The position numbers and the translations under genes are program-made. From the NCBI GenBank assembly GCA_963727625.1, contig CAVSHR010000012.1:384001-448000 (forward strand): 64,000 nt of DNA. The letters are read 5' to 3'. Below are positions 1 to 64,000 of the stretch, in pieces (position 1 is the first letter of the stretch; each line of letters begins with the position of its first letter). Under the pieces are notes generated by a model. The model worked only from the letters and a program-made list of their open reading frames with translations. It ran no database searches and was not told where the DNA came from. The stretch comes from an uncultured delta proteobacterium. GTDB taxonomy: Bacteria; Desulfobacterota; Binatia; UBA9968.

Positions 1-896
1 TCTTCGCGGAAGCGGGCCGCTTCGACTTCCGTTTTCAGGTCCCGGTTGGAGGCCGCGATGATGCGCACGTTCACTTTGACCGGCATCGTTGAGCCCACCG
101 GCAAAACAGTTTTCTCTTCGAGCACGCGCAACAGCTTCGGCTGGAGGCTCAAGGGCACCTCACCGATCTCGTCGAGAAAGATCGTGCCGCCGCGGGCGCG
201 CTGGAACAGCCCCTCTTGCGAATTCACCGCTCCGGTGAACGATCCTTTCACATGACCGAAGAGCTGGCTTTCCAGCAGATTTTCCGGAATCGCGCTGCAA
301 TTGACCGGCAGAAAGACACTGTCCTTCGACAGGCTGTTGGCGTGAATCGTGCGCGCCACGACCTCCTTGCCAACGCCGCTCTCTCCGCTGATCAATACTG
401 TCGTCGGGGTCGGCGCCACCTTCTTAATCATGTTGATGATTTCTTGCATCGCCGCGCTGCGCCCGAGCGGCCGGTCCGGACTAAACTGGCCGTCGATCTC
501 GCGCCGCAGGATTTGGTTTTCCCAGGCCAGCTTGCGGTGTGAGATCATCCGCTGGACCTTGCGCTGCACGTCTTCGAAAATCAGCGGCTTGAGTAGATAA
601 TCCTGCGCGCCCAAGCGTAGCGCTTCGATCGCCGTCTCCACGGAGGCGTGAGCCGTCATCAGCATGATGAGAGTTTGCGGTGAGACTTCCCGGGCGTGCT
701 TGAGAACCTCGATGCCACCGGCTTGCGGCATCATCAGATCGGTGAGAATCACATCCAGGTCGAGCTTGCTGATCAACTCCTTGGCCACGTTGCCGTTTTC
801 GGCCTCATGGACCTCATAGCCCTCGCCTCTCAAAAGCTCCGCCAAACTCGCCCGCGCGGTGTCTTGGTCTTCGACGACTAGAATAGTGCCGGGCAC
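1..896 (-). CDS. Sigma-54-dependent response regulator (NtrC/AtoC family), 5' part; runs off the window edge
   Basis: Manual translation from GTG at 896: receiver domain (ILVVED...DVILTDLMMP...AQDYLLKP), then AAA+ sigma-54 interaction domain (GESGVGKE Walker A, LESQLFGHVKGSFTGA GAFTGA-like loop, GGTIFLDEIGE Walker B). Not in the ORF track because the stop lies outside the window. Confidence 0.95.
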   Translation of the reverse strand, partial: MPGTILVVEDQDTARASLAELLRGEGYEVHEAENGNVAKELISKLDLDVILTDLMMPQAGGIEVLKHAREVSPQTLIMLMTAHASVETAIEALRLGAQDYLLKPLIFEDVQRKVQRMISHRKLAWENQILRREIDGQFSPDRPLGRSAAMQEIINMIKKVAPTPTTVLISGESGVGKEVVARTIHANSLSKDSVFLPVNCSAIPENLLESQLFGHVKGSFTGAVNSQEGLFQRARGGTIFLDEIGEVPLSLQPKLLRVLEEKTVLPVGSTMPVKVNVRIIAASNRDLKTEVEAARFRE

Positions 897-913
897 TTGA
901 ATTTATACCGTCC

Positions 914-929
914 TTTTCAATTGTGGGAA
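914..929. promoter_or_regulatory. Candidate activator-binding palindrome (TTTTCA-N4-TGGGAA) upstream of the response regulator
   Basis: 2 mismatches to the perfect TTCTCA-N4-TGAGAA copy at 16081. Confidence 0.35.
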
Positions 930-1086
930 TAGGTCATTCCAAGTTTCCCGAGAACGCAAATCCGCGACCACAAACCCCAAGTCATTTTTCGTGAAAAGAA
1001 TAAGCAAGCAATTGCGAAGCCAACCGGGGAAGGGCTGAAACCCGGTGCACAAATCCCTGTTTTCAGTATTTGCTATGATCGTAGGC

Positions 1087-3702
1087 TTAAGATTTTCGGC
1101 TCATCGAGCGCGGCAAAAAGAGGCGGAATTGGGTGCCTTCGCCCGGCTGGCTTTCGTAGGAAATTGTCCCGCCATGGGCGGACACGATTTGCCGGACGAT
1201 GACCAAACCTAAACCGCTGCCGTCCTTCTTGCTGGTAGAAAATGGCGCGAAAATATCGGTTCCCGGTGGAACTCCGGCACCCGTGTCGGAAATCGTGACG
1301 AGGACACCTTTGTCCTTCTGGACGGTCCCGACCGTCAACTCGCCGCCCAGGGCCATCGCTTCGATGGCGTTTTTCACCAGGTTGAGCAGTGCTTGCTTGA
1401 GCTTGTCTTCGTCGACGTCGACCACGGGTAACTCAACCGAGTCACGGCGCGTAATGACGATTCCGCGCGACTCGCAAACCGACTTTTGCAGATCAAGAAC
1501 TTCATCGATGACCACCGGTAGATGAGTCGGGCGAAAAGTAAATTCTTGCTTGCGCGATAAGCCGCGGAACTCTTGCACCAATTGATTGAGCCTGCCGATC
1601 TCTTTTTTGACGTTAGCAATATCGGCTGTGACCCGCTCATCCGGCGACGGCTGCCGCATGAGCCGCTGCTCGACAAGCTGCAACGTGAGAAAGATTCCAT
1701 TCAGCGGATTGGCTATTTCATGGCCGATCCGCGACGCCGTGCCGCCAATCGCCGCCAACCGTTCGTTCTCCACCGCACGGGCCTGCAGCTCGGCGGTTAC
1801 CGAGACGTCTCTTATGAATGCCGCGTAGTGGACTTCCTCGTCCGCTTCGATCTCGATCACCGAGAGCTCGATCGGAAATTCTTCGCCGTTTTTCCTCTTC
1901 GCCGTCACCGTCCGAATGCGCCCGATCGCATGGGGCTCGCGGGTTCGTTCGTAGCGCGCGATATAGCCGTCATGTTCCGAAGCGTAGGGCTCGGCCATGA
2001 GCATTTTCACTTTGCGGCCGACGACTTCATCGATCGAACAGCCAAAGATGCGTTCCGCAGCCGGATTAAAGACAACGATCCGTGCCAGCCTGTCGATCCC
2101 GATGACCGCGTCCTGAGTGGTTTCGATCAAACGCCGAGACCAGGTCTCGGCTTTAAGCCGCTCGGTGATATCGGCGCCGCTACAAAGCAACCCCTCCAAC
2201 CGCCCATCGGGCGCTCGAAGGATAACCCCCGACCACTCGATCTCACGTTCACGGCCATCCTTGGTCAAAATTGCGTTAATATTCCAGTTAACTTGAAGTC
2301 CGGCGATCGCGTTCTCGAACAACTTGCGGATCCGCGACCGATCGCGTTCGGGAATAAACCTCGGGAACCAATCCCTCCCCTGCGTCTCTTCGAGCAAATA
2401 ACCCGACAGCTTTTCGAAATAGCCATTGTAATAAACAACCCTCCCCTCGGGGTCGAGCAATAAGACGATCGCTTGGGCGGTATCGAGAAGACTGGTGGAA
2501 AATTGCTTTTCTCGCTGCAACGCCTGCAACGCGTGGGCTTTTTGGGTATTGGCTAACAAGAGCGCTTGGTTGATGCCTATGAGCTCATGGGCCCGTCGCT
2601 CAACTTCGCCCGTGAGTGTCTCTTGGGATCGACGCAAGCTATCCTCTAAGCGCTTTTGTTCGGTAATGTCCGTCGATATGCCGCAAATGGCGTAGAGCTT
2701 TCCCGCAGAATCGAACATCGGATATTTATTGGACAAATAGAAGTGCGGCCCATTCTCATGCGGTGCGACTTCTTCGAATTCCATCGGTGCGCCGGTCTCG
2801 ATCACTTTAAGATCATTGGCGCGAAACACCGCGGCAATTTCTGTTGGAAAAATTTCCGCGTCGCTTTTACCCGTCACATCTTCCAGACTGACACGAAAAA
2901 GCTTCTCAAACTGGTGGTTGACCGTGAGGTATCGACCATCTGGATCTTTGAGGAAGATGACTCTCGTTGAGCTATCGATGATCGACCGAAGCAAAGTTTC
3001 ACTCCGATACAACTCGTCGTCGCGCAGGCGATGGTACCACAAAGAACCTAAATAACGGGCGACGTTAGAAACCAATGCGGTCGTGCGCGGGTCGGCGAGC
3101 CGTTTTTCCGACGATTGCAAGACAATGACGCCGTAGATTCGATCCTGCGCAACTACGGGCGCCGCCAGAGCGGATTTCAAACCAGCAGCTCGGGCGACTT
3201 GGGCCGTCGGAAATTGTTCCAGAGGCAAGTTCCCCAGTTCTTCGAACCATTCCGTCTGGCGGGACTGCCAAACTTTGCCGGGGATGCCCGTTGCTATCTC
3301 CACGGCAATGAATCCGCTGAAACTCCCGAAGCGCTTTCTGGACTCTGCGTCCGGATAATAGCAATCCCTGGCCTCAAGCCGTTCACCATCGGCTGTTGGA
3401 ACCCACAGGACGCTGAGATCCCATCCGATAACGAGGCATAGTTGTTCGAGCGTCATCCGAAACGCCGAGTCAAAATCACGCCCGGCGGTTCCAAGTTGTA
3501 ACTTCTCCAGCACGAGCCAAAGCTCTTCTTCGGCGCGTTGGCGCGTGTTGATTTCAACCGCAAGCGCTTGTTTGGATTTTGCCAATTCCGCGGTTTTTTC
3601 AAGAATCAGGGTTCTGATCCTTTCGCGCACCTTTGGGTCGCGGATGTCATCAATTGGGTCATTTCCAGCCACGGCAGCCTCAGCCTTTCTTTTGATTAGC
3701 AA
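1087..3702 (-). CDS. GAF + multi-PAS sensor histidine kinase; last PAS is FixL-like (haem)
   Basis: 871 aa: GAF (GIPGKVWQS...ALAAPV), three PAS/PAC domains, H-box (IGHEIANPL), N/G boxes (NLVKNAIEA, DTGAG, GSGLGL). Third PAS has LMAEPYASEHDGYIARY, matching the FixL haem-ligand motif. Confidence 0.93.
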   Translation of the reverse strand: MLIKRKAEAAVAGNDPIDDIRDPKVRERIRTLILEKTAELAKSKQALAVEINTRQRAEEELWLVLEKLQLGTAGRDFDSAFRMTLEQLCLVIGWDLSVLWVPTADGERLEARDCYYPDAESRKRFGSFSGFIAVEIATGIPGKVWQSRQTEWFEELGNLPLEQFPTAQVARAAGLKSALAAPVVAQDRIYGVIVLQSSEKRLADPRTTALVSNVARYLGSLWYHRLRDDELYRSETLLRSIIDSSTRVIFLKDPDGRYLTVNHQFEKLFRVSLEDVTGKSDAEIFPTEIAAVFRANDLKVIETGAPMEFEEVAPHENGPHFYLSNKYPMFDSAGKLYAICGISTDITEQKRLEDSLRRSQETLTGEVERRAHELIGINQALLLANTQKAHALQALQREKQFSTSLLDTAQAIVLLLDPEGRVVYYNGYFEKLSGYLLEETQGRDWFPRFIPERDRSRIRKLFENAIAGLQVNWNINAILTKDGREREIEWSGVILRAPDGRLEGLLCSGADITERLKAETWSRRLIETTQDAVIGIDRLARIVVFNPAAERIFGCSIDEVVGRKVKMLMAEPYASEHDGYIARYERTREPHAIGRIRTVTAKRKNGEEFPIELSVIEIEADEEVHYAAFIRDVSVTAELQARAVENERLAAIGGTASRIGHEIANPLNGIFLTLQLVEQRLMRQPSPDERVTADIANVKKEIGRLNQLVQEFRGLSRKQEFTFRPTHLPVVIDEVLDLQKSVCESRGIVITRRDSVELPVVDVDEDKLKQALLNLVKNAIEAMALGGELTVGTVQKDKGVLVTISDTGAGVPPGTDIFAPFSTSKKDGSGLGLVIVRQIVSAHGGTISYESQPGEGTQFRLFLPRSMSRKS

Positions 3703-3901
3703 AATAGCAGCGCTCGACGATCACACTTTGCCGCAATCGCCTGCCCATCCGACTCACCCGGATTCCGGTCCATGGGAAGATTATCCTAAAGTCGAGAAAA
3801 CTGTTAGTTTTTGTCCTCGGGTCGAAAGCGTTGTCAATGCTAACTCTCTGAGAATAAACAACATTGCTCTATGCGACTCAAGGAGAAGCAACGACGATCG
3901 A

Positions 3902-3917
3902 CGGCATGATGCTTGCT
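3902..3917 (+). promoter_or_regulatory. Sigma-54 (-24/-12) promoter
   Basis: CGGCATGATGCTTGCT, GG-N10-GC, about 65 nt upstream of the small ORF at 3981. Confidence 0.7.
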
Positions 3918-3980
3918 CATGATACCAGAGCGGTGGGGAAACATAACCCGGAGCGTTGAGGCTTTTCACGGGAGGTCGTT

Positions 3981-4094
3981 ATGGCAAGTGAGGCTGAACT
4001 CTTTTACTTGGTGTTGCTTACACTATTGACTCTGCTTGTTCACTTGATTCTTTCGACGAAACACCGCCGCCATGACAAGGATTCCCACGCTTGA
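3981..4094 (+). CDS. Small single-pass membrane protein (37 aa)
   Basis: GGAGG RBS before ATG; MASEAELFYLVLLTLLTLLVHLILSTKHRRHDKDSHA; hydrophobic helix and basic tail. Below the ORF-track cutoff. Confidence 0.6.
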   Translation: MASEAELFYLVLLTLLTLLVHLILSTKHRRHDKDSHA

Positions 4095-4157
4095 GCGTGG
4101 CGGCAAATGGTGACAATCAGGCACTGGGGAACGGCTGCTCAGCCGAGCAGCGAGTTA

Positions 4158-5273
4158 CTAAGCCGTTGTGCGCTCGGCCGTGTATCGACGGCAGGCTGCC
4201 AAATTCGTTAGCGGACAGAATCTTCTAAGAACGGCGTCGCTACAGCTATATCGATAGGGAAAGCGATGCTGATAGGCAGAGGAAGCGACGTTGCGCAATT
4301 CCTCGATCGAGAGGCCGATATCGTTGCGCCGGTTCCATTCCAATAATCTCTCTACCGTTTCATCGCTCGTCAATCCCATCAAGCGAAATTCCGAGGCCAG
4401 TCGAATCGCGCAATTATTTCGGTAACCGGGTTCGATGTGATTCTGCCATACCGCCTGCGCGCCGGCGCAACGGAATTCGGGATGGGCGATGTCCGCCGGC
4501 CGACGAAACCGATAAGCAAACGGTTTCCGGGTGAGCCTTGCCACTTGGCGGCTGATGCGCCGGTACAGTTCCGCCGCGTTGGGATTGGCCTTCACCGGGG
4601 CGCTGGAAAGAAAACCGGTCGAATCGGTCAGCTTTAATGGCTTGGCGGCACGCGCCATTTCGCGGGTCGCCGCCGCTGAAAGAGATTTTAGCTCCGCGCT
4701 GCTGACGATAACCTTGTAGAGCTTGGTTTTCTCGTGGATCGTGTTCGGCAACCGCAGCAGCCGAACCCGATCCTTGATCGACAGATCGACGGTCCCGCGC
4801 AAGGCTTCGGGCAGCGCCTGGGCCAGGTGGCGCCGCAGGGAATCGAAAATCGTTGGCAAGCCCAGCGACGGCGCAATGCGGCCGAAGCTGCGGGTATCGA
4901 GCATGAAGTGAAAACCTTTGGCGCCGCTAAAATAAACCTGCAAAGCGGCGGGGTCGAGCGCCCAGCTTTCGAGCAAGAAAGCGCTGAGCCGCTTGGCCGC
5001 CTCCAAAGCCGGCACCAACTCGGGATGGTCCAGATCCAAGGGCAAGAATGGCGCCCAGACTTTGCCGCCATAGCCGGAAATGCTCGGCGCCGAGCCGTCC
5101 GGCTGAGCGCTCATATGGGTCAGCACTTCATCGGAATAGAAAAAGTAAGTGCAGTAACACCCATAGCTCTTAAAGGTATCGACCAGCCCGGGAACATCGC
5201 CAATGGCGACGATGTGATTGCGGAAGCCTCTTTGAAAGTGCGCGGCAAAATCGACCAGTTGATACTTCCCCAT
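4158..5273 (-). CDS. Archaeo-eukaryotic primase (AEP/PrimPol)-like protein with PriCT-like Cys-rich C-terminal domain
   Basis: Motif I LDLD, motif II YFSGAKGFH, motif III region VDLSIKDRVRLLRLPNT; C-terminus PGYRNNCAIRLA...LLEWNRRN...SAY...YSC...FC...AC. Confidence 0.8.
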   Translation of the reverse strand: MGKYQLVDFAAHFQRGFRNHIVAIGDVPGLVDTFKSYGCYCTYFFYSDEVLTHMSAQPDGSAPSISGYGGKVWAPFLPLDLDHPELVPALEAAKRLSAFLLESWALDPAALQVYFSGAKGFHFMLDTRSFGRIAPSLGLPTIFDSLRRHLAQALPEALRGTVDLSIKDRVRLLRLPNTIHEKTKLYKVIVSSAELKSLSAAATREMARAAKPLKLTDSTGFLSSAPVKANPNAAELYRRISRQVARLTRKPFAYRFRRPADIAHPEFRCAGAQAVWQNHIEPGYRNNCAIRLASEFRLMGLTSDETVERLLEWNRRNDIGLSIEELRNVASSAYQHRFPYRYSCSDAVLRRFCPLTNLAACRRYTAERTTA

Positions 5274-5344
5274 GGGATAACTATATCCCTCTCATTGTTC
5301 GGACCCAAGGCACTTCGCACTCTCGCAAAGTCTTGTCGGCTTTA

Positions 5345-5360
5345 TTCTTACTTCTGAAAA
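5345..5360. promoter_or_regulatory. Candidate activator-binding palindrome (TTCTTA-N4-TGAAAA)
   Basis: 2 mismatches to the 16081 palindrome; about 60 bp upstream of the -24 box at 5421. Confidence 0.45.
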
Positions 5361-5419
5361 ACAACGGTCACCCTTGGCAACTAAACCTCATTTATATTGG
5401 GCTCCCGGAGACGCTTGAG

Positions 5420-5435
5420 TGGCACGGCTTCTGCA
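5420..5435 (+). promoter_or_regulatory. Sigma-54 promoter for the zinc-ribbon/CBS/hemerythrin/hydrolase/nrdJ operon
   Basis: TGGCACGGCTTCTGCA, GG-N10-GC. Confidence 0.75.
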
Positions 5436-5522
5436 CATTTGTCGGCGCGGGATGCCGTGGCAGGATGTCAACACACGGCAGTCTAATTTCGGCCTACGGC
5501 AAGATCAGGGAGCACAAATTTT

Positions 5523-5696
5523 ATGCCCAAATACGATTTTCGCTGCGCCCGATGCAATAGAACTTTTGAGCTGAGCTGGTCGCTCGCAGAATATAACAAA
5601 CGGATCAAAGAAAAAAATAAATGCCCAAAGTGCGGTAGCACGAGAGTAGTCAAGATGGTTTCTCTAGTGCAGGTGAATACCGCGAAGAAGAGTTAG
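5523..5696 (+). CDS. FmdB-family zinc-ribbon regulatory protein (57 aa)
   Basis: MPKYDFRCARCNRTFE...KCPKCGSTRVVK; two CxxC motifs and the typical MPxYxxxC start. Not in the ORF track. Confidence 0.88.
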   Translation: MPKYDFRCARCNRTFELSWSLAEYNKRIKEKNKCPKCGSTRVVKMVSLVQVNTAKKS

Positions 5697-5735
5697 TAGA
5701 CAGTTTGATCGGAAGTTTGCCTGGAGCACCCATCG

Positions 5736-6167
5736 ATGAAAAATGCCGCTGCAACAACCAAACCGGAATCAACCGTCGCGGCCATTATGACCACCGAGCT
5801 GGTGAGCTTGAAACTGAACGACACGCTTCGGCTCGCCGACGATTTGATGAATTTGGCGGATATCCGCCATTTTCCGGTCTTGGACGGCGATCGCCTGGCC
5901 GGGATTATCAACCAAAGCGACTTGCTCCACGCTTCGATGGCTTCGCTGATCCACCGTCCCAACGACTCGCCGCGCGCGGCGTTGGGCGCAGTTGCGGTTA
6001 GAGACGTGATGAAGCCAGCAACGACCGTCGCCGCCGACACCTCGCTCAACGACGCCGCGCGAATCATGGTCGATCGCGGCGCCGATTGCCTGCTGGTGTT
6101 AAAGGATCAAAAGCTTGTCGGCTTGGTGAGCCGCACCGACTTGCTGCGTGCCATGGCCCGCGGCTAA
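5736..6167 (+). CDS. CBS-domain protein
   Basis: Paired CBS repeats (IRHFPVLDGDRLAGII; LLVLKDQKLVGLVSRTDLL). Confidence 0.92.
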   Translation: MKNAAATTKPESTVAAIMTTELVSLKLNDTLRLADDLMNLADIRHFPVLDGDRLAGIINQSDLLHASMASLIHRPNDSPRAALGAVAVRDVMKPATTVAADTSLNDAARIMVDRGADCLLVLKDQKLVGLVSRTDLLRAMARG

Positions 6168-6218
6168 AGCCTGTAGAACGCGCTTGCGGGCGGTGGAAAA
6201 ACCAACGGAGGAAATTTT

Positions 6219-6848
6219 ATGCTTGTAGAAAACCGTATGACCAAAGAGCCGGTCACGATCGAGGCAGACGAATTGCTGATCCGCGCGTCGCATAAGATGC
6301 GTTCGGGTGGCTTTCGCCGCCTTCCCGTGGTCAGGGGCGGCAAGCTCATCGGCATCGTCTCCGAACGGGACCTGCGTGAGCACCGCGGCGACTTGGAGCA
6401 TGTCAAGGTGAATGGCGTGGTGACCGAAAATCCGCTCACTGTTAGCCCAGGAACGACGGTGGAAGAGGCCGCCCGGATCATGATGGAACACCAAATCGGC
6501 GGGTTGCCGGTTATCGAAGACGGCCGGTTGGTCGGCATTATCACTGTCACCGATGTCATGAACGCTTTTCTCGAAATGATGGGTGCCTCGAAGGGCGGCA
6601 GCACGCGCATCGATTTCGTCTTGGAAGGCGAAGAACATGGATTTGTGGAGGCCTCCCGCGTCATTGCCCGCGAGGGTGGCGAAGTCTTAGGAATCGGCAC
6701 CTATCGCGACAAACTGGGGGATAATTCGATTTGCTATCTCCGCTTGATCGCTGGCGACGCCGATAAGATCGCCCAGGCGCTCCGATCCAGCGGGTACGAT
6801 GTCCTGGGCGTACATCGAATCGGTGGTGGTGCCAAGGCAATGGACTAA
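6219..6848 (+). CDS. CBS + ACT domain protein (AcuB-like)
   Basis: MLVENRMTKEPVTI, FRRLPVV, IGGLPVIEDGRLVGIITVTDV, then an ACT-like C-terminus. Confidence 0.88.
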   Translation: MLVENRMTKEPVTIEADELLIRASHKMRSGGFRRLPVVRGGKLIGIVSERDLREHRGDLEHVKVNGVVTENPLTVSPGTTVEEAARIMMEHQIGGLPVIEDGRLVGIITVTDVMNAFLEMMGASKGGSTRIDFVLEGEEHGFVEASRVIAREGGEVLGIGTYRDKLGDNSICYLRLIAGDADKIAQALRSSGYDVLGVHRIGGGAKAMD

Positions 6849-6867
6849 TCCTTTCAGGAGGTGCGCC

Positions 6868-7296
6868 ATGTCGTTGCAAAATTTCTGCCGCAAGCCACTG
6901 GTGCGAATTTCGCTCGATACCAACATCGCCGAAGCTTGTCACCTGATGGAGCAGAACAACGTCGGCTGTCTAATCGCCGAAAAAGAAGGCAAGCTCTGCG
7001 GCATCATTACCGATCGGGACATTGCGCTGCGGGTCGCCGGCGCGCAGCGAGATCCCCAGTCAACATTGGTCAAGGAGATTATGACTCCTGATCCGGTGCG
7101 GATCTCGGTGGACAAAGACCTGCGCCAGCTCACCGCGCTGATGCACGCTTACCACGTGCGCCGAGTGCCGATCGTCAACGGTTTCGACACGACTTTGGGC
7201 ATTGTCACTTTCGACGATCTCATCGCCCAGTTGGGCGATGAGATGTCGGACATCGGCAAGGCCATTTCGGAAGAATTTCCGCAGGGCAATGCGTAA
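6868..7296 (+). CDS. CBS-domain protein (Hrp1/Rv2626c-like)
   Basis: AGGAGG RBS before ATG 6868; GIITDRDIALRV and VRRVPIV CBS motifs. Confidence 0.92.
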   Translation: MSLQNFCRKPLVRISLDTNIAEACHLMEQNNVGCLIAEKEGKLCGIITDRDIALRVAGAQRDPQSTLVKEIMTPDPVRISVDKDLRQLTALMHAYHVRRVPIVNGFDTTLGIVTFDDLIAQLGDEMSDIGKAISEEFPQGNA

Positions 7297-7347
7297 GCCG
7301 CGTGTCTGTGCCGGGATCGCTATGGGCATTTTCACGGGGGCCGGGCC

Positions 7348-7857
7348 ATGAGTAACATCAGTGAATCGCTCAGAGAAGAGCACGGCGAGATCGCCAAAAA
7401 GATCGAGCTAATGCGCGTCACGGCGGATGCCGTCAACGCCGCAGCGCCCGAAACCCTGGCCCGCGACATCGATAAGATCGACGACTTTCTCCTGCATCAG
7501 TTGCTGCCCCACGCCTTCGCCGAAGAGGAAGTGCTCTATGCCGTGGTCGCAAAAATATTTGGCACGCCGCGCGCCACGACGCCCATGAGCTTGGACCACG
7601 CCGAAATCAGCCGCCTCGCCGAGCAACTCAGGAAGTTGCGGGGGCAGCTTGCCGTTGGCGCCCTCGTCACCGAGAGCGCCAACGATTTACGCCGCGTGCT
7701 TTACGGTCTTTACGTTCTGACGAAAACCCACCTCGCCAAGGAAGAAGAAGTTTATTTGCCGTTGCTCGACGAGCATCTGAGCGAGCAAGAAGCCCATAGG
7801 CTGCTGCACAAGATGGCAGACATTGCGCACCGGGTCGGCGCCCGTTCGGATCATTAA
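7348..7857 (+). CDS. Hemerythrin/HHE-domain protein
   Basis: EEH, HAFAEEEVLY, DHAEI and HLAKEEEVYLP HHE motifs. Confidence 0.9.
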   Translation: MSNISESLREEHGEIAKKIELMRVTADAVNAAAPETLARDIDKIDDFLLHQLLPHAFAEEEVLYAVVAKIFGTPRATTPMSLDHAEISRLAEQLRKLRGQLAVGALVTESANDLRRVLYGLYVLTKTHLAKEEEVYLPLLDEHLSEQEAHRLLHKMADIAHRVGARSDH

Positions 7858-7912
7858 AAACTCTCGCGGCCGGGCATTCACAACCGGGCGACTTTAAACC
7901 TAAGAGGCAAAA

Positions 7913-8590
7913 ATGATGAGCGTAACCGCAACAGAACGGGAACTCGACGGGGAGCTGGTCAAGTTCCCCGCCGACGGTGTCGAATTGGAAGGAGCGCTCG
8001 CAATTCCTGCGCGCGCTAAAGGCGTCGTGCTTTTCGCTCACGGCAGCGGCAGCAGTCGCCACAGTCCGCGAAACAACTTCGTCGCCCAAAAACTGCACGA
8101 CTCGGGCATCGGCACGTTGTTAATGGATTTGCTGACGCGGCAAGAAGACATGGTTTATGAGAATCGCTTCGATATCGATCTGCTCACCTGGCGGCTCGAG
8201 CGCGCGACCCAATGGCTGACCGAGCAACCCGCCGCCCAGTCCCTTGATATCGGTTACTTCGGCGCCAGCACGGGTGCCGCTGCGGCGCTGAGCGCTGCCG
8301 CGACTTTGGGGCCGGCCATCGGCGCGGTGGTATCCCGCGGCGGCCGGCCCGACCTGGCGATGGCGGCGATTCCACAAGTATCGGCGCCGGTCCTCTTGAT
8401 CGTCGGCGCTCTGGACGGCGTGGTGATCGATCTCAATCGGCAGGCTTATGAAAAACTCAAAGCCGAAAAACGGCTGGCGATCGTCCCGGGCGCGAGCCAT
8501 TTGTTTGAGGAGCCGGGAACCCTGCAAGAAGTGGCGCGCTTGGCTGCGGCCTGGTTCAAGCGTTATCTCGGACGAAAAAGAGAAAATTGA
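7913..8590 (+). CDS. Dienelactone-hydrolase-family alpha/beta hydrolase
   Basis: FAHGSGSSRHSPRN, GYFGASTGAA nucleophile elbow, SRGGRPDLA, HLFEEPG. Confidence 0.9.
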   Translation: MMSVTATERELDGELVKFPADGVELEGALAIPARAKGVVLFAHGSGSSRHSPRNNFVAQKLHDSGIGTLLMDLLTRQEDMVYENRFDIDLLTWRLERATQWLTEQPAAQSLDIGYFGASTGAAAALSAAATLGPAIGAVVSRGGRPDLAMAAIPQVSAPVLLIVGALDGVVIDLNRQAYEKLKAEKRLAIVPGASHLFEEPGTLQEVARLAAAWFKRYLGRKREN

Positions 8591-8663
8591 AATTGCGTCG
8601 GGCAGACTTATGGGGGGGCGCTCTGCCGTCGCGCCGATTTGGGACTCACTAAACGCGCCGGAA

Positions 8664-10430
8664 ATGGCGCTGAGTGACATGATCATGACTCTGCCGCACC
8701 CGACCTTCTCGGATACCGCCATGCAAGTGCTGCGCGAGCGCTACTTGCGGCGCGATGAAGCCGGCGCTTTGATCGAGACGCCGCAACGCATGTTCGAACG
8801 CGTCGCCGGCGCGATCGCTTTGCCGGCGCGATCGTTTGGCGAAGATAGGGCGCTCTGGGAAGCACGTTTTTACGAAAGGATGAGCCGTCTCGAGTTCCTG
8901 CCGAACTCACCGACGTTGATGAACGGCGGATTGCCCAAGGGTCAATTGGCGGCCTGCTTTGTGCTGCCGATCGCCGACGATCTTGAGTCGATATTTGCCG
9001 CGCTCAACCGCATGGCGCGAATCCACCAGACCGGCGGCGGCACAGGTTTTTCTTTCAGCCGCCTGCGGCCGCGCGCCAACCGTGTCTGCTCCACTGGCGG
9101 AATCACTTCCGGCCCATTGCCGTTCATAGAACTTTTCGACCACGCCACCGCCGTAATCCGCCAAGGCGGGCGGCGCCGGGGCGCCAATATGGCGGTCTTA
9201 CGCATCGATCATCCCGACATCGAACAATTCATCGGCGCCAAACGAGAGCCCGGGAAGCTTGAGAATTTCAATCTGTCGGTGGCGGTAACCGACGAATTCT
9301 GCGAGACCATGGCAAATAGAAAACCCTTTGCCCTGGTCAATCCGCGCACTGGAAAAACTGCGCGCAGCGTCGATCCGCGCGCGCTATTCGACGCCATCGT
9401 TGCCGCCGCTTGGGCGACCGGCGATCCGGGGCTGTTGTTCATCGATGAAATCAACCGCACCAACCCGACTCCGGCATTGGGCGCCATCGAGGCGACCAAC
9501 CCCTGCGGCGAACAGCCCCTGCTCGCCTATGAGTCCTGCACCCTGGGGTCCATCAATTTAGCCGCCTTCGCCGCAGCCCGGGATGTCGCCTGGCAGCGCT
9601 TGGCCGATGTTGTTTACGATGCGGTGGTGTTTCTCGATAACGTCATCGAGGCCAATCATTATCCGTTCGCCGAGATCGAGGACGCCAGCCGCCGGACTCG
9701 AAAGATCGGTCTGGGCGTCATGGGGCTGGCGGATTTATTGGCACGCGCCGGTGTCCCGTATGACTCGGCGCAAGCCCTGACCCTCGCCGGGAAAATCGCC
9801 CGATTCATGACCGAAAAAGCGCGCGCCGCCTCGGTGGAGCTCGGCGAACATCGCGGCTCATTTCCCGCGTTTCACCAAAGCGTTTGGCCGGCGCGGGGCT
9901 TCAGCGCTCTGCGCAACGCCGCCCTGACCTGCATCGCGCCCACCGGCACGATCAGCTTGATTGCCGGGGCTTCTGCCTCAATCGAGCCGTTCTTTGCGCT
10001 GGCATTCGCGCGCCGGATGCTCGACGGCCGGCGCCTCGTCGAGGTCAACGGCCTGATCGAACAAGAACTCGCCGCACTCGGCGCCGCCGGCACGCAAGCG
10101 TTAAAGCTCATCAGAGAGCAGGGCTCGGCGCGCCGCGTGACCGACCTACCGGAGCACTTGCGGCGCCGCTTTCCGATTGCGCTGGAAATCGCGCCGGCTT
10201 TCCACCTGGGCATGCAGGCGGCCTTTCAAGCGCATACGGACGCGGCAGTTTCGAAAACCGTCAACTTGGCAGCGGACGCGCCGGTGGACGCCGTGGGGGA
10301 AATCTTCGCGCGCGCGCGCGAGCTTCGTCTGAAAGGCATCACCGTCTACCGCTACGGTTCGCGGGCGGGACAAGCCCTATCGCTGATCGGCGACCAGGCT
10401 CTTGCCGATTGCCGCGATTGCGCCGTTTGA
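8664..10430 (+). CDS. nrdJ: Adenosylcobalamin-dependent (class II) ribonucleotide reductase
   Basis: PNSPTLMN, LAACFVL, GGGTG, RRGANM, ATNPCGEQPL, CTLGSINL, RKIGLGVMG, IAPTGTIS, AVSKTVN, KGITVYR; C-terminal CRDC. Start uncertain (8664/8679/8685). Confidence 0.93.
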   Translation: MALSDMIMTLPHPTFSDTAMQVLRERYLRRDEAGALIETPQRMFERVAGAIALPARSFGEDRALWEARFYERMSRLEFLPNSPTLMNGGLPKGQLAACFVLPIADDLESIFAALNRMARIHQTGGGTGFSFSRLRPRANRVCSTGGITSGPLPFIELFDHATAVIRQGGRRRGANMAVLRIDHPDIEQFIGAKREPGKLENFNLSVAVTDEFCETMANRKPFALVNPRTGKTARSVDPRALFDAIVAAAWATGDPGLLFIDEINRTNPTPALGAIEATNPCGEQPLLAYESCTLGSINLAAFAAARDVAWQRLADVVYDAVVFLDNVIEANHYPFAEIEDASRRTRKIGLGVMGLADLLARAGVPYDSAQALTLAGKIARFMTEKARAASVELGEHRGSFPAFHQSVWPARGFSALRNAALTCIAPTGTISLIAGASASIEPFFALAFARRMLDGRRLVEVNGLIEQELAALGAAGTQALKLIREQGSARRVTDLPEHLRRRFPIALEIAPAFHLGMQAAFQAHTDAAVSKTVNLAADAPVDAVGEIFARARELRLKGITVYRYGSRAGQALSLIGDQALADCRDCAV

Positions 10431-10570
10431 ATCCCTATGGTGCTTCATTGCTGCGGCCAGGACTGATCCTGGAGCATCTGATTCGAGCCGGCCGCCGCCT
10501 GGGCGTGAGTTCGGCTGGTGACTCGATCGTCGTCGGCAGCTTCACCACCCGGCGCGGCTAACGGCTTTGC

Positions 10571-11002
10571 TCACCGGCTACGGTGACAATAAACGCAGGC
10601 TCCCGAGACTGCTCCTGCGAGCAAAAAATTCGGTGGATCGCGGCTGACTGCCTCCTGCGCGGTTCTAATATCCTGCAAGAAGCTTGACCGATTGGCATCG
10701 ACGAGCGGGTGATTGGTCGGCCACCCGGTTCGGTTCAACTCGAGCGTCGCCTGCTCCATCATTCGAAGATGCTGTAATACTTCAACACGATGGGCTGCGG
10801 TCTCTTCCGGCGATATCATCAGCCCCCGAAGTTCACGCGCATGATAAGCTAACCGCCACATCGTCGAGCGAAGTTGTTCGTCGCTAATGTAATGGAACGT
10901 CGGCGGATAAGTGTATCGGCGCATCCATGCGGCGAAATCGGCACAGGATAAAGCTTGCAGTGCGAGCAAACAGCCGCTCAGCAGGATTACAGATTTTTTC
11001 AT
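10571..11002 (-). CDS. Exported/lipoprotein cytochrome c (C-terminal haem motif, class II-like)
   Basis: Signal peptide with ALSC lipobox-like site; CVYCH near the C-terminus. Confidence 0.75.
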   Translation of the reverse strand: MKKSVILLSGCLLALQALSCADFAAWMRRYTYPPTFHYISDEQLRSTMWRLAYHARELRGLMISPEETAAHRVEVLQHLRMMEQATLELNRTGWPTNHPLVDANRSSFLQDIRTAQEAVSRDPPNFLLAGAVSGACVYCHRSR

Positions 11003-11310
11003 GGACTCAACACCGCGTTTTTAATCGTTGCCCGGGTCAAACCAGGAGCGGCAATTGATGATCTCCACTGCTCCGGAAATGGTCATGAACCCGTTTAGCC
11101 TAGGCCCCGGCCATTGCCTGGCAGTTGCGTGGTGCAACCGACCGAAGCTCGTCGCTTTACCACGAAGCTGCATCCGAAGGAGAGGTTGATCCTTTGATCT
11201 TTCGCTTGGACACCTCGACTGCCGTTTTTAGGTTTAGCCATGGCCGATGCTTTCACACGAGAATTCCAAGTCTCGGCGTCGGTGAAATCAACGCGCGCAC
11301 TTTAGCGCGG

Positions 11311-12210
11311 TCAGGCGGCCTTTTCCGGAACGGCGAGCACTGCGCAGTGCGCGGCACGCAGGACTCGCTCGGCGGTGCTGCCGCGCAGAGCGTCGAGAAA
11401 ATCGAGATGGCCCTGGGTGGCCATCACGATCAAGTCCGGCGTCCAATCGGCGGCTTCTTTGAGGATGGATTCAAACGGATCTCCCGGCACCAAGCGCTCT
11501 TCCCAGGTCCAATCCGGCCGGTGCGGCAGATAGAGCGTCGGCATACCTTGAGCCCTGCCCACATGAAGAAGCTTGAACTCCACGCCCTGACAATCGAAAC
11601 CGGCGGCGAGAAAATAGGCTTCCTCCAGGGCGGCCTGCGCACTGGGCTGGTGATCCACCGGAATCAGAATTCGCCGCAGCTTCACCGCGCCGTTAGCCGG
11701 AGAGATAAACCCTCTGCCTTGCGCCGGGACAAACAAGGTCATGGCGCGCGAACGGCGCGCCAGAGGCTCGGCAATCGGTTTATGCAGCCAACGGTTGAGC
11801 CCTTCGCGTTGGCGGGTGGCGAGCACCAGTAGGTCGGGCGGATGGTTCTCGCAATAGCGCACCAACGACTCCAGCGGATCGTTTTCCGCATTGAGAATCT
11901 TCTTCACCCGCAGACCGGTTTTGGCGACCTCCTCTGCCTTGGCACCCGCCGGCAAAATGTTCCAGCGCGCCAGGGTCGCGCGCACCCCGGGGAAATCGGT
12001 CCAGTGGATGTCCGTCTCGTTGCCGATGCGATGGCGCTCGACATGGACAATCTCCAACTCGGCCTTGGACTGGAGCGCGATCTTGAGCGCGTGCGCGAAG
12101 GCGACCCTGCTGCTCTGAGAAAAATCCGATGGATGGACAATGCGCAGGAGCGGCCCGCTTTCGGCTTTGGCTCGATTCTGCATCACCGTCTCCTTTTGCC
12201 CGCCCGGCAT
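11311..12210 (-). CDS. Universal stress protein (tandem USP)
   Basis: IVHPSDFS, RILIPVD, DLIVMATQG...GSTAERVLRAAHCAVLAV; RBS before ATG 12210. Confidence 0.92.
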   Translation of the reverse strand: MPGGQKETVMQNRAKAESGPLLRIVHPSDFSQSSRVAFAHALKIALQSKAELEIVHVERHRIGNETDIHWTDFPGVRATLARWNILPAGAKAEEVAKTGLRVKKILNAENDPLESLVRYCENHPPDLLVLATRQREGLNRWLHKPIAEPLARRSRAMTLFVPAQGRGFISPANGAVKLRRILIPVDHQPSAQAALEEAYFLAAGFDCQGVEFKLLHVGRAQGMPTLYLPHRPDWTWEERLVPGDPFESILKEAADWTPDLIVMATQGHLDFLDALRGSTAERVLRAAHCAVLAVPEKAA

Positions 12211-12212
12211 AA

Positions 12213-12710
12213 TCAACTCTCCGTCGTGGGCTTCACTGTCAGCACCGGGCAAGGCGCGTGGCGCACGACTTTTTCGGCAACGTTGCCGATCACCAGCCGT
12301 TTGAGACCGGTGCGCCCGTGGGTTGCCAGGACGATCAGATCGGTACGGAGGTCCTCCGCGGTGTCGAGGATCCCCTCGAATGGATCGCCGCGGCGGACAT
12401 GATAATGAACCTTGGAATAATGTTGGGCGACATCGCGACAGAACTGTTTGAGCAGGACTTCCGAGTGCTCTTCGGTGGCGCGTAGAGCTTTCGCGCGCCG
12501 CTGCGGTTCGCCGGCGTAGGCGTCGATCAGCGCCGGGTTGGTCTGGGTGATTTCACCCATGTAGATGTCATCGAATGGGTTGTGAATCACGTGCAAAATA
12601 TCTAGATCCGCGTCGCTGCTCTCGGCGACTTTCACCGCCAGCCTTAAAGCATCGAGCGAGAACCCCGACAGATCCACCGGGCAGAGAATTTTTTTGAAGT
12701 CTAGGCTCAT
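12213..12710 (-). CDS. Universal stress protein
   Basis: KKILCPVDLS, DLIVLATHGRTGLKRLVIGNVAEKVVRHAPCPVLTV. Confidence 0.95.
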   Translation of the reverse strand: MSLDFKKILCPVDLSGFSLDALRLAVKVAESSDADLDILHVIHNPFDDIYMGEITQTNPALIDAYAGEPQRRAKALRATEEHSEVLLKQFCRDVAQHYSKVHYHVRRGDPFEGILDTAEDLRTDLIVLATHGRTGLKRLVIGNVAEKVVRHAPCPVLTVKPTTES

Positions 12711-12795
12711 CGGTCCCTCCTTGATTGGCGAATTTAACGTTTAACCAAACGGCGCCGAGCGCCGGCATTGTCATCGGGCGTCCGCCACCTTGAGA

Positions 12796-12811
12796 GGCAA
12801 AGGCCGTGCCC
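12796..12811 (-). promoter_or_regulatory. Sigma-54 promoter for the USP pair
   Basis: Minus strand GGGCACGGCCTTTGCC, GG-N10-GC. Confidence 0.7.
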
Positions 12812-12933
12812 AGTCAAGCCATCGATCGAGCCCCAACGGCTCGATAATCTTTGCGTAAAATCGAATCTGATCCGGGTTTCCCGGCGCTATCGGTTCGGCC
12901 CTTCGTCATAAATGAATAAATACTACAATAATC

Positions 12934-12949
12934 ATGTCAAAGATGAGAA
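12934..12949. promoter_or_regulatory. Candidate activator-binding palindrome (ATGTCA-N4-TGAGAA)
   Basis: Between divergent sigma-54 promoters at 12796 and 13062; a weaker copy lies at 12903-12918. Confidence 0.45.
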
Positions 12950-13061
12950 ATAAACGCCTGGCAATCCAGGGAAAAATTCATCGAGCGTAGACTGCCAAGA
13001 AGGGTGGCAGCGGCTATACCCGGCTAGAACATCACCGAAAGTTTTACGCAGCGCCGCCCGA

Positions 13062-13077
13062 TGGTAAACCGATTGCA
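13062..13077 (+). promoter_or_regulatory. Probable sigma-54 promoter
   Basis: TGGTAAACCGATTGCA, GG-N10-GC, upstream of ORF 13158. Confidence 0.55.
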
Positions 13078-13157
13078 GAAATCGTCTGGCTACTGGCGAA
13101 CACCGAAAGTAGCCGTTATATTAAACGTTAGTCTTATCAGCGAGTGAAAGGAGGTTT

Positions 13158-13598
13158 TTGATGATTACGCGCAGCTTTCAAAGTCGCTTGTTCCAGGTGC
13201 CGCTATCAGCATCGATCGGTCTGATGCTTTTGCTCACCGTCGCCGCGCATGCGCAAATGGTGCGCGAGCGCCAGGATATTGGCAGGCTACTAACGCTCGA
13301 CAAGATTCGCGCCGCCGACGGCGTGGTATCCGGCGAGGTCGTCAATCGCTCATCCCACGCCATGCGCGATGTTCAGCTTTTCATTCGTTACACCTGGCTA
13401 TGGGACAACGAAATGAAACCCGGCAAAAATGACCCGGGGACATCGGCCTATGATACTTTGTCGCAGGAGATCCCAGCGGGCGGTCGCTTGCCTTTTACTT
13501 TTAAACCCTCGCCGCCGTTAGCCAAGATGACGGGCGGTCGCTTCGAGACGTCGGTGGCCATCTCCGGTTTTACCGAGGTTATTCCGCAAACGAGGTGA
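13158..13598 (+). CDS. Exported hypothetical protein (Ig-like/FxLYD-like beta sandwich)
   Basis: AAGGAGG RBS, signal peptide (AHA), VSGEVVNRSS...DVQL...IPAGGRLPFTF. Confidence 0.7.
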   Translation: MMITRSFQSRLFQVPLSASIGLMLLLTVAAHAQMVRERQDIGRLLTLDKIRAADGVVSGEVVNRSSHAMRDVQLFIRYTWLWDNEMKPGKNDPGTSAYDTLSQEIPAGGRLPFTFKPSPPLAKMTGGRFETSVAISGFTEVIPQTR

Positions 13599-13643
13599 TC
13601 GAATCCATAGGCGGGCTCGCGGATCGCACAGTCCGCGCGCGCA

Positions 13644-15374
13644 TCAATCGAATGCCTGCTCGATGAGGTAATGATCCGCGACATGCGCGAGGATCTCCGA
13701 TCGGTCGGGCATCGCACCGATGGGAATAGTTCGCTCTAGCTTGCGCAGGCCCCTGGCGAGCTGTTGATCGCCGATCACGTCTCGGACCCAGCGCGAAAAA
13801 TCCCCGGCCCTGAGATGGTACTGCAACGAAGCGGCTGGCGCCGCTTGGATCGCCCGGTAAAACTCGTTCATGTTATAGGCCGTCAACGGTTCCTCCGTGA
13901 GCTGGAAGCGAAATGCTCTTCCCTCGGCCAAGCGCACGTCGGCATATTTGTGCGCATGATGAGCATGGCGCGTGATACGCTCGCCCGGGATGAATAACTG
14001 CCATGGCTGGGCGGCGCCATTTGCCATCAGCAGTCCAGCCCAGGGCGATTTCAAATCATCGAGCGCCGCGTGCGCGTCAACCCCGGGCCCGGCATGGGCC
14101 TGGAGAATCTTGGTCACGAAGTAACGCTCTTCCTCCACTCTGGTACTGGTGAGCACATGGGCGCCGATGGAATTGTAAGCCTCGCCGGCGAGGAGGCTCG
14201 GCCGATAAGTAGCCAAGCCGATATTTCCGGTCACACTGCCGAGATGACGCAGACATGGGCTTTGCTCGTAAAAAAAATAGTGCGCCTCATCGACCAGGAT
14301 CCAATGGGGCATCCCGCTGGCCGCGCGGATTTCTTCCAGGGCGGCAAGCAGCTGGTCGACATAGTTGACCTGATCGCCGGTTTTAAGCGCCGCCAGGGTG
14401 AACACAATGCTGAGCGGTTCGGTCCTGAGTAAGCGCACCGCCGCGGCCGGTGGAGGCAGTGCGAGATCATAGCCGAAGGTGACGATTTTGCTGCGTTCTC
14501 CCATTTGCGCATAGTCGCCTTCCGGGTCGATGATGCAGATTCGGTAACCTACCTCGATGAGTTGTTCGGCGAGCAGGCCGGCAATCCAAGACTTTCCCGA
14601 GCGCGGATCGCCGCTGATCATGAGGTTGGTGCCGGAGTTGGGCAGGGTTACGGGGGCGCCGGCTTGGCTCCGGCCCAAGGTGACCACCCGTCGCGGCGGA
14701 TTCGCCGAGATTCCGCCGCGTTCGATCAAGCGACGAATAAAGTGCGCCACCCCGGCGCCGCCGGGTTGCGAAACCCGATCATCGGCCAACGCTGACACCG
14801 CCAGTGTCGCGTCCCGAGCGGCGACGCCGATCTCGGCGCCGATCAGCATTGGAATATCATTTTCGGCGTCGCCGAAGGCAACCATATTGCGTTCCGAGCG
14901 GCCGAGCTCGTCGAGCGCACGGCGCACGCCCACCGCCTTGTTGATGCCGCTCGGCAGGAGCATCAACGCGGCGCGATTGAAAATCATCTGTCCGTCGATG
15001 CCGAAACGGCGGATCAGTTCGAGCAGCTTGCCTGCGTGTTGTTCCCAGGTCCCGACGATCACTGCACCGGTGTGAAAAGGCACCCCGTGGGCGCGCAGTT
15101 CGCCGAGAAAACGTTCCGGCGGCGGCGTGCCGATCTGGATGGTCCGGCCAAGCTCGCAAAGATGGATCACCGCGCCGTTTTCGGCGACCACGCCGTCAAA
15201 AGGCGCGAGCTCTTCACAAGCCCGCTGGACATCTTCGAGGACTCGCCCGGTCACCAGCAAGGTGACGATACCTTGCGCACGCGCCGCCGCCAAAGCGGCG
15301 TACAATTCGGGCGCGGGATGGCCGTTGGTGGCGCCCGTCCCGTCAAAATCGCAGGCGATGACTCGGCAATACAT
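13644..15374 (-). CDS. HAD-IIB hydrolase fused to a HerA/DUF87-like P-loop ATPase and a C-terminal DUF5752-like domain
   Basis: DFDGT, GDAENDIPM (HAD); GDPRSGKS Walker A, IIDPEGDY, ILVDEAHY Walker B; YHLRAGDFSRWVRDVIGD. Confidence 0.85.
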   Translation of the reverse strand: MYCRVIACDFDGTGATNGHPAPELYAALAAARAQGIVTLLVTGRVLEDVQRACEELAPFDGVVAENGAVIHLCELGRTIQIGTPPPERFLGELRAHGVPFHTGAVIVGTWEQHAGKLLELIRRFGIDGQMIFNRAALMLLPSGINKAVGVRRALDELGRSERNMVAFGDAENDIPMLIGAEIGVAARDATLAVSALADDRVSQPGGAGVAHFIRRLIERGGISANPPRRVVTLGRSQAGAPVTLPNSGTNLMISGDPRSGKSWIAGLLAEQLIEVGYRICIIDPEGDYAQMGERSKIVTFGYDLALPPPAAAVRLLRTEPLSIVFTLAALKTGDQVNYVDQLLAALEEIRAASGMPHWILVDEAHYFFYEQSPCLRHLGSVTGNIGLATYRPSLLAGEAYNSIGAHVLTSTRVEEERYFVTKILQAHAGPGVDAHAALDDLKSPWAGLLMANGAAQPWQLFIPGERITRHAHHAHKYADVRLAEGRAFRFQLTEEPLTAYNMNEFYRAIQAAPAASLQYHLRAGDFSRWVRDVIGDQQLARGLRKLERTIPIGAMPDRSEILAHVADHYLIEQAFD

Positions 15375-15398
15375 CTGCGCTCCGAGCGACGGACTGAT

Positions 15399-15884
15399 TC
15401 ATGCCGCCCTGCGCTTGGGCAGGTCGACGAGCTGGACGACCTGGGGTTTGACCAGCGCCAGGAAATCTTTGTAACGCAGCCGCATGGTCTGCACGTGATC
15501 GCCAGCATTGAAATAGATAAATTCATCCCTTGCCAGCGCCGGATCGACGATCACCCTAAGTCCGAAAAGGTTTCCAAAGGGAGGCATAGCGCCGGGCTCG
15601 CAGCCGGGAAAAACCGCCGTGAATTCATCCTCTCTGGCACAACGCACGCGGCTCGCGCCCAGACTCGCGCGCGCCGTATCCAGATTGATTTTGTGATTGC
15701 CGTCAATGACCGCCATCACCAACGTCCCGTCCACTTCGAGCATGACGACCTTGGCCAGCTCGTTGCCCGGTATATGTTGGCTGGCAGCAATTTCCTGCGC
15801 GGTGTAAACTAATGAGTGGGTGAAGACTTCGTATGGTACCCTTGCTTCTTCAAGCAGCTCCGTTAATTTTTTTTGAATCGCCAT
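15399..15884 (-). CDS. YbaK/EbsC-family aminoacyl-tRNA deacylase
   Basis: TAQEIA...LAKVV, FPGCEPGAMPPFG, YFNAGDH. Confidence 0.92.
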   Translation of the reverse strand: MAIQKKLTELLEEARVPYEVFTHSLVYTAQEIAASQHIPGNELAKVVMLEVDGTLVMAVIDGNHKINLDTARASLGASRVRCAREDEFTAVFPGCEPGAMPPFGNLFGLRVIVDPALARDEFIYFNAGDHVQTMRLRYKDFLALVKPQVVQLVDLPKRRAA

Positions 15885-15984
15885 GGTTTTTTCCTCCTTT
15901 TCACTGCAACGTTTTCATCGAGACGAAAAAAGACCGGCCACTGCCGCCAATTAAGGGAATCAAAAACCCCTGTTTCTGTTTAAG

Positions 15985-16000
15985 GGCAAGAACCATGCCG
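15985..16000 (-). promoter_or_regulatory. Sigma-54 promoter for ybaK-HAD/ATPase
   Basis: Minus strand CGGCATGGTTCTTGCC. Confidence 0.7.
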
Positions 16001-16080
16001 CCTCCAACAATCAAAGGCACGCGTAATTTCCTGATTAACCGAGGCCTAGCGTTCCACGGAACAACGCATAAAGTCGGCGC

Positions 16081-16096
16081 TTCTCACCGCTGAGAA
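16081..16096. promoter_or_regulatory. Perfect palindrome TTCTCA-N4-TGAGAA, candidate enhancer for the NtrC-type activator
   Basis: ttctcaccgctgagaa, between divergent sigma-54 promoters (15985 and 16207). Confidence 0.55.
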
Positions 16097-16206
16097 TGCC
16101 AACAAACGATTTTCCCACGCTTGCAACGAGGCACTGACGGAAAATTTACAGCTGGTCAAAGTTTGCAGAATATTGATGGGTTGTGACTCGTTGAACAAAC
16201 CCGCCG

Positions 16207-16222
16207 TGGCACGTCTCTTGCC
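16207..16222 (+). promoter_or_regulatory. Sigma-54 promoter for hpf-CSD/usp
   Basis: TGGCACGTCTCTTGCC, near-consensus. Confidence 0.8.
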
Positions 16223-16272
16223 GCGTTTTGTAGCTGGCGCAGGGCGCCCAGAGCAACGAAGGAGGGAAGTCT

Positions 16273-16896
16273 ATGAAAATTCCTCTGCAGATCACCTTTC
16301 GCAACATGCCGCCTTCCAATGCGATCGAAGAAAACATCCGCGAGAAAGCGGCCAAACTCGATTCGCTCTTTGACGGCATCATGAGCTGTCGAGTCATCGT
16401 CGAGGCGCCGCACCGCCACCACCATAAGGGCAAAGCCTACGAGGTGCGCATTGATATGACCGTGCCGGGCGGCGAGCTGGTGGTCAACCGCGCGCCCAAG
16501 CGCCTCGACGCCGCGAAATCTGTGAGTCCCGAAGAACTGGAAAAGGTTTTGACCGAAAGCCATGAGCCGAGCAAGCACGCCGCGCATGAAGATGTCTATG
16601 TCACCATCCGCGACGCCTTTAACGCTGCCGGCCGGAAATTGCAGGATTATGCACGGCGCCGCCGCGGCAAAACAAAAACCCACGAAGCCGCGCCGCTGGC
16701 GCGGGTGGTCAGGCTTTTTCCCGTTGAAGATTACGGATTTATTGAAACGCCGGATGGACGGGAGCTGTACTTCCACAAAAACAGCGTGCTGCATCCCGGC
16801 TTCGAACGCTTGGAAGTCGGCGCGGAGGTCTATTATGCCGAGGAGCTCGGTGAAAAAGGGCCGCAGGCGAGCACCGTGCGCGCGGTCGCCCGCTAA
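16273..16896 (+). CDS. HPF/RaiA ribosome-hibernation factor fused to a cold-shock domain
   Basis: LQITFRNM...SCRVIVEAPHRHH...DVYVTIRDAFNAAGRKL; DYGFIETPDGRELYFHKNSV...GEKGPQASTV. Confidence 0.92.
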   Translation: MKIPLQITFRNMPPSNAIEENIREKAAKLDSLFDGIMSCRVIVEAPHRHHHKGKAYEVRIDMTVPGGELVVNRAPKRLDAAKSVSPEELEKVLTESHEPSKHAAHEDVYVTIRDAFNAAGRKLQDYARRRRGKTKTHEAAPLARVVRLFPVEDYGFIETPDGRELYFHKNSVLHPGFERLEVGAEVYYAEELGEKGPQASTVRAVAR

Positions 16897-16917
16897 ACTG
16901 GAGTAAGCAGTCTCGCC

Positions 16918-17730
16918 ATGTTTCAGGAAGTCTTAGCTTGCCTCGACGGCTCGGCGCTGGCGGAAAAAATCCTGCCCTTGGCGCGCGCGCTGAGCGCGTC
17001 GAAGGGAGGCAAATTGGTCCTGCTGCGCGTCGTCGCGGACAGTGCCGAACTTTCCGCCGAGGAGGAATCCTTGCGCGCCAGCGCGCGCCGGTACGGCGCG
17101 GAGCTGCGCTGGGTGGTTTCCGCCGATCCGGCGGCGGCCATCGGCGCCGAGCTCGAGCGTGGCCCGCAAAGGATCGCCGCGCTCACCACCCACGGACACA
17201 GCGCTTGGGTCGAAGCGATTTTGGGCGGTGTCGCGCTGCGCGTGATCCGTGAAGCCAAGCGCCCGGTGGTGATTTTTCGGCCGCTGGACGAAGACCGCGA
17301 AGCGCCGGAAAAAATCGATCTCATCGCGGTCGCGCTGGACGGCAGCCGGTTTGCGGAAAAGATTCTCCCGCACGCCGTGACCGCCGCGCAGTGTTTATCA
17401 GCGCGGCTACAATTGCTCCAAGTATCGCCGGTCGTGGCCGTGCCGGCGGACTTAGCCAAACAAAAAAGGCTCGACGTCCATGAAGCATCCTATCTTCATC
17501 GCAAAGCCGGCAAGATCGAAGCAGCCAACCGCATAGAGGTTCAGTGGGAAGTCCTGCACGGTAATCCCGCCGAGGCCATCTGCGGCTATCTCAAGGGTAT
17601 GCCGGACACTCTTTTGGCAATGACCACCCACGCGCGCAGCGCCATAGAGCGGACCGTGCTCGGCAGCGTCGCCGGCTCCTGCTTACGCCACGCCAGCGTG
17701 CCGCTGCTACTCCACTGGCCGCATCATTAA
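16918..17730 (+). CDS. Universal stress protein (tandem USP)
   Basis: CLDGSALAEKIL, ALDGSRFAEKIL, MTTHARS...LGSVA. Confidence 0.9.
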   Translation: MFQEVLACLDGSALAEKILPLARALSASKGGKLVLLRVVADSAELSAEEESLRASARRYGAELRWVVSADPAAAIGAELERGPQRIAALTTHGHSAWVEAILGGVALRVIREAKRPVVIFRPLDEDREAPEKIDLIAVALDGSRFAEKILPHAVTAAQCLSARLQLLQVSPVVAVPADLAKQKRLDVHEASYLHRKAGKIEAANRIEVQWEVLHGNPAEAICGYLKGMPDTLLAMTTHARSAIERTVLGSVAGSCLRHASVPLLLHWPHH

Positions 17731-17929
17731 AAACGGATGAAGACGAAAGCATGAGGGATGAAACCATCCGAGCGACGGCCATCGAGCCTCAACTTCATCC
17801 TTGTGCTTTCAACACCCGCGCTCGCCGGGGCGTAGGCTGCAATCCCCTTGCGGGTCAACGGTTCGACGGTTTCGGGCGCCAAGGCGCCGCGCCGCTCGCC
17901 AGGGAAGGTTTCGACCGGCTTGCCGATGA

Positions 17930-18301
17930 TCATGCCGCCTGCCTATGGCTGGAGCGACGGCGGCGAGTGCCCGCCTCATCGGGAGCGCTTCCGGACAGTT
18001 CCCGAAACCCGCGGCGGATGTAACTCGGGTCGAGATTCAACAAATCACAGACGTTGTTGAATGAGAACATCCACTCACTGTCGTTCGCCATAATCCACGC
18101 TTCGGCCTCGTGAAATTGTTTTTTGCCCTCCCGGTCCTGCGCCCCGCTGAACTTCCGATAGCTTTGAATTGCGTCTTCGAGCAACGCGATCAACAGAGCC
18201 TTTTCCGGCTCCAGATGCTCGCCGCGACGCATCGTGTCGAAATATTGCTGCGCCAGTGAGCTGTCTTTGCCCAGGTTTGTCACTGTGTTTTCTCTCATCA
18301 T
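17930..18301 (-). CDS. Conserved hypothetical protein
   Basis: AAGGAAGG RBS; EPEKALLIALLEDAI...EAEAWI...FSFNNVCDLLNLDPSYIR; own sigma-54 promoter. Confidence 0.8.
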   Translation of the reverse strand: MMRENTVTNLGKDSSLAQQYFDTMRRGEHLEPEKALLIALLEDAIQSYRKFSGAQDREGKKQFHEAEAWIMANDSEWMFSFNNVCDLLNLDPSYIRRGFRELSGSAPDEAGTRRRRSSHRQAA

Positions 18302-18356
18302 GGAGCACCTTCCTTCCTTTTCCCGCGCGCCGGCATGTCACCCTGGAATTAGAAAA

Positions 18357-18372
18357 CGCAACCGATGTGCCA
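18357..18372 (-). promoter_or_regulatory. Sigma-54 promoter
   Basis: Minus strand TGGCACATCGGTTGCG. Confidence 0.75.
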
Positions 18373-18498
18373 GGCAAATTGCAGCGGTTAATCCGGTTTT
18401 GTTCGCAAGCTTGCAAGGATTTCCCCCTCGACTTCTTGCGATTGCGAATTCCGCTCGCGATGCAAGCTTAAATACTAAAGGATATTCAGAAACTTAGG

Positions 18499-18514
18499 TG
18501 GCATAGGCATTGCG
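18499..18514 (+). promoter_or_regulatory. Sigma-54 promoter for hsp20-lon-dksA
   Basis: TGGCATAGGCATTGCG. Confidence 0.75.
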
Positions 18515-18591
18515 TTTCATAATTCCTGAAACATGCGCAGTTCGCGCCACATGCCCCGGCGATCGGGCTTTTAAACGGAAAGATTACGCCG

Positions 18592-19020
18592 ATGGCAAAG
18601 AAACAAAATGACTTGATCTCGTTTCCGATGCATCTGCCGCGCGAGGTGGAACGGCTGTTTGATGAAATCATTCATCGCCCCTGGGGATTTTGCCGCGATA
18701 TTCGCGGTTGGAATCCTTCTGTGGATCTCTACGAGACTGCCGAAGCCTATATTCTTGAAGCCGATCTTCCCGGCGTGAACCGCAACGACGTCAAGGTCGA
18801 AGTCCAAGACGATGATCTGGTCTTGCAGGGCTGGCGCTCTCTGGAACAACGCGATGACCAAGGCCAGTTTCGCACCATGGAGCGCTCATCCGGCCAATTT
18901 CTGCGGCGCATGAAACTTCCCGAGTCGGTCGAGAAAGAAGCGATTGAAGCTGAGTTTCACGACGGCGTGTTGCGCGTCATCATTCCGAAATCCAAGGCGC
19001 GGAGAGGAGAAACAAAATGA
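18592..19020 (+). CDS. Hsp20/alpha-crystallin small heat-shock protein
   Basis: WNPSVDLYET...ADLPGV...ERSSGQFLR...AEFHDGVLRVIIPK. Confidence 0.95.
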   Translation: MAKKQNDLISFPMHLPREVERLFDEIIHRPWGFCRDIRGWNPSVDLYETAEAYILEADLPGVNRNDVKVEVQDDDLVLQGWRSLEQRDDQGQFRTMERSSGQFLRRMKLPESVEKEAIEAEFHDGVLRVIIPKSKARRGETK

Positions 19021-21476
19021 TCGGGCACACAAGGCTGGCGACCGACCACGCCGCAACAAAAACGGCCGCGCCCGGGCGCGAACTCAGCGCCGCGGATTTA
19101 CGCTTCGCCAGCAAGCTCGCCGGCGATTTCATATCGACGCGTGATTTGAGCCGCGCGACCGAATTCGTCGGGCAGGAGCGCGCGCTGGCGGCGTTGGAGT
19201 TGGGCTTGGGCGTCGGCGGCAACGGCTACAATATTTTTGTTTCCGGATTGACCGGCGCCGAGAAGTTGGAAACCGTTCGGCGTTGGGTCGCCGAGCGGGC
19301 GGCTTCAAGCGCGACACCGGGCGACTGGGTGTACGTGCACAATTTTAAACAGCCGGACGCGCCGGGGGCGATTCCTTTAAAGCCGGGCGAAGGTCAGCGG
19401 CTCAGACAGATGATGCAAGATCTGGTCAAGACCCTGCGCGAGGAGTTGCCCAAGGCCTTTCGCCAGGAAGCCTTTGACAAGGAGAAATCTTCCCTCACCG
19501 AGAAGTACAACAATCGCGCTCAGGAGCTCAACGGGCAATTTGCCACCCTCGCCCGCGAGCGCGGCTTCCAGATGCAGACGAGCAACCGGGGGCATATTTA
19601 TTTCGTCCCGCTGCTCGACGGCAAGCCGTTGCAGCGGCCGCAAGATTTCGCAGCGCTATCCGAGGAAGAGCGCCGCGGAGTCGAAAGACGCCAGCAGGAG
19701 CTCTCGGTCGAGATGGAGCGGCTGGCGCGCAAACAACAGGAAATTATGCGGGAGATGGAAGAGGACATTCATAAGATTGAACGGCGTTTCTGCGAGAGTC
19801 TGCTCGCGCCGATCCTGCAGCGGATTGAATACGAGCTGGGCAACGATGAGGTCAATTTGTATCTCGCAGAAGTGAGAAAGCATGTGTTGAACAATCTCGA
19901 CGATTTCAAGGAAGCGCCGGCGGCGCCCTTTGCCATGCCGTTTTTGCCGATGCCGCGCGAGCGCGATCCCTATCTCGAATACGAGGTGAACGTCGTTGTC
20001 GACAACGCGCAAAGCAAAGGCGCGCCGATCATCGTCGAAAGCGCGCCGACCTATCTCAACCTGTTCGGCACCATCGAACGGGTCGTCGATCGTTTCGGAC
20101 GCGTCGTGACGAACTTCACGCGCATCAAGTCCGGCTCGTTTTTGCGCGCCCACGGCGGCTATCTGATTTTCAGCTTGGAGGACGCGATCACCGAGCCGGC
20201 GGTTTGGAAAGTCTTGAAACGGACGCTGCGCAGCGGTCGCATCGAAATGGAAACCTACGAACCGTTTGCGCTGTTTTCCGCTTCCGGACTCAAGCCGGAG
20301 CCGGTCAAGGTGAGCACCAAGCTCATCGTCGTCGGCAGCCCGCTGCTGTATCACCTGCTCTACTCCTGGGACGATGAGTTTCACGAGATGTTCAAGATTC
20401 GCGCCGACTTCAATCCGGTAATGCGGCGTGATCAGGAGCACCAACTCGCCTACGCGCAATGGGTCGGTAATCTTTGCAACGACGAAGGGCTGCCGCACTT
20501 CGATCGCAGCGGCATCGAGCGACTGATCGAGTTCGGCGTGCGTCAAGCCGGCGACCGCGACAAGGTGCTGGCGTCCTACGCGGCGATCGCCGACCTGGTG
20601 CGTGAAGCGGCGTTTTGGGCGCGCAAGGAAGACCGCCAGTTGGCGTCGGCGCGCCATGTCGAAAAAGCGCTCGATAACCGGGTGTTCCGCTCGAATCGGA
20701 TCGAAGAGAACATTCGCGAGCTGATCGCCAACGGCACCATCCTGGTCGACATCACCGGCGAAAAAGTCGGCCAGGTCAACGGCCTCTCGGTGATGGAAAT
20801 CGGCGGCTACGCCTTCGGCCGGCCGAGCCGGGTCACCGCCAGCGTCGGCATGGGCCAGGCCGGGATCATCGACATCGAACGCGAGTCGCACTTGAGCGGC
20901 AGCATCCACGAAAAAGGGGTCCTGATCTTGGCGGGTTATCTGCGTAACCGCTTTGGCCAAGCCCAGCCCCTGGCGCTTTCCGCTGCTCTCTGCTTCGAGC
21001 AGTCCTACGGCGGCGTGGAAGGCGATAGCGCGTCCTCCACCGAACTCTACGCCCTGCTGTCGCGCCTGGCCGACACGCCGCTGCGCCAGGAGATCGCCGT
21101 CACCGGCTCGGTGAATCAGTGGGGCGAAATCCAAGCCATCGGCGGCGTCAATGAAAAAATCGAGGGTTTTTACGACGTCTGCGGCGTGGTCGGCCTCACC
21201 GGCAGCCAGGGCGTGATGATTCCCGAAGCCAACGTGCGCCACCTCGTGCTGCGCCGCGACGTCATCGAAGCCGTGGCGCAAGGACGATTTCATATCTATC
21301 CGGTGCGGACTATCGACGAAGGGCTCGAGATTCTCACCGGCATTCCGGCCGCGGGCGTCCCGGGGACCGAATCGGTCGCCGAAGCGGCGGCGCGCCGGCT
21401 CAAGGAATTGGCCGTCGGACTCAAAGAATTCGCGGTGCAGCCACACCATAACGGCGCGGCTGAACAAAAAATGTAA
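19017..21476 (+). CDS. Lon-family S16 protease, LonC-like
   Basis: GQERA, DWVYVHNF, FEQSYGGVEGDSAS (catalytic Ser), GGVNEKIEGF (Lys); degenerate Walker A (SGLTGAEK); ATGA overlap with hsp20. Confidence 0.9.
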   Translation: MIGHTRLATDHAATKTAAPGRELSAADLRFASKLAGDFISTRDLSRATEFVGQERALAALELGLGVGGNGYNIFVSGLTGAEKLETVRRWVAERAASSATPGDWVYVHNFKQPDAPGAIPLKPGEGQRLRQMMQDLVKTLREELPKAFRQEAFDKEKSSLTEKYNNRAQELNGQFATLARERGFQMQTSNRGHIYFVPLLDGKPLQRPQDFAALSEEERRGVERRQQELSVEMERLARKQQEIMREMEEDIHKIERRFCESLLAPILQRIEYELGNDEVNLYLAEVRKHVLNNLDDFKEAPAAPFAMPFLPMPRERDPYLEYEVNVVVDNAQSKGAPIIVESAPTYLNLFGTIERVVDRFGRVVTNFTRIKSGSFLRAHGGYLIFSLEDAITEPAVWKVLKRTLRSGRIEMETYEPFALFSASGLKPEPVKVSTKLIVVGSPLLYHLLYSWDDEFHEMFKIRADFNPVMRRDQEHQLAYAQWVGNLCNDEGLPHFDRSGIERLIEFGVRQAGDRDKVLASYAAIADLVREAAFWARKEDRQLASARHVEKALDNRVFRSNRIEENIRELIANGTILVDITGEKVGQVNGLSVMEIGGYAFGRPSRVTASVGMGQAGIIDIERESHLSGSIHEKGVLILAGYLRNRFGQAQPLALSAALCFEQSYGGVEGDSASSTELYALLSRLADTPLRQEIAVTGSVNQWGEIQAIGGVNEKIEGFYDVCGVVGLTGSQGVMIPEANVRHLVLRRDVIEAVAQGRFHIYPVRTIDEGLEILTGIPAAGVPGTESVAEAAARRLKELAVGLKEFAVQPHHNGAAEQKM

Positions 21477-21576
21477 AAATCGACGGTCAGGGCGCCGGCG
21501 GCGCAAACGCAACGAACGGAGCGGCCCGCGCGAAGGCAGGTCAACCAAGATGATCAAAACCTTGGGGGAGGTTACG

Positions 21577-21935
21577 ATGAAGAATTATAAGAATAAGATA
21601 ATGAAGTCTACGATAAGCGCTTGAGAAAACGTCGAGACGAAATTTTGCTGACGCTCGAACATGTGCGGAAAGAGCAGCGCACGGTCAACGATAATAAAGA
21701 CTGGATCGATCACGCCGCCTACCGAAGCCGGGTCGAATTGCTCGACAACCTGACCGACTGGTACGTCAAAGAGGCGGCGCGCATCGACGGCGCCCTCAGC
21801 CGAATTGCCGAAGGCCTATACGGTGTTTGCCTCGGTTGCCGCGAGCCGATTGCGCCGGATCGTCTCGAGACCGCCCCCGAAGCGGCTTTCTGCGCCGAGT
21901 GCCAGAACAGTAGAGAAGAACTGACGGCTGCGTAA
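21577..21935 (+). CDS. TraR/DksA C4 zinc-finger protein; 5' end apparently frameshifted
   Basis: YGVCLGCREPIAPDRLETAPEAAFCAECQ. The RBS-preceded ATG (21577) is out of frame with the body (TAA at 21594); TTG 21621 is the first in-frame start. Confidence 0.8.
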
Positions 21936-22615
21936 GCAACTGATCCTCTTGTCCCGCCGATGGTGAAAGGTCGAGTGTCTCTTGCTCCTGGCTCATAGAG
22001 CGGAGTCCTTGGATGGCGGTGAGTTCAGGTGATCTCTTATCCATCTTCCGGCGGAACTCCGGGTGACTTCGTTCTCATCGTTGACACGCGAAATCCAGTT
22101 GCGTGTTGCACTGAAACTTTGACGCGGCGAAAGCGAGATTGGAATATTCACTACCGAGCAGGCAAGAGCATAACGTCGTAGTTTTTGTGTTGCGGTGCGG
22201 CCAGGTTTGGCTGCTGGAGTCGTGCGGTAACGATAATGGCGAAACTATCTCCAACCATCAACCCCAACTGGCTGCGGTTAAATGTGTCATAAAATCTTGG
22301 ATGGTTGTGCTGGGTCCGCCGATCAACGCGAGATGGGACAAGCCGCTCCGGCCATACATGGGCGACAGAGAGAGCTTTCACTCTACCGTAACCGCTGCCG
22401 CCTGGACGGCTTTTTCATTGGTAGAGGTGGCGGGAAAGCGTAAAGAACCTGTTTTCAACCCTACCTTAGACGCTGCCGGCCCTAACAAACGAACATTACT
22501 GCGGCATTTCCTTTACAATTGGAGCTTCGATCGGCGCAGGTAGCCCGTTGCTGATTTGCCTGTCGGGTTGGCACGTCATCCCCATCGCGCCAGTTGCGAT
22601 GCAATTTGACCACTA

Positions 22616-22837
22616 TTATTCAAGCCCGCTGGCTCGTAGCAGTTGCCGGGCGATCACCCTATGCTGAATTTCTGAGGTCCCTTCGTAGATCGTCGTAATC
22701 CGAGTGTCGCGAAACAATCGCACGATGTGAAAGTCTTTCATATAGCCATAGCCGCCGAATATTTGCATTGCTTTGTAAGCCGCTCGGTTCGCTGCCCCTG
22801 GGGAGAAAAGCTTGGCCATCTCCGCTTCCTTAGAGAC
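22616..22837 (-). pseudogene. Acyl-CoA dehydrogenase C-terminal fragment
   Basis: EMAKLF...AMQIFGGYGYMKDF...RDTRITTIYEGTSEIQ; no N-terminal part. Confidence 0.85.
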
Positions 22838-23162
22838 GGCATCTCCTGTCGCGATCGCCTGCGCAGTTAGCATGATAGCCTTTGGGCCGAAACTTCACAT
22901 TTTATTGACCGCCGTAGAACCGACCGATTGCGGCAGCCCCGCCCCGAGACTGGCTTGTCGCGCCGGAGCTTGTCCCAACCCTGCTGACAGGACGTTACCC
23001 ATGATCACTTCATGGATCGGTTGTCCGACGAGATTTGCCTTTTTGATCGCCCCTGCGACGGCCAGGCCGCCCAATTGAGTGTCGGCCATTGAACTTCGTC
23101 AGTAGACCCCGAAAGCTGCCAATCGGCTTGCGCGCGGCGCTAACGATGACCGGAATTTTCAT
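22838..23162 (-). pseudogene. Thiolase (acetyl-CoA acyltransferase) N-terminal fragment
   Basis: MKIPVIVSAARKPIGSF, frameshift, EVIMGNVLSAGLGQAPARQA...VNKM* (stop at the catalytic Cys position), then KAIMLTAQAIATGDA. Confidence 0.85.
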
Positions 23163-23202
23163 ACTTGCTTTCTACTCGCTCAAGCACAATATTTCTTAAA
23201 TC

Positions 23203-23316
23203 CTCAGCGCACCCACCAGTTACCACCCGCCCTTTCCTGAGCAGTCCAAGCGCTCGGTCCACCGCCACTGCCGTGGTTGGATCGTCGCCGGTAATCATCA
23301 TCGGTTTAACCCTGCG
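23203..23316 (-). pseudogene. P-type ATPase fragment
   Basis: AGVKPMMITGDDPTTAVAV..LGLL..GRVVTG (MITGD motif). Confidence 0.65.
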
Positions 23317-23469
23317 ATCTTCTCACGCTGGTTAACCGGGCGCTGGCAGGCTTAATGAACGAGGGGATCGAGCTTGAAATGGTCCAGGAGTACTAAAAAA
23401 ATTTTGCGATCATTTTCAAGCGAAGAGGAAAACCAGTAATGGCTTAGGGTCGCCGCGAATCGCGCAACC

Positions 23470-23570
23470 CTCCCGCTCAGAAATTGGCTTCTTCACCGCC
23501 TGGGATTTCCAGATCTCACCCGACCATGGCCCGCGGCTCATTGAATGTAATGACAACGGTTGGGGGGTTG
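23470..23570 (+). pseudogene. ATP-grasp-like protein fragment
   Basis: GFFTAWDFQISPDHGPRLIECNDNG; no intact ORF. Confidence 0.4.
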
Positions 23571-23702
23571 AGAAAATAAAGCGGTGGCATGCTAGGGAAT
23601 TCAGTCCAAGCACACCACCCTTGGAAACAATCGGTCGTGACAAAATTCCGCGGCCGCCTTCGCGGGACTTGGCCACTTAGCTAGACTAGAAACAGCCGAG
23701 GA

Positions 23703-24041
23703 TTATTTTTTGCCGGCTTTCTTCGCGGCCCAGTAGGCCTTCAACTTAGCCGACAACTTCGCTCTAGCTGCCGGACTCATTGTCTTCTTCTTCGCCTTCG
23801 CAGCGGGTTTGACTGAACGCGCCGCGCTTTTAGCTCGTCGAAGGTTCGCCCATCTCGCTTTTTGAGCGGCGGCGATTTTCTTTTTTACAGAAGCGCTCAT
23901 ATTCCGCTTTCCCGTCAGCGCAGCAGCGGAATCGCCTGAGGCACCGAGGATACTGCGGAGCTCTTTGTTCAGATCCTCGATTTGTTCTTTAATCGTGACA
24001 GCCCGTTTAAGCTGGGTAATGGTAAGGTCATGTAACTTCAT
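23703..24041 (-). CDS. Small basic putative nucleoid-associated protein
   Basis: N-terminal coiled coil, then two repeats of the KRxMSxxx(K/R)xKI/LxAxxKAxWA type; K/A-rich. Confidence 0.75.
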   Translation of the reverse strand: MKLHDLTITQLKRAVTIKEQIEDLNKELRSILGASGDSAAALTGKRNMSASVKKKIAAAQKARWANLRRAKSAARSVKPAAKAKKKTMSPAARAKLSAKLKAYWAAKKAGKK

Positions 24042-24253
24042 GACGCTAGTTAACATTTAAAGCGGGTGTAAATCAAGCGGTGTTAGAGACAATTCTAAAC
24101 CGAGGAGGTTCAAGCCACGCCCAACGAACTATGCGCCCGGTGGCATAGAAAGGCGCAAACCATCCGCTTCAGAACTAGCTCAGGCATCGGCCGCGCGCCT
24201 TGCCGTACCTCGGTTGCATGCTATTGTCAGCCTGCCTACTTGGCATTTGCGGA

Positions 24254-24748
24254 TCAGAGACCCGTCCCCGGACGCGGTCTCAGAGCTACTACCGGCACAG
24301 CCTGCGCCAGTTTGCCGCAATCTTCCTCCGTGCCTTCCAGCCACCACCCGGTCATTACCTTCGCCAGTGTTCTGAATGCCATGGGATGCTCCTGCCCATA
24401 GGCAAACAGCACCCGCTGCGCCGCATGGAGTGTCAGCCTCTCCGCGGTCGCCGCAAATTCTTGTCTGCCGATCTGCACAATCACCTCGGGTGTCTTTTGG
24501 ACGTTGCGCAACCAATCCGATTTCTCGCCCCATCCCGAAGCGATGAAGTAAGTCCCGCTCGCCGGATCATACAGGACGACCTCAACGACGGTCTGCCGGT
24601 CAAGGCCGCTTCTCCTGCCGCAATGGGTCAGGAGCAAGAAGCGGGAACCCAGGAGCCAACCGAGATGTGCGTGATAGAGAAAGATGGGAAGACGCAAGAG
24701 CAAGCGCAAACCACCTGTTGGCGGTTTTCGTTTAACCAGAGGTATCAT
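24254..24748 (-). CDS. Deazaflavin (F420)-dependent nitroreductase (Ddn) family protein
   Basis: FLLLTHCGRRSGLDRQT, IASGWG..SDWLRNVQKTPEV. Confidence 0.85.
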   Translation of the reverse strand: MIPLVKRKPPTGGLRLLLRLPIFLYHAHLGWLLGSRFLLLTHCGRRSGLDRQTVVEVVLYDPASGTYFIASGWGEKSDWLRNVQKTPEVIVQIGRQEFAATAERLTLHAAQRVLFAYGQEHPMAFRTLAKVMTGWWLEGTEEDCGKLAQAVPVVALRPRPGTGL

Positions 24749-25171
24749 GTGCGCTTTTACTTTTATTTACGACTAACTTGTGAACATCAAAGAGCGCCCT
24801 GCAATTCTGCCGATAGTCAGATTATCAAACGGCGCCGAAGTACGACACGATCAATAGTGTTGCTTAATTAAATGCCCGTCAAACCAGGAGCAGCGCAGAA
24901 GTCAAAAACCCATATCTCCATGGACATAGCGCTCGGAGAACGATTTTCCCAACTTATCGATCGCGGCGGAACATGACTAGGCGTGGTTACGATCCCGCGG
25001 CGAGAAGCTTTAAGTACCACGGCGGTGAGCGAATCAGGGTTTGTGGCCACTGATTTAGCCCTTTTGAAAATTTTCTAGCTGATCAAGTTGAGCATCCAAT
25101 CGGTACAACTCTTGACCGCCATCCCAACAAGGATGGCAGTTACGAGCCGGGAAATTACCCATGGTAAACGC

Positions 25172-25787
25172 CTAAAGAGCAAACGTTAAGCCGAAGTTTG
25201 CTGATTCCCGTACTAACTGCTTGGGATGGAGATATCGAATGGTGCCATCCCCAGCCGGCTCGCCAGTTCAAGATTGCCGGCACGGTCGTCAATAAAGAGA
25301 GATTCGTTGGTTCCGCGCTGAGTCACGTTGAGGGCAGCCGATAAATTCTGGGGTCCGGCTTGCGCAACCCGAGAAAGCAGGAGCTGAAAAACGCCGTAAA
25401 ATAGAGGTGCAAATGGTAGTGCTCGATGCGATAGCGACTGAGTTCCAGCGATTCATTGTTAATAGTGCACAGCAAATACCTTCCGGTCTCTGCTATGCGG
25501 TTAAGTAGGGTTAAAACTTCGGTTTGGGCCGAGATTGATCAAACATCAATTTCTGGAATTCTTCTACCGTGAATTGTCGGAACACGTGAAATACCGCGGC
25601 TCGTAAATACTCCGCAAGGTCGACCTCTCCCCTCTCGAAAGCAGCGGCGAGCAAAGTATGTCGCTTCTGGAATTCATTCCAATCGAGACCAAAGTATCGA
25701 GGCGCACGGCTTCGTGATTCGTGGTCCCACGCGTTGGTTAGAACAACCTTCTCCGACGTTCCAGAATAATGTGGTAATTTTGCTCAT
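25172..25787 (-). pseudogene. HAD-family phosphatase, multiply frameshifted
   Basis: Pieces across frames: MSKITTLFWNVG, VLTNAWD, TINNESLEL, FFSSCFLGLRKPDPRIY, SLFIDDRAGNL. Confidence 0.75.
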
Positions 25788-25862
25788 CAAAATTTTTTAT
25801 TTAGCCGTGTATGATCGTACTTCAGTCGCTCGGCGAGAACTGTGCGGCGATATCATATGAAC

Positions 25863-25886
25863 TACCCCGCAGCAAGCTACGGGGTA
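25863..25886. repeat. REP-like GC-rich hairpin
   Basis: TACCCCG-CAGC-AA-GCTA-CGGGGTA inverted repeat with one mismatch. Confidence 0.5.
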
Positions 25887-26104
25887 TCAAAAATAGCGGA
25901 ATCACTTCAAAACATTTTATCTTATCGCGCCAAGACGCCAAGAGCGCTAAGAAAAAAATGACCCTAATTCTCCGAACTTGGCGTGCTACGCGTCGCGTGT
26001 CGGGCAGAGTCATTCCCGAATCTCGCGATCCGTCGAGCGGGATCATAACTTTGTCGTAAACTCCCAATCTCCTTGATTTCAATTCAACCTCAGCCCCCGT
26101 TGAC

Positions 26105-26416
26105 TTACTCGTGGGCGACCAAATAGACCTCTCGTTTTGGAGACTGCGTGAGCAATCCGGACATGCTCTTGGTCCAGAGCTGATCATCGGGACTTTCGGT
26201 CAGTTGAGTGATCTGGCCTTGGACCTCGCCAAGGGATTTTGCTTCTTGCTCAAAAATCACATCCGGTGCGCCTAGCGAAGCAAAATGACTATGTAAAATT
26301 CTTGGCTGAGAGCCGCCGGCCGCTGTTACAAGTTCGCATAACTTTTTGAGCCGCTCTTCGACCTGCCCGGTTTTTCCGGGATTCGTATTGATCGAATAGT
26401 GCGGGAAAAAGCGCAA
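26105..26416 (-). CDS. Hypothetical protein (dimeric alpha/beta-barrel-like), possibly 5'-truncated
   Basis: Protein-like ORF abutting the IS256 remnant; fold is a guess from the alternating pattern. Confidence 0.5.
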   Translation of the reverse strand: MRFFPHYSINTNPGKTGQVEERLKKLCELVTAAGGSQPRILHSHFASLGAPDVIFEQEAKSLGEVQGQITQLTESPDDQLWTKSMSGLLTQSPKREVYLVAHE

Positions 26417-26443
26417 ATTGGTTCCCGCCGAAAGAGAATGAAC

Positions 26444-26635
26444 GATTCAGGTCTAAATCCGGGTGGGAGGAAAGACAGCGGTAAGAGCCTCGGGAAATCC
26501 TTGAACCCATCGACGACCGCGATCGGAATGTCAGACACCCTTTTTTTGATCTCGGTCATCAGCCGCAGCCAAAATTCAGCTTCCTCGCGTTTTCAGCTTG
26601 GATGGAAAACCCAAAGCGTCTTTGCGGTTACCGGC
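26444..26635 (-). mobile_element. IS256-family transposase remnant
   Basis: GNRKDALG...EAEFWLRLMTEIKKR.SDIPIAVVDGFKDFP/EALTAVFP, matching the IS256 FWL..L..RG..D.LIAVVDGLKGFPEAI..VFP motif with frameshifts. Confidence 0.8.
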
Positions 26636-27153
26636 CGGTAAATATTATCGGGCTAAGCTCGTTTCGAATCGGCGCCCTTGCACGGACGCTAGCACCGTTG
26701 TGCGCCCACCCGCGCCGAACCGGATCTCTTGAGCGCCTAGCTCTCGTCATCGTTCTCCGGCTGCATAGTCGAGTGAAACGTTAGCACAATCGGGTCGATG
26801 AAATCGGCGGAGCGATGAGCCCATGCTAACCACTCGGAAAGGTCGGGGGCTTTGCTGTCGTTTTTTGAAGTCTTGCAATTGAATTTCATGTCGAATAGCG
26901 GTGCTCGGTTGCTCGTCAAATCGGAGAAGAAACCATTTCATTTAAGCCGTTAATCGCTAAACTGTTAACCGCCAAGGCTGAGTGGCGCGATCCAGAGCGT
27001 CCGGATCACGCCGTTGGTTGGGCAGCCGAGTCAACACCTTCTTTTTCTTCCGCCATTAGCGAAACTGGCGTTGCACATACAGCGAAATTCCCGCGACTGC
27101 GAAATGGCCGTCGTTCACGACGGTAAATGACTGTTTTTTTCGACGCTGCAATA

Positions 27154-27169
27154 TGGCGCAACATTTGCT
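27154..27169 (+). promoter_or_regulatory. Probable sigma-54 promoter
   Basis: TGGCGCAACATTTGCT upstream of lipoprotein ORF 27233. Confidence 0.6.
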
Positions 27170-27232
27170 TATTTGGTTTTGGCGGGTACGTGAGCCATTC
27201 AGTTCGATGCCGGCACAAGGAGACTGAAAACC

Positions 27233-27616
27233 ATGAGAAGAAGAGAGATGCTCTCCGTGATAGTGGGCGCACTTATACTGTTCTCTTCGAGCTGCGTCGT
27301 TGCGGAAAGACCGGGAGGCCGGCGTTTGGAAACCTACTATTACTATCCCGACGCCGAAATCTACTACTATCCGCGCGTGACAAGATATTATTGGTATGAC
27401 CGCGGCGCGTGGAGAAACGGTCCCAAGCCGCCGCCGCGCTTCGTGCTCAGAGATCGCGACAGGGTGCGAATCGATTCAGACCATGAACCGTACAGGGATC
27501 ACGACAAATACAGGAAGTCTTACCCGCCGGGCCGTCATGATCGAGATGACAGAGGTGAACGGAGAGATGACAGGAGAAACGACGGGAACGATGACCGAAG
27601 ACCGGCCAGGAGATAA
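27233..27616 (+). CDS. Hypothetical lipoprotein
   Basis: AAGGAG RBS; SSSC lipobox; YYYYPDAEIYY..YYWY..G.W motif; R/D-rich tail. Confidence 0.8.
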   Translation: MRRREMLSVIVGALILFSSSCVVAERPGGRRLETYYYYPDAEIYYYPRVTRYYWYDRGAWRNGPKPPPRFVLRDRDRVRIDSDHEPYRDHDKYRKSYPPGRHDRDDRGERRDDRRNDGNDDRRPARR

Positions 27617-27684
27617 CGCCGCGCTACTTAAAAAACGGGGGAATAAAATAGCGACAAAAGCGACGGGCTAGATATCTCCGTTTA

Positions 27685-27875
27685 CAGCCGACCCGGGAGC
27701 GGCCATCGGCGCCGCGGCCGGAGCAGCCGGGGGCGCGGTCGGCGGGGCGGTTGCCGGTGTCACGTGCGGCTTGATTCACGGCCTCACCGCAAGCAAGGGC
27801 CGAGTCCAGTTTACAAGAACTTCGTCAACCCCCGCCGGCGCGAGAAGGGGGTACGATCGCATCGGCTGCCAATAA
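27685..27875 (+). pseudogene. Glycine-zipper lipoprotein remnant
   Basis: GAAIGAAAGAAGGAVGGAVAG...PSPVYKNFVN...EKG pieces, no start, frameshifts. Confidence 0.5.
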
Positions 27876-28355
27876 CCGCCGGGCTTACGACAAAATCAAG
27901 ATGAAGCACTTGCCCCCGATGATTTTGCTGCCTTCGCCTCATTTCAGGAACGCAACGACCCGGACAACGACTGCGATGAGTCCTACGCCCGCACCGGTCA
28001 CGGCCGAGATCGTCAGCGATTTTTGCACGGTTTGAAGAACCGTTTCGGTGAGGTTCAGCTTGTCGTTTATTTTTCCGGATTGGCTGTGACCTGTAATTCT
28101 ATCGCCTTTTTTAAATCATCCAGTTGATTCTGAGACCCGGCCCCAGGTTTTCAAAGTGTCGCCGATTCATTTCCGAAAATTGTCGATGGATTCATTGACC
28201 GCAGGGGTGATCATGGCTAGTTGGATCAGAAGTTCAGCAATGGATGGGAGTGGCAACGTCATGATTCCCTTTTCATCCCCTTTTAGAGATATCCCCGTTT
28301 CCTCTCCTTTGAGTTGACTCCGCGAACGAAAATCCGAAATTAAGATTCAAGCAGA

Positions 28356-28691
28356 CTAGTGATACATGGGCCTTCGATCTCTCAGCGCCAGCCAACCGCG
28401 AGCGATCCGGTAGATCGCCCAGACGCCGGCCGCAAAAAAAATCCCCAACGAAAAAGGAATCCCCACTAAAGTAACGAACAGCATGCCGGCGATTACGCAC
28501 CACAGGAGCGAGAACCAGAACGTCCGGATTTGCCGGCGAAAGTGGGACTCGAGGAAGCTGTCTCTCGCTTCTCCCCCCTTTACGTAGTTGACGACGACGG
28601 CAATGATCGAGGGCACACCGAAAACGAAGGCGCCGATAATGGTCGCAGCTCTCGTCAAGCCGATGGAGCAAGAAAAAGTCTCCCGGTACAT
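28356..28691 (-). CDS. Membrane protein (DUF4870-like), probably 5'-truncated
   Basis: GVPSIIAVVVNYVK...FLESHFRRQIRTFW...WAIYRIARGWLAL. Confidence 0.75.
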   Translation of the reverse strand: MYRETFSCSIGLTRAATIIGAFVFGVPSIIAVVVNYVKGGEARDSFLESHFRRQIRTFWFSLLWCVIAGMLFVTLVGIPFSLGIFFAAGVWAIYRIARGWLALRDRRPMYH

Positions 28692-28948
28692 TTTCTCATG
28701 TTAGAACGTTTCGACATTTAGAGAATTCTCGAAACGTGGACGTCCCCCTCCGCATCTGACCTTGACCCCTTGAACGTTTGAACCGCCGCAAGGCATTGAA
28801 CAGAGAGCAGCGGTTGAACTGCTTGACCGTAGCGATTGGAACGACCGGGTTCCGACTGTCGCCTAAGGGCTCATGCCTACATGAGAGCGAAGCGATGGAA
28901 CGACTCGAACGTTTGCAACCGGCCGCGCTAGCGCTCAGACCGCTCAGC

Positions 28949-29599
28949 TCACGGCGTCGACTGATCTCGCGCGGCCAATTCGTTTGGGTTCTCAGAATCA
29001 GCAAGGTATTCGAGCCGGACGGTGGTTATTCCCTGCTCCACCATGCCTAACGCCCTTGCCGCGGCCAGGGAGACGTCGATAATACGACCCTTCACAAACG
29101 GGCCGCGATCATTAATCCGCACGTCAACCGATTTCCCATTGGCTAGATTGGTGACTTTCACTCGACTACCCCAGGGGAGATTTCGATGAGCAGCGGTGAA
29201 TTTCTCCTGCTTAAAAACTTCTCCGCTCGCGGTGCGCTTGTTGTGAAATTTAGGCCCGTACCACGAGGCCAGACCCGTCTCCCTCAGCGTTGGCTGCGCA
29301 GGGGCGGGAATCTTTGCGATCGGCGGGGCGTGTCCGGTTTCCGGCGGGGAAGGAACTTCGACTACCGGCGGAGCCTCACGCGGCGAGAGAGGGATCGGAC
29401 GATTGTCGTTGAAGGGACTGCCGGCTTGGGACTCCGAAGGCAAGACTCCGCGTGTCGACAGCGCACGGTTAGGCGCATCCGAGACGATGCCGCAACCTTG
29501 AGAGGAGATTAGCGCCGCCATCAGGATCCAGGCGTTTACCCGCCACCCTGAGGCCGCCAGTTGGAGAAGTGACGATGATCTTCGAAATAAAGATTGCAT
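28949..29599 (-). CDS. rlpA: RlpA-family septal-ring lytic transglycosylase lipoprotein
   Basis: GLASWYG.KFH..RTASGE.F....FTAAHRNLPWG...VRINDRGPFVKGRIIDVS. Confidence 0.9.
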   Translation of the reverse strand: MQSLFRRSSSLLQLAASGWRVNAWILMAALISSQGCGIVSDAPNRALSTRGVLPSESQAGSPFNDNRPIPLSPREAPPVVEVPSPPETGHAPPIAKIPAPAQPTLRETGLASWYGPKFHNKRTASGEVFKQEKFTAAHRNLPWGSRVKVTNLANGKSVDVRINDRGPFVKGRIIDVSLAAARALGMVEQGITTVRLEYLADSENPNELAARDQSTP

Positions 29600-29622
29600 G
29601 GGTCACCGCGAAGCTTATCTTC

Positions 29623-29638
29623 AGCAATGACCATGCCC
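29623..29638 (-). promoter_or_regulatory. Probable sigma-54 promoter for rlpA
   Basis: Minus strand GGGCATGGTCATTGCT. Confidence 0.55.
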
Positions 29639-30320
29639 TCAAAACGCCATGTGACAGCGGTTGCAACAAGGCCCCAAAGAGCCGCAAACGGCGCATCAGA
29701 CGACAGACGGACAGCGACAATCGTATCCGCTCGTACAACCGCGTACGAAAATGTCCTTTTCAATTATGTTGGAGTACCAAGGGATTTGAGTGACAAGGAA
29801 GATTCCTCAGCGCAAGGCGTCGCGCTTCAAGTGATTTAAAGGCCGGCTGGCTTACGGCGGCTACCGCCTGCTTTGAAAATGTTCGATTTGCTGATCTGGC
29901 CGGACTCCCGTGCGTTAGCTTTGACTGTCGCAGCGGGAAGTTTGAGGACGAGTCACCTTGCGATGCTTACGAGCAGAATGAACACAGTCCCGTCACAACA
30001 TTTGCGAATGAAACCGTCACAATCCGGCTCGCGAAATTTGAACATCAAAAGTAAACCCGCGACCCTTTAGACTCACTTGCGTATGACAAGAGTACACTTG
30101 CAAACCTGACCCCAACGCTTCTCTCAATTAATAAAGCACCCCAAGCATTCCGCGCGACACTTTTATTTCTTTTGAACGAGCGTGACTCGTTAACGACGGG
30201 AACCTAGCGAGGCGATGGAACCCTTGGAACGTCTGAAAGGCTTGGAACCGTCGGCGATTTACTTTTGCCGGTTGCCCATTGCCCGTTGTGATCTTGCTTG
30301 ACGAAGATCCGATCCATGGC

Positions 30321-30941
30321 TCACTTAGTTTTGTGCTGCGCCTCGGGTCCCTTGTAGACCATGTCGACCTCCATCACTTCATAGGAGGCGACGAATTTGT
30401 TATCAAAAGCCCGTCCGCAATAGTGGGTAGGCCGAAGGTTCTCGAGAATCGCGTAGCCATGTTGATCGATGCAGTCCGCATTGACGGAGGCGGCGACAAC
30501 TTCTCCCATCACGGTGAGCCGATGCAGCCACTCTTTGGTCCAGATGACTTTGCACTCGTAATGGGCTTTGCATTCTTCGATGCGCGGCGGATTTAAAGCC
30601 CTTGCCGGGATCGCCGTCAGGCCGGCCTTCTCGAGTTCGTTGACTCCTCGGGCAAACGGGAGGCCCACGACTCTCACTTTCTCGAGAATTTCCCTGTCAA
30701 AGGATGGGATGTTTACGACGAACTCTTCGGTCGCCAACACGTTGTGGTACGTATCCTTGCCTATTTCGACGGTGAACGAGATACAGGTGGGCTCATGATT
30801 CTGCCGGACGCAGGTCGCGAATGAAGCCGCATTGACTCGCCCCTGCTCATCGACCGTTGTGATCATGACGGCGCACGCTACCGGGGAATACAGCCTATCC
30901 CAATGTTCATACGGCACATCGACTTTCGAAATCTTGGCCAT
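30321..30941 (-). CDS. Flavin reductase (DIM6/NTAB) family protein
   Basis: ITTVDEQGRVNAAS, DTYHNVLATEEFVVNI, PPRIEECKAHYECKV. Confidence 0.9.
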   Translation of the reverse strand: MAKISKVDVPYEHWDRLYSPVACAVMITTVDEQGRVNAASFATCVRQNHEPTCISFTVEIGKDTYHNVLATEEFVVNIPSFDREILEKVRVVGLPFARGVNELEKAGLTAIPARALNPPRIEECKAHYECKVIWTKEWLHRLTVMGEVVAASVNADCIDQHGYAILENLRPTHYCGRAFDNKFVASYEVMEVDMVYKGPEAQHKTK

Positions 30942-31359
30942 GATTTTAATCTCCCGTGGCGGCAAGTTCGCAGCATGCGAAGGGTGCGTACTGTCTCGTC
31001 ACGCCCCGCTGTTCAATTGTGCCACCAACCGATCCGTGGTGAATTGGATCATAGGGAATGATTTGGAAGTTTGTCAAGATTCGATGTCCGACAAGCCGAG
31101 GTCGACGCAGACTTAAGCCTGATGGATGCTCTGTGGGATGGCAAAAATTCCAAGCTTTTCGGCTTGATATTCAAGGGTTCAAGGACACCTTCGGAGAGTG
31201 GGACTTCCATCAGGTTAGGTCCGGGATGGAAAGCAGTGGGTTGCGAGACTTCCTGAAAGGCGGGAGCAATGGCTGGGTTGTAAGACTTGAGAGCGGCGCG
31301 CGGCGTATTCACTGAGGCAGGTAGAATCAAGGGACCTAAAGCGTTAGACTGTAGGACAT

Positions 31360-31712
31360 GGGGGCGAAATGGGTTCGACGGGGGTAGGAAGTCAAAGTGG
31401 CATGCCGGGGTTCTGTTATCCCGTTAAACAAACAGACTGCAAACTTAAACGCAGATAATTTTGAATACGCCCTAGCTGCCTAATCGCAGTTAGCGTCTTA
31501 CCGGCTTTCTCCCACGGGGTTGGATAAGACGTCATTCAGTGGGATGGGCCGATTCTCCTGCCGGAGGGGATGAGGCCGAGATCCAAACCGGATAGCTCCG
31601 AGAGACCCAGCCGTTGGGGGCTCGACGAGCGAGATCAAAACAGCGGCTAAGCATGTAGTCATATTTGATGGAAGACCTTCGGACGGGGGTTCGATTCCCC
31701 CCGCCTCCACCA
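31360..31712 (+). ncRNA. ssrA: tmRNA (SsrA)
   Basis: 5' GGGGGCGAAATGGGTTCGAC, 3' GGACGGGGGTTCGATTCCCCCCGCCTCCACCA; tag frame 31451-31483 = ADNFEYALAA*; smpB nearby. Confidence 0.97.
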
Positions 31713-31714
31713 AT
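31678..31714 (+). repeat. attL, 37-bp direct repeat (tmRNA 3' end)
   Basis: TTCGGACGGGGGTTCGATTCCCCCCGCCTCCACCAAT, identical at 41845-41881. Confidence 0.95.
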
Positions 31715-31790
31715 CAGTTTCACCGCTAACGCCTTGTCTTTCCGAGGCTTTCGGGTCGATCACCGATAGGCCGCGACCGCTCCTTACCAG

Positions 31791-31813
31791 GAAAATGTTC
31801 CTGTTTTGTGCCA
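31791..31813 (+). repeat. Putative integrase arm-type site (left)
   Basis: GAAAATGTTCCTGTTTTGTGCCA; 21/23 identical to 41714-41736. Confidence 0.65.
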
Positions 31814-32956
31814 GGTTCGCGGCCAAAGCAGGCGGTTCTTGAGTTTCCTTCACGCCGGTTTCACGGTCCTTGACGGCGGCTTCCAACGCTTCGCCCAGCT
31901 TGTCCATTGCGCTCGCTTTATGCGCCGGGGCTAGGTGAGAGTACCGCAGCGTCATTTCGATTTCCCTATGGCCAAGGATTTCTTTTACCGTGGCCAAATC
32001 CACGCCGCCCATAACCAGATAGCTCGCCGCCGTGTGGCGCAGGTCATGAAACCGGAAGGCCTGGATTTCCGCCGCCTGGCAAACCTTCTTAAAAGCGTCA
32101 TAGATCGTCGTGCGCCCTATCTCTTCGCCCCACGGCCACATAAACAGGTATTCCCCGTAGCGATGCTTTGAGAGCCACTCTATCGCCTCTCTCACGGCGC
32201 GGTTCATCGGAATAGTCTTGAGTTTACGGTTCTTGGTTCTGCCGAAGTAAATCAGCCCGCGCTCAAGATCCAGGTCTTCCCACCGCAGCTGAAGCAGCTC
32301 GCCTTGCCGCGCGCCCGTGTTGAGCGCCAGCGCTACCAGTGGATAGAGCCAAGGCGACGTGACTTGCTTTTCGCAAGCCTTCAGCAGCGCCGGGATTTCC
32401 GTTTCCGATAAATAGCGAATGCGGCCTTCCTGCACCGGGAACGGCGACACGCCAGCCGCAGGATTTGACTGCGCCAAGCCCCACTTCACGGCCATCTTGA
32501 GCATATGCTTTAGCACGGTCAGCTCGCGGTTGACGGTCGATTTCTCTACCTGCTTTTCCCGTTCCCGCTTCCACTTCTCGATTACCCACGGCGTAATGTC
32601 GGCCAGATAGCGCCCGGAGAAATACTTCTTGAAGCCTTCCAGCGCGTAGCGCTCGCGGCTATATGACGCTTTATAGCTCTCCGCGTGCTTGTGGTAGCGC
32701 TCGATCAATTCCGATACGGGGTGCGGTTTCCTGACCTTCTCAAGATTGAACCTACCTTGCGCAATCTCGCCTTCTCTAGCTCTCAGCGCTTCCCGCGCCA
32801 GCTCTCACGTAAAACCCCGCGACTTGCGCCCGACCTTTTCCTTGAGGTCCTTGATAAATTCGCCGCCGTCCGCCCCCACGGTCTTGAACTGATAGCGGAT
32901 GTAATAGGTCACGTCGCCGTTTTTGCCCTTGCGTTCGTAGATGCCCTTGGCCATGC

Positions 32957-33160
32957 CTAGCCCCTCCGTTTCGGTGCCGTCTGTAGCTTCTTGCGCTGCC
33001 CCGCGAGATAGAGCAACGCCAGTTCCGCCAGCTTGGGCAAGGGAATTTCCCCGGTTTCCCAACGGGAGATTGACCGCACATAAAGGTCCATTTCCCTCGC
33101 AAGCTGCGATTGGCTGTAGCCGATGGATTTCCGCAGCTTTGCAAATTCTCGCGGTGTCAT
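32957..33160 (-). CDS. XRE-family helix-turn-helix protein
   Basis: LRKSIGYSQSQLAREMDLYVRSISRWETGEIP. Confidence 0.85.
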   Translation of the reverse strand: MTPREFAKLRKSIGYSQSQLAREMDLYVRSISRWETGEIPLPKLAELALLYLAGQRKKLQTAPKRRG

Positions 33161-33195
33161 AGTCGAATCGACTATAGCCGAAACGGCTGATCACG

Positions 33196-33516
33196 TCAAG
33201 GGTATAATTGGCGTGCTTCCAAGCAATTGCGCGCAAGAAAACTTTCAAGGTCCGGGGCCGCTATGATTACCCGCCGCCCGACCCTCTGCGCTCGCAGCTC
33301 CCGCTTACGGATGTACAGACGGACTGTAGACGGCGCGATACGGGCAACGTCGGCGGCTTCCTTCACGGTCAAATAAGGCTTGGTCGGTTCGGTCGGCGCG
33401 CCAGCGTGGCTGGCAACAACCGATAAAACCTCTTGGCGGATAACTTCCCGCAGTTGCGTCACCGTGAGAGTCACGGCAAGAGGGGAGTTTTGACCGTTAG
33501 CTTTGCCGATATCCAT
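33196..33516 (-). CDS. Excisionase-like HTH (HTH_17) protein
   Basis: YLTVKEAADVARIAPSTVRLYIRKRELRAQRVGRRVII...DLESFL. Confidence 0.85.
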   Translation of the reverse strand: MDIGKANGQNSPLAVTLTVTQLREVIRQEVLSVVASHAGAPTEPTKPYLTVKEAADVARIAPSTVRLYIRKRELRAQRVGRRVIIAAPDLESFLARNCLEARQLYP

Positions 33517-33523
33517 TGGCGTC

Positions 33524-33946
33524 CTAATGCGCAGTGCAAGGCGTTGACGTGCCGCAGGTACAACCACGGATGCGGGTTACAACCCGGTTTTGTGGTGCTG
33601 CCGGTGCTAGCGCCTCGCGTAAGGTTGGCGCAGTTTCCGGCGCCGCGCTTACTACCGCCGTTTCAGTCATTGTTCGATTCTTGTCCCTCAGCCGCCAGTT
33701 ATAGGGCTTATAATCCGGTCGGTGGCGTCGTCGCGGGGGATTTCTAAGCCGCGCTCCCCGGTTGACGGCCACCTTCCGTTCTTCCCAGAGTAATATCAGA
33801 TCGTCGCTTGTGGCCCATATCAGCCCCCGCTTGGTCCAGTCGGGATATAGGGGAAAGTCGTCCAGCTTGTGCCGCCGCAAAACGGTTGCGGGCGACTTCC
33901 AAGCCATCCTTTTGGCGATCAGTCTTAGCGTTCTAAATTCAGCCAT
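33524..33946 (-). CDS. Hypothetical protein (possible HTH N-terminus, C-terminal CTC...CTAH)
   Basis: GGAG upstream; LRLIAKRMAWKSPATV; Cys/His tail. Confidence 0.6.
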   Translation of the reverse strand: MAEFRTLRLIAKRMAWKSPATVLRRHKLDDFPLYPDWTKRGLIWATSDDLILLWEERKVAVNRGARLRNPPRRRHRPDYKPYNWRLRDKNRTMTETAVVSAAPETAPTLREALAPAAPQNRVVTRIRGCTCGTSTPCTAH

Positions 33947-34248
33947 CGTTAGTTAGCTCCTACTCAACGCGCTTCTTGCTCCACCCCGCTCCGGCGAGAT
34001 CGGTCCATCGAATGTACCGACTCGCCTTCGCGGGGATTCCGATCCTTCGGATCGGGTACAAAAAGGGAAGTGACGCGACCCCGTGTCCTCTCTGCAAGCC
34101 ATGAGCCCGAAATCGTGTTGCCCCGTTCAGCCATTGTTTCAAATACCTCAGAAGGTCAGACGCGCTATATAAGATATATATTTCTGACCGATTTGGAGAC
34201 GTGAGGCGCGGGGGCATGATTGCCCCCCGCTGCATCTCTCACAGGACC

Positions 34249-35268
34249 TCAAATATCTGAATCAGGTTGTCGCAATTCGCGCTTCCATATCGCTTCGTGC
34301 CCTTTCGTTCCAGCGCTGACCTTAGTCAAAGGCCCCCCCCGTTTTGAGCGTCGCCGCAGAGCGTCTAAAATGTTGGCGCGTACCTTGTCCTCGTCGCCTT
34401 CAAACCCAAGCCGCTTGATGATCTCGGACGTTGTCAACTCCTCGTCGAGGGCAAAAATGGTGACATAGCGATCAAGCTCCCCAGGAACGAACAACCTGCG
34501 ATCCTCATCAAAGATGAATTTGACGGGGTCGGGCCTCAGTCCCCTCGAAACTTTCTCGAATGACAGTTTCACTGCGGGCTCTACACTTTCAAGCATAATG
34601 TGAAATCGGCAATGCTGCGGGAGTGCAGTGGAGCCGCGTGAAGAACTTTGATGACCGGTTTGAGCATTCTTCTTGGGCCGATGGTGAATCATCAAAGGAG
34701 TAGCCCTTGTTTGCTTCATGATGGCTCGAAGCATGCTAATTTCGTTTTTCATTAATTCAATGGCGTCGTTTTCATTCGACATTAAGAACGTACTCCACGA
34801 GTCGAGCGCGAATACTGCACCATCGGGAATCTGACTAATCAGATATCGAGCTGATTTAAGCTCGCTAAGAAAAAGGTGCGAACCTTCGATTGCGGTTGAA
34901 ATCACCCTAAAACGGCTCATCACCTCAGGTTGCGATTTAAGCGCAGGGAATTGCCGAAACAGCTCATCGACGATATATCCGGCTTCGTCTTCCTGCGATA
35001 TGTAGACTACCGTTCTTGGGATGCTGATTTGGAATGGCGCTCCAGGCATGTCTTGGCCAGTTGCAATGGCATAGAGCATTTGTAAAGCAAAATGCGTCTT
35101 ACCAGTGCCCCCGTCAGCAGTGATAAGTGCCATCGTACGGGCATGCCATAAATCATCGATGATCATGTCGGGCTCTTGAGCGGGCCTGTTAACATAGTCC
35201 GCGAGTAGAAAATTTTCCGGTTCGCCCTGGTTGCTATTTAGGATGGCAACATTGTTCGCTTTGGCCAT
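34249..35268 (-). CDS. AAA_25/RepA-like (RecA-fold) helicase
   Basis: AAGAGGGAG RBS; ADGGTGKT Walker A, VVYISQED, FALDSW, MIHH, SSRGSTAL; winged-helix-like C-terminus. Confidence 0.85.
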   Translation of the reverse strand: MAKANNVAILNSNQGEPENFLLADYVNRPAQEPDMIIDDLWHARTMALITADGGTGKTHFALQMLYAIATGQDMPGAPFQISIPRTVVYISQEDEAGYIVDELFRQFPALKSQPEVMSRFRVISTAIEGSHLFLSELKSARYLISQIPDGAVFALDSWSTFLMSNENDAIELMKNEISMLRAIMKQTRATPLMIHHRPKKNAQTGHQSSSRGSTALPQHCRFHIMLESVEPAVKLSFEKVSRGLRPDPVKFIFDEDRRLFVPGELDRYVTIFALDEELTTSEIIKRLGFEGDEDKVRANILDALRRRSKRGGPLTKVSAGTKGHEAIWKRELRQPDSDI

Positions 35269-35390
35269 TTTGCTCCCTCTTCTTAAGGTAAATGACTTTT
35301 TTGGGTGCTGTTCTCAGCGCTAGAACCTCACCTCCACATAAACCGAATTTTAACGAACAAAGGCTCTAACTGCGAAAAAACCAGGAAGGG

Positions 35391-36398
35391 TCAAAACGCG
35401 CTTTTTGGCAGGCCCAAATCTTGAGCAAGGGTACCCGGTTCGCCCAAAAGGCGAGGGCGAAGGTACGTAGCCAGTATTTCGGAAAGGACGGGATTGGATC
35501 GTAGCTTTCGCGTGTTTGGCTGGACGTAAGTGTAATGAAATGACTCAATCTCTGAGACGATATTGTCCGAATCAAGCTTGCTGCGCATCAGCGGACCAAG
35601 CGCACTCAAGCGGCGCAAGCCGGAGATGCCTTTAAGCGCGCGACTCACAATAAACGCGGTGTAGAATCGTCGGCGATCGTGCTGTCGCTGAATCCAATGA
35701 AATCCCTCGATCTGGGAAGCTTCGTCAAGAATGCATTTCAATTCTTGGGAGGATTCACGCCCCTCTGCCAACTCATCCATTACGATTTGGTTCGCAACCG
35801 CAGCGGCAACACCGACCCAATACGTAAGCGGGCGGTCCGGCGTCGCTCCGCCCGGCTGCCGCTTCGCGTAATGACAAGCCATGGCCAGCATTCCACTTAA
35901 CCGTTGCGCGAAGTCGGCCAATACTGTTTCTAAATTTTCATGGGGCAATGTTTGAATCTTGCTGCCCAACTTTACTGTGACTTTCGCCGGTAGTTTAGAG
36001 TGAAGCGCCAGCGTCGAGGCTTGTAAGAGCGCGATCGCTTTTTCCCATTGTGGCTTGCTGCTGGAAAAGGTTATGGCTTGAGCTTCAATCGTCGGAACGT
36101 TACTCTTTGTTTTCTTTTGGAGGGCCCTAATCTTCTTTGCGGCACCGGGAGAAATCCACGACGTGCAAGGTTTACGTAGATTGACAATGAATTGATTCCG
36201 TCGAAGCGGAGGGGGGTAATTCAGGCTCCAGTGTAAGGCTCCCGTGATAATCGTCGCCCAATTGATGCAATCTTCTCCCTGCTTTGGCAGGTCGTGCCTC
36301 TTAATGGCCACGCTCACTGTGATACCGCACTCGGCAAGGTTCAATGACAATTTGATCGGCGCGGCTATTCTTTTCTGCTTTGAAGAAATATCTAACAC
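35391..36398 (-). CDS. Hypothetical protein
   Basis: 335-aa open frame in an AT-richer segment; no motif recognised. Confidence 0.6.
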   Translation of the reverse strand: MLDISSKQKRIAAPIKLSLNLAECGITVSVAIKRHDLPKQGEDCINWATIITGALHWSLNYPPPLRRNQFIVNLRKPCTSWISPGAAKKIRALQKKTKSNVPTIEAQAITFSSSKPQWEKAIALLQASTLALHSKLPAKVTVKLGSKIQTLPHENLETVLADFAQRLSGMLAMACHYAKRQPGGATPDRPLTYWVGVAAAVANQIVMDELAEGRESSQELKCILDEASQIEGFHWIQRQHDRRRFYTAFIVSRALKGISGLRRLSALGPLMRSKLDSDNIVSEIESFHYTYVQPNTRKLRSNPVLSEILATYLRPRLLGEPGTLAQDLGLPKSAF

Positions 36399-36570
36399 GA
36401 TAAACCCACAGCAAAAGCAAGTTTTTTTTCTAATTTACTCTTTTCTTTCGTTGCTAAAAAGCAAAATATGACGAAACAGAAAATTAGAGGCCGCGCCCTC
36501 ACCTCAAGGTGCGACAACCGCAGCTAGAGAAGAAGCAAGCTTAAGCCGTGATTGCCGACAAGGAGGACTT

Positions 36571-36930
36571 ATGGAACTTCAGCTTGAATGGATCAGACCG
36601 ATAGTTTTCGCTTTGTTTACGATCTGGCTTTTTTCCAATCTTATTTGGGATTTCATTCTGACTGTGATTAAGACCTACGAGCGTATGCGGAGTGACGAGG
36701 CTAGCATTTTTGATTTCAAAGCAGAGATTCAAGGTTTCGCTGTGCTATGTGTTTTGGTTGGGTGGGCACTCGTTTATTTGTATCGCTCGTTTCAAGAGCC
36801 GGCGTCGGTGACTTGGGTTACCTGGACTATCGCAGGTGTATCAGTTGCAGTTGCCGCTTGGGTCAATCGCATAGTGGAAAACAAATGGCGGCGTATGGAT
36901 TGGGGACCTATAGGGCCTGAACGGTTATAA
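36571..36930 (+). CDS. Hypothetical membrane protein (about 3 TM)
   Basis: AAGGAGG RBS; three hydrophobic segments. Confidence 0.75.
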   Translation: MELQLEWIRPIVFALFTIWLFSNLIWDFILTVIKTYERMRSDEASIFDFKAEIQGFAVLCVLVGWALVYLYRSFQEPASVTWVTWTIAGVSVAVAAWVNRIVENKWRRMDWGPIGPERL

Positions 36931-36973
36931 CTGGTCATCACCATCCACGGTCATATGCCCGGAAGCGCTTCTC

Positions 36974-37324
36974 TTATCGCCGCAACGTTGCATTTGCTAA
37001 CCGCCACTGTATGAGGTTGTCATGTGTGGTCGCTTCACAGCTACGTTCAATTTCCGCCAGATCAAGATCCGCTGGAACCTCCAGGGCGATCTTTCCTTCG
37101 GACCGCGCTACAACATTACCCCACTTCTCGCAGTTTGAATCGACTGAAACCGATATGGCTGATAAATTCTTTAAAGCTATACGATTCTCGGTCAAATCAC
37201 CTAACTGTGCTTCGGCTGGCATTACTGCCCAACCTAGAATGCAAGTGAGAAAAATAGTTGCACAAATATATGCCACTATGAGCGAGCCGAATGACCAAGG
37301 TTTCAGCAACATATCCGCTCCCAA
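36974..37324 (-). CDS. Hypothetical exported protein, possibly truncated
   Basis: Signal peptide ending AEA. Confidence 0.45.
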   Translation of the reverse strand: MGADMLLKPWSFGSLIVAYICATIFLTCILGWAVMPAEAQLGDLTENRIALKNLSAISVSVDSNCEKWGNVVARSEGKIALEVPADLDLAEIERSCEATTHDNLIQWRLANATLRR

Positions 37325-37403
37325 TTGCTATTCACTCCTGCGTGCGGCGCCAGTCGATGTTAAAGCAAGCAAGCTGGCTCCACTTATGAGGAGAAAATCA
37401 CGG

Positions 37404-38099
37404 TTAATAACACGAGACTGTGTAGAAGCTTTGGAGTATTTGACCATAGCAGTTCGTCGGTGGACGGTACGCTCGTGCATTGGCAAGCGCATACGCCTGT
37501 AATCCCGCCGCCAGCGCTAACCCGGTTGACCGCAGCGCACGCTCAATTCGCGCATCCTGCTCATCGGCTTTGATAGTGTTCGCCCTCAGCAATACTGCTT
37601 CATTCTTGGTTTGGTCTATCATCCATGTCCACGCATAATTAAACAGCGCCCTATGCTCCTCTGGCGTAATCTCCCCCGCATCAATGGCGTTCGCCAGATG
37701 GCGAGCCGCCGCAAGCATGTATTCCTCATAAATTTTCAGTGTGAAACGTTTCCTTGCTTCCTCCTCGTGCACTTGAACAATTACCGCGTGTGCCGGGAGC
37801 CAGCGCCACGTCCAATCGTCTGTATAAGGGCTGTTTGTGAACTTCCATAGGCGATAATCGCAGCCCTGAAAAGGGTCCGACCCAGTATGCCTTACTTGCA
37901 CTCCCTTCTTATATTCGGTGATGCCGGTCGGTTGTTTGGGGCACATTGAATTAAGCCGCAGGCGTGCCGCAATCCACGCTTCGTCCTTAAGTTTTAGCTC
38001 CTGCTCAAACTGCGCCTCTTCGCGGCGAGCCATCGCACCGGCACAGGCTTGCAAGAAGATTAATGCTACTATCCAAATCAGTCGAATGAACTTCTCCAT
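37404..38099 (-). CDS. Hypothetical lipoprotein
   Basis: GGAGG RBS, MEKFIRLIWIVALIFLQAC lipobox; C-terminal TNC...VSCY. Confidence 0.7.
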   Translation of the reverse strand: MEKFIRLIWIVALIFLQACAGAMARREEAQFEQELKLKDEAWIAARLRLNSMCPKQPTGITEYKKGVQVRHTGSDPFQGCDYRLWKFTNSPYTDDWTWRWLPAHAVIVQVHEEEARKRFTLKIYEEYMLAAARHLANAIDAGEITPEEHRALFNYAWTWMIDQTKNEAVLLRANTIKADEQDARIERALRSTGLALAAGLQAYALANARAYRPPTNCYGQILQSFYTVSCY

Positions 38100-38246
38100 C
38101 CCGAGTCCTCCATCGGGCATTATAAGCCGGACTCGTCGGCGTGTCACCGGAAAAGTTCGCAGGCATGTTTTTCGTGGCTTCAGGCAAGCGTGCTATAATT
38201 TTCCGCGGTATCTTTCCGCTGGCGACCAACCTTGCAACTCACAAAG

Positions 38247-39731
38247 TTAAATTGTCTCTTGAGCCCGCTTATAACGCCTTCTAGCTATCGATCGAACAAG
38301 ATAGACGCTGCCTGCGGTTAGCGCCAAAATCAAAAATCCCAAGACCATAAAAAACTGGGTAAAGGTCAAGGTTGGGGTGGTCACAAAAGCAATTTGGCGA
38401 TCCGCTCGCAGATACTTTTGCGCGGCTCGTTGAACGTCATTGAGAGTTATCCTCGCTATCGAATCTTCATGGTTAGACAATTTACCATTGGTCTTTAACT
38501 CAGGCAGGCTTCCGACATAGTAGGCTGCAATATCGCGGTTCGCCTCGTATCCTTGCACACGTTCTAATAGGATTCGCTGTTTGGCCGCTTCAATGTCTTC
38601 GGCTTTGATGTGACCCTCTTTAATATTCTCGATCTGTTGCTCTAGCAGCGCTTTTGCTGTCTCAATCTTATCGAGATTCACATCCGTGGCGATCAAAAAG
38701 ATGCCGTAGTCTGCGCCCGCGCCATAGGCCGAAGCGGGGGAATACGAGAGGGCTTTATCAACGCGAATATTTTCATAGAGCTGGCGGTTGAGGTATCTCC
38801 ACGCGACCCAAAGCGCATAATAATCTGGCGAGGTTGACCCATCGGTGCGATACGAAAGCCCGATGGTCGCATCGTTTCCGACAAGGGGGGACAATGTTCC
38901 GGTAAAACTTTTTGCCTCCGTGGGATACGGCGGTGTAACAATCCGGTCTCCGTTGCTCGCTCTAGGTGGCAACTTGCCAAACGTGGTCTTGATCTTTGCG
39001 ACCAAGGAATCGCGGTCGAAGCTTCCCACCACAACTAGAGTCATATTCGACGGTACGTAGTACGATTTAAGCGCGTTGCGAACGTCGGTTTCCTCGATTC
39101 CTTCGGGCGAGATGAAGCCCGGGCAACCTGCCCCATCGCCAGGCAGTAGGGCGTCGGACGCCTTAGAGACAGCCGGTTTCATGATTCCCATTTCATAAAG
39201 CCATTGAACCAGATTTGATAGCTTACCCGAGCGTTCCCGATGGATGACGGCGCGGGCCGATTCGATGGTTTTCGGCGTGATCACCGTATCGGTCATCATC
39301 TCGTAAAGTGTGTCAATAGCTACGAAAAGGTGCTTGTCGAAAATATCGATTTGGTAACCCGTCTGCGTTGCGGACGTATAACCGTTCCAAGCTCCGCCAT
39401 GATCTTGAATCAATCGTTGAAGCCCCGCCTCGCTGTGCTTGGACGTGCCCATGAATAGCAGGTGCTCCAAGAAGTGCGGCGTTTCGCGCTTGGGACACGG
39501 AAAGTTTCTATTACCCACGTTGACGGCCAAACGAACCGACACGCTATGGGCTAGAGTGCGCTTCTTAAGCACGACATCGAAGCCGTTAGACAGCTTGAAA
39601 TAATCCACGTCGTAGAGGCCGGGCGGGTCGTATTCGCTGGCATGTAACGCGGTGGGAACAACCGATAGCGCTGCTAGGAGCAGTAGTCCTAAGAGCATGG
39701 CTAGTCGAGGCGCAAGCCCTGTGCCAGTCAC
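38247..39731 (-). CDS. M16 (pitrilysin/insulinase-family) zinc peptidase, exported, with C-terminal membrane anchor
   Basis: HFLEH (HxxEH) motif, NGYT, YYVPSNMTLVVVG; signal peptide; C-terminal TM. Confidence 0.9.
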   Translation of the reverse strand: MTGTGLAPRLAMLLGLLLLAALSVVPTALHASEYDPPGLYDVDYFKLSNGFDVVLKKRTLAHSVSVRLAVNVGNRNFPCPKRETPHFLEHLLFMGTSKHSEAGLQRLIQDHGGAWNGYTSATQTGYQIDIFDKHLFVAIDTLYEMMTDTVITPKTIESARAVIHRERSGKLSNLVQWLYEMGIMKPAVSKASDALLPGDGAGCPGFISPEGIEETDVRNALKSYYVPSNMTLVVVGSFDRDSLVAKIKTTFGKLPPRASNGDRIVTPPYPTEAKSFTGTLSPLVGNDATIGLSYRTDGSTSPDYYALWVAWRYLNRQLYENIRVDKALSYSPASAYGAGADYGIFLIATDVNLDKIETAKALLEQQIENIKEGHIKAEDIEAAKQRILLERVQGYEANRDIAAYYVGSLPELKTNGKLSNHEDSIARITLNDVQRAAQKYLRADRQIAFVTTPTLTFTQFFMVLGFLILALTAGSVYLVRSIARRRYKRAQETI

Positions 39732-39982
39732 TTAAGTGTAGTGGAATCGTGTAGTTGCCAGGTTTACCAAATACAGACTGAGGGTCAGAGGTGACCAATT
39801 CTGGCAAAACGTGACAAATGACGCTTTCGCCCCTCTAAGTCGGCAAACAGCGACACACGGAACTTTCGCTCGTCGTGCTCGGCCAAAAGCCTACCCGGCG
39901 TATTGGGTATTCATGTATAATCTTGCTCTATGGATTGGTTTCGAGCGGCGGTTGGACGCGTCGTTCTCGGTGCGGAGGCACA

Positions 39983-40499
39983 ATGAAAATCTGGCTGATC
40001 GTCTTTGTAGCGGTGTTTTTGGCGTCGTGTTCTACGGCCTACCAACCGGTCGGCCTTACTGGCGGATTTTCCTCGACGCAGCTCGACGAAAATGTTTTTC
40101 AGGTATCGTTCCAGGGAAATGGATACACGGCAGGCAAGAGCCGGAGATTTCGCCTTGCTTAGAAGCGCCGAAGTCGCGTTAGAGCACAGCTACCCATATT
40201 TCGCCATTGTCGATGGCCACCGCTACGCCGAGCAGACCGCGTACACAACGCCGCGCACCTCAACCACAAACCTGAATGCGACTACCTACGGAACCGTGTC
40301 CAGCTACGGAAGCACCGGAACCTATACCGGCAACACTTACGGCACCGCGACAACCACCAACTATGGCGGGCAAACCTTTTTCATCCGACGCCCGACCGCG
40401 TCCAATACCATCGTTTGCTTCAAGGAAAGGCCGCAGGGGTTCGTATATAACGCGGCGTTCATCGTGAAGTCCATGAAGGAAAAGTATGGCATTGAATAG
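39983..40499 (+). pseudogene. CC0125/CC1285-like lipoprotein, frameshifted near 40130
   Basis: MKIWLIVFVAVFLASCSTAYQP.G..GGFS.TQLDENVFQVSF.GNGYT in one frame; DFALLRSAEVALEHSYPYFAIVD continues in another. Confidence 0.75.
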
Positions 40500-40797
40500 C
40501 GCTTCGTCAATTCGCGTTGCCGTGTTGCTCGTCGGTCTTTTGAGCATACCGGCTTTGGCTGGCGCTGCCGGATGGGTGTTGGTCGCGCCACCGCGAGATG
40601 AGAAGGGAAACTATCTCCGCAACGTGCCGGTTAACGGTTCGTGGACGCAGCTTGCCGCGTTTGACACTGCGGCCCAGTGTGAAGAACAGCGTAGGGTGGA
40701 AATCGATATTTATAAACCTGATTTCCGACTATGGCGACAGGAATTTTTAATTCGCTGCATGCCCTATGACTTGTGGTGGAAAGCGCAGCAAAAATGA
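40486..40797 (+). CDS. Hypothetical exported protein
   Basis: Signal peptide; GWVLVAPP...WTQLAAFDTAAQCE...RCMP. Confidence 0.7.
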   Translation: MALNSASSIRVAVLLVGLLSIPALAGAAGWVLVAPPRDEKGNYLRNVPVNGSWTQLAAFDTAAQCEEQRRVEIDIYKPDFRLWRQEFLIRCMPYDLWWKAQQK

Positions 40798-40799
40798 GA

Positions 40800-41588
40800 C
40801 TAACGCCGCTCGTTGAAAAAGCCGGCTGACGTAAGTTCATCGAACAGAGTGTTGATATTGCCCTCGCAAAATTCTTGATAGGTCACTAAGAACCCGTTTC
40901 GCAATTTCTCCCCTTCTTCGGTTGTCTTCTTGCCCGTCGCATGTCTGAGGATTTCATAAACTAACCAATCGGCGGCCTGCAAAGGTGGAAACGCGTGGCT
41001 TGATTGGGTTACAACTGTCCCGATTTTCTCTCGGTCCTCAAAACTGACGTTTTCTTTCATTAGCAGCCTGATTCTGTCGGCCTTCCCAATTATCTTGTCT
41101 CTTTTATCCAAGACAAAAGAAACCTGCATTCCGTCTGGTACCTTCCTTGTTGCTTCGATCAAAAGATATTGCCAGCAGGCGTGATAGTGCGGTAGAAATT
41201 TCGACTTTGGATGCTGCCCGTAGTCCTCGATATTCAACGATACGCCAATCCCGGTCGGTGTCGTCGTTTCAAGCACAGTTAACAACTCGCCCTGTAGCTC
41301 CGTAATACGCTCGCTGGGCCAGCCCTTGAACTCCTTTTCACACTGGGTGCAATCATGCGCGTGATATTCAGAAAGACCGTAGCGGTTGGTTATTTCTCGC
41401 CAGCTTTCATCAAAAGTTTGCCAGGCATCTAGCGGCGCTATCCAACCACCAAGCACAAAAAGTATATTACCCTTTCCGTCAGCGCTTTCATCTATGTAGG
41501 CCGCAAGTGGCATAAGCAATCTCAACCGATCCGTGAATCTGTGTAGAGTGCCCCTAGTTTCGGTAAGGATATCACATTCGGTCGACAT
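40800..41588 (-). CDS. DUF3800-family (RNase H-like fold) protein
   Basis: AYIDES...FVLGG, PPLQAADWLVYE. Confidence 0.8.
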   Translation of the reverse strand: MSTECDILTETRGTLHRFTDRLRLLMPLAAYIDESADGKGNILFVLGGWIAPLDAWQTFDESWREITNRYGLSEYHAHDCTQCEKEFKGWPSERITELQGELLTVLETTTPTGIGVSLNIEDYGQHPKSKFLPHYHACWQYLLIEATRKVPDGMQVSFVLDKRDKIIGKADRIRLLMKENVSFEDREKIGTVVTQSSHAFPPLQAADWLVYEILRHATGKKTTEEGEKLRNGFLVTYQEFCEGNINTLFDELTSAGFFNERR

Positions 41589-41713
41589 CAGTCGCTCTTT
41601 TAAATCGCTCGCGTAGTTATTGGCCAGCGCCCTTTCTACCTCCCGTCACGGCACGCCGACAAGCTAACCGGACTCGAACCCCTCCCCCCCTGGGGCCTGA
41701 AAAAAACGTTCCA

Positions 41714-41736
41714 GAAAACGTTCCGGTTTTGTGCCA
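41714..41736 (+). repeat. Putative integrase arm-type site (right)
   Basis: GAAAACGTTCCGGTTTTGTGCCA, preceded by a partial copy AAAACGTTCC. Confidence 0.65.
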
Positions 41737-41844
41737 ACTTCGGGTGACAAACGGTAGCAGCCAGTGATTACTGCACGCGGGGTGAAGCGTGATTTCTTGA
41801 CGCCTTAGCATTCGCTGTCATCCGGTGATTCGTCGTTTGGGGCT

Positions 41845-41881
41845 TTCGGACGGGGGTTCGATTCCCCCCGCCTCCACCAAT
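41845..41881 (+). repeat. attR of island 1 (duplicated tmRNA 3' end)
   Basis: Exact copy of 31678-31714. Confidence 0.95.
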
Positions 41882-43019
41882 ATCCCTTCCAGATGGTGGC
41901 GCTGGAAGTATCGCTTCGCCGGCAAGGAGAAGCGGCTTTCACTCGGGGTCTATCCCGATGTGAAATTGAAAGCGGCACGGGACAAGCGCGATGCGTCCCG
42001 GCAGCAGCTTGCGGCGGGCATCGATCCTGGGGAAGCGCGCAAGGCGGAAAAGCAAGCGCAGGCAGGCGCGGAGAGCTTTGAAGCTATCGCACGCGAATGG
42101 CATGGCAAGTTTTCGCAGGGCTGGGAGACGAGCCACGGCGACCGTATCTTGCGGCGGCTTGAAAGGGATGTATTCCCGTGGATCGGCAAGCGGGCCATTG
42201 TCGAGATCAAAGCGGCCGAGCTATTGGCCATGCTGCGCAGGATCGAGAGCCGGGGTGCGCTGGAAACCACCCACCGCGCCAAGCAGAACTGCTGGCAGGT
42301 TTTCCGCTATGCCGTGGCGACCGGCAGGGCCGAGCGCGATCCGACGGCCGATCTACGCGGCGCGTTGCCCTTACCGCAAGAAAAGCACCATGCCTCGATC
42401 ATCGAACCAAAGCGTGTCGGCGCACTACTGCGTGCGATCGATGGCTATGAAGGATTTTTTGCCACGAAGTGCGCACTACGGCTCGCACCGTTGGTGTTCG
42501 TGCGGCCTGGAGAATTGCGCAGGGGGCAGTGGCCGGAGATCGATCTGGAAAAGGGCGAGTGGCGCATCCCTGCCGAGCGCATGAAGATGCGCGAGCAACA
42601 CATCGTCCCGCTGTCCCGTCAAGCCGTCGAAATCTTGCGTGAGCTGGAACCCGCTGACGAACCGCTCAATCCCCTCCAGGCCCAATGTGCCGTGCTACGT
42701 CTTCCCAAGCGCGCGCACGCGGGAGCGGCCCATGAGCGAAAACGCTGTCCTCGCAGCGCTGCGGCGCATGGGTTACAGCAAAGAAGAGATGACCGGCCAC
42801 GGCTTCCGGAGCATGGCGTCCACACTGCTTCACGAGCAAGGCTGGAACCATCAAGCCATCGAGCGCCAGCTAGCCCATGCCGAGCGAAATGCCGTGAGCG
42901 CGGCTTACAATTTCGCCGAGCATCTGCCGGAGCGGCGCAAGATGATGCAAGCTTGGGCGGATTATTTGGACAGTCTGAAAGCCGGCGCGGAGGTGATTCC
43001 GCTGTTCAAGAAGGCGTAG
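41882..43019 (+). pseudogene. P4-like integrase, 5'-truncated and frameshifted near 42650
   Basis: WWRWKYRFAGKEKRLSLGVYP, VRPGELR, RMKMREQHIVPLS; then other frame: MSENAV...TGHGFRSMAST...IERQLAH...AYN.AEHL.ERRKMMQAWADYLD. Confidence 0.9.
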
Positions 43020-43097
43020 GCACCCTCGACCTCTTGAATGCCATTCAAATAACAAGCGTCGCTAAATTCTGAAGCGACCGTCAAAGCCCAACAAAAC

Positions 43098-43139
43098 CAA
43101 GCCCCGAGCGCTACCGTAACCGGTAGTTCTTGGGGCTTG
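43098..43139. terminator. Long hairpin, probable bidirectional terminator
   Basis: CAAGCCCC...CTACCG-TAAC-CGGTAG...GGGGCTTG between convergent genes. Confidence 0.5.
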
Positions 43140-43212
43140 TCGTTTCAGATATACGGACAAAAGGCGGACAATGCCTTGAAGTGAAGATAGGCTTCAGGTG
43201 TCGCGATTCAAA

Positions 43213-43422
43213 TTATTCGACATCAACGTTTGGGAGGCGGACGTCTTTGTTTATTTCTCGCCTCTTGTCTTCAGGGATAGCAAACCAGAGTTTATCCATC
43301 CTGGCTCGAAGTTCCTCACCTTCTTCAGATTCATCTTGACTGCGTTGAATGAGGTCCTTTAGCGTTGCTAACAGAGCCATATATTCCTGATAAGCACTCT
43401 GGCGCCTCGTTAAAAATTGCAT
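43213..43422 (-). CDS. Small helical protein, candidate immunity/antitoxin
   Basis: GGGAGG RBS, 10 nt after the upstream stop; 69 aa, acidic core. Confidence 0.65.
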   Translation of the reverse strand: MQFLTRRQSAYQEYMALLATLKDLIQRSQDESEEGEELRARMDKLWFAIPEDKRREINKDVRLPNVDVE

Positions 43423-43432
43423 AAGACCTCCC

Positions 43433-43990
43433 TCAATGGTTAAGACAAACCCAATCCGGCGCTGTAGCTACTAACGCGTTCGCGAAAACCAATATTTTCA
43501 TAGTTGAGGCCGGTTCGATTACTCCATGACTAATACGATTAGCCGTGTCTCCCAAATCAAAATGTAACCTCAGCCTCGTTGCATCTTCGACTCTCTTCCT
43601 ATCAAGAAAGAACCAACAGTCAACATCTGACCCGGTTCCGCCATTTCTCTTAGGGATCCGGCTGTTCGGCAAGAGAGCAACATGCATTACCGGAAGAATA
43701 GACATCCCGCCGCCGTCCTGTCCCTCGTCGCCTGGTTTTATTTCGCTTCCATCTGGCGGATTTGGCGGTATCACTTCTCGCGATGTAACCCCGAGAAATC
43801 TTGAATTTCGCGCCCACATGGTCGGCGATACGAGCGGACTCGCGTTAGGAACGACTTGGCCAACCGCTGATAGAGCAACGGTTGCGAAATTTGTCGCTTG
43901 GCCATTAATGCTTGGCGTCATCAATCGATAAACCCTGGCTGGATTGTAATCTGCTCTATCGAGGAGCCCCGAATTGATAACAGTCTGCAC
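43433..43990 (-). CDS. Tse2-like ADP-ribosyltransferase-fold toxin (putative)
   Basis: VYR...GGMS...HGVIEPASTM..F..AL...W pattern recalls the Tse2 ADPRT family; recognised from memory, not searched. Confidence 0.55.
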   Translation of the reverse strand: MQTVINSGLLDRADYNPARVYRLMTPSINGQATNFATVALSAVGQVVPNASPLVSPTMWARNSRFLGVTSREVIPPNPPDGSEIKPGDEGQDGGGMSILPVMHVALLPNSRIPKRNGGTGSDVDCWFFLDRKRVEDATRLRLHFDLGDTANRISHGVIEPASTMKILVFANALVATAPDWVCLNH

Positions 43991-44374
43991 GAAAGATGAT
44001 CAAATACTTTCCTAGGGAATGGCCTTCTCATACTGTAGATTAGACGAATCTGTCAATAATTTAGTTTTACGCAACAACTATGCCGTCCCATGAGCCCGTG
44101 CCGATGTGTAAAATGTCTGCAAAATCGGCGTTTGAACGAGACACGGAATACGCACAACTGCCAATTCGGATACAATCTGTCAGGAAAGTGCTCTTTTTGT
44201 AGGACCAACCGCCGAGCGGTTTAAGCAAGCGTCACCTACAACAAAGTAACGATCAGTAAAAGTGAGACGTTGTTTGGTCTTTTCCCAGACGCGCCTTCAA
44301 AGACCAACAAACTAAGGCCAGAACCCTGCAGTAAGGTCCGGTCCGCTTCTTCGTCAGACCCGTATTAAGGTCGC

Positions 44375-45622
44375 TTAAGTGCCCGCTTTGGTACGCTGCT
44401 CAATTGCACGATCGATGAGCGCTTGAACGGTTGCAGAGGCGATGACAAATTCAAACGAGCGCATAAACGCCATAGGTCCTAACTCCACAAACAGCTTAGC
44501 GAATACTTCATCTGCAAAGCTACTCGATACAATAGGCACTCCATCGAAGTCGATAAGGATTCGATTGTTTTTCAGCATCCCAAGCAAGTTAGTCAGCTTA
44601 ATACGAACAGGTGTTCCTGCCGCGCGGCTTCCCGTCGACTCAGATTCATCGCGCATGCGGAAACAACCTCCACCGTCGTCCCCCTCGTACCTTAATTCAA
44701 CATGGTCGATGGGATGATGGATCTCTCCGGCGAATTTCAACGCTTCACCAAGAACCCCTGGGCGTGAGCAGTCAACACAAGAGACTATAAGAGCACCGTG
44801 ATAGGGAATGGCTTCATTGCGAACAACAAGTCCCCTTTTCGGATCGTAGGCCAGGTGCGCGTTACCAGAGTTAACCTGGAAATACCCGCCACTTACCCGA
44901 CAGATTTCAAAACTGCCGTACAAACCGTTTCCTTGACCAATTGATTTGTCGCGCGTAACACCTTCACGTACGGCGCGTTCGAGAGCGTGAGCGTCAGAGG
45001 TTATATCTGTTCGCGTCTCGCGGAGGGTACGCGGAATCCCTATTCCTGCATCACAAACAACAAATTCCCCCCGTCTGCGGGACTTTTGAAAGGTAGCCAC
45101 CTGCACGATGCCCCCGTGCTTGGCCGTCGAATGAGTGAGCACATTGTCAGTGATCTCGTTAAGTGACCATTCAATCGCTGCAAAGTCTGCGCGGCTAACC
45201 CCATCAAGCGCCCCGAGGATCACGTCAATGATTGAGGAAACCGCCCCTGCTTGCTCCGCTGGCGCGGCAAATGTCGTGGCAGGGACGTGCGTGTATCCCT
45301 GAAATGTCGAGCGTCTGTAAGATTCGGGGTTAATGAGATAAGCCCAATTAGCATTTCTGAACAGGTTGGCCAATTTGCCAGCAACTGGAAGTACAAGATG
45401 GACGGCAATACCCCGATCGCGTGCCTCGATTACCTGTGAACAGATGGCAAGCATTGGTCCGGGAAACGCTGCAATACACTGCGAAAAGTCGACTATGAGG
45501 TCTTCGTAACCGAGTTTTTCGATCGCGGTATGCAATGTTGCCAGAAATCGATGAAAGTGGGCGATGCCAAATTCACCGTTTATAATAATGCGATTATCTA
45601 GACGTGAAATGACTTCCATCAT
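44375..45622 (-). CDS. STAS-like / HATPase / STAS-like (DUF4325) fusion protein
   Basis: LIVDFSQC; EITDNVLTHS, VCDAGIGIP, GQGNGL; ILIDFDGVPIVSSSFADEVFAKL. Confidence 0.85.
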   Translation of the reverse strand: MMEVISRLDNRIIINGEFGIAHFHRFLATLHTAIEKLGYEDLIVDFSQCIAAFPGPMLAICSQVIEARDRGIAVHLVLPVAGKLANLFRNANWAYLINPESYRRSTFQGYTHVPATTFAAPAEQAGAVSSIIDVILGALDGVSRADFAAIEWSLNEITDNVLTHSTAKHGGIVQVATFQKSRRRGEFVVCDAGIGIPRTLRETRTDITSDAHALERAVREGVTRDKSIGQGNGLYGSFEICRVSGGYFQVNSGNAHLAYDPKRGLVVRNEAIPYHGALIVSCVDCSRPGVLGEALKFAGEIHHPIDHVELRYEGDDGGGCFRMRDESESTGSRAAGTPVRIKLTNLLGMLKNNRILIDFDGVPIVSSSFADEVFAKLFVELGPMAFMRSFEFVIASATVQALIDRAIEQRTKAGT

Positions 45623-45865
45623 CCACCCGGCGGCCAGAATCGATTGCCCGCTGTTCGCGACAAAAACCGGTAGACCAATTTTCTCACAGGGACATACGAA
45701 CCTCTAGCAAATTCGCTCCAATATTGTTCAGACACCTGTCAATGACGTACGAGCCGGTGATCAAGTCAGCCCACTTGATTGGTAACCAAGCGGTCCACAG
45801 TAACTTTTTATCTCACAAGGGCTTTTTCTAGCCTGTCCGTGAATTGTCCGCGTCCCTCCAACGTT

Positions 45866-46537
45866 TCACGCTGGCCGTATGCACTCTGGTGTGTCGTTCA
45901 TCGGTGAGTTAACCAGCGTCGAAACCTCCTGCGCTTCGATTAGCTCTGACGGAAACGGCTGGAGGATTGCCGCCAGAGCCTTTGCGGAATTGGTGGGGCA
46001 CCGGGGGTCCAGCCAATGTCGCGCCATATCTGCGTCATAGATCACCGGCATTCGGTTGTGAATGGGGCGTAGTAAGGCGTTCGGTTCCGTGGTGATTATC
46101 GTGAAGGTATGGAGCACATCGCCCAGCGCGACGTTTCGCCAGGAATCCCATAGGCCGGCGAAGGCGAATGGTTGTCGGTCCTTCGCGTGAATCCATACCG
46201 GAATTTTGCGTTTACCCTCCCGGCGCCACTCGTAAAAGCCATCGGCTGGAACGAGACAACGACGAGACCCTATCAAGCGTTTGAATGATGGCTTTTCAGT
46301 CAGCGTTTCGGCTCGCGCATTGATCATAGCGTTTCCTATGCTCGGATCTTGCGCCCATGACGGGACCAATCCCCATTTCATGAGCTTCGCTTCATTTCGG
46401 TCTTCATTGCGCAGGATTACCGGCACCTCTTGTGACGGCGCGATGTTGTAGCGCGGGCCGAAGGAAAGATCCCCCTGAAGATTCCACTGAAGCTTAATCT
46501 CACGGAAGCTAAATGTTGCTGTGAATCGGCCACACAT
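45866..46537 (-). CDS. SOS-response-associated peptidase (SRAP/YedK/HMCES)
   Basis: MCGRF, YNIAPSQ, WGLVPSW, INARAET, RCLVPADGFYEW, IHNRMPVI. Confidence 0.95.
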   Translation of the reverse strand: MCGRFTATFSFREIKLQWNLQGDLSFGPRYNIAPSQEVPVILRNEDRNEAKLMKWGLVPSWAQDPSIGNAMINARAETLTEKPSFKRLIGSRRCLVPADGFYEWRREGKRKIPVWIHAKDRQPFAFAGLWDSWRNVALGDVLHTFTIITTEPNALLRPIHNRMPVIYDADMARHWLDPRCPTNSAKALAAILQPFPSELIEAQEVSTLVNSPMNDTPECIRPA

Positions 46538-46844
46538 GAGAACGATTGAAAAACCTTCTGTCTAAAATCCGTTGTAAGGGGAAGCGTTCAAAGCCGCTCT
46601 CGCTTGAGAATTTTGCGGATGCATCATTTCTACTCTCGGCCCGTTAATAAATCGAAGTCAATCCTCGGGCAGGCGCCGATTAGATGCTACTCATAGTGTG
46701 TAGACTTAAAGGATTCAAGAAGGCTTTTCATGGGGCGTGAAGCGCAAAAAGCCGCGTCCATGCGACCTCAGACCGCCAGCAGGAAAGCCGGAAAACGGTC
46801 GAAAAGCTATCGCTTCAAATATTCGACGCGTTCGCTTGGAACGT

Positions 46845-46958
46845 GGCTGATCGCAAGAAGCTCCTGCAGCCCGAGCAGGGATTCACAGGACGTACATGGG
46901 TTAAGTGGAACGAGGTGAGCGCAACGTGGCGATAGACAACATCTGCCGAATCGCTTGA
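46845..46958 (+). pseudogene. XRE HTH regulator remnant
   Basis: ARAGIHRTYMG*VERGERNVAIDNICRIA* with an internal stop. Confidence 0.6.
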
Positions 46959-47138
46959 GACTGGTTTGGTCGTGATCCAAAGAGGGGGTGGCGGACTGCG
47001 GGTCTAAGCCCAGTTTGATTGACGAATGCGAGCCTTGACCGCGTTTTTCTCCCTGTGATATTGCCGTTGCAATCGTGTGACTTTTGGTGGTTCATTCCGG
47101 CAAACACTTTCGATCGTAAAGACCGCTGACGCGTTAGC

Positions 47139-48848
47139 TCACGGCACAAGCCCTGCAGCCTTCAGGGCTTTGTAGATCGTATAACCTCCGGACAGGTTCT
47201 TTGAGTGATACCCGTGCTGGGTTAGAAAACGGCTGGCGAAATACGCACGCTGTCCGACCGCGCAACACACCCAGATGTCGCGATCTTTTGGCAGCTCGGC
47301 GTAACGGGAGCGCAGTTGGGAGAGCGGCAGGTTGATCGCCTTGGGTATGTGCCCGCGGCTAAACTCGTCGCCTTCGCGCACGTCGAGCAATAATGCGTCG
47401 GTGCGGTCAAGCTCCAGCCAATCTGCCACGGGCATGTCGCCATTCAGAACGTTCTCGGCAAGCATGCCGGCGAGGTTGACCGGGTCCTTGGCGGCGCCAA
47501 ACTGCGGCGAGTAGCATAGCTCGGCCTCAGCCAGATCGTGCACCGTGCCGTGGAATTGAATTGCCGTGGCGATGACATCGATGCGCTTCTCCACGCCTTC
47601 AAACCCCACCGCTTGTGCGCCGAGGATACGGCCGTCGGGCACGGAGAATACGAGTTTGAGATGGATCTGCCGCGCGCCGGGATAGTAGCCGGCGTGATGC
47701 CCCGGGTGAAGGTAGACTTTCTCGAAGCCCGTGACGCCGGCGCGTCGCAGTCCTTTCTCGCTCGCGCCGGTCGACGCGACGGTCAGACCCAACACGCCTA
47801 CCACGGCGGTCGCCTGCACGCCGCGGAACTGCGTCGTGCGCCCGGCGATCGACTCGGCGGCTACTCGTCCTTGCCGATTTGCCGGTCCCGCGAGAGGCAG
47901 CACCGTTTCTTGACCCGTAAGCACGTCTTGCACTTCAACGACGTCGCCCACCGCCCAGATACGGGGGTCGGTCGTGCGCATCTGCGCATCGACGACTATC
48001 CCGCCGCGCGGGCCGATCTCTAAACCGGCGTCCTTGGCAAGCGCGGTCTCGGGCCGCACCCCGATGGCCAGAATGACGAGATCTGCCGGCAAGCGTGCGC
48101 CGCTCTCTGCGACGACAACCAAGCCGGCGCCGTCGTGCTCTTCGATGCGCGCAAGCCCGTCGCCCAAACAGAGCTGCACGCCCTTAACAGCAAGGTGTTC
48201 CATCAGCGGCGCCGCCATCTCGGGGTCGAGCGGCGGCATGACCTGGGGCAGCTTCTCCAATACCGTGACGGCCAGCTCGCGATGGATCAAATTTTCGACC
48301 ATCTCCAAGCCGATGAACCCGCCGCCGACCACAACGGCGGTCTTGGCGCTATGATCCGTAATCCACGAACGGATGCGGCGGGAGTCCGGGATCGTGCGCA
48401 CGGCGAATACGCCGGGCAAATCTACGCCCGGGAGCTGGGGTCGAATCGGCGCGGCGCCGGGCGACAGGACAAGCGCATCGTAGTGCTCCGTGCGCCTGTG
48501 GCCTGTGCGGAGATCGCGCACGTTAATCGTGCCGGCGCTGCGGTCGATGCCAGTGGCCTCGGTATCGGTATGCACCTCGATATTGAAACGCTCATGAAAC
48601 ATTTCTCGCGACGCCACCAGCAGGCTGCTCTCATCAGAAATGACGTTGCCGACGTAGTACGGCAGCCCGCAGTTCGCGAACGAGACGTACGGACCGCGGT
48701 CGATCAAGATGATCTCGCTGGACTCGTCGAGCCGCCTCAGCCGTGCCGCGCAGGAGGCGCCGCCCGCGACACCCCCGACAATGAGTACGCGACGGGGTGT
48801 CTCACTGTTACGCGAAGCGGTTGACTGGGGGTCAGTTTGCTGGATCAT
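47139..48848 (-). CDS. CoA-disulfide reductase-type FAD oxidoreductase with C-terminal rhodanese domain
   Basis: GGVAGGAS, SFANCGLPY, GGGFIGLE, HHAGYYPGA, ELCYSPQFG.AKDPVN, LLDVRE...GHIP...CAVGQR. Confidence 0.93.
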   Translation of the reverse strand: MIQQTDPQSTASRNSETPRRVLIVGGVAGGASCAARLRRLDESSEIILIDRGPYVSFANCGLPYYVGNVISDESSLLVASREMFHERFNIEVHTDTEATGIDRSAGTINVRDLRTGHRRTEHYDALVLSPGAAPIRPQLPGVDLPGVFAVRTIPDSRRIRSWITDHSAKTAVVVGGGFIGLEMVENLIHRELAVTVLEKLPQVMPPLDPEMAAPLMEHLAVKGVQLCLGDGLARIEEHDGAGLVVVAESGARLPADLVILAIGVRPETALAKDAGLEIGPRGGIVVDAQMRTTDPRIWAVGDVVEVQDVLTGQETVLPLAGPANRQGRVAAESIAGRTTQFRGVQATAVVGVLGLTVASTGASEKGLRRAGVTGFEKVYLHPGHHAGYYPGARQIHLKLVFSVPDGRILGAQAVGFEGVEKRIDVIATAIQFHGTVHDLAEAELCYSPQFGAAKDPVNLAGMLAENVLNGDMPVADWLELDRTDALLLDVREGDEFSRGHIPKAINLPLSQLRSRYAELPKDRDIWVCCAVGQRAYFASRFLTQHGYHSKNLSGGYTIYKALKAAGLVP

Positions 48849-49693
48849 GCAACCTCCGATTGAAGGCGGTGTGCGTATCGTAAATTCGGTCGCATGACGC
48901 CACTCGGCCACAGTTCGCGGGCTAAAACCTGTGCGAGGGCACGGAGTCCGAACTTACCCACAGCAAGGTTGAGATTGTTGGCGCGACCAATCAGGGAGGA
49001 TGTCGAGCCAATCAAGGTAATGGTGCCGCGTCCAAGAGATATCATTTGTTTTGAAGTTTCGCGCGCAACGATAAAACCCCCAAGGCAATTTTGCCTCCAA
49101 CTATTTTCAAAAGATGACAAATCGAGGTCAATTACGCGACCACTGCTGAAACCTTGAACTGAGTAAACCACTAAATTGGGAACTCCCAAATCGCCACTGA
49201 CTAGAGAAATTAATTGCATAACTGACTTTTCATCAGTCGCATCGCAGCCGTAGGCACAAACAGCCCCACCAGCGCGATTCAATTCGTCAACCAGTTGGTC
49301 AAGTCGTTCGGCGCTGCGTGAAGCCAGCGCCACTCGTAGGCCCGAAGCAGCCAATTTGCGGGCTAATGCAAAACCAAATCCTGGCCCAACTCCAACAAGT
49401 AATGCTGTCTCGGACGTTGGGGAGGATCTGTCAGGATCCGTCTTATGTTCGGGCGTGTTCTTGATCGCGATCGGTGAAACTAGATGCGAAACTGGCATCG
49501 CAAGACTAAGCACTTTCGCAAAATTGCGAACAAAGCGCCTTCGCAGGTTGCTAGACACACGAATATTTCGGCCCACGCGGTAGTAAAGGGCGACAGGCCC
49601 AAGCGGCAGTCGCCTCCGCCGCTTAGCGGCTTGCCAAGCCCGAGTAAGCGAGTCCAAGGTCAATCTCCAAGGGAGCAGTAAGTTGTAATTCAA
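48845..49693 (-). pseudogene. SDR oxidoreductase, C-terminally truncated
   Basis: GVGPGFG, KFGLRALAQVLARELWPSGV, then similarity ends where HVAH..IDG is expected; start uncertain. Confidence 0.7.
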
Positions 49694-49952
49694 GACGCAA
49701 AAGCCTTTTATCGCTAAAGCATGAATGCAAGCAAGGCCCCCGGAGCATCCGGAAGTTTTCCGAGCGCAGAAGCAATTGCTGAGGCCATGGTGCGTAGACT
49801 AACAAGTCAGAGCGAATCCGCTGGTCGAAGCCATAGCTGGCTCGTCTGATTATGCTTCGATGGCTGATCGCCGGCCCCGCGCGTGAATCCGCTTGAAATC
49901 TAAGCCCTACGGCGATAAACGCCAGCACATATTTTATTAGTTCCGCATCAGC

Positions 49953-50729
49953 ATGGGTCCTTTCACTTTCATCGGTATCGATCTCGCGTGGCGAAGCGAT
50001 CGCAATCACACAGGCGGCGCTGTGCTGCGAGGCGATCGCGGTGGCGCCGAACTGACGACGCTTTCCGATTCCATCCGGAGTATCGCAGAGGTCCGCCGTT
50101 TCGTTAACGATCACACGGGTGCCTCGACGGTCATTGCTATTGACGCACCTCTTATCATTGAGAATGAAACGGGCCAGCGACCGTGCGAGACTGCAGTCGG
50201 CAAAAAATACGGCGGTAGAGAGGCGAGCTGTCATACATCGAACCTGCGACTCTACCCGAGCGCCACGAGTGTCGCATTGGCTCGTGAGTTGGTAGCCGCC
50301 GGTTACGTCCACGCACCGGCGTTGGGCGGTGATTTCGCAAATGTGATCTTGGAGGTGTATCCCCACGCGGGTCTCGTCGCGCTTTTCGATCTTCCTAAAT
50401 CATTGAAGTACAAGAAGGGGAGATTGGCTCAGAAGCGCGCGGGGCTAAGGGCTTTGGGCCAGCACCTCGGTCGGCTCCGGCACGCGGTGCCAATCTTGCG
50501 GGCAAATGCCTGCCTGACCAATCTCTTGTCGCGCGATCTCGACTCTCTACGTGGTCGGGATCTCAAAGCTCACGAAGATCGGTTGGATGCACTCTTCTGC
50601 GCCTATCTCGCATATTACTTCTGGTATTGGGGAGTAGCTCAGAATGAGATGTTCGGTGATCTCGAAACGGGGTACATTGCGAATCCGAAGCTGATTCCCG
50701 GAGGAATTGGGACCGCAAATAGAGATTGA
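49953..50729 (+). CDS. DUF429-family protein (predicted RNase H-like nuclease)
   Basis: FIGIDLAW, IAIDAPLII.N.TG.RPCE, LEVYPH, LKYKKG, EDRLDALFCAY. Confidence 0.88.
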   Translation: MGPFTFIGIDLAWRSDRNHTGGAVLRGDRGGAELTTLSDSIRSIAEVRRFVNDHTGASTVIAIDAPLIIENETGQRPCETAVGKKYGGREASCHTSNLRLYPSATSVALARELVAAGYVHAPALGGDFANVILEVYPHAGLVALFDLPKSLKYKKGRLAQKRAGLRALGQHLGRLRHAVPILRANACLTNLLSRDLDSLRGRDLKAHEDRLDALFCAYLAYYFWYWGVAQNEMFGDLETGYIANPKLIPGGIGTANRD

Positions 50730-51050
50730 GCAGAAGTACTAGCCTGGGGGCAACAGCAATATCGACGCTTTTTTAATTGCTAAATTATCAATAAGTTATA
50801 GCTTAAATACGATTTCCCCCACCCCAAAATTTTTGCAGTTTTCAATTTCTCTCGTTTACAAAGTTCCAGCAGCGGCACGCACTCAAAGACGGACCCGCGT
50901 GCAATCCACCAGAAATTCCTGAAACGATTGCATTCAATCAACCCAAACCACCGATCGCGCCTACCTCAATTCCCGGTGAAAACTCTCCAGCTGAAGGGGC
51001 ACAGTCCAGATGCACCCGCAGTGAGCGACGGGCCTCAGATGCACTCGCGT

Positions 51051-51485
51051 TTATTCTGCGTTTAGCTGATCCCTGAGAATCGCTGGCTTAGAGGGCACTG
51101 GGTCTTTGGCGGGCTCCGATGAAAGACATCGCTGCATCGCATCCATCAATTCTTTTAGCTCGAAAGGCTTGATCATGACCTTCGCTGCGCCGACGGCGAT
51201 TGCGCGCTTGGCAACCATTGCATCCATATATCCAGTGGTAAGAATCACAGGAATTTTCTCTGTGGATGGATCGGCTCGAAGGCGCACAATTGCTTGATCC
51301 CCAGTCATACCGGGCAATCCGAAATCCATGAGGATTAAATCCGGACTCGTCACGCGTGCTCGATCTATGGCCTCTAACGCTGTTGCCGCTTTAACGACCA
51401 CGTAACCCGACCGTCCGAGTACAAGAGCTAGCAGTTCGCGACAATCAGGGTGGTCTTCAACAATGAGAACCTTCTTGCTACCCAT
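51051..51485 (-). CDS. Single-domain response regulator
   Basis: VLIVEDH...PDLILMDFGLPGMTG...IPVILTT...KPF. Confidence 0.92.
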   Translation of the reverse strand: MGSKKVLIVEDHPDCRELLALVLGRSGYVVVKAATALEAIDRARVTSPDLILMDFGLPGMTGDQAIVRLRADPSTEKIPVILTTGYMDAMVAKRAIAVGAAKVMIKPFELKELMDAMQRCLSSEPAKDPVPSKPAILRDQLNAE

Positions 51486-51498
51486 GCCGATTGGGTTG

Positions 51499-51514
51499 AG
51501 CAGGAATCATGCCG
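51499..51514 (-). promoter_or_regulatory. Possible sigma-54 promoter
   Basis: Minus strand CGGCATGATTCCTGCT; very close to the ATG, so the transcript would be nearly leaderless. Confidence 0.45.
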
Positions 51515-51944
51515 GGCGAAGTTGGGTGTTTTTCGGTCGCAGCCACTCAATTGGCAAGTGAGCAAGCGGGAGAATTCATGTCGTTCTTTACCCCAGAGGG
51601 AATATTGCGATTCATGCTTGCCAGTTGTTCTCTGCCAGTCCGTGTCAATGTTGGTGACCACACAGTCAATCGCTCTGACGATAAACTATGGCTTTTACTC
51701 TTTGGCCCACATCGGCCACGGTCTGCTTGACCGGAGCTCCCCATTTGGGGTGACACGTTTGCCGTGGTTGTGTCCTCCCGCCAATTCATTCCGGCCGATC
51801 CGCGAAAGCCGCCCTCGAGACGCACCGGAAAACCGATGTCCGCTTTGCAATTTGACCTTAGGTGAACAAACACCTCGGCCGTTCGACGTCGGTCCGGATA
51901 CATTGAACCATGAATTTTAAACTTTGAACCGGCACTGGCTGAGG

Positions 51945-52421
51945 CTAGTGCCGCGCCTTGAGCGAGCGTTCGACTTCACGCTGGGCGACTTTGCGGCGCA
52001 GGGTTTCCCGTTTGTCGTAGAGTTTCTTGCCGCGCGCCAGGCCTAATTCCACTTTGGCCTGGCCGTTTTTGAAGTAAATCTTGAGCGGAATCAGCGTGAG
52101 CCCGCGCTCTTTGGTCTTGCCGGTCAGGCGCTCGATCTCGCGCGCGTGGAGCAAGAGCTTGCGCGTACGCGTCGGCTCGTGGTTGAACTGGTTGGCGCCA
52201 GCATAGGGGCTGATATGGAAGTTGACCAAAAACGCTTCGCCTTTTTGAATGCGCGCGTAGCTGTCCACCAGATTGGCCTTGCCGTCGCGCAGCGACTTCA
52301 CTTCGCTGCCGACCAAAACCATGCCCGCTTCGTAGGTCTCGTCGATAAAATAGTTGTGCCGCGCCTGGCGGTTGACGCAAACCACTTGCTCGCCAGATGC
52401 CGCGGGCTTTTTACTTGCCAT
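51945..52421 (-). CDS. smpB: SsrA-binding protein
   Basis: NRQARHNY.I.ETYEAG.VL.GSEVKSLR, RTRKLLLH, GKKLYDKRE. Confidence 0.98.
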   Translation of the reverse strand: MASKKPAASGEQVVCVNRQARHNYFIDETYEAGMVLVGSEVKSLRDGKANLVDSYARIQKGEAFLVNFHISPYAGANQFNHEPTRTRKLLLHAREIERLTGKTKERGLTLIPLKIYFKNGQAKVELGLARGKKLYDKRETLRRKVAQREVERSLKARH

Positions 52422-53076
52422 TGTTCTTGTTCTTGTCGTCAGGCGTGATCAAGCCGCTCGAGGTGATCAGCTTAAGCGCCTCTTCCATGGTCATGTTGAG
52501 CGGCGTGACGTCGGTCGTCGGTACCAGCAAAAAGAATCCCGAAGTTGGGTTTGGCGTTGTCGGCACGAACACGTTGACCAGCTGGAGATTTTTTTTGTCC
52601 TCCAGCGGGGCCCAGGCCCTGCCCATGGCGAAGCCGACCGTAAAGATGCCGGCGCGCGGATACTCGATCATCACCACCTGGCGCTGCGCGTTGGTCTGGC
52701 CGAGAAAGGTCTGCACCAGCTTCTGCACGGCGGTGTAGACGCCGCGAAACACCGGAATCTTGATAAAGATATTTTCCCAGACGGCGAGAAAACGGCGCGT
52801 CGCCACGCCGCTGGTCAACACGCCGAGAAACAAAATCAAGACCAGCGTCACCACCGCGCCGAGGCGGGGCACCGGAAAGGGCAAATAGGTATTGGGATGG
52901 AGAGCGTCGGGGAGCACGGCGAGCACGCTGTCGAGCAGGCCGATGACCCAGCCGATAAACCACAAGGTGATCGCCACCGGCAAAAACACCAGCAGCCCGG
53001 CGAGAAAGTAGCGCCGCAGGCTATCGGTCCAGCGCGTCTTGATTTTTGGTGTAACCTCGTCCGGCACCGCCGCCAA
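52411..53076 (-). CDS. DUF502 membrane protein
   Basis: YFLAGLLV, IEYPR.G, VFVPTTPNPTSGF. Confidence 0.92.
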   Translation of the reverse strand: MAAVPDEVTPKIKTRWTDSLRRYFLAGLLVFLPVAITLWFIGWVIGLLDSVLAVLPDALHPNTYLPFPVPRLGAVVTLVLILFLGVLTSGVATRRFLAVWENIFIKIPVFRGVYTAVQKLVQTFLGQTNAQRQVVMIEYPRAGIFTVGFAMGRAWAPLEDKKNLQLVNVFVPTTPNPTSGFFLLVPTTDVTPLNMTMEEALKLITSSGLITPDDKNKNNGK

Positions 53077-53081
53077 TCTCC

Positions 53082-53930
53082 TTACTGACGGGCGAGCACC
53101 CGGTTGTCGATCAGCCGCGCCCGGCCGATGCGCACCGCCAAAGCGAGCAGCGCCGGCTGCTCGATGCGGTCGATCTCCGCGAGCGTCTCGGCGTCGCAGA
53201 GTTTGACATATTCGACGTTGGCCAGCGGCTCCGCCGACAAATCCGACCGCACCGAACGCAGCAGCGCCGGCGCGGAACGTTCACCGCGCCGGAACAGCCG
53301 CTCGGCTTTGCACAGCGCCCGGGACAAACAGACCGCAGCGCGCCGTTCAGCGTTATTTAGATAACCGTTGCGCGAGCTCATCGCCAGGCCGCTGTCTTCG
53401 CGCACGATCGGGTGGCCGATGATCTCGACGCCCATGGACATATCCCGTACCAGGCGCCGGATCACTTGCAGCTGCTGATAATCTTTCTCGCCGAAGACCG
53501 CCAGATGGGGCAAAACGATATTGAACAACTTGGTGACCACCGTGGCCACGCCGCGAAAATGGCCCGGGCGCGTGGCGCCGCAGAGCGGCAAGCTCAGCCG
53601 CTCGACCTCGACATGGGTCTCCGCCCCCTCCGGGTATACGGCCGACTCCGAAGGATGGAATAGCACGTCGACGCCCGCTTCTTGCAAAAGAACACGGTCG
53701 CGCTCGAAGTCGCGCGGATAGGCGGCAAAATCTTCGCCGGGGCTGAACTGGCTCGGATTTACGAAGATCGATACCACGAGCCGATCGGCGCGGCCGCGGG
53801 CGCCACGTACCAGACTGAGATGGCCCTGGTGCAAAAAACCCATGGTCGGCACCAGCGCGATCCGGTGGCCGGCACAGCGCTCCGCCTCGCTCCAGGCGCG
53901 CATCTCCGAAATATTTTCGATGATTTGCAT
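53082..53930 (-). CDS. panC: Pantoate--beta-alanine ligase
   Basis: VPTMGFLHQGHLSL, SIFVNPSQF, RPGHFRGV, FGEKDYQQ, GLAMSSRN, RLIDN. Confidence 0.97.
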   Translation of the reverse strand: MQIIENISEMRAWSEAERCAGHRIALVPTMGFLHQGHLSLVRGARGRADRLVVSIFVNPSQFSPGEDFAAYPRDFERDRVLLQEAGVDVLFHPSESAVYPEGAETHVEVERLSLPLCGATRPGHFRGVATVVTKLFNIVLPHLAVFGEKDYQQLQVIRRLVRDMSMGVEIIGHPIVREDSGLAMSSRNGYLNNAERRAAVCLSRALCKAERLFRRGERSAPALLRSVRSDLSAEPLANVEYVKLCDAETLAEIDRIEQPALLALAVRIGRARLIDNRVLARQ

Positions 53931-54006
53931 AAGTGAAAACTGGAGTGATGGAGTGTCGGGGTTCCGTCCCATTACTCCACGACGCCATCACTCCAAGTCC
54001 CCATTC

Positions 54007-54810
54007 TTACTTGAACGAGTGTTCCTCCGCCGGAAACTTTCGCTCTTTCACTTCGCCGATAAAATCTTTCACCGCGCCGGTCACGCTCGCTTTCAGATTG
54101 ACGTATTGTTTGACGAACTTCGGTTTGAAGTCATCGAACAAGCCAAGCATGTCATGCAGGACCAGCACCTGTCCATCGCAGTGCACGCCGGCGCCGATAC
54201 CGATAGTGGGAATGGTCAAACGATCGGTAATTTCCCGCGCCAGGTCTAGCGGCATACCTTCCAGGACCACCGAGAACGCGCCGGCTTCCTCGACCGCCAG
54301 AGCGTCGTACAGCACCGCGTCGCGCCGCTCCTTCTCCCGCCCCTGAATCTTGTAACCGCCGAAACGGTGCACCGATTGCGGCGTCAGGCCGATATGGCCC
54401 ATCACCGGAATCCCTGCGTCGACGATGGCGGCAATCGTCTCCCGGATGCTGACACCGCCTTCGAGCTTGACCGCCTCGGCGCCGCCTTCCTGTAAAAACC
54501 GTCCGGCGTTGCCTAATGCCTGTTCCTTGCTCACCTGATAGGAGAGAAAAGGCATGTCACCGATCAGCAGCGCCCGCTTGCGCCCGCGCGCCACCAGACG
54601 GGTGTGATAAACCATCTCGTCCATGGTCACAGCCAAGGTGTTGTGATTGCCCTGGACCACGCAGCCCAAAGAATCACCGACCAAGAGCATTTCGACGCCG
54701 GCTTCGTCGAGGATGCGCGCGAGAGAATAATCATACGCGGTCAAGCAGGTGATCAACTCGCCGCCCTGCTTCATCTTGAGAATATGGGGCACGGTAATCT
54801 TGTCGCCCAT
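54007..54810 (-). CDS. panB: 3-methyl-2-oxobutanoate hydroxymethyltransferase
   Basis: [49 protein letters not shown]. Confidence 0.97.
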
Positions 54811-54826
54811 GGCGCACCTCCCGAAT

Positions 54827-54925
54827 AAAAAAGCCTTCCGGACGGATCCGGAAGGCCAACGGGGCGGCAAGAACCACTTTGCTCTTTCCGCGCGAAAGCG
54901 CCTTTAGGCATCCGTCTCGGTCCAG
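54827..54925 (-). promoter_or_regulatory. Attenuator-like leader upstream of panB (pan-motif-like RNA)
   Basis: Terminator GCCTTCCGGA-TCCG-TCCGGAAGGC-TTTTTT (54827-54856) just before the RBS; upstream GACGGAT is complementary to ATCCGTC in that hairpin. Confidence 0.65.
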
Positions 54926-54926
54926 G

Positions 54927-55568
54927 CTAGCTGGATCCAAGCGGTATATAATGCTGCGTCCCCGAACCCATGTTATTGATTTCCTTGATCAAGTCAGCTA
55001 GTTGCTCGCTGCTTGAAACGAAATCAATCTGCGAAGTATTGACCACCAAAAGCGGCGTCTCGTCGTAGTGGAAGAAAAACTGGTTGTACGCCTTGGCCAC
55101 TTCGCTCAGATATTCGAAGGTCACACCTCGCTCAAATTTTTTATCCCTTTTTTTAACCCGTTTGTAAAGCACCTCGGGGCGAGCCTGCAGATAGACGACC
55201 AGGTCCGGTTTCGGCACCCGGGCGTTTAGAAGAACGTAAATTTGCTGGTAGAGACTGAGCTCCTCGGCACTCAGGGTCAAGGTGGCAAAGATCTGATCCT
55301 TGGCGAAGAGGTAGTCGGCCACGGTGTTCTGATTGAACAGGTCCTGTTGCCCCAGCTCCATTTGCTGCTGGTAGCGGTTGAGCAGAAAAAAGGTCTGGTT
55401 TTGGAAGGCGTAGGTCTCGCGCGATTTATAGAATTTGGGCAAAAACGGGTTGTCTTCAACGCGCTCGAAGACCATCCGGGCCTGGAATTCATTGGCTAGA
55501 ATTTTTGCCAGGCTGGTCTTGCCGACGCCGATGGGCCCTTCGACAACTATATATTTTGCTTTTGCCAT
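54927..55568 (-). CDS. Deoxynucleoside kinase
   Basis: IVVEGPIGVGKTSL, NPFL.KFY, FFLLNRY.Q, PDLVVYLQA. Confidence 0.93.
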   Translation of the reverse strand: MAKAKYIVVEGPIGVGKTSLAKILANEFQARMVFERVEDNPFLPKFYKSRETYAFQNQTFFLLNRYQQQMELGQQDLFNQNTVADYLFAKDQIFATLTLSAEELSLYQQIYVLLNARVPKPDLVVYLQARPEVLYKRVKKRDKKFERGVTFEYLSEVAKAYNQFFFHYDETPLLVVNTSQIDFVSSSEQLADLIKEINNMGSGTQHYIPLGSS

Positions 55569-55631
55569 CGCACCACCTTGAATCTACACGTTGACCAAAA
55601 ACTTGTCTAGTTTGTGCTATACTCGGGCGCG

Positions 55632-56711
55632 ATGGCGAGGTTGCGCGACAGACTCGGCAAGCTGATCATGGTCGGCTGCCGGGGTGACAGCCTGAGCCGT
55701 GACGAGCGCTTGCTGTTTGAGAAATATCGCTTTGGCGGATTTATCCTGTTTCAGCGCAATTGCGCCGAGCCGCGCCAGATTCTGTCGCTCTGCCGCAGCT
55801 TGTGGGACGGCGCGGCGAGCCACCCGCCGTTTATCGCCATCGACCAGGAAGGCGGCACCGTCCATCGGTTGCCGGGACCGTTCACACACTTTCCCGCCGC
55901 GGCGAGCATCGGTGCGCGTAACGACCCGGGTCTGGCCTATCGGCTGGGACGCGCTACGGGCGTCGAGCTAGCGCTCGTTGGCATCAATTTGAATTTCGCT
56001 CCGGTGCTCGATGTAAATTCCAATCCGCGGAATCCCATCATCGGCGCCCGCGCCTTCGGCGCCGAGCCCGAGCGGGTGATCAAGATTGGCGCGACCTGGG
56101 CGCGCGGCTTGAGGGACGGCGGCGTGATTCCCTGCGGCAAGCACTTTCCCGGCCATGGCGACGCGGAGCAGGATTCACACCTCGCCCTGCCGGTGGTCGA
56201 GAAATCATTGGCCGAGCTGCAAGCCCTCGAACTGCCGCCGTTCGTCGCCGCTTGCCGCGACCGTATCGAGGCGCTCATGACCGCCCACGTCAAATTCACA
56301 GCTCTCGATCCGAACTTTCCCGCCACCCTGTCCGAACCCATCGTCACCGGCCTGTTGCGCCATCACCTCGGCTACGACGGCGTGGTGTTTAGCGACGACT
56401 TGGCGATGCAGGCGATCAGCGATCATTTCGAAGCCGGCGCGGCGGCAGCCCTGGCGCTTTACGCTGGCGTCGACATGTTGCTGTGCTGTCATGATCTAGC
56501 GCAAGCAGCCGAGGTGGTCGAATTTCTTTGCTGCGAAGTCGAGCGCACGCCAGCGCTACGCTCCCGGATCGAAAACAGTGAGCGACGGATCAACGAACTG
56601 AAGGGGCGATGGTTGAAAGAATTCCGCGGCGCCGCAGATGATGAATTAGAGGAGCGCTTAAGACGGCTGGACCATCGGCAAACGGTCGAGGCGTTCTACG
56701 GCAGCTTGTAG
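55632..56711 (+). CDS. nagZ: Beta-N-acetylhexosaminidase (GH3)
   Basis: IAIDQEGG.VHR, FAPVLDV, KHFPGHG...DSH, MTAHV, FSDDL.M. Confidence 0.93.
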   Translation: MARLRDRLGKLIMVGCRGDSLSRDERLLFEKYRFGGFILFQRNCAEPRQILSLCRSLWDGAASHPPFIAIDQEGGTVHRLPGPFTHFPAAASIGARNDPGLAYRLGRATGVELALVGINLNFAPVLDVNSNPRNPIIGARAFGAEPERVIKIGATWARGLRDGGVIPCGKHFPGHGDAEQDSHLALPVVEKSLAELQALELPPFVAACRDRIEALMTAHVKFTALDPNFPATLSEPIVTGLLRHHLGYDGVVFSDDLAMQAISDHFEAGAAAALALYAGVDMLLCCHDLAQAAEVVEFLCCEVERTPALRSRIENSERRINELKGRWLKEFRGAADDELEERLRRLDHRQTVEAFYGSL

Positions 56712-58025
56712 GCGCTGTAGGCGATCAATTTCTTAATATCCTGACGCAGCTCCCCTTCCCACTTTTCCACCACAACGTCCGCCGGGCACTTGCCCTGAAA
56801 CAACAAGTTTTTGAGCGGATTGAGATAAATTGTTTCGTCTTCGCCGTTGGCGTTGAGCGATCTTTGCCGGCGCAGCCCTTCCCAGCCGATCTGAAACAGC
56901 TCTTTGGCCAGATCCAAAAGCGTGTGGCGCCGCCAGGGCGCCGCCAGCGCATTCTCGTGGGAATCGAGGTAGGTCGCCATGCGTTCGTCCCAGCTCCAAC
57001 CCTTGACCAAATCCCAAGCCGCCGCGAGGCAGTCCGAGTCGTAGAAGACCCCCTTGATCAAGGCGGAGAGCGCCGGCATCAACTCCGGCGGTTGGCTGTC
57101 CACCGAGCGCACCTCGATGTAGCGCTTGATCCTGGTCTCGGGAAACAACGTGGTCAGATGGTCCGCCCAGTCCTCGACCGTCGCGCGCTCGCCCTTGTAG
57201 CCAAATTGTAGAAACTGGCGAAACGTGACTTCGGTCATATCGATGTAATCATGGTGGCGAATGATGAAATACATCGGCACGTCGAGGGCATACTCGACGT
57301 AGTGCGCAAATGAGACATCGCGCTCGAAGGCGAACTTGAGCAAGCCGGAACGGTTGCGATCGGTGTCGGTCCAGATGTGCTCGCGAAAGCTTCGGTAGCC
57401 GTTTAATTGGCCGTCGCAGATCGGCGAGTTGGCGAACATGGCGACCAAGATGGGAGCGATCCCCATGCCGGTGCGGAACTTCGCCATGGCGTCGTTTTCA
57501 TCGAGGAAGTCGATATTGGCCTGCACGGTGGCGGTCTGCTTCATCATGCGCTGGCCGAGGGTGCCGACTTTGAGCATGTAGGGCCCCATGATCCGGTAGC
57601 GCTTTTTCGGCACCCACTCGATCTCGTCGATGCGACTGATCGGCTGCATGCCGAGGCCGAGAAAAACGATATCGAGGGGTTCCGCGACTTCGAGCAACTC
57701 GCGGATATGTTGGGTGAATTCGCCGTAGGTGCAGTGGATGCTGTCGCACGGTTCACCGCTCAACTCGATCTGACCGCCGGGCTCGAGGGTGATCTGTGCC
57801 TTGTCACGGCTCAGCGCGATGATGTTGCCGTCTTGTTCCTCGGGCTCCCAGCCGTAGCGATCGATCAGCTCGCGCAAAATCCGGTCCACGCCGCGCGGGC
57901 CTGAATAGGGAATCGCTTTACCGGTGTTGCGGTCGATGCCGACCTTTTCATACTCGGTGCCGACGCGCCACTCGGCGCGCGGTTTGCCGGCGTTGTGAAA
58001 ATAGGCTTCCAGCTCGTCGTGCTTT

Positions 58026-58039
<14 letters not shown>
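56696..58039 (-). CDS. gshA: Glutamate--cysteine ligase (GCS2 family)
   Basis: GTEYEK, TLEPGGQIELSG, MMKQTATVQANID, FANSP, IWTDTD, HLTTLFPE.R.K..IEVR. Confidence 0.9.
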
Positions 58040-59057
<1,018 letters not shown>

Positions 59058-59122
59058 AAATATTCCTAATTGAGCGGAGACCGAGTATATTAGCGGGTCA
59101 AAGGAAGCGTCAAGGGCCGCTC

Positions 59123-59371
59123 GTGGATTTCTATCAATTCCTCGGATACTTCACCGGGCTCCTTTTCATCAGACCTGAAATGGACCCGACTTCGTTGTGG
59201 CGCACCGCCGCTTTGGTGCATCTGCTCGATGCGATCCTGTGCTGCGTCATCGCCAATTACAGCGGACGTAACAAAACCATTTGGACGATGATCGGCGCCA
59301 TCGGCGGCATATGGGCGTTGGGAGTACTGTTTTTGATGCCGGCAAAAAAATCATCGCACGGTAGTGGATGA
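59123..59371 (+). CDS. Small hypothetical membrane protein
   Basis: Hydrophobic 82-aa ORF (SGRNKTIW...GGIWAL). Confidence 0.65.
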   Translation: MDFYQFLGYFTGLLFIRPEMDPTSLWRTAALVHLLDAILCCVIANYSGRNKTIWTMIGAIGGIWALGVLFLMPAKKSSHGSG

Positions 59372-59420
59372 CCGGTGGTTTGTCGGCGAACGGTTTTTCT
59401 TCTTGCTGCAAGTCTTTCTT

Positions 59421-59810
59421 CTACTCATCCTGGGCGATGACGAACGCCAGTCCGTGTTCTTTGGTATGGGTGATCGACAGCGCCCAGCGGCGGATGCCCA
59501 ACTCAGCGGCGAGGCGCGCGGTCTTGTCACGCAAAGCGATATCGGGCTTGCCGCTGCGCGCCCGCACTACTTCGATATCGAGCCAGCGCACCTTGGCGCC
59601 CCAACCGCGGCCGAGCGCTTTCATCACCGCCTCCTTGGCGGCGAAGCGGGCGGCGTAGCTTTCGTATTTACCGCGCTGTTTTTTCTCGCAATAGGCGATC
59701 TCGTTTTCGGTGAAGACGCGGGCGCGGAATCGCTCGCCGATGCGCGGGTCTTCGAGCGCCGCTTGGATGCGCTCCACTTCCGCCAAGTCGACGCCTGTGC
59801 CGATGATCAT
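59421..59810 (-). CDS. acpS: Holo-[acyl-carrier-protein] synthase
   Basis: IIGTGVDL, AARFAAKEAVMKALG.G, SGKP, LSITH. Confidence 0.95.
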   Translation of the reverse strand: MIIGTGVDLAEVERIQAALEDPRIGERFRARVFTENEIAYCEKKQRGKYESYAARFAAKEAVMKALGRGWGAKVRWLDIEVVRARSGKPDIALRDKTARLAAELGIRRWALSITHTKEHGLAFVIAQDE

Positions 59811-60157
59811 GACCGCGCCTCCCGACCCACCGCGCCCGGCTTCGGCAACTTGCCCCACCGCCACATCGCGTCGACCGCCGACTTCGGAGTTCTACCCAAA
59901 GGCGGGGACGCGTATTCTATGCTGGGCGTTCCCTGCGCGCAGACTTTTCCCTCGACCCACCCGTGCCGCTCCAATTGTCTAAGTTGTTGGGTCAACACCT
60001 TTCGCGAAATCCCGGTCAATGCCGGGACAACTCGGAATAGCGTCTCGCGCCGTTCGTCAAATAAAAAATCAGCGGCATCTTCCAACGGCCACCGATCAGC
60101 GCCAGCGTGAACTCGGCGGGGCGATTCGATTCCCGGGCTTTCATTGCCGCTCTTCAA
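59807..60157 (-). pseudogene. Degenerate HxlR-family winged-helix regulator
   Basis: GISRKVLTQQLRQLE.HG...IEY...LG...AM..WG; N-terminus degraded. Confidence 0.6.
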
Positions 60158-60296
60158 GTTACTCTCAGAAGATTATAGCACCGTCGGGTGCCTACTGAAC
60201 AGCCGGGCGCCGCGTGGACGACTTACACAGTCGGCGCTCGCGTTGCTCCAGGGGATTTGCTAGCATGGGCATCATTTCGCGAAAGGAAATTCTGCC

Positions 60297-61484
60297 GTGC
60301 CAAATCGTTTTCCTCGGCTCTTGGTTCTGTCCTTGGCCTTTGCATCGATCGGCCTGTCAACACCGGCCTGGGCGCAAAAAGGCACGATCAAAATCGCCGT
60401 GCAGGTGCCGCTTTCGGGCGAACAAGCCGCGCTCGGCGAGCATATCAAATTGGGCGCGCAGCTGGCGGTCGAAGAATCGACTCAGGCTTTCAAGGCGCTC
60501 GGCTACGATTTGATCCTGGTTCCCTACGACGACCAGGCCAAGCCCGAGGTCGGCGTCGCCAACGCGCGCAATTTGGTCGCCGATCCCGATGTGCTGGTCA
60601 TGATCGGCCATTTCAATTCCGGCGTCGCCCTGCCCGCTTCGGAAGTCTATAAAGACGCCAATCTGGTGATGATCTCGCCGGCCAACACCGCCACGGAGAT
60701 CACCGATCGCGGCTATCTCAACATCAATCGGGTTTGCGGCCGCGACGACGTGCAAGGACCGGTCGGCGCCCGCTTCGCGGCGCAGGACCTGAAGCTAAAA
60801 TCGGTTTATATCATCCATGATAAAACCCTTTACGGCCAGGGCGTGGCGGAAAATTTTCGCAACGAAGCCAAGCGGCTCGGCATGAACCTGCTCGGCTTCG
60901 ACGGCACCGAAGAACGAGCCAACTTTTCGCCGATGATCATTCCGCTCAAAGCGAAAAATCCCGACCTTGTGTACTTCGGCGGCATTTACCATCAAGGCGG
61001 CCTCTTGTTAAGGCAACTGCGCGAGAAACGCGTCAACGCGAAATTCATGGGACCGGACGGATTGGACTCGGCCGAGATGGTCAAGATCGCCGGCCGCTCG
61101 GTGATCGGCGCTTACTACACGAGCGTCGCGGGCCCGCCGGCGGCCTATCCCGAGACCGCCGCATTTGCGAAAAAATTCAAACAGCGCTTCGGCAAGGAAG
61201 TCGAGTCCTTCGGTATGTACGGTTTCGACGCGACTCTGGTCGGCATCAAGTCGACGGCGCAATGGATCAAAGCCCACGGCGGCAAGAAGCCCAGCCGCGC
61301 CGAAGTCTCCACAGCCGTGCGCAAGCTGAAAAATTTTAAAGGCGTCACCGGCGCCATCGAGTTCGACAATAAAGGCGACCCGGTCAAGGCTAAATATTTC
61401 GTCTTGCGATTCGACAAACAAGTTTATCCGGGCAAAGTCGTCAAAGTCATCGAGCAGCAGGCCCCGGCTGCGAAGAAATCCTGA
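60297..61484 (+). CDS. Branched-chain amino-acid ABC substrate-binding protein (LivK/LivJ-like)
   Basis: Signal peptide, IKIAVQVPLSG, DDQAKP, GHFNSGV, HDKTLYGQG, FKGVTG.I.FD.KGD. Confidence 0.93.
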   Translation: MPNRFPRLLVLSLAFASIGLSTPAWAQKGTIKIAVQVPLSGEQAALGEHIKLGAQLAVEESTQAFKALGYDLILVPYDDQAKPEVGVANARNLVADPDVLVMIGHFNSGVALPASEVYKDANLVMISPANTATEITDRGYLNINRVCGRDDVQGPVGARFAAQDLKLKSVYIIHDKTLYGQGVAENFRNEAKRLGMNLLGFDGTEERANFSPMIIPLKAKNPDLVYFGGIYHQGGLLLRQLREKRVNAKFMGPDGLDSAEMVKIAGRSVIGAYYTSVAGPPAAYPETAAFAKKFKQRFGKEVESFGMYGFDATLVGIKSTAQWIKAHGGKKPSRAEVSTAVRKLKNFKGVTGAIEFDNKGDPVKAKYFVLRFDKQVYPGKVVKVIEQQAPAAKKS

Positions 61485-61565
61485 CAAACTATTCAAATAA
61501 CCTTGCCAACTTCCATGCGGCGGGCGCCAAGTGAGCGGCCCGCCGCGCTCCAAAGTTATCACCCC

Positions 61566-62660
61566 ATGAAAAAGAAACTCCGAGTAGCCATACTCTTCGG
61601 CGGAAAATCCGCTGAGCATGAGATCTCGCTGATTTCAGCGCGAAATATTTTTCAGACGCTGGACAAGAAAAAATATCAGATCATCGCCGTCGGCATCGAT
61701 AAACGTGGCCGCTGGTACGTCGACGAGAGCGCGCGCCTGCTGCGCGACAGGCACTTATCCAAAGTTGAATTCGCCGGCATGAACAAGACCGCGGCGATCG
61801 TACCCGGCGAGACGCCTACGCCGATCATCGAGCCGCTGTCCGGAAAGCATTTCGGCGCCGTGGATGTCGTCATTCCGGTTTTGCATGGCCCGCTCGGCGA
61901 AGATGGCACGATTCAAGGCTTGCTCAAGCTCGCCAACCTGCCTTTCGTCGGCGCCGGCGTGTTGGGCTCCGCAGTGGGCATGGATAAAGACGTCATGAAG
62001 CGGCTGCTGCGCGACGCCAGTATCGCCGTCCCCAAATTCCTGGTGTTCGAGCGGCGCGAGCGCAACGCCATCGGATTTGCCAGAGTCAAAAAAGCTCTCG
62101 GACTGCCGCTGTTCGTCAAGCCGGCCAACCTGGGCTCTTCGGTGGGCATTAGCAAGGTGGTGAAGCGGAGCGAATTTGCCGCCGCGCTGAGAGAAGCTTT
62201 TTGTTACGACAACAAAATCATCATCGAGGAAGCGATTCGTGGCCGCGAGATCGAATGTTCGGTGCTTGGCAACCAAGTACCGATCGCCTCGCTGCCCGGC
62301 GAGATCGTCGTGGCGCGGGAGTTTTATTCCTACGACGCAAAATATCTCGACGATCAGGGCGCGCGGCTGGAAATACCCGCACCGCTGCCGAAAAAAACCG
62401 TTAAAATAATCCAGCAGACCGCGGTGCGCGCCTACCGGACGCTGTGCTGCGAAGGAATGGCGCGGGTGGATTTCTTCTTGCGCCCGAACGGGCAGGTGCT
62501 TGTCAACGAGATCAACACGATTCCAGGCTTCACTAAAATCAGCATGTACCCCAAGATGTGGCAAGCCAGCGGTTTGAGCTACTCACGGCTGATCGACCGG
62601 CTGATCGCTCTGGCACTGGAACGATCACGAAACGAGCGACGTTTAAGAACTTCAAAATAG
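61566..62660 (+). CDS. ddl: D-alanine--D-alanine ligase
   Basis: FGGKSAEHEISL.SA, LHGP.GEDGTIQG, FVKPANLGSSVGI, FYSYDAKY, NEINTIPGFT..SMYP. Confidence 0.97.
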   Translation: MKKKLRVAILFGGKSAEHEISLISARNIFQTLDKKKYQIIAVGIDKRGRWYVDESARLLRDRHLSKVEFAGMNKTAAIVPGETPTPIIEPLSGKHFGAVDVVIPVLHGPLGEDGTIQGLLKLANLPFVGAGVLGSAVGMDKDVMKRLLRDASIAVPKFLVFERRERNAIGFARVKKALGLPLFVKPANLGSSVGISKVVKRSEFAAALREAFCYDNKIIIEEAIRGREIECSVLGNQVPIASLPGEIVVAREFYSYDAKYLDDQGARLEIPAPLPKKTVKIIQQTAVRAYRTLCCEGMARVDFFLRPNGQVLVNEINTIPGFTKISMYPKMWQASGLSYSRLIDRLIALALERSRNERRLRTSK

Positions 62661-62720
62661 CGCGGATAACCTAACTCGGGGGCATTGGACGGCTGGCTCG
62701 CCAATGGACTCGGAAAAAGT

Positions 62721-63064
62721 ATGACGCTTAAACCGGTGCCTTACGAGGACCCACTGTATCAACTCTTGCGCCACGGAAACGTCCAAGAGTTCAACCGGTG
62801 CAAGACGCGGGGGGAGAAATGCCAATGAACCTCCGGCGATTTCCGCCGCCTTAATTTGCGCGGATTCGACGCCGCCGGAACTGGTTTCAGTATCTGTTAT
62901 TTCCGCGCCAGTGATTTACCGGGCGCAGACTTTTCTAAAGCTCGGCTTGCCGGCGCCGGCATCCAGAGCGCAAAAATTTCCGGCGTCTTGTTTCCCACCG
63001 AACCGAGTGCGGACGAAGTCCTCCTCTCCGCCAACCACGTCACTCCCATGCGCCACAAAAATGA
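62721..63064 (+). pseudogene. Pentapeptide-repeat protein pseudogene
   Basis: DPLYQLLR.GNVQEFN, in-frame TGA at 62826, then DFRRLNLRG...YFRASDL.GADFS.ARL.GA.I..AKISG..FP. Confidence 0.7.
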
Positions 63065-63160
63065 GCGCCCGATGGCTTGGAAGTCCCGGCTTCCCCTGCC
63101 GCAACATTGATTTCCGTGGCTCGCGTCGACCCGGCCATGGACGACTTGATTCTGATTCGC

Positions 63161-64000
63161 TCAGTCCATCTGCCGGCGCAGGAATGTCGGGATATCGTAC
63201 TTGTCGTCGTCTTCCTGACTGGCGCTGAACTCGATACTATTTTTATTCAAAGTTACCGTCTCGACTTCGTCACTGCCGCTCTTCTTGCGCTGCCAGGTCG
63301 GTGTGTCGAGGTCATCGACGATCGTGCCCAAGTGCACCACCTTGCGATTTTTCTGTGCCGCGGCGGCAAGGTTTGCGACGCTGACGGTCGGCGCCGGAGC
63401 CGGCTTCTTTTCCTCGCGTGCGGCGCCGAAGCCGGTGGCGATGACCGTGATACGGATCTCGTCGGTCAAGTTCTCGTCGATCACCGCGCCGAATATGATG
63501 TTGGCGTCGTCATGGGCTTCTTCCTGAATCATCGAGGCCGCTTCGTTCACTTCATGCAAGCACAGGTCGGGGCCACCGGTGATATTGATCAATACCCCGC
63601 GTGCGCCCTGGATCGAAATATCTTCGAGCAGCGGGCTGGAAATCGCTTTTTGCGCCGCTTCGATGGCACGGTTCTCTCCGCAGGCCGACGAAGCGCCCAT
63701 CAGGGCCAAGCCCATCTCCGCCATGACCGTGCGGACGTCGGCAAAATCGAGATTGATCAAGCCCGGTGTGATGATGAGATCGGAGATGCCGCGCACCGCT
63801 TGCAGCAGCACGTCGTCGGCTTTGTGAAATGCTTCGAGCATGGTGGTGGTCTTGGCCGCGATGCTCAACAAGCGCTGATTGGGAATCACGATCAGCGTGT
63901 CGACGCTCGCTTTCAATTCTTCGATGCCGTCTTCGGCCTGGCGCATGCGCTTCTTGCCCTCGAAGATAAAAGGCTTGGTCACCACACCGACGGTCAACGC
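63161..64000 (-). CDS. ftsZ: Cell division protein FtsZ (3' part; start beyond the window)
   Basis: [42 protein letters not shown]-terminal [11 protein letters not shown]. Confidence 0.98.

Follow-up and report, generated by a model that had tools for sequence, protein, structure and literature searches.

In Mycobacterium tuberculosis, the DosS/DosT–DosR system carries its haem in GAF domains and acts through a regulator of the NarL/LuxR type on promoters that are not sigma-54 dependent. In NifL–NifA and NtrY–NtrX, PAS-based sensing of O2 or redox state controls a regulator of the NtrC family, as is proposed here for a locus in a soil bacterium that has not been cultured (Candidatus Binatia). 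NifL is an FAD protein that binds NifA and thereby inhibits it, NtrY is a membrane-bound kinase, and the regulons of both systems serve nitrogen fixation and denitrification rather than a dormancy kit.

Excerpts of a report on Myxococcus xanthus describe the NmpRSTU system, in which haem-based O2 sensing leads to an NtrC-like activator at sigma-54 promoters; the sensor is a globin-coupled kinase active with O2 and a hybrid kinase inverts the signal, the system comprising four proteins (PMC11841059). According to the same excerpts, the site reads GCGCA-N5-TGCGC and the system is autoregulated; its regulon of 7 promoters and 23 genes is hypoxia-induced and counts among its members a USP, a hemerythrin and a CBS protein encoded beside the activator. 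The dosR regulon, as listed in Table 1 of its report, contains a class II RNR (nrdZ), an Hsp20 (hspX), a cation ATPase (ctpF), Rv0079, Rv0571c, Rv0573c and Rv2623–Rv2631 (PMC3095998).

The locus studied here lies on contig C12, and the window, that is, the whole stretch of DNA analysed, comprises 64,000 nt starting at C12:384,001. A preliminary description had called its control system undescribed, which is too strong, since NmpRSTU joins a haem-based sensor, an NtrC-like activator and sigma-54 promoters (PMC11841059); the one wiring of this kind described so far, that of Myxococcus, takes another form. Comparative genomics supports the proposed wiring itself, from a haem-PAS kinase through an enhancer-binding protein and sigma-54 to a DosR-like gene set, and the kinase–activator pair appears to switch on an island of approximately 200 kb of anaerobic-metabolism and dormancy genes.

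The Kinase–Activator Pair

The soluble kinase (Table 1) was found where it had been described, with the expected motif in its third PAS domain. This domain aligns without gaps over 127 residues with the haem domain of Bradyrhizobium FixL (1dp6_A, E 4.4e-28), with identity at 56/127 positions by hand count on the printed alignment, and retains the counterparts of the proximal His, of R206 (mutated in 2cmn) and of R220 (mutated in 1y28). The PAS matches FixL, and the kinase core has its best match in ZraS. The haem-PAS motif is kept in 11/11 relatives' loci scanned, as are the His and the counterpart of the distal Arg, which binds O2 in FixL. Thus, the third PAS is predicted to bind haem, and O2 would be the signal, its absence presumably activating the kinase. 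A second FixL-like kinase, encoded on contig C9, weighs against the favoured reading.

The GAF domain and the two further PAS domains represent unassigned input, which we count against a simple O2-sensor reading. The same wiring could respond to something other than O2 shortage, with the haem-PAS reporting NO, CO or redox state, or with the GAF and first two PAS domains dominating and conveying energy or nutrient stress. We consider this unlikely, though deserving of attention: the kinase has four sensor modules, its FG-loop (AIGRIR vs. IIGIGR) is unlike that of FixL at I215, I218 and G219, and some orthologs carry two haem-PAS domains, so that sensor tuning varies, whereas the invariance of the two haem-pocket residues in the relatives speaks for O2.

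The adjoining NtrC-type activator, also claimed previously, is an intact gene that continues left of the window. It contains REC, Sigma54_activat, AAA_lid_14 and HTH_8 domains, a GSFTGA loop and an Asp in LTDLMMP, and it is the putative recipient of the kinase's phosphate. The genome encodes rpoN and 27 full-length Sigma54_activat proteins, among which this activator is the only one on C12. A REC-less paralog, 56% identical and with a similar HTH, belongs to a second small cluster on contig C5, which is flanked by similar sites (C5:209–236 kb); it could bind the same motif.

Gene Content of the Window

Domain searches with Pfam and NCBIfam located every member of the stress gene list at its reported position, including the class II RNR (NrdJ_Z, 632 bits vs. 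a cut-off of 400). Four ORFs without a family, beyond that list, are also present in the window. The primase-like gene that separates the kinase from the CBS operon occupies the same position in relatives, and its nearest Atlas cluster has 401 members, with Binatota as the commonest taxon. Likewise, the order ZnRib–CBS–CBS–CBS–Hr–DLH is retained in relatives, homologs of the 143-aa ORF adjoin the kinase in G014, G003, G017, G019 and G023, and the YbaK-type and HAD–HerA genes both adjoin HPF-CSD in L028, L029 and L034. A small ORF comparable to the 37-aa one, with TGGCATCGAGTTTGC upstream, occurs in G003; since no upstream site was found for the promoter of the 37-aa ORF, its regulon membership is uncertain.

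Table 1. Features of the kinase–activator locus (window coordinates).
Feature	Position	Strand	Remarks
NtrC-type sigma-54 activator, N-terminal 298 codons	3..896	-	Continues left to C12:383547; 449 aa in total
Upstream-site-like palindrome TTTTCAATTGTGGGAA	914..929		PWM score 10.6; just 5' of activator start codon
Histidine kinase, soluble multi-sensor	1087..3702	-	871 aa; GAF, PAS, PAS, haem-type PAS, HisKA, HATPase_c (Pfam)
FixL-type haem PAS (third PAS)	1759..2160	-	Match to 1dp6_A; contains LMAEPYASEHDGYIARY
Sigma-54-like promoter of 37-aa ORF	3902-3917	+	Read from sequence
Hydrophobic small ORF, 37 aa	3981..4094	+
Primase-like gene (PriCT_1 / AEP-type)	4158..5273	-	PriCT_1 E 7.8e-6; newly listed
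Tandem sites TTCGCACTCTCGCAAA + TTCTTACTTCTGAAAA	5314..5360		31 bp start to start; PWM 10.0, 9.6
Promoter of ZnRib/CBS/hemerythrin/DLH/RNR operon	5420..5434	+	TGGCACGGCTTCTGC; conserved in G017, G023
Operon Zn-ribbon, three CBS, hemerythrin, DLH, RNR	5523..10430	+
Zn-ribbon gene (ZnRib)	5523-5696	+	Newly listed
Three CBS-pair genes	5736-6167, 6219-6848, 6799-7296	+	Pfam
Hemerythrin (Hr)	7348-7857	+
Dienelactone-hydrolase-type enzyme (DLH)	7913-8590	+
B12-dependent class II RNR	8448-10430	+	TIGR02504; start uncertain
143-aa ORF	10571..11002	-	Signal-peptide-like N-terminus; no Pfam or NCBIfam match
Tandem USP	11311-12252	-
USP	12213-12710	-
Promoter of USP operon	12797..12811	-	GGGCACGGCCTTTGC
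Upstream site common to divergent USP / 146-aa-ORF promoters	12934..12949		PWM 9.1
Weak -24/-12 site of 146-aa ORF	13062-13076	+	TGGTAAACCGATTGC
146-aa ORF	within 13062..13598	+	No family assigned (Pfam, NCBIfam)
HAD-phosphatase + HerA-like ATPase fusion	13644-15374	-	Newly listed
YbaK-type tRNA_edit gene	15399-15884	-	Newly listed
Weaker promoter of YbaK operon	15986..16000	-	CGGCATGGTTCTTGC; kept in 4 aligned loci
Tandem sites TTCTCACCGCTGAGAA + TTCCCACGCTTGCAAC	16081..16127		31 bp start to start; PWM 12.5, 6.6
Promoter of HPF-CSD operon	16207..16221	+	TGGCACGTCTCTTGC; exact pattern match
HPF-CSD operon: HPF-CSD, tandem USP, 90-aa ORF	16273..18023	+
HPF + cold-shock-domain (CSD) fusion	16273-16896	+
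Tandem USP	16918-17730	+	HPF-CSD operon
123-aa ORF	17930..18301	-	One of ~15 paralogs in genome; no family match (Pfam, NCBIfam)
Promoter of 123-aa ORF	18358..18372	-	TGGCACATCGGTTGC; exact pattern match; same 15-mer in L028
Tandem sites TTCGCAAGCTTGCAAG + TTCTTGCGATTGCGAA	18402..18448		31 bp start to start; PWM 11.8, 8.2
Promoter of Hsp20-LonC operon	18499..18513	+	TGGCATAGGCATTGC
Hsp20	18592-19020	+
LonC-like protease	19017-21476	+
DksA/TraR-type zinc-finger (DksA-like) protein	21621-21935	+	No separate promoter found by sequence inspection

Sigma-54-Like Promoters and a Shared Palindromic Site

The description of most of these genes as lying behind -24/-12 promoters is confirmed. With the pattern TGGCAC-N5-TTGC and at most 1 mismatch, the window contains 9 matches, compared with a mean of 5.2 in shuffled sequences; 6/100 shuffles reach 9, and the raw count alone is therefore not significant. 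Five of the 9 matches fall within 5420–18513, each intergenic and directed into a gene, where the genome density predicts approximately 0.75. Conservation adds to this, as the HPF-CSD promoter is kept in 14/14 genomes with an activator ortholog and in L029 and L034. The gene cluster might nevertheless be a commonplace collection of stress genes whose sigma-54 promoters are unrelated, fortuitously adjacent to the kinase–activator pair, in line with the raw count and with a genome rich in such sites (380 matches, 0.057 per kb, several other dense regions). This explanation is already disfavoured and we regard it as very improbable, given the conserved promoters, a linkage that survives reshuffled gene orders and the evidence against chance provided by the shared site, its spacing and the control sets described below.

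The shared site is the palindrome TTC[G/T]CA-N4-TG[C/A]GAA, usually present as two copies 31 bp apart, approximately 40–70 bp upstream of the -24/-12 promoters. Three of 6 different EM seeds led to one palindrome of 13.1 bits, found in 26/31 upstream regions, whereas six random control sets yielded just 6.3–7.5 bits and seed-dependent motifs. When sites are counted that reach a PWM score of 9 and lie in the interval -25 to -200 relative to a promoter, and the island is taken as C12:195–410 kb, the site precedes 22/31 sigma-54-like promoters of the island, a figure that is partly circular because the island supplied the training sequences of the PWM, vs. 7/349 elsewhere in the genome. The downstream control regions contain it in 0/31 and 3/349 cases, respectively.

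Independent checks come from the control sets, the relatives and the spacing, which was not used in PWM training. Genome-wide, 13 of the 21 neighbouring site pairs at most 80 bp apart are spaced by exactly 31 bp. Among the 17 pairs at 30–32 bp, 11 of which are on C12, 14 are accompanied within 230 bp by a sigma-54-like promoter directed away from them; random positions have such a promoter in 207/2000 cases. Paired sites are separated by 15-nt spacers whose sequences vary from promoter to promoter, which argues against a repeat element. The pair at 18402–18448 sits between the divergent promoters of the 123-aa ORF and Hsp20–LonC, the second site of the 5314–5360 pair is conserved in G017 and G023, and two sites at 31-bp spacing precede HPF-CSD in most genus genomes with the activator.

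Linkage and Distribution in Relatives

The haem-PAS (at least 64% identity) was found in 15/25 genomes searched, and the activator ortholog (at least 77% identity) in 15/15 of these. Synteny bears out the linkage, since the pair stays beside the same families despite reshuffled order, including in a MAG labelled Acidiferrales: it adjoins PriCT/ZnRib/CBS/Hr/DLH in 6/7 relatives' contigs fetched, and HPF-CSD, USP, YbaK, Hsp20, DksA, RNR and HAD–HerA in L028, L029 and L034. An activator directly follows the kinase in 8/80 FixL-like loci fetched, six of this lineage and two of Gemmataceae. As a point against the favoured reading, G013 seemingly has the activator without an adjacent kinase. Loci with orthologous pairs contain 8–14 sites per 21 kb, including 31-bp pairs, vs. 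0–4 sites and no pairs in seven FixL-like loci without the ortholog.

Upstream of HPF-CSD, genus genomes with the ortholog have the promoter in 14/14 and the site in 13/14 cases, and those without it in 2/6 and 0/6 cases, counts in which same-genus genomes are not independent. One group of look-alike HPF-CSD sequences (G012, G016 and G024) lacks the site, and G024 has the activator. This distribution bears on the owner of the palindrome, which we infer to be the adjacent activator. The palindrome could instead belong to the REC-less C5 paralog, to another of the 27 activators or to a factor that is not an enhancer-binding protein, in which case the FixL-like pair would control no more than a handful of neighbouring operons, or other targets. 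The similar HTH of the paralog, the similar sites around its cluster, the number of activators and the two ortholog-less genomes (G004 and G016) that keep a sigma-54 promoter before HPF-CSD would agree with such an owner. However, the site tracks the REC-containing ortholog, while matches of the REC-less-paralog type (54–59% identity, AAA+ and HTH part) occur in the site-less G007, G012, G016 and G021, and C12 is without any further activator gene. Moreover, sites stand immediately before the gene that encodes the ortholog itself in G000, L029, L031 and L034, in the last three as strong sites filling the kinase–activator gap, and the arrangement, with tandem sites separated by approximately three helical turns and located 5' of -24/-12 elements, is typical of enhancers and matches NmpR as described in the excerpts of its report (PMC11841059). 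Ownership by another regulator is thus improbable. The palindrome at 914–929 would also make autoregulation of the activator possible.

Regulon Extent and Proposed Mechanism

The combined promoter and site architecture extends from approximately C12:201 kb to approximately 21.9 kb in the window, so that the genes of the 18-kb span proposed earlier are present but its left edge was misplaced. Approximately 28 promoters and 60 ORFs are included over this span, about 10 times the earlier estimate, plus a few promoters elsewhere, and the regulon includes the NAPRTase–PRTase operon, which lies immediately outside the left edge of the window. The predicted targets comprise functions of O2-independent metabolism (two PFOR-type oxidoreductases, the B12-dependent RNR, FeoAB and a BcrAD-type activase) and of survival, both stress proteins (USPs, CBS proteins, Hsp20s, HPF-CSD, LonC and DksA) and others (RtcB–archease, an M50–CBS protease, a P-type ATPase, ferritin and NAPRTase/PRTase). 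This content fits low O2. The many general stress targets (USP, Hsp20, HPF, Lon and DksA) would suit a signal other than O2, against which stand the specifically O2-related ones, namely the RNR, the PFOR-type enzymes, FeoAB, hemerythrin, rubrerythrin/ferritin, cytochromes c and a fatty-acid desaturase.

We favour, as the reading with a somewhat better than even chance, a two-component, sigma-54-dependent low-oxygen regulon. In this mechanism, proposed from genome comparison, the kinase would bind haem in its third, FixL-type PAS and, once O2 leaves the haem, autophosphorylate like deoxy-FixL. In turn, the phosphate would be passed to the adjacent NtrC-type activator, which would oligomerise on the palindrome pairs, 31 bp start to start and approximately 40–70 bp upstream of the promoters, and open the -24/-12 promoters via ATP hydrolysis.

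Comparison with Known Systems

Like NmpRSTU, as far as the excerpts of its report describe it, the locus carries paired palindromes built around a GCA...TGC core, 14–15 nt apart there and with a 15-nt gap here. Unlike it, the locus has one FixL-type kinase and one activator, an N4 spacer and approximately 28 promoters, and this genome gave no match to the Protoglobin family. The likeness to DosS/DosT–DosR lies in overlapping gene families, the dosR Rv loci listed above encoding USPs, a CBS pair, an M50–CBS protease, RtcB, NAPRTase, PRTase/DLH and an HPF-like protein; what the two have in common is gene content and not a homologous control system. As in FixL/FixJ of rhizobia, the sensor PAS is clearly FixL-type and directly precedes the HisKA/HATPase core. 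However, the kinase described here has an extra GAF, two extra PAS domains and a divergent FG-loop, its partner is an NtrC-type sigma-54 activator instead of FixJ (REC and a LuxR-type HTH), and there is no FixK step, the targets being sigma-54 promoters.

Sensor kinase and adjacent activator

The preliminary description had read this region as a FixL-type O2 sensor and a sigma-54 activator driving a DosR-like dormancy regulon. The observation is confirmed, and the wiring from a haem-PAS kinase through the activator to sigma-54 is supported in silico. The third PAS domain of the kinase aligns without gaps over 127 residues to the haem domain of Bradyrhizobium FixL (1dp6_A, E 4.4e-28; ~44% identity by hand count), and in this alignment the FixL His in RHDSY, which we take to be the proximal haem ligand, corresponds to the query His in EHDGY. 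Moreover, the query keeps Arg at both positions mutated in 2cmn (R206A) and 1y28 (R220A; B. japonicum numbering), and both haem-pocket Arg residues are invariant across an eight-sequence alignment (A1). The kinase core most resembles ZraS, which partners a sigma-54 activator. From these sequence features, haem binding and O2-switched autophosphorylation are predicted for the kinase.

Two variations on this sensor were noted. Orthologous kinases at three fetched loci (L010, L012 and L014, from the relatives' genomes G017, G011 and G024, respectively) carry two tandem FixL-type haem-PAS domains. In addition, the source genome G000 encodes a second FixL-like kinase on contig C9, with a HAMP domain and a haem-PAS 66% identical, which adjoins NMT1-like and NUDIX genes, lacks an adjacent response regulator and could feed the same activator as an additional sensor.

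The activator gene lies 191 nt downstream of the kinase on the same strand and extends past the left edge of the window. When fetched whole, it encodes 449 aa, in which Pfam finds a REC domain (PF00072) with the phospho-acceptor Asp, an AAA+ domain (PF00158, 233 bits) and a Fis-type HTH (PF02954), and the sequence shows the GSFTGA loop, GESGVGKE and DEIGE, placing it in the NtrC family. The genome, 6.6 Mb in size and 98% complete, contains rpoN (Sigma54_AID, 65 bits) and 27 full-length Sigma54_activat genes, of which this activator is the only one on C12, the contig that contains the window (C12:384001-448000). A REC-less paralog, 56% identical and with a similar HTH, heads a small second cluster on contig C5, which also includes CBS, USP and rubrerythrin-like genes and whose sigma-54 promoters are preceded by similar palindromes. 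In one relative, G013, the activator ortholog is only ~680 bp from the primase-like gene, which leaves no room for the kinase between the two, and this genome, 93% complete, yielded no haem-PAS of the kinase's type.

Features of the window and of related loci (positions without a prefix are window positions)
Feature	Position	Strand	Description
Activator gene	3-896 and left of window	-	NtrC-type
Site before activator gene	914-929		palindromic site
Kinase	1087-3702	-	GAF, PAS, PAS, PAS, HisKA, HATPase_c
Small ORF	3902-4094	+	37 aa, hydrophobic, with sigma-54-like promoter; between kinase and primase-like gene; similar ORF and promoter in relative G003
Primase-like gene	4158-5273	-	371 aa; weak PriCT_1 and PriS matches; between kinase and CBS operon
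HPF-CSD	16273-16896	+	HPF and cold-shock-domain fusion
123-aa ORF	17930-18301	-	own exact -24/-12 promoter; ~15 paralogs scattered across the genome; no family in Pfam or NCBIfam
85-aa ORF	22616-22873	-	just right of the island end; similar to acyl-CoA dehydrogenases in their C-terminal domain only; possibly a gene fragment or a miscalled start
Isolated palindrome	49515-49530		TTCGCAAAATTGCGAA; near-perfect copy, score 14.0; no sigma-54-like promoter within 230 bp
Second FixL-like kinase	G000:C9:315936-318278 (L142:5936-8278)	-	haem-PAS and HAMP
Second cluster	G000:C5:209-237 kb (L131, L132)		headed by REC-less activator paralog
Activator ortholog and primase-like gene in G013	G013:C207:2173-5300

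Gene set and predicted -24/-12 promoters in the window

The gene families named in the preliminary description were all found in place. Scanning for TGGCAC-N5-TTGC with at most one mismatch gave nine matches in the window, a count that is not significant alone. Five of the nine fall in 5420-18513, where ~0.75 would be expected from the genome density of 0.057 per kb, and each of these is intergenic and directed into a gene or operon, namely the Zn-ribbon/CBS/hemerythrin/DLH/RNR operon, a USP operon, HPF-CSD with a tandem USP, the 123-aa ORF, and Hsp20 with LonC. Weaker -24/-12 elements stand in front of the YbaK/HAD-HerA operon and of a 146-aa ORF, and a good one lies just left of the window, upstream of a NAPRTase-PRTase operon. 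The GG-N10-GC promoters upstream of the targets are conserved across relatives.

The primase-like gene beside the kinase belongs to its own Atlas cluster of 401 members, with Binatota as the commonest taxon, and the next nearest clusters consist of phage primase-like proteins. The gene may thus represent a primase-polymerase that was domesticated within a dormancy locus. The reading of this gene as a mobile element that splits the kinase from the cluster was rejected because it occupies the same position in several relatives.

A shared site upstream of the promoters

Footprinting of the HPF-CSD/YbaK intergenic region revealed both -24/-12 elements as conserved, together with two conserved blocks upstream. 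Simple counts said little about a shared upstream motif: in a first k-mer enumeration the best 10-mers occurred in four of five regions, a result equalled by 2 of 30 shuffles, and the plain consensus TTCTCA-N4-TGAGAA was only mildly enriched in the window. Expectation maximization was applied, with six seeds, to 31 upstream regions of sigma-54-like promoters in the island (C12:195-410 kb). Three of the six seeds, one of them unrelated to the motif, reached the same palindrome, TTC[G/T]CA-N4-TG[C/A]GAA (hereafter the site), at 13.1 bits and in 26 of the 31 regions, and six random control sets of 31 promoter regions from elsewhere yielded 6.3-7.5 bits with motifs that varied with the seed. At a matrix score of at least 9, the site was found at -25 to -200 of 22/31 island promoters versus 7/349 elsewhere, and downstream control regions contained it in 0/31 and 3/349 cases, respectively. 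Every promoter of the cluster first described has such sites.

The spacing between sites is independent of the matrix training. Genome-wide, 21 neighbouring pairs lie at most 80 bp apart, of which 13 are spaced by exactly 31 bp and 17 by 30-32 bp, 11 of the latter being located on C12. Of these 17 pairs, 14, including all 13 at 31 bp, have a sigma-54-like promoter that lies within 230 bp and points away from them, versus 207 of 2000 random positions. The three pairs at 32 bp lack a nearby promoter and probably arose by chance.

Probable attribution of the site to the activator

The distribution of the site follows that of the activator ortholog. Upstream of HPF-CSD, the promoter is present in 14/14 genomes with the ortholog and the site in 13/14, mostly as two sites at 31 bp (13/13 and 12/13 when the unpublished genome G005 is left out); in genomes lacking the ortholog, the corresponding counts are 2/6 and 0/6, although the genus genomes in these counts are not independent of each other. 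The single genome with the activator yet no site at HPF-CSD is G024, and the two that keep the promoter though they have no ortholog are G004 and G016. The REC-less paralog on C5, with similar sites in its own cluster, is a further reservation about this attribution. Loci with the orthologous pair hold 8-14 sites per 21 kb, some of them paired at 31 bp; seven FixL-like loci with no ortholog hold 0-4 sites and zero pairs. Moreover, sites stand directly before the activator's own gene in G000 and at three fetched loci (L029, L031 and L034). An FNR/CRP-type box was considered as another identity for the palindrome and is improbable on architecture, since the sites occur in tandem ~95-125 bp upstream of -24/-12 and track the activator ortholog.

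Linkage in relatives

A haem-PAS at least 64% identical is present in 15 of the 25 genomes searched, G000 included, and an activator ortholog at least 77% identical occurs in all 15 of these and in 18 of the 31 genus genomes overall. The HPF-CSD fusion is present in 25/31 genus genomes and is thus commoner than the kinase-activator pair. In six of seven fetched contigs from relatives, the exception being G008, the pair adjoins the primase-like gene and/or the ZnRib-CBS-hemerythrin-DLH operon. At L028, L029 and L034 its neighbours are instead HPF-CSD, USP, YbaK and other genes of the set, i.e., Hsp20 (L028 and L029), DksA and the 123-aa ORF (L028), or RNR, HAD-HerA and the 123-aa ORF (L034). 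The L034 record is labelled Acidiferrales, and its activator is 68% identical. Loci L005, L110 and apparently L028 derive from G005, and leaving that genome out reduces the evidence of reshuffled synteny to L029 and L034; none of the conclusions depends on G005 by itself. The synteny check therefore came out in favour of the proposed link: the same families stay beside the pair though their order shifts, as would be expected if a regulator travels with the genes it controls. In addition, two Gemmataceae records among 80 fetched FixL-like loci have an activator (41% identical) directly after the kinase; thus, the pairing recurs outside this lineage.

Extent and content of the predicted regulon

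The cluster had been placed at 1-21935, borders that are corrected here, as site-bearing promoters run from C12:201 kb to window position 21.9 kb. An estimated ~28 promoters with sites lead into ~60 ORFs over this span, as delimited by a crude ORF caller. To the right of ~22 kb, the window contains no combination of site and promoter except a weak one near 33.0-33.1 kb.

The content was read from Pfam matches on ORFs downstream of site-bearing promoters. These ORFs include two PFOR-type 2-oxoacid:ferredoxin oxidoreductases (one with a CBS gene), an Acs-like enzyme with E1 and E2 subunits, a CBS and CoA-binding protein, a phosphorylase, FmdE and a BcrAD-type activase; a MacB-type ABC system, an SBF-family transporter, a CDF-family cation-efflux protein, a P-type cation ATPase, FeoA and FeoB; a CBS gene with an L,D-transpeptidase and an M15 peptidase, and an M50 protease with a CBS domain; and Hsp20 near USP paralogs, a tandem USP, DUF2267 with DnaJ, ferritin, cytochrome c, archease, RtcB, a Band7 protein and DUF1488. 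Paired sites were also found away from C12, ahead of genes for a fatty-acid desaturase with a dihaem cytochrome c, a TctC-like protein and a small LuxR-type protein. Such a gene content is consistent with a change to O2-independent metabolism together with a survival programme.

It is possible, though we stop a little short of calling it probable, that one FixL-type haem kinase and its NtrC-type partner together govern ~28 promoters and ~60 genes, mostly in a 200-kb island, which would rank among the largest sigma-54 regulons so far predicted for a single activator, and that this regulon has converged on the content of the mycobacterial DosR dormancy regulon in a soil phylum that is uncultured and presumably aerobic. 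On this reading, the FixL sensor module would have exchanged its partner FixJ for an enhancer-binding protein, and the 'dormancy kit' would be a portable gene set of ancient origin, coupled to different oxygen sensors in different phyla. The DosR-type survival kit, including USPs, CBS proteins, Hsp20, class II RNR, RtcB, an M50-CBS protease, NAPRTase and HPF, recurs here beyond the Actinobacteria, with control proteins of quite another kind. This suggests a way in which these putative aerobes survive anoxic spells in soil, and it gives a soil phylum that is uncultured a concrete regulatory map that can be tested, with sensor, activator, DNA site and spacing, and ~28 promoters.

Comparison with known systems

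The sensor domain is of the FixL type, and the system as a whole falls outside FixLJ because its partner is not FixJ: FixJ consists of REC and a LuxR/GerE HTH, whereas the adjacent regulator here consists of REC, Sigma54_activat and HTH_8.

The DosR-like gene content stands, and the overlap is wider than first seen, e.g., in the NAPRTase-PRTase operon, since NAPRTase and PRTase are also among the families of the DosR regulon. Only this content is alike, since the DosR regulon is controlled by the NarL-type DosR and GAF-haem kinases, and the present one by a PAS-haem kinase and an NtrC-type activator. The dosR regulon includes nrdZ, hspX, ctpF, fdxA, Rv0079, Rv0571c, Rv0573c and Rv2623-Rv2631, according to Table 1 of PMC3095998.

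Searches of a partial literature collection turned up no account of such a regulon being driven by a FixL-type kinase and a sigma-54 activator as a pair. The system as such had been called a candidate undescribed one, a claim that gives way to a published precedent, NmpRSTU of M. xanthus (PMC11841059). There, the globin-coupled haem kinase NmpU acts through the hybrid kinase NmpS on the NtrC-like NmpR, which binds a pair of GCGCA-N5-TGCGC sites, separated by 14-15 nt, in front of sigma-54 promoters, and activates its own operon (whose first gene is a CBS gene), USP, cbb3 oxidase, hemN and hemerythrin; hypoxic induction is also reported (PMC11841059). NmpRSTU is the closest published system: its logic is the same, and its sites are arranged very similarly to those here, which have a GCA...TGC core and a 15-nt gap. 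Protoglobin (PF11563), looked for as the mark of the globin-coupled NmpU, had no match in this 98%-complete genome. The present case builds on the very recent report from Myxococcus that sigma-54 activators can be fed by haem-based O2 sensing, and it differs from NmpRSTU in its simpler route, a single adjacent one-step kinase of the FixL type, and in a predicted regulon that is several-fold larger and DosR-like.
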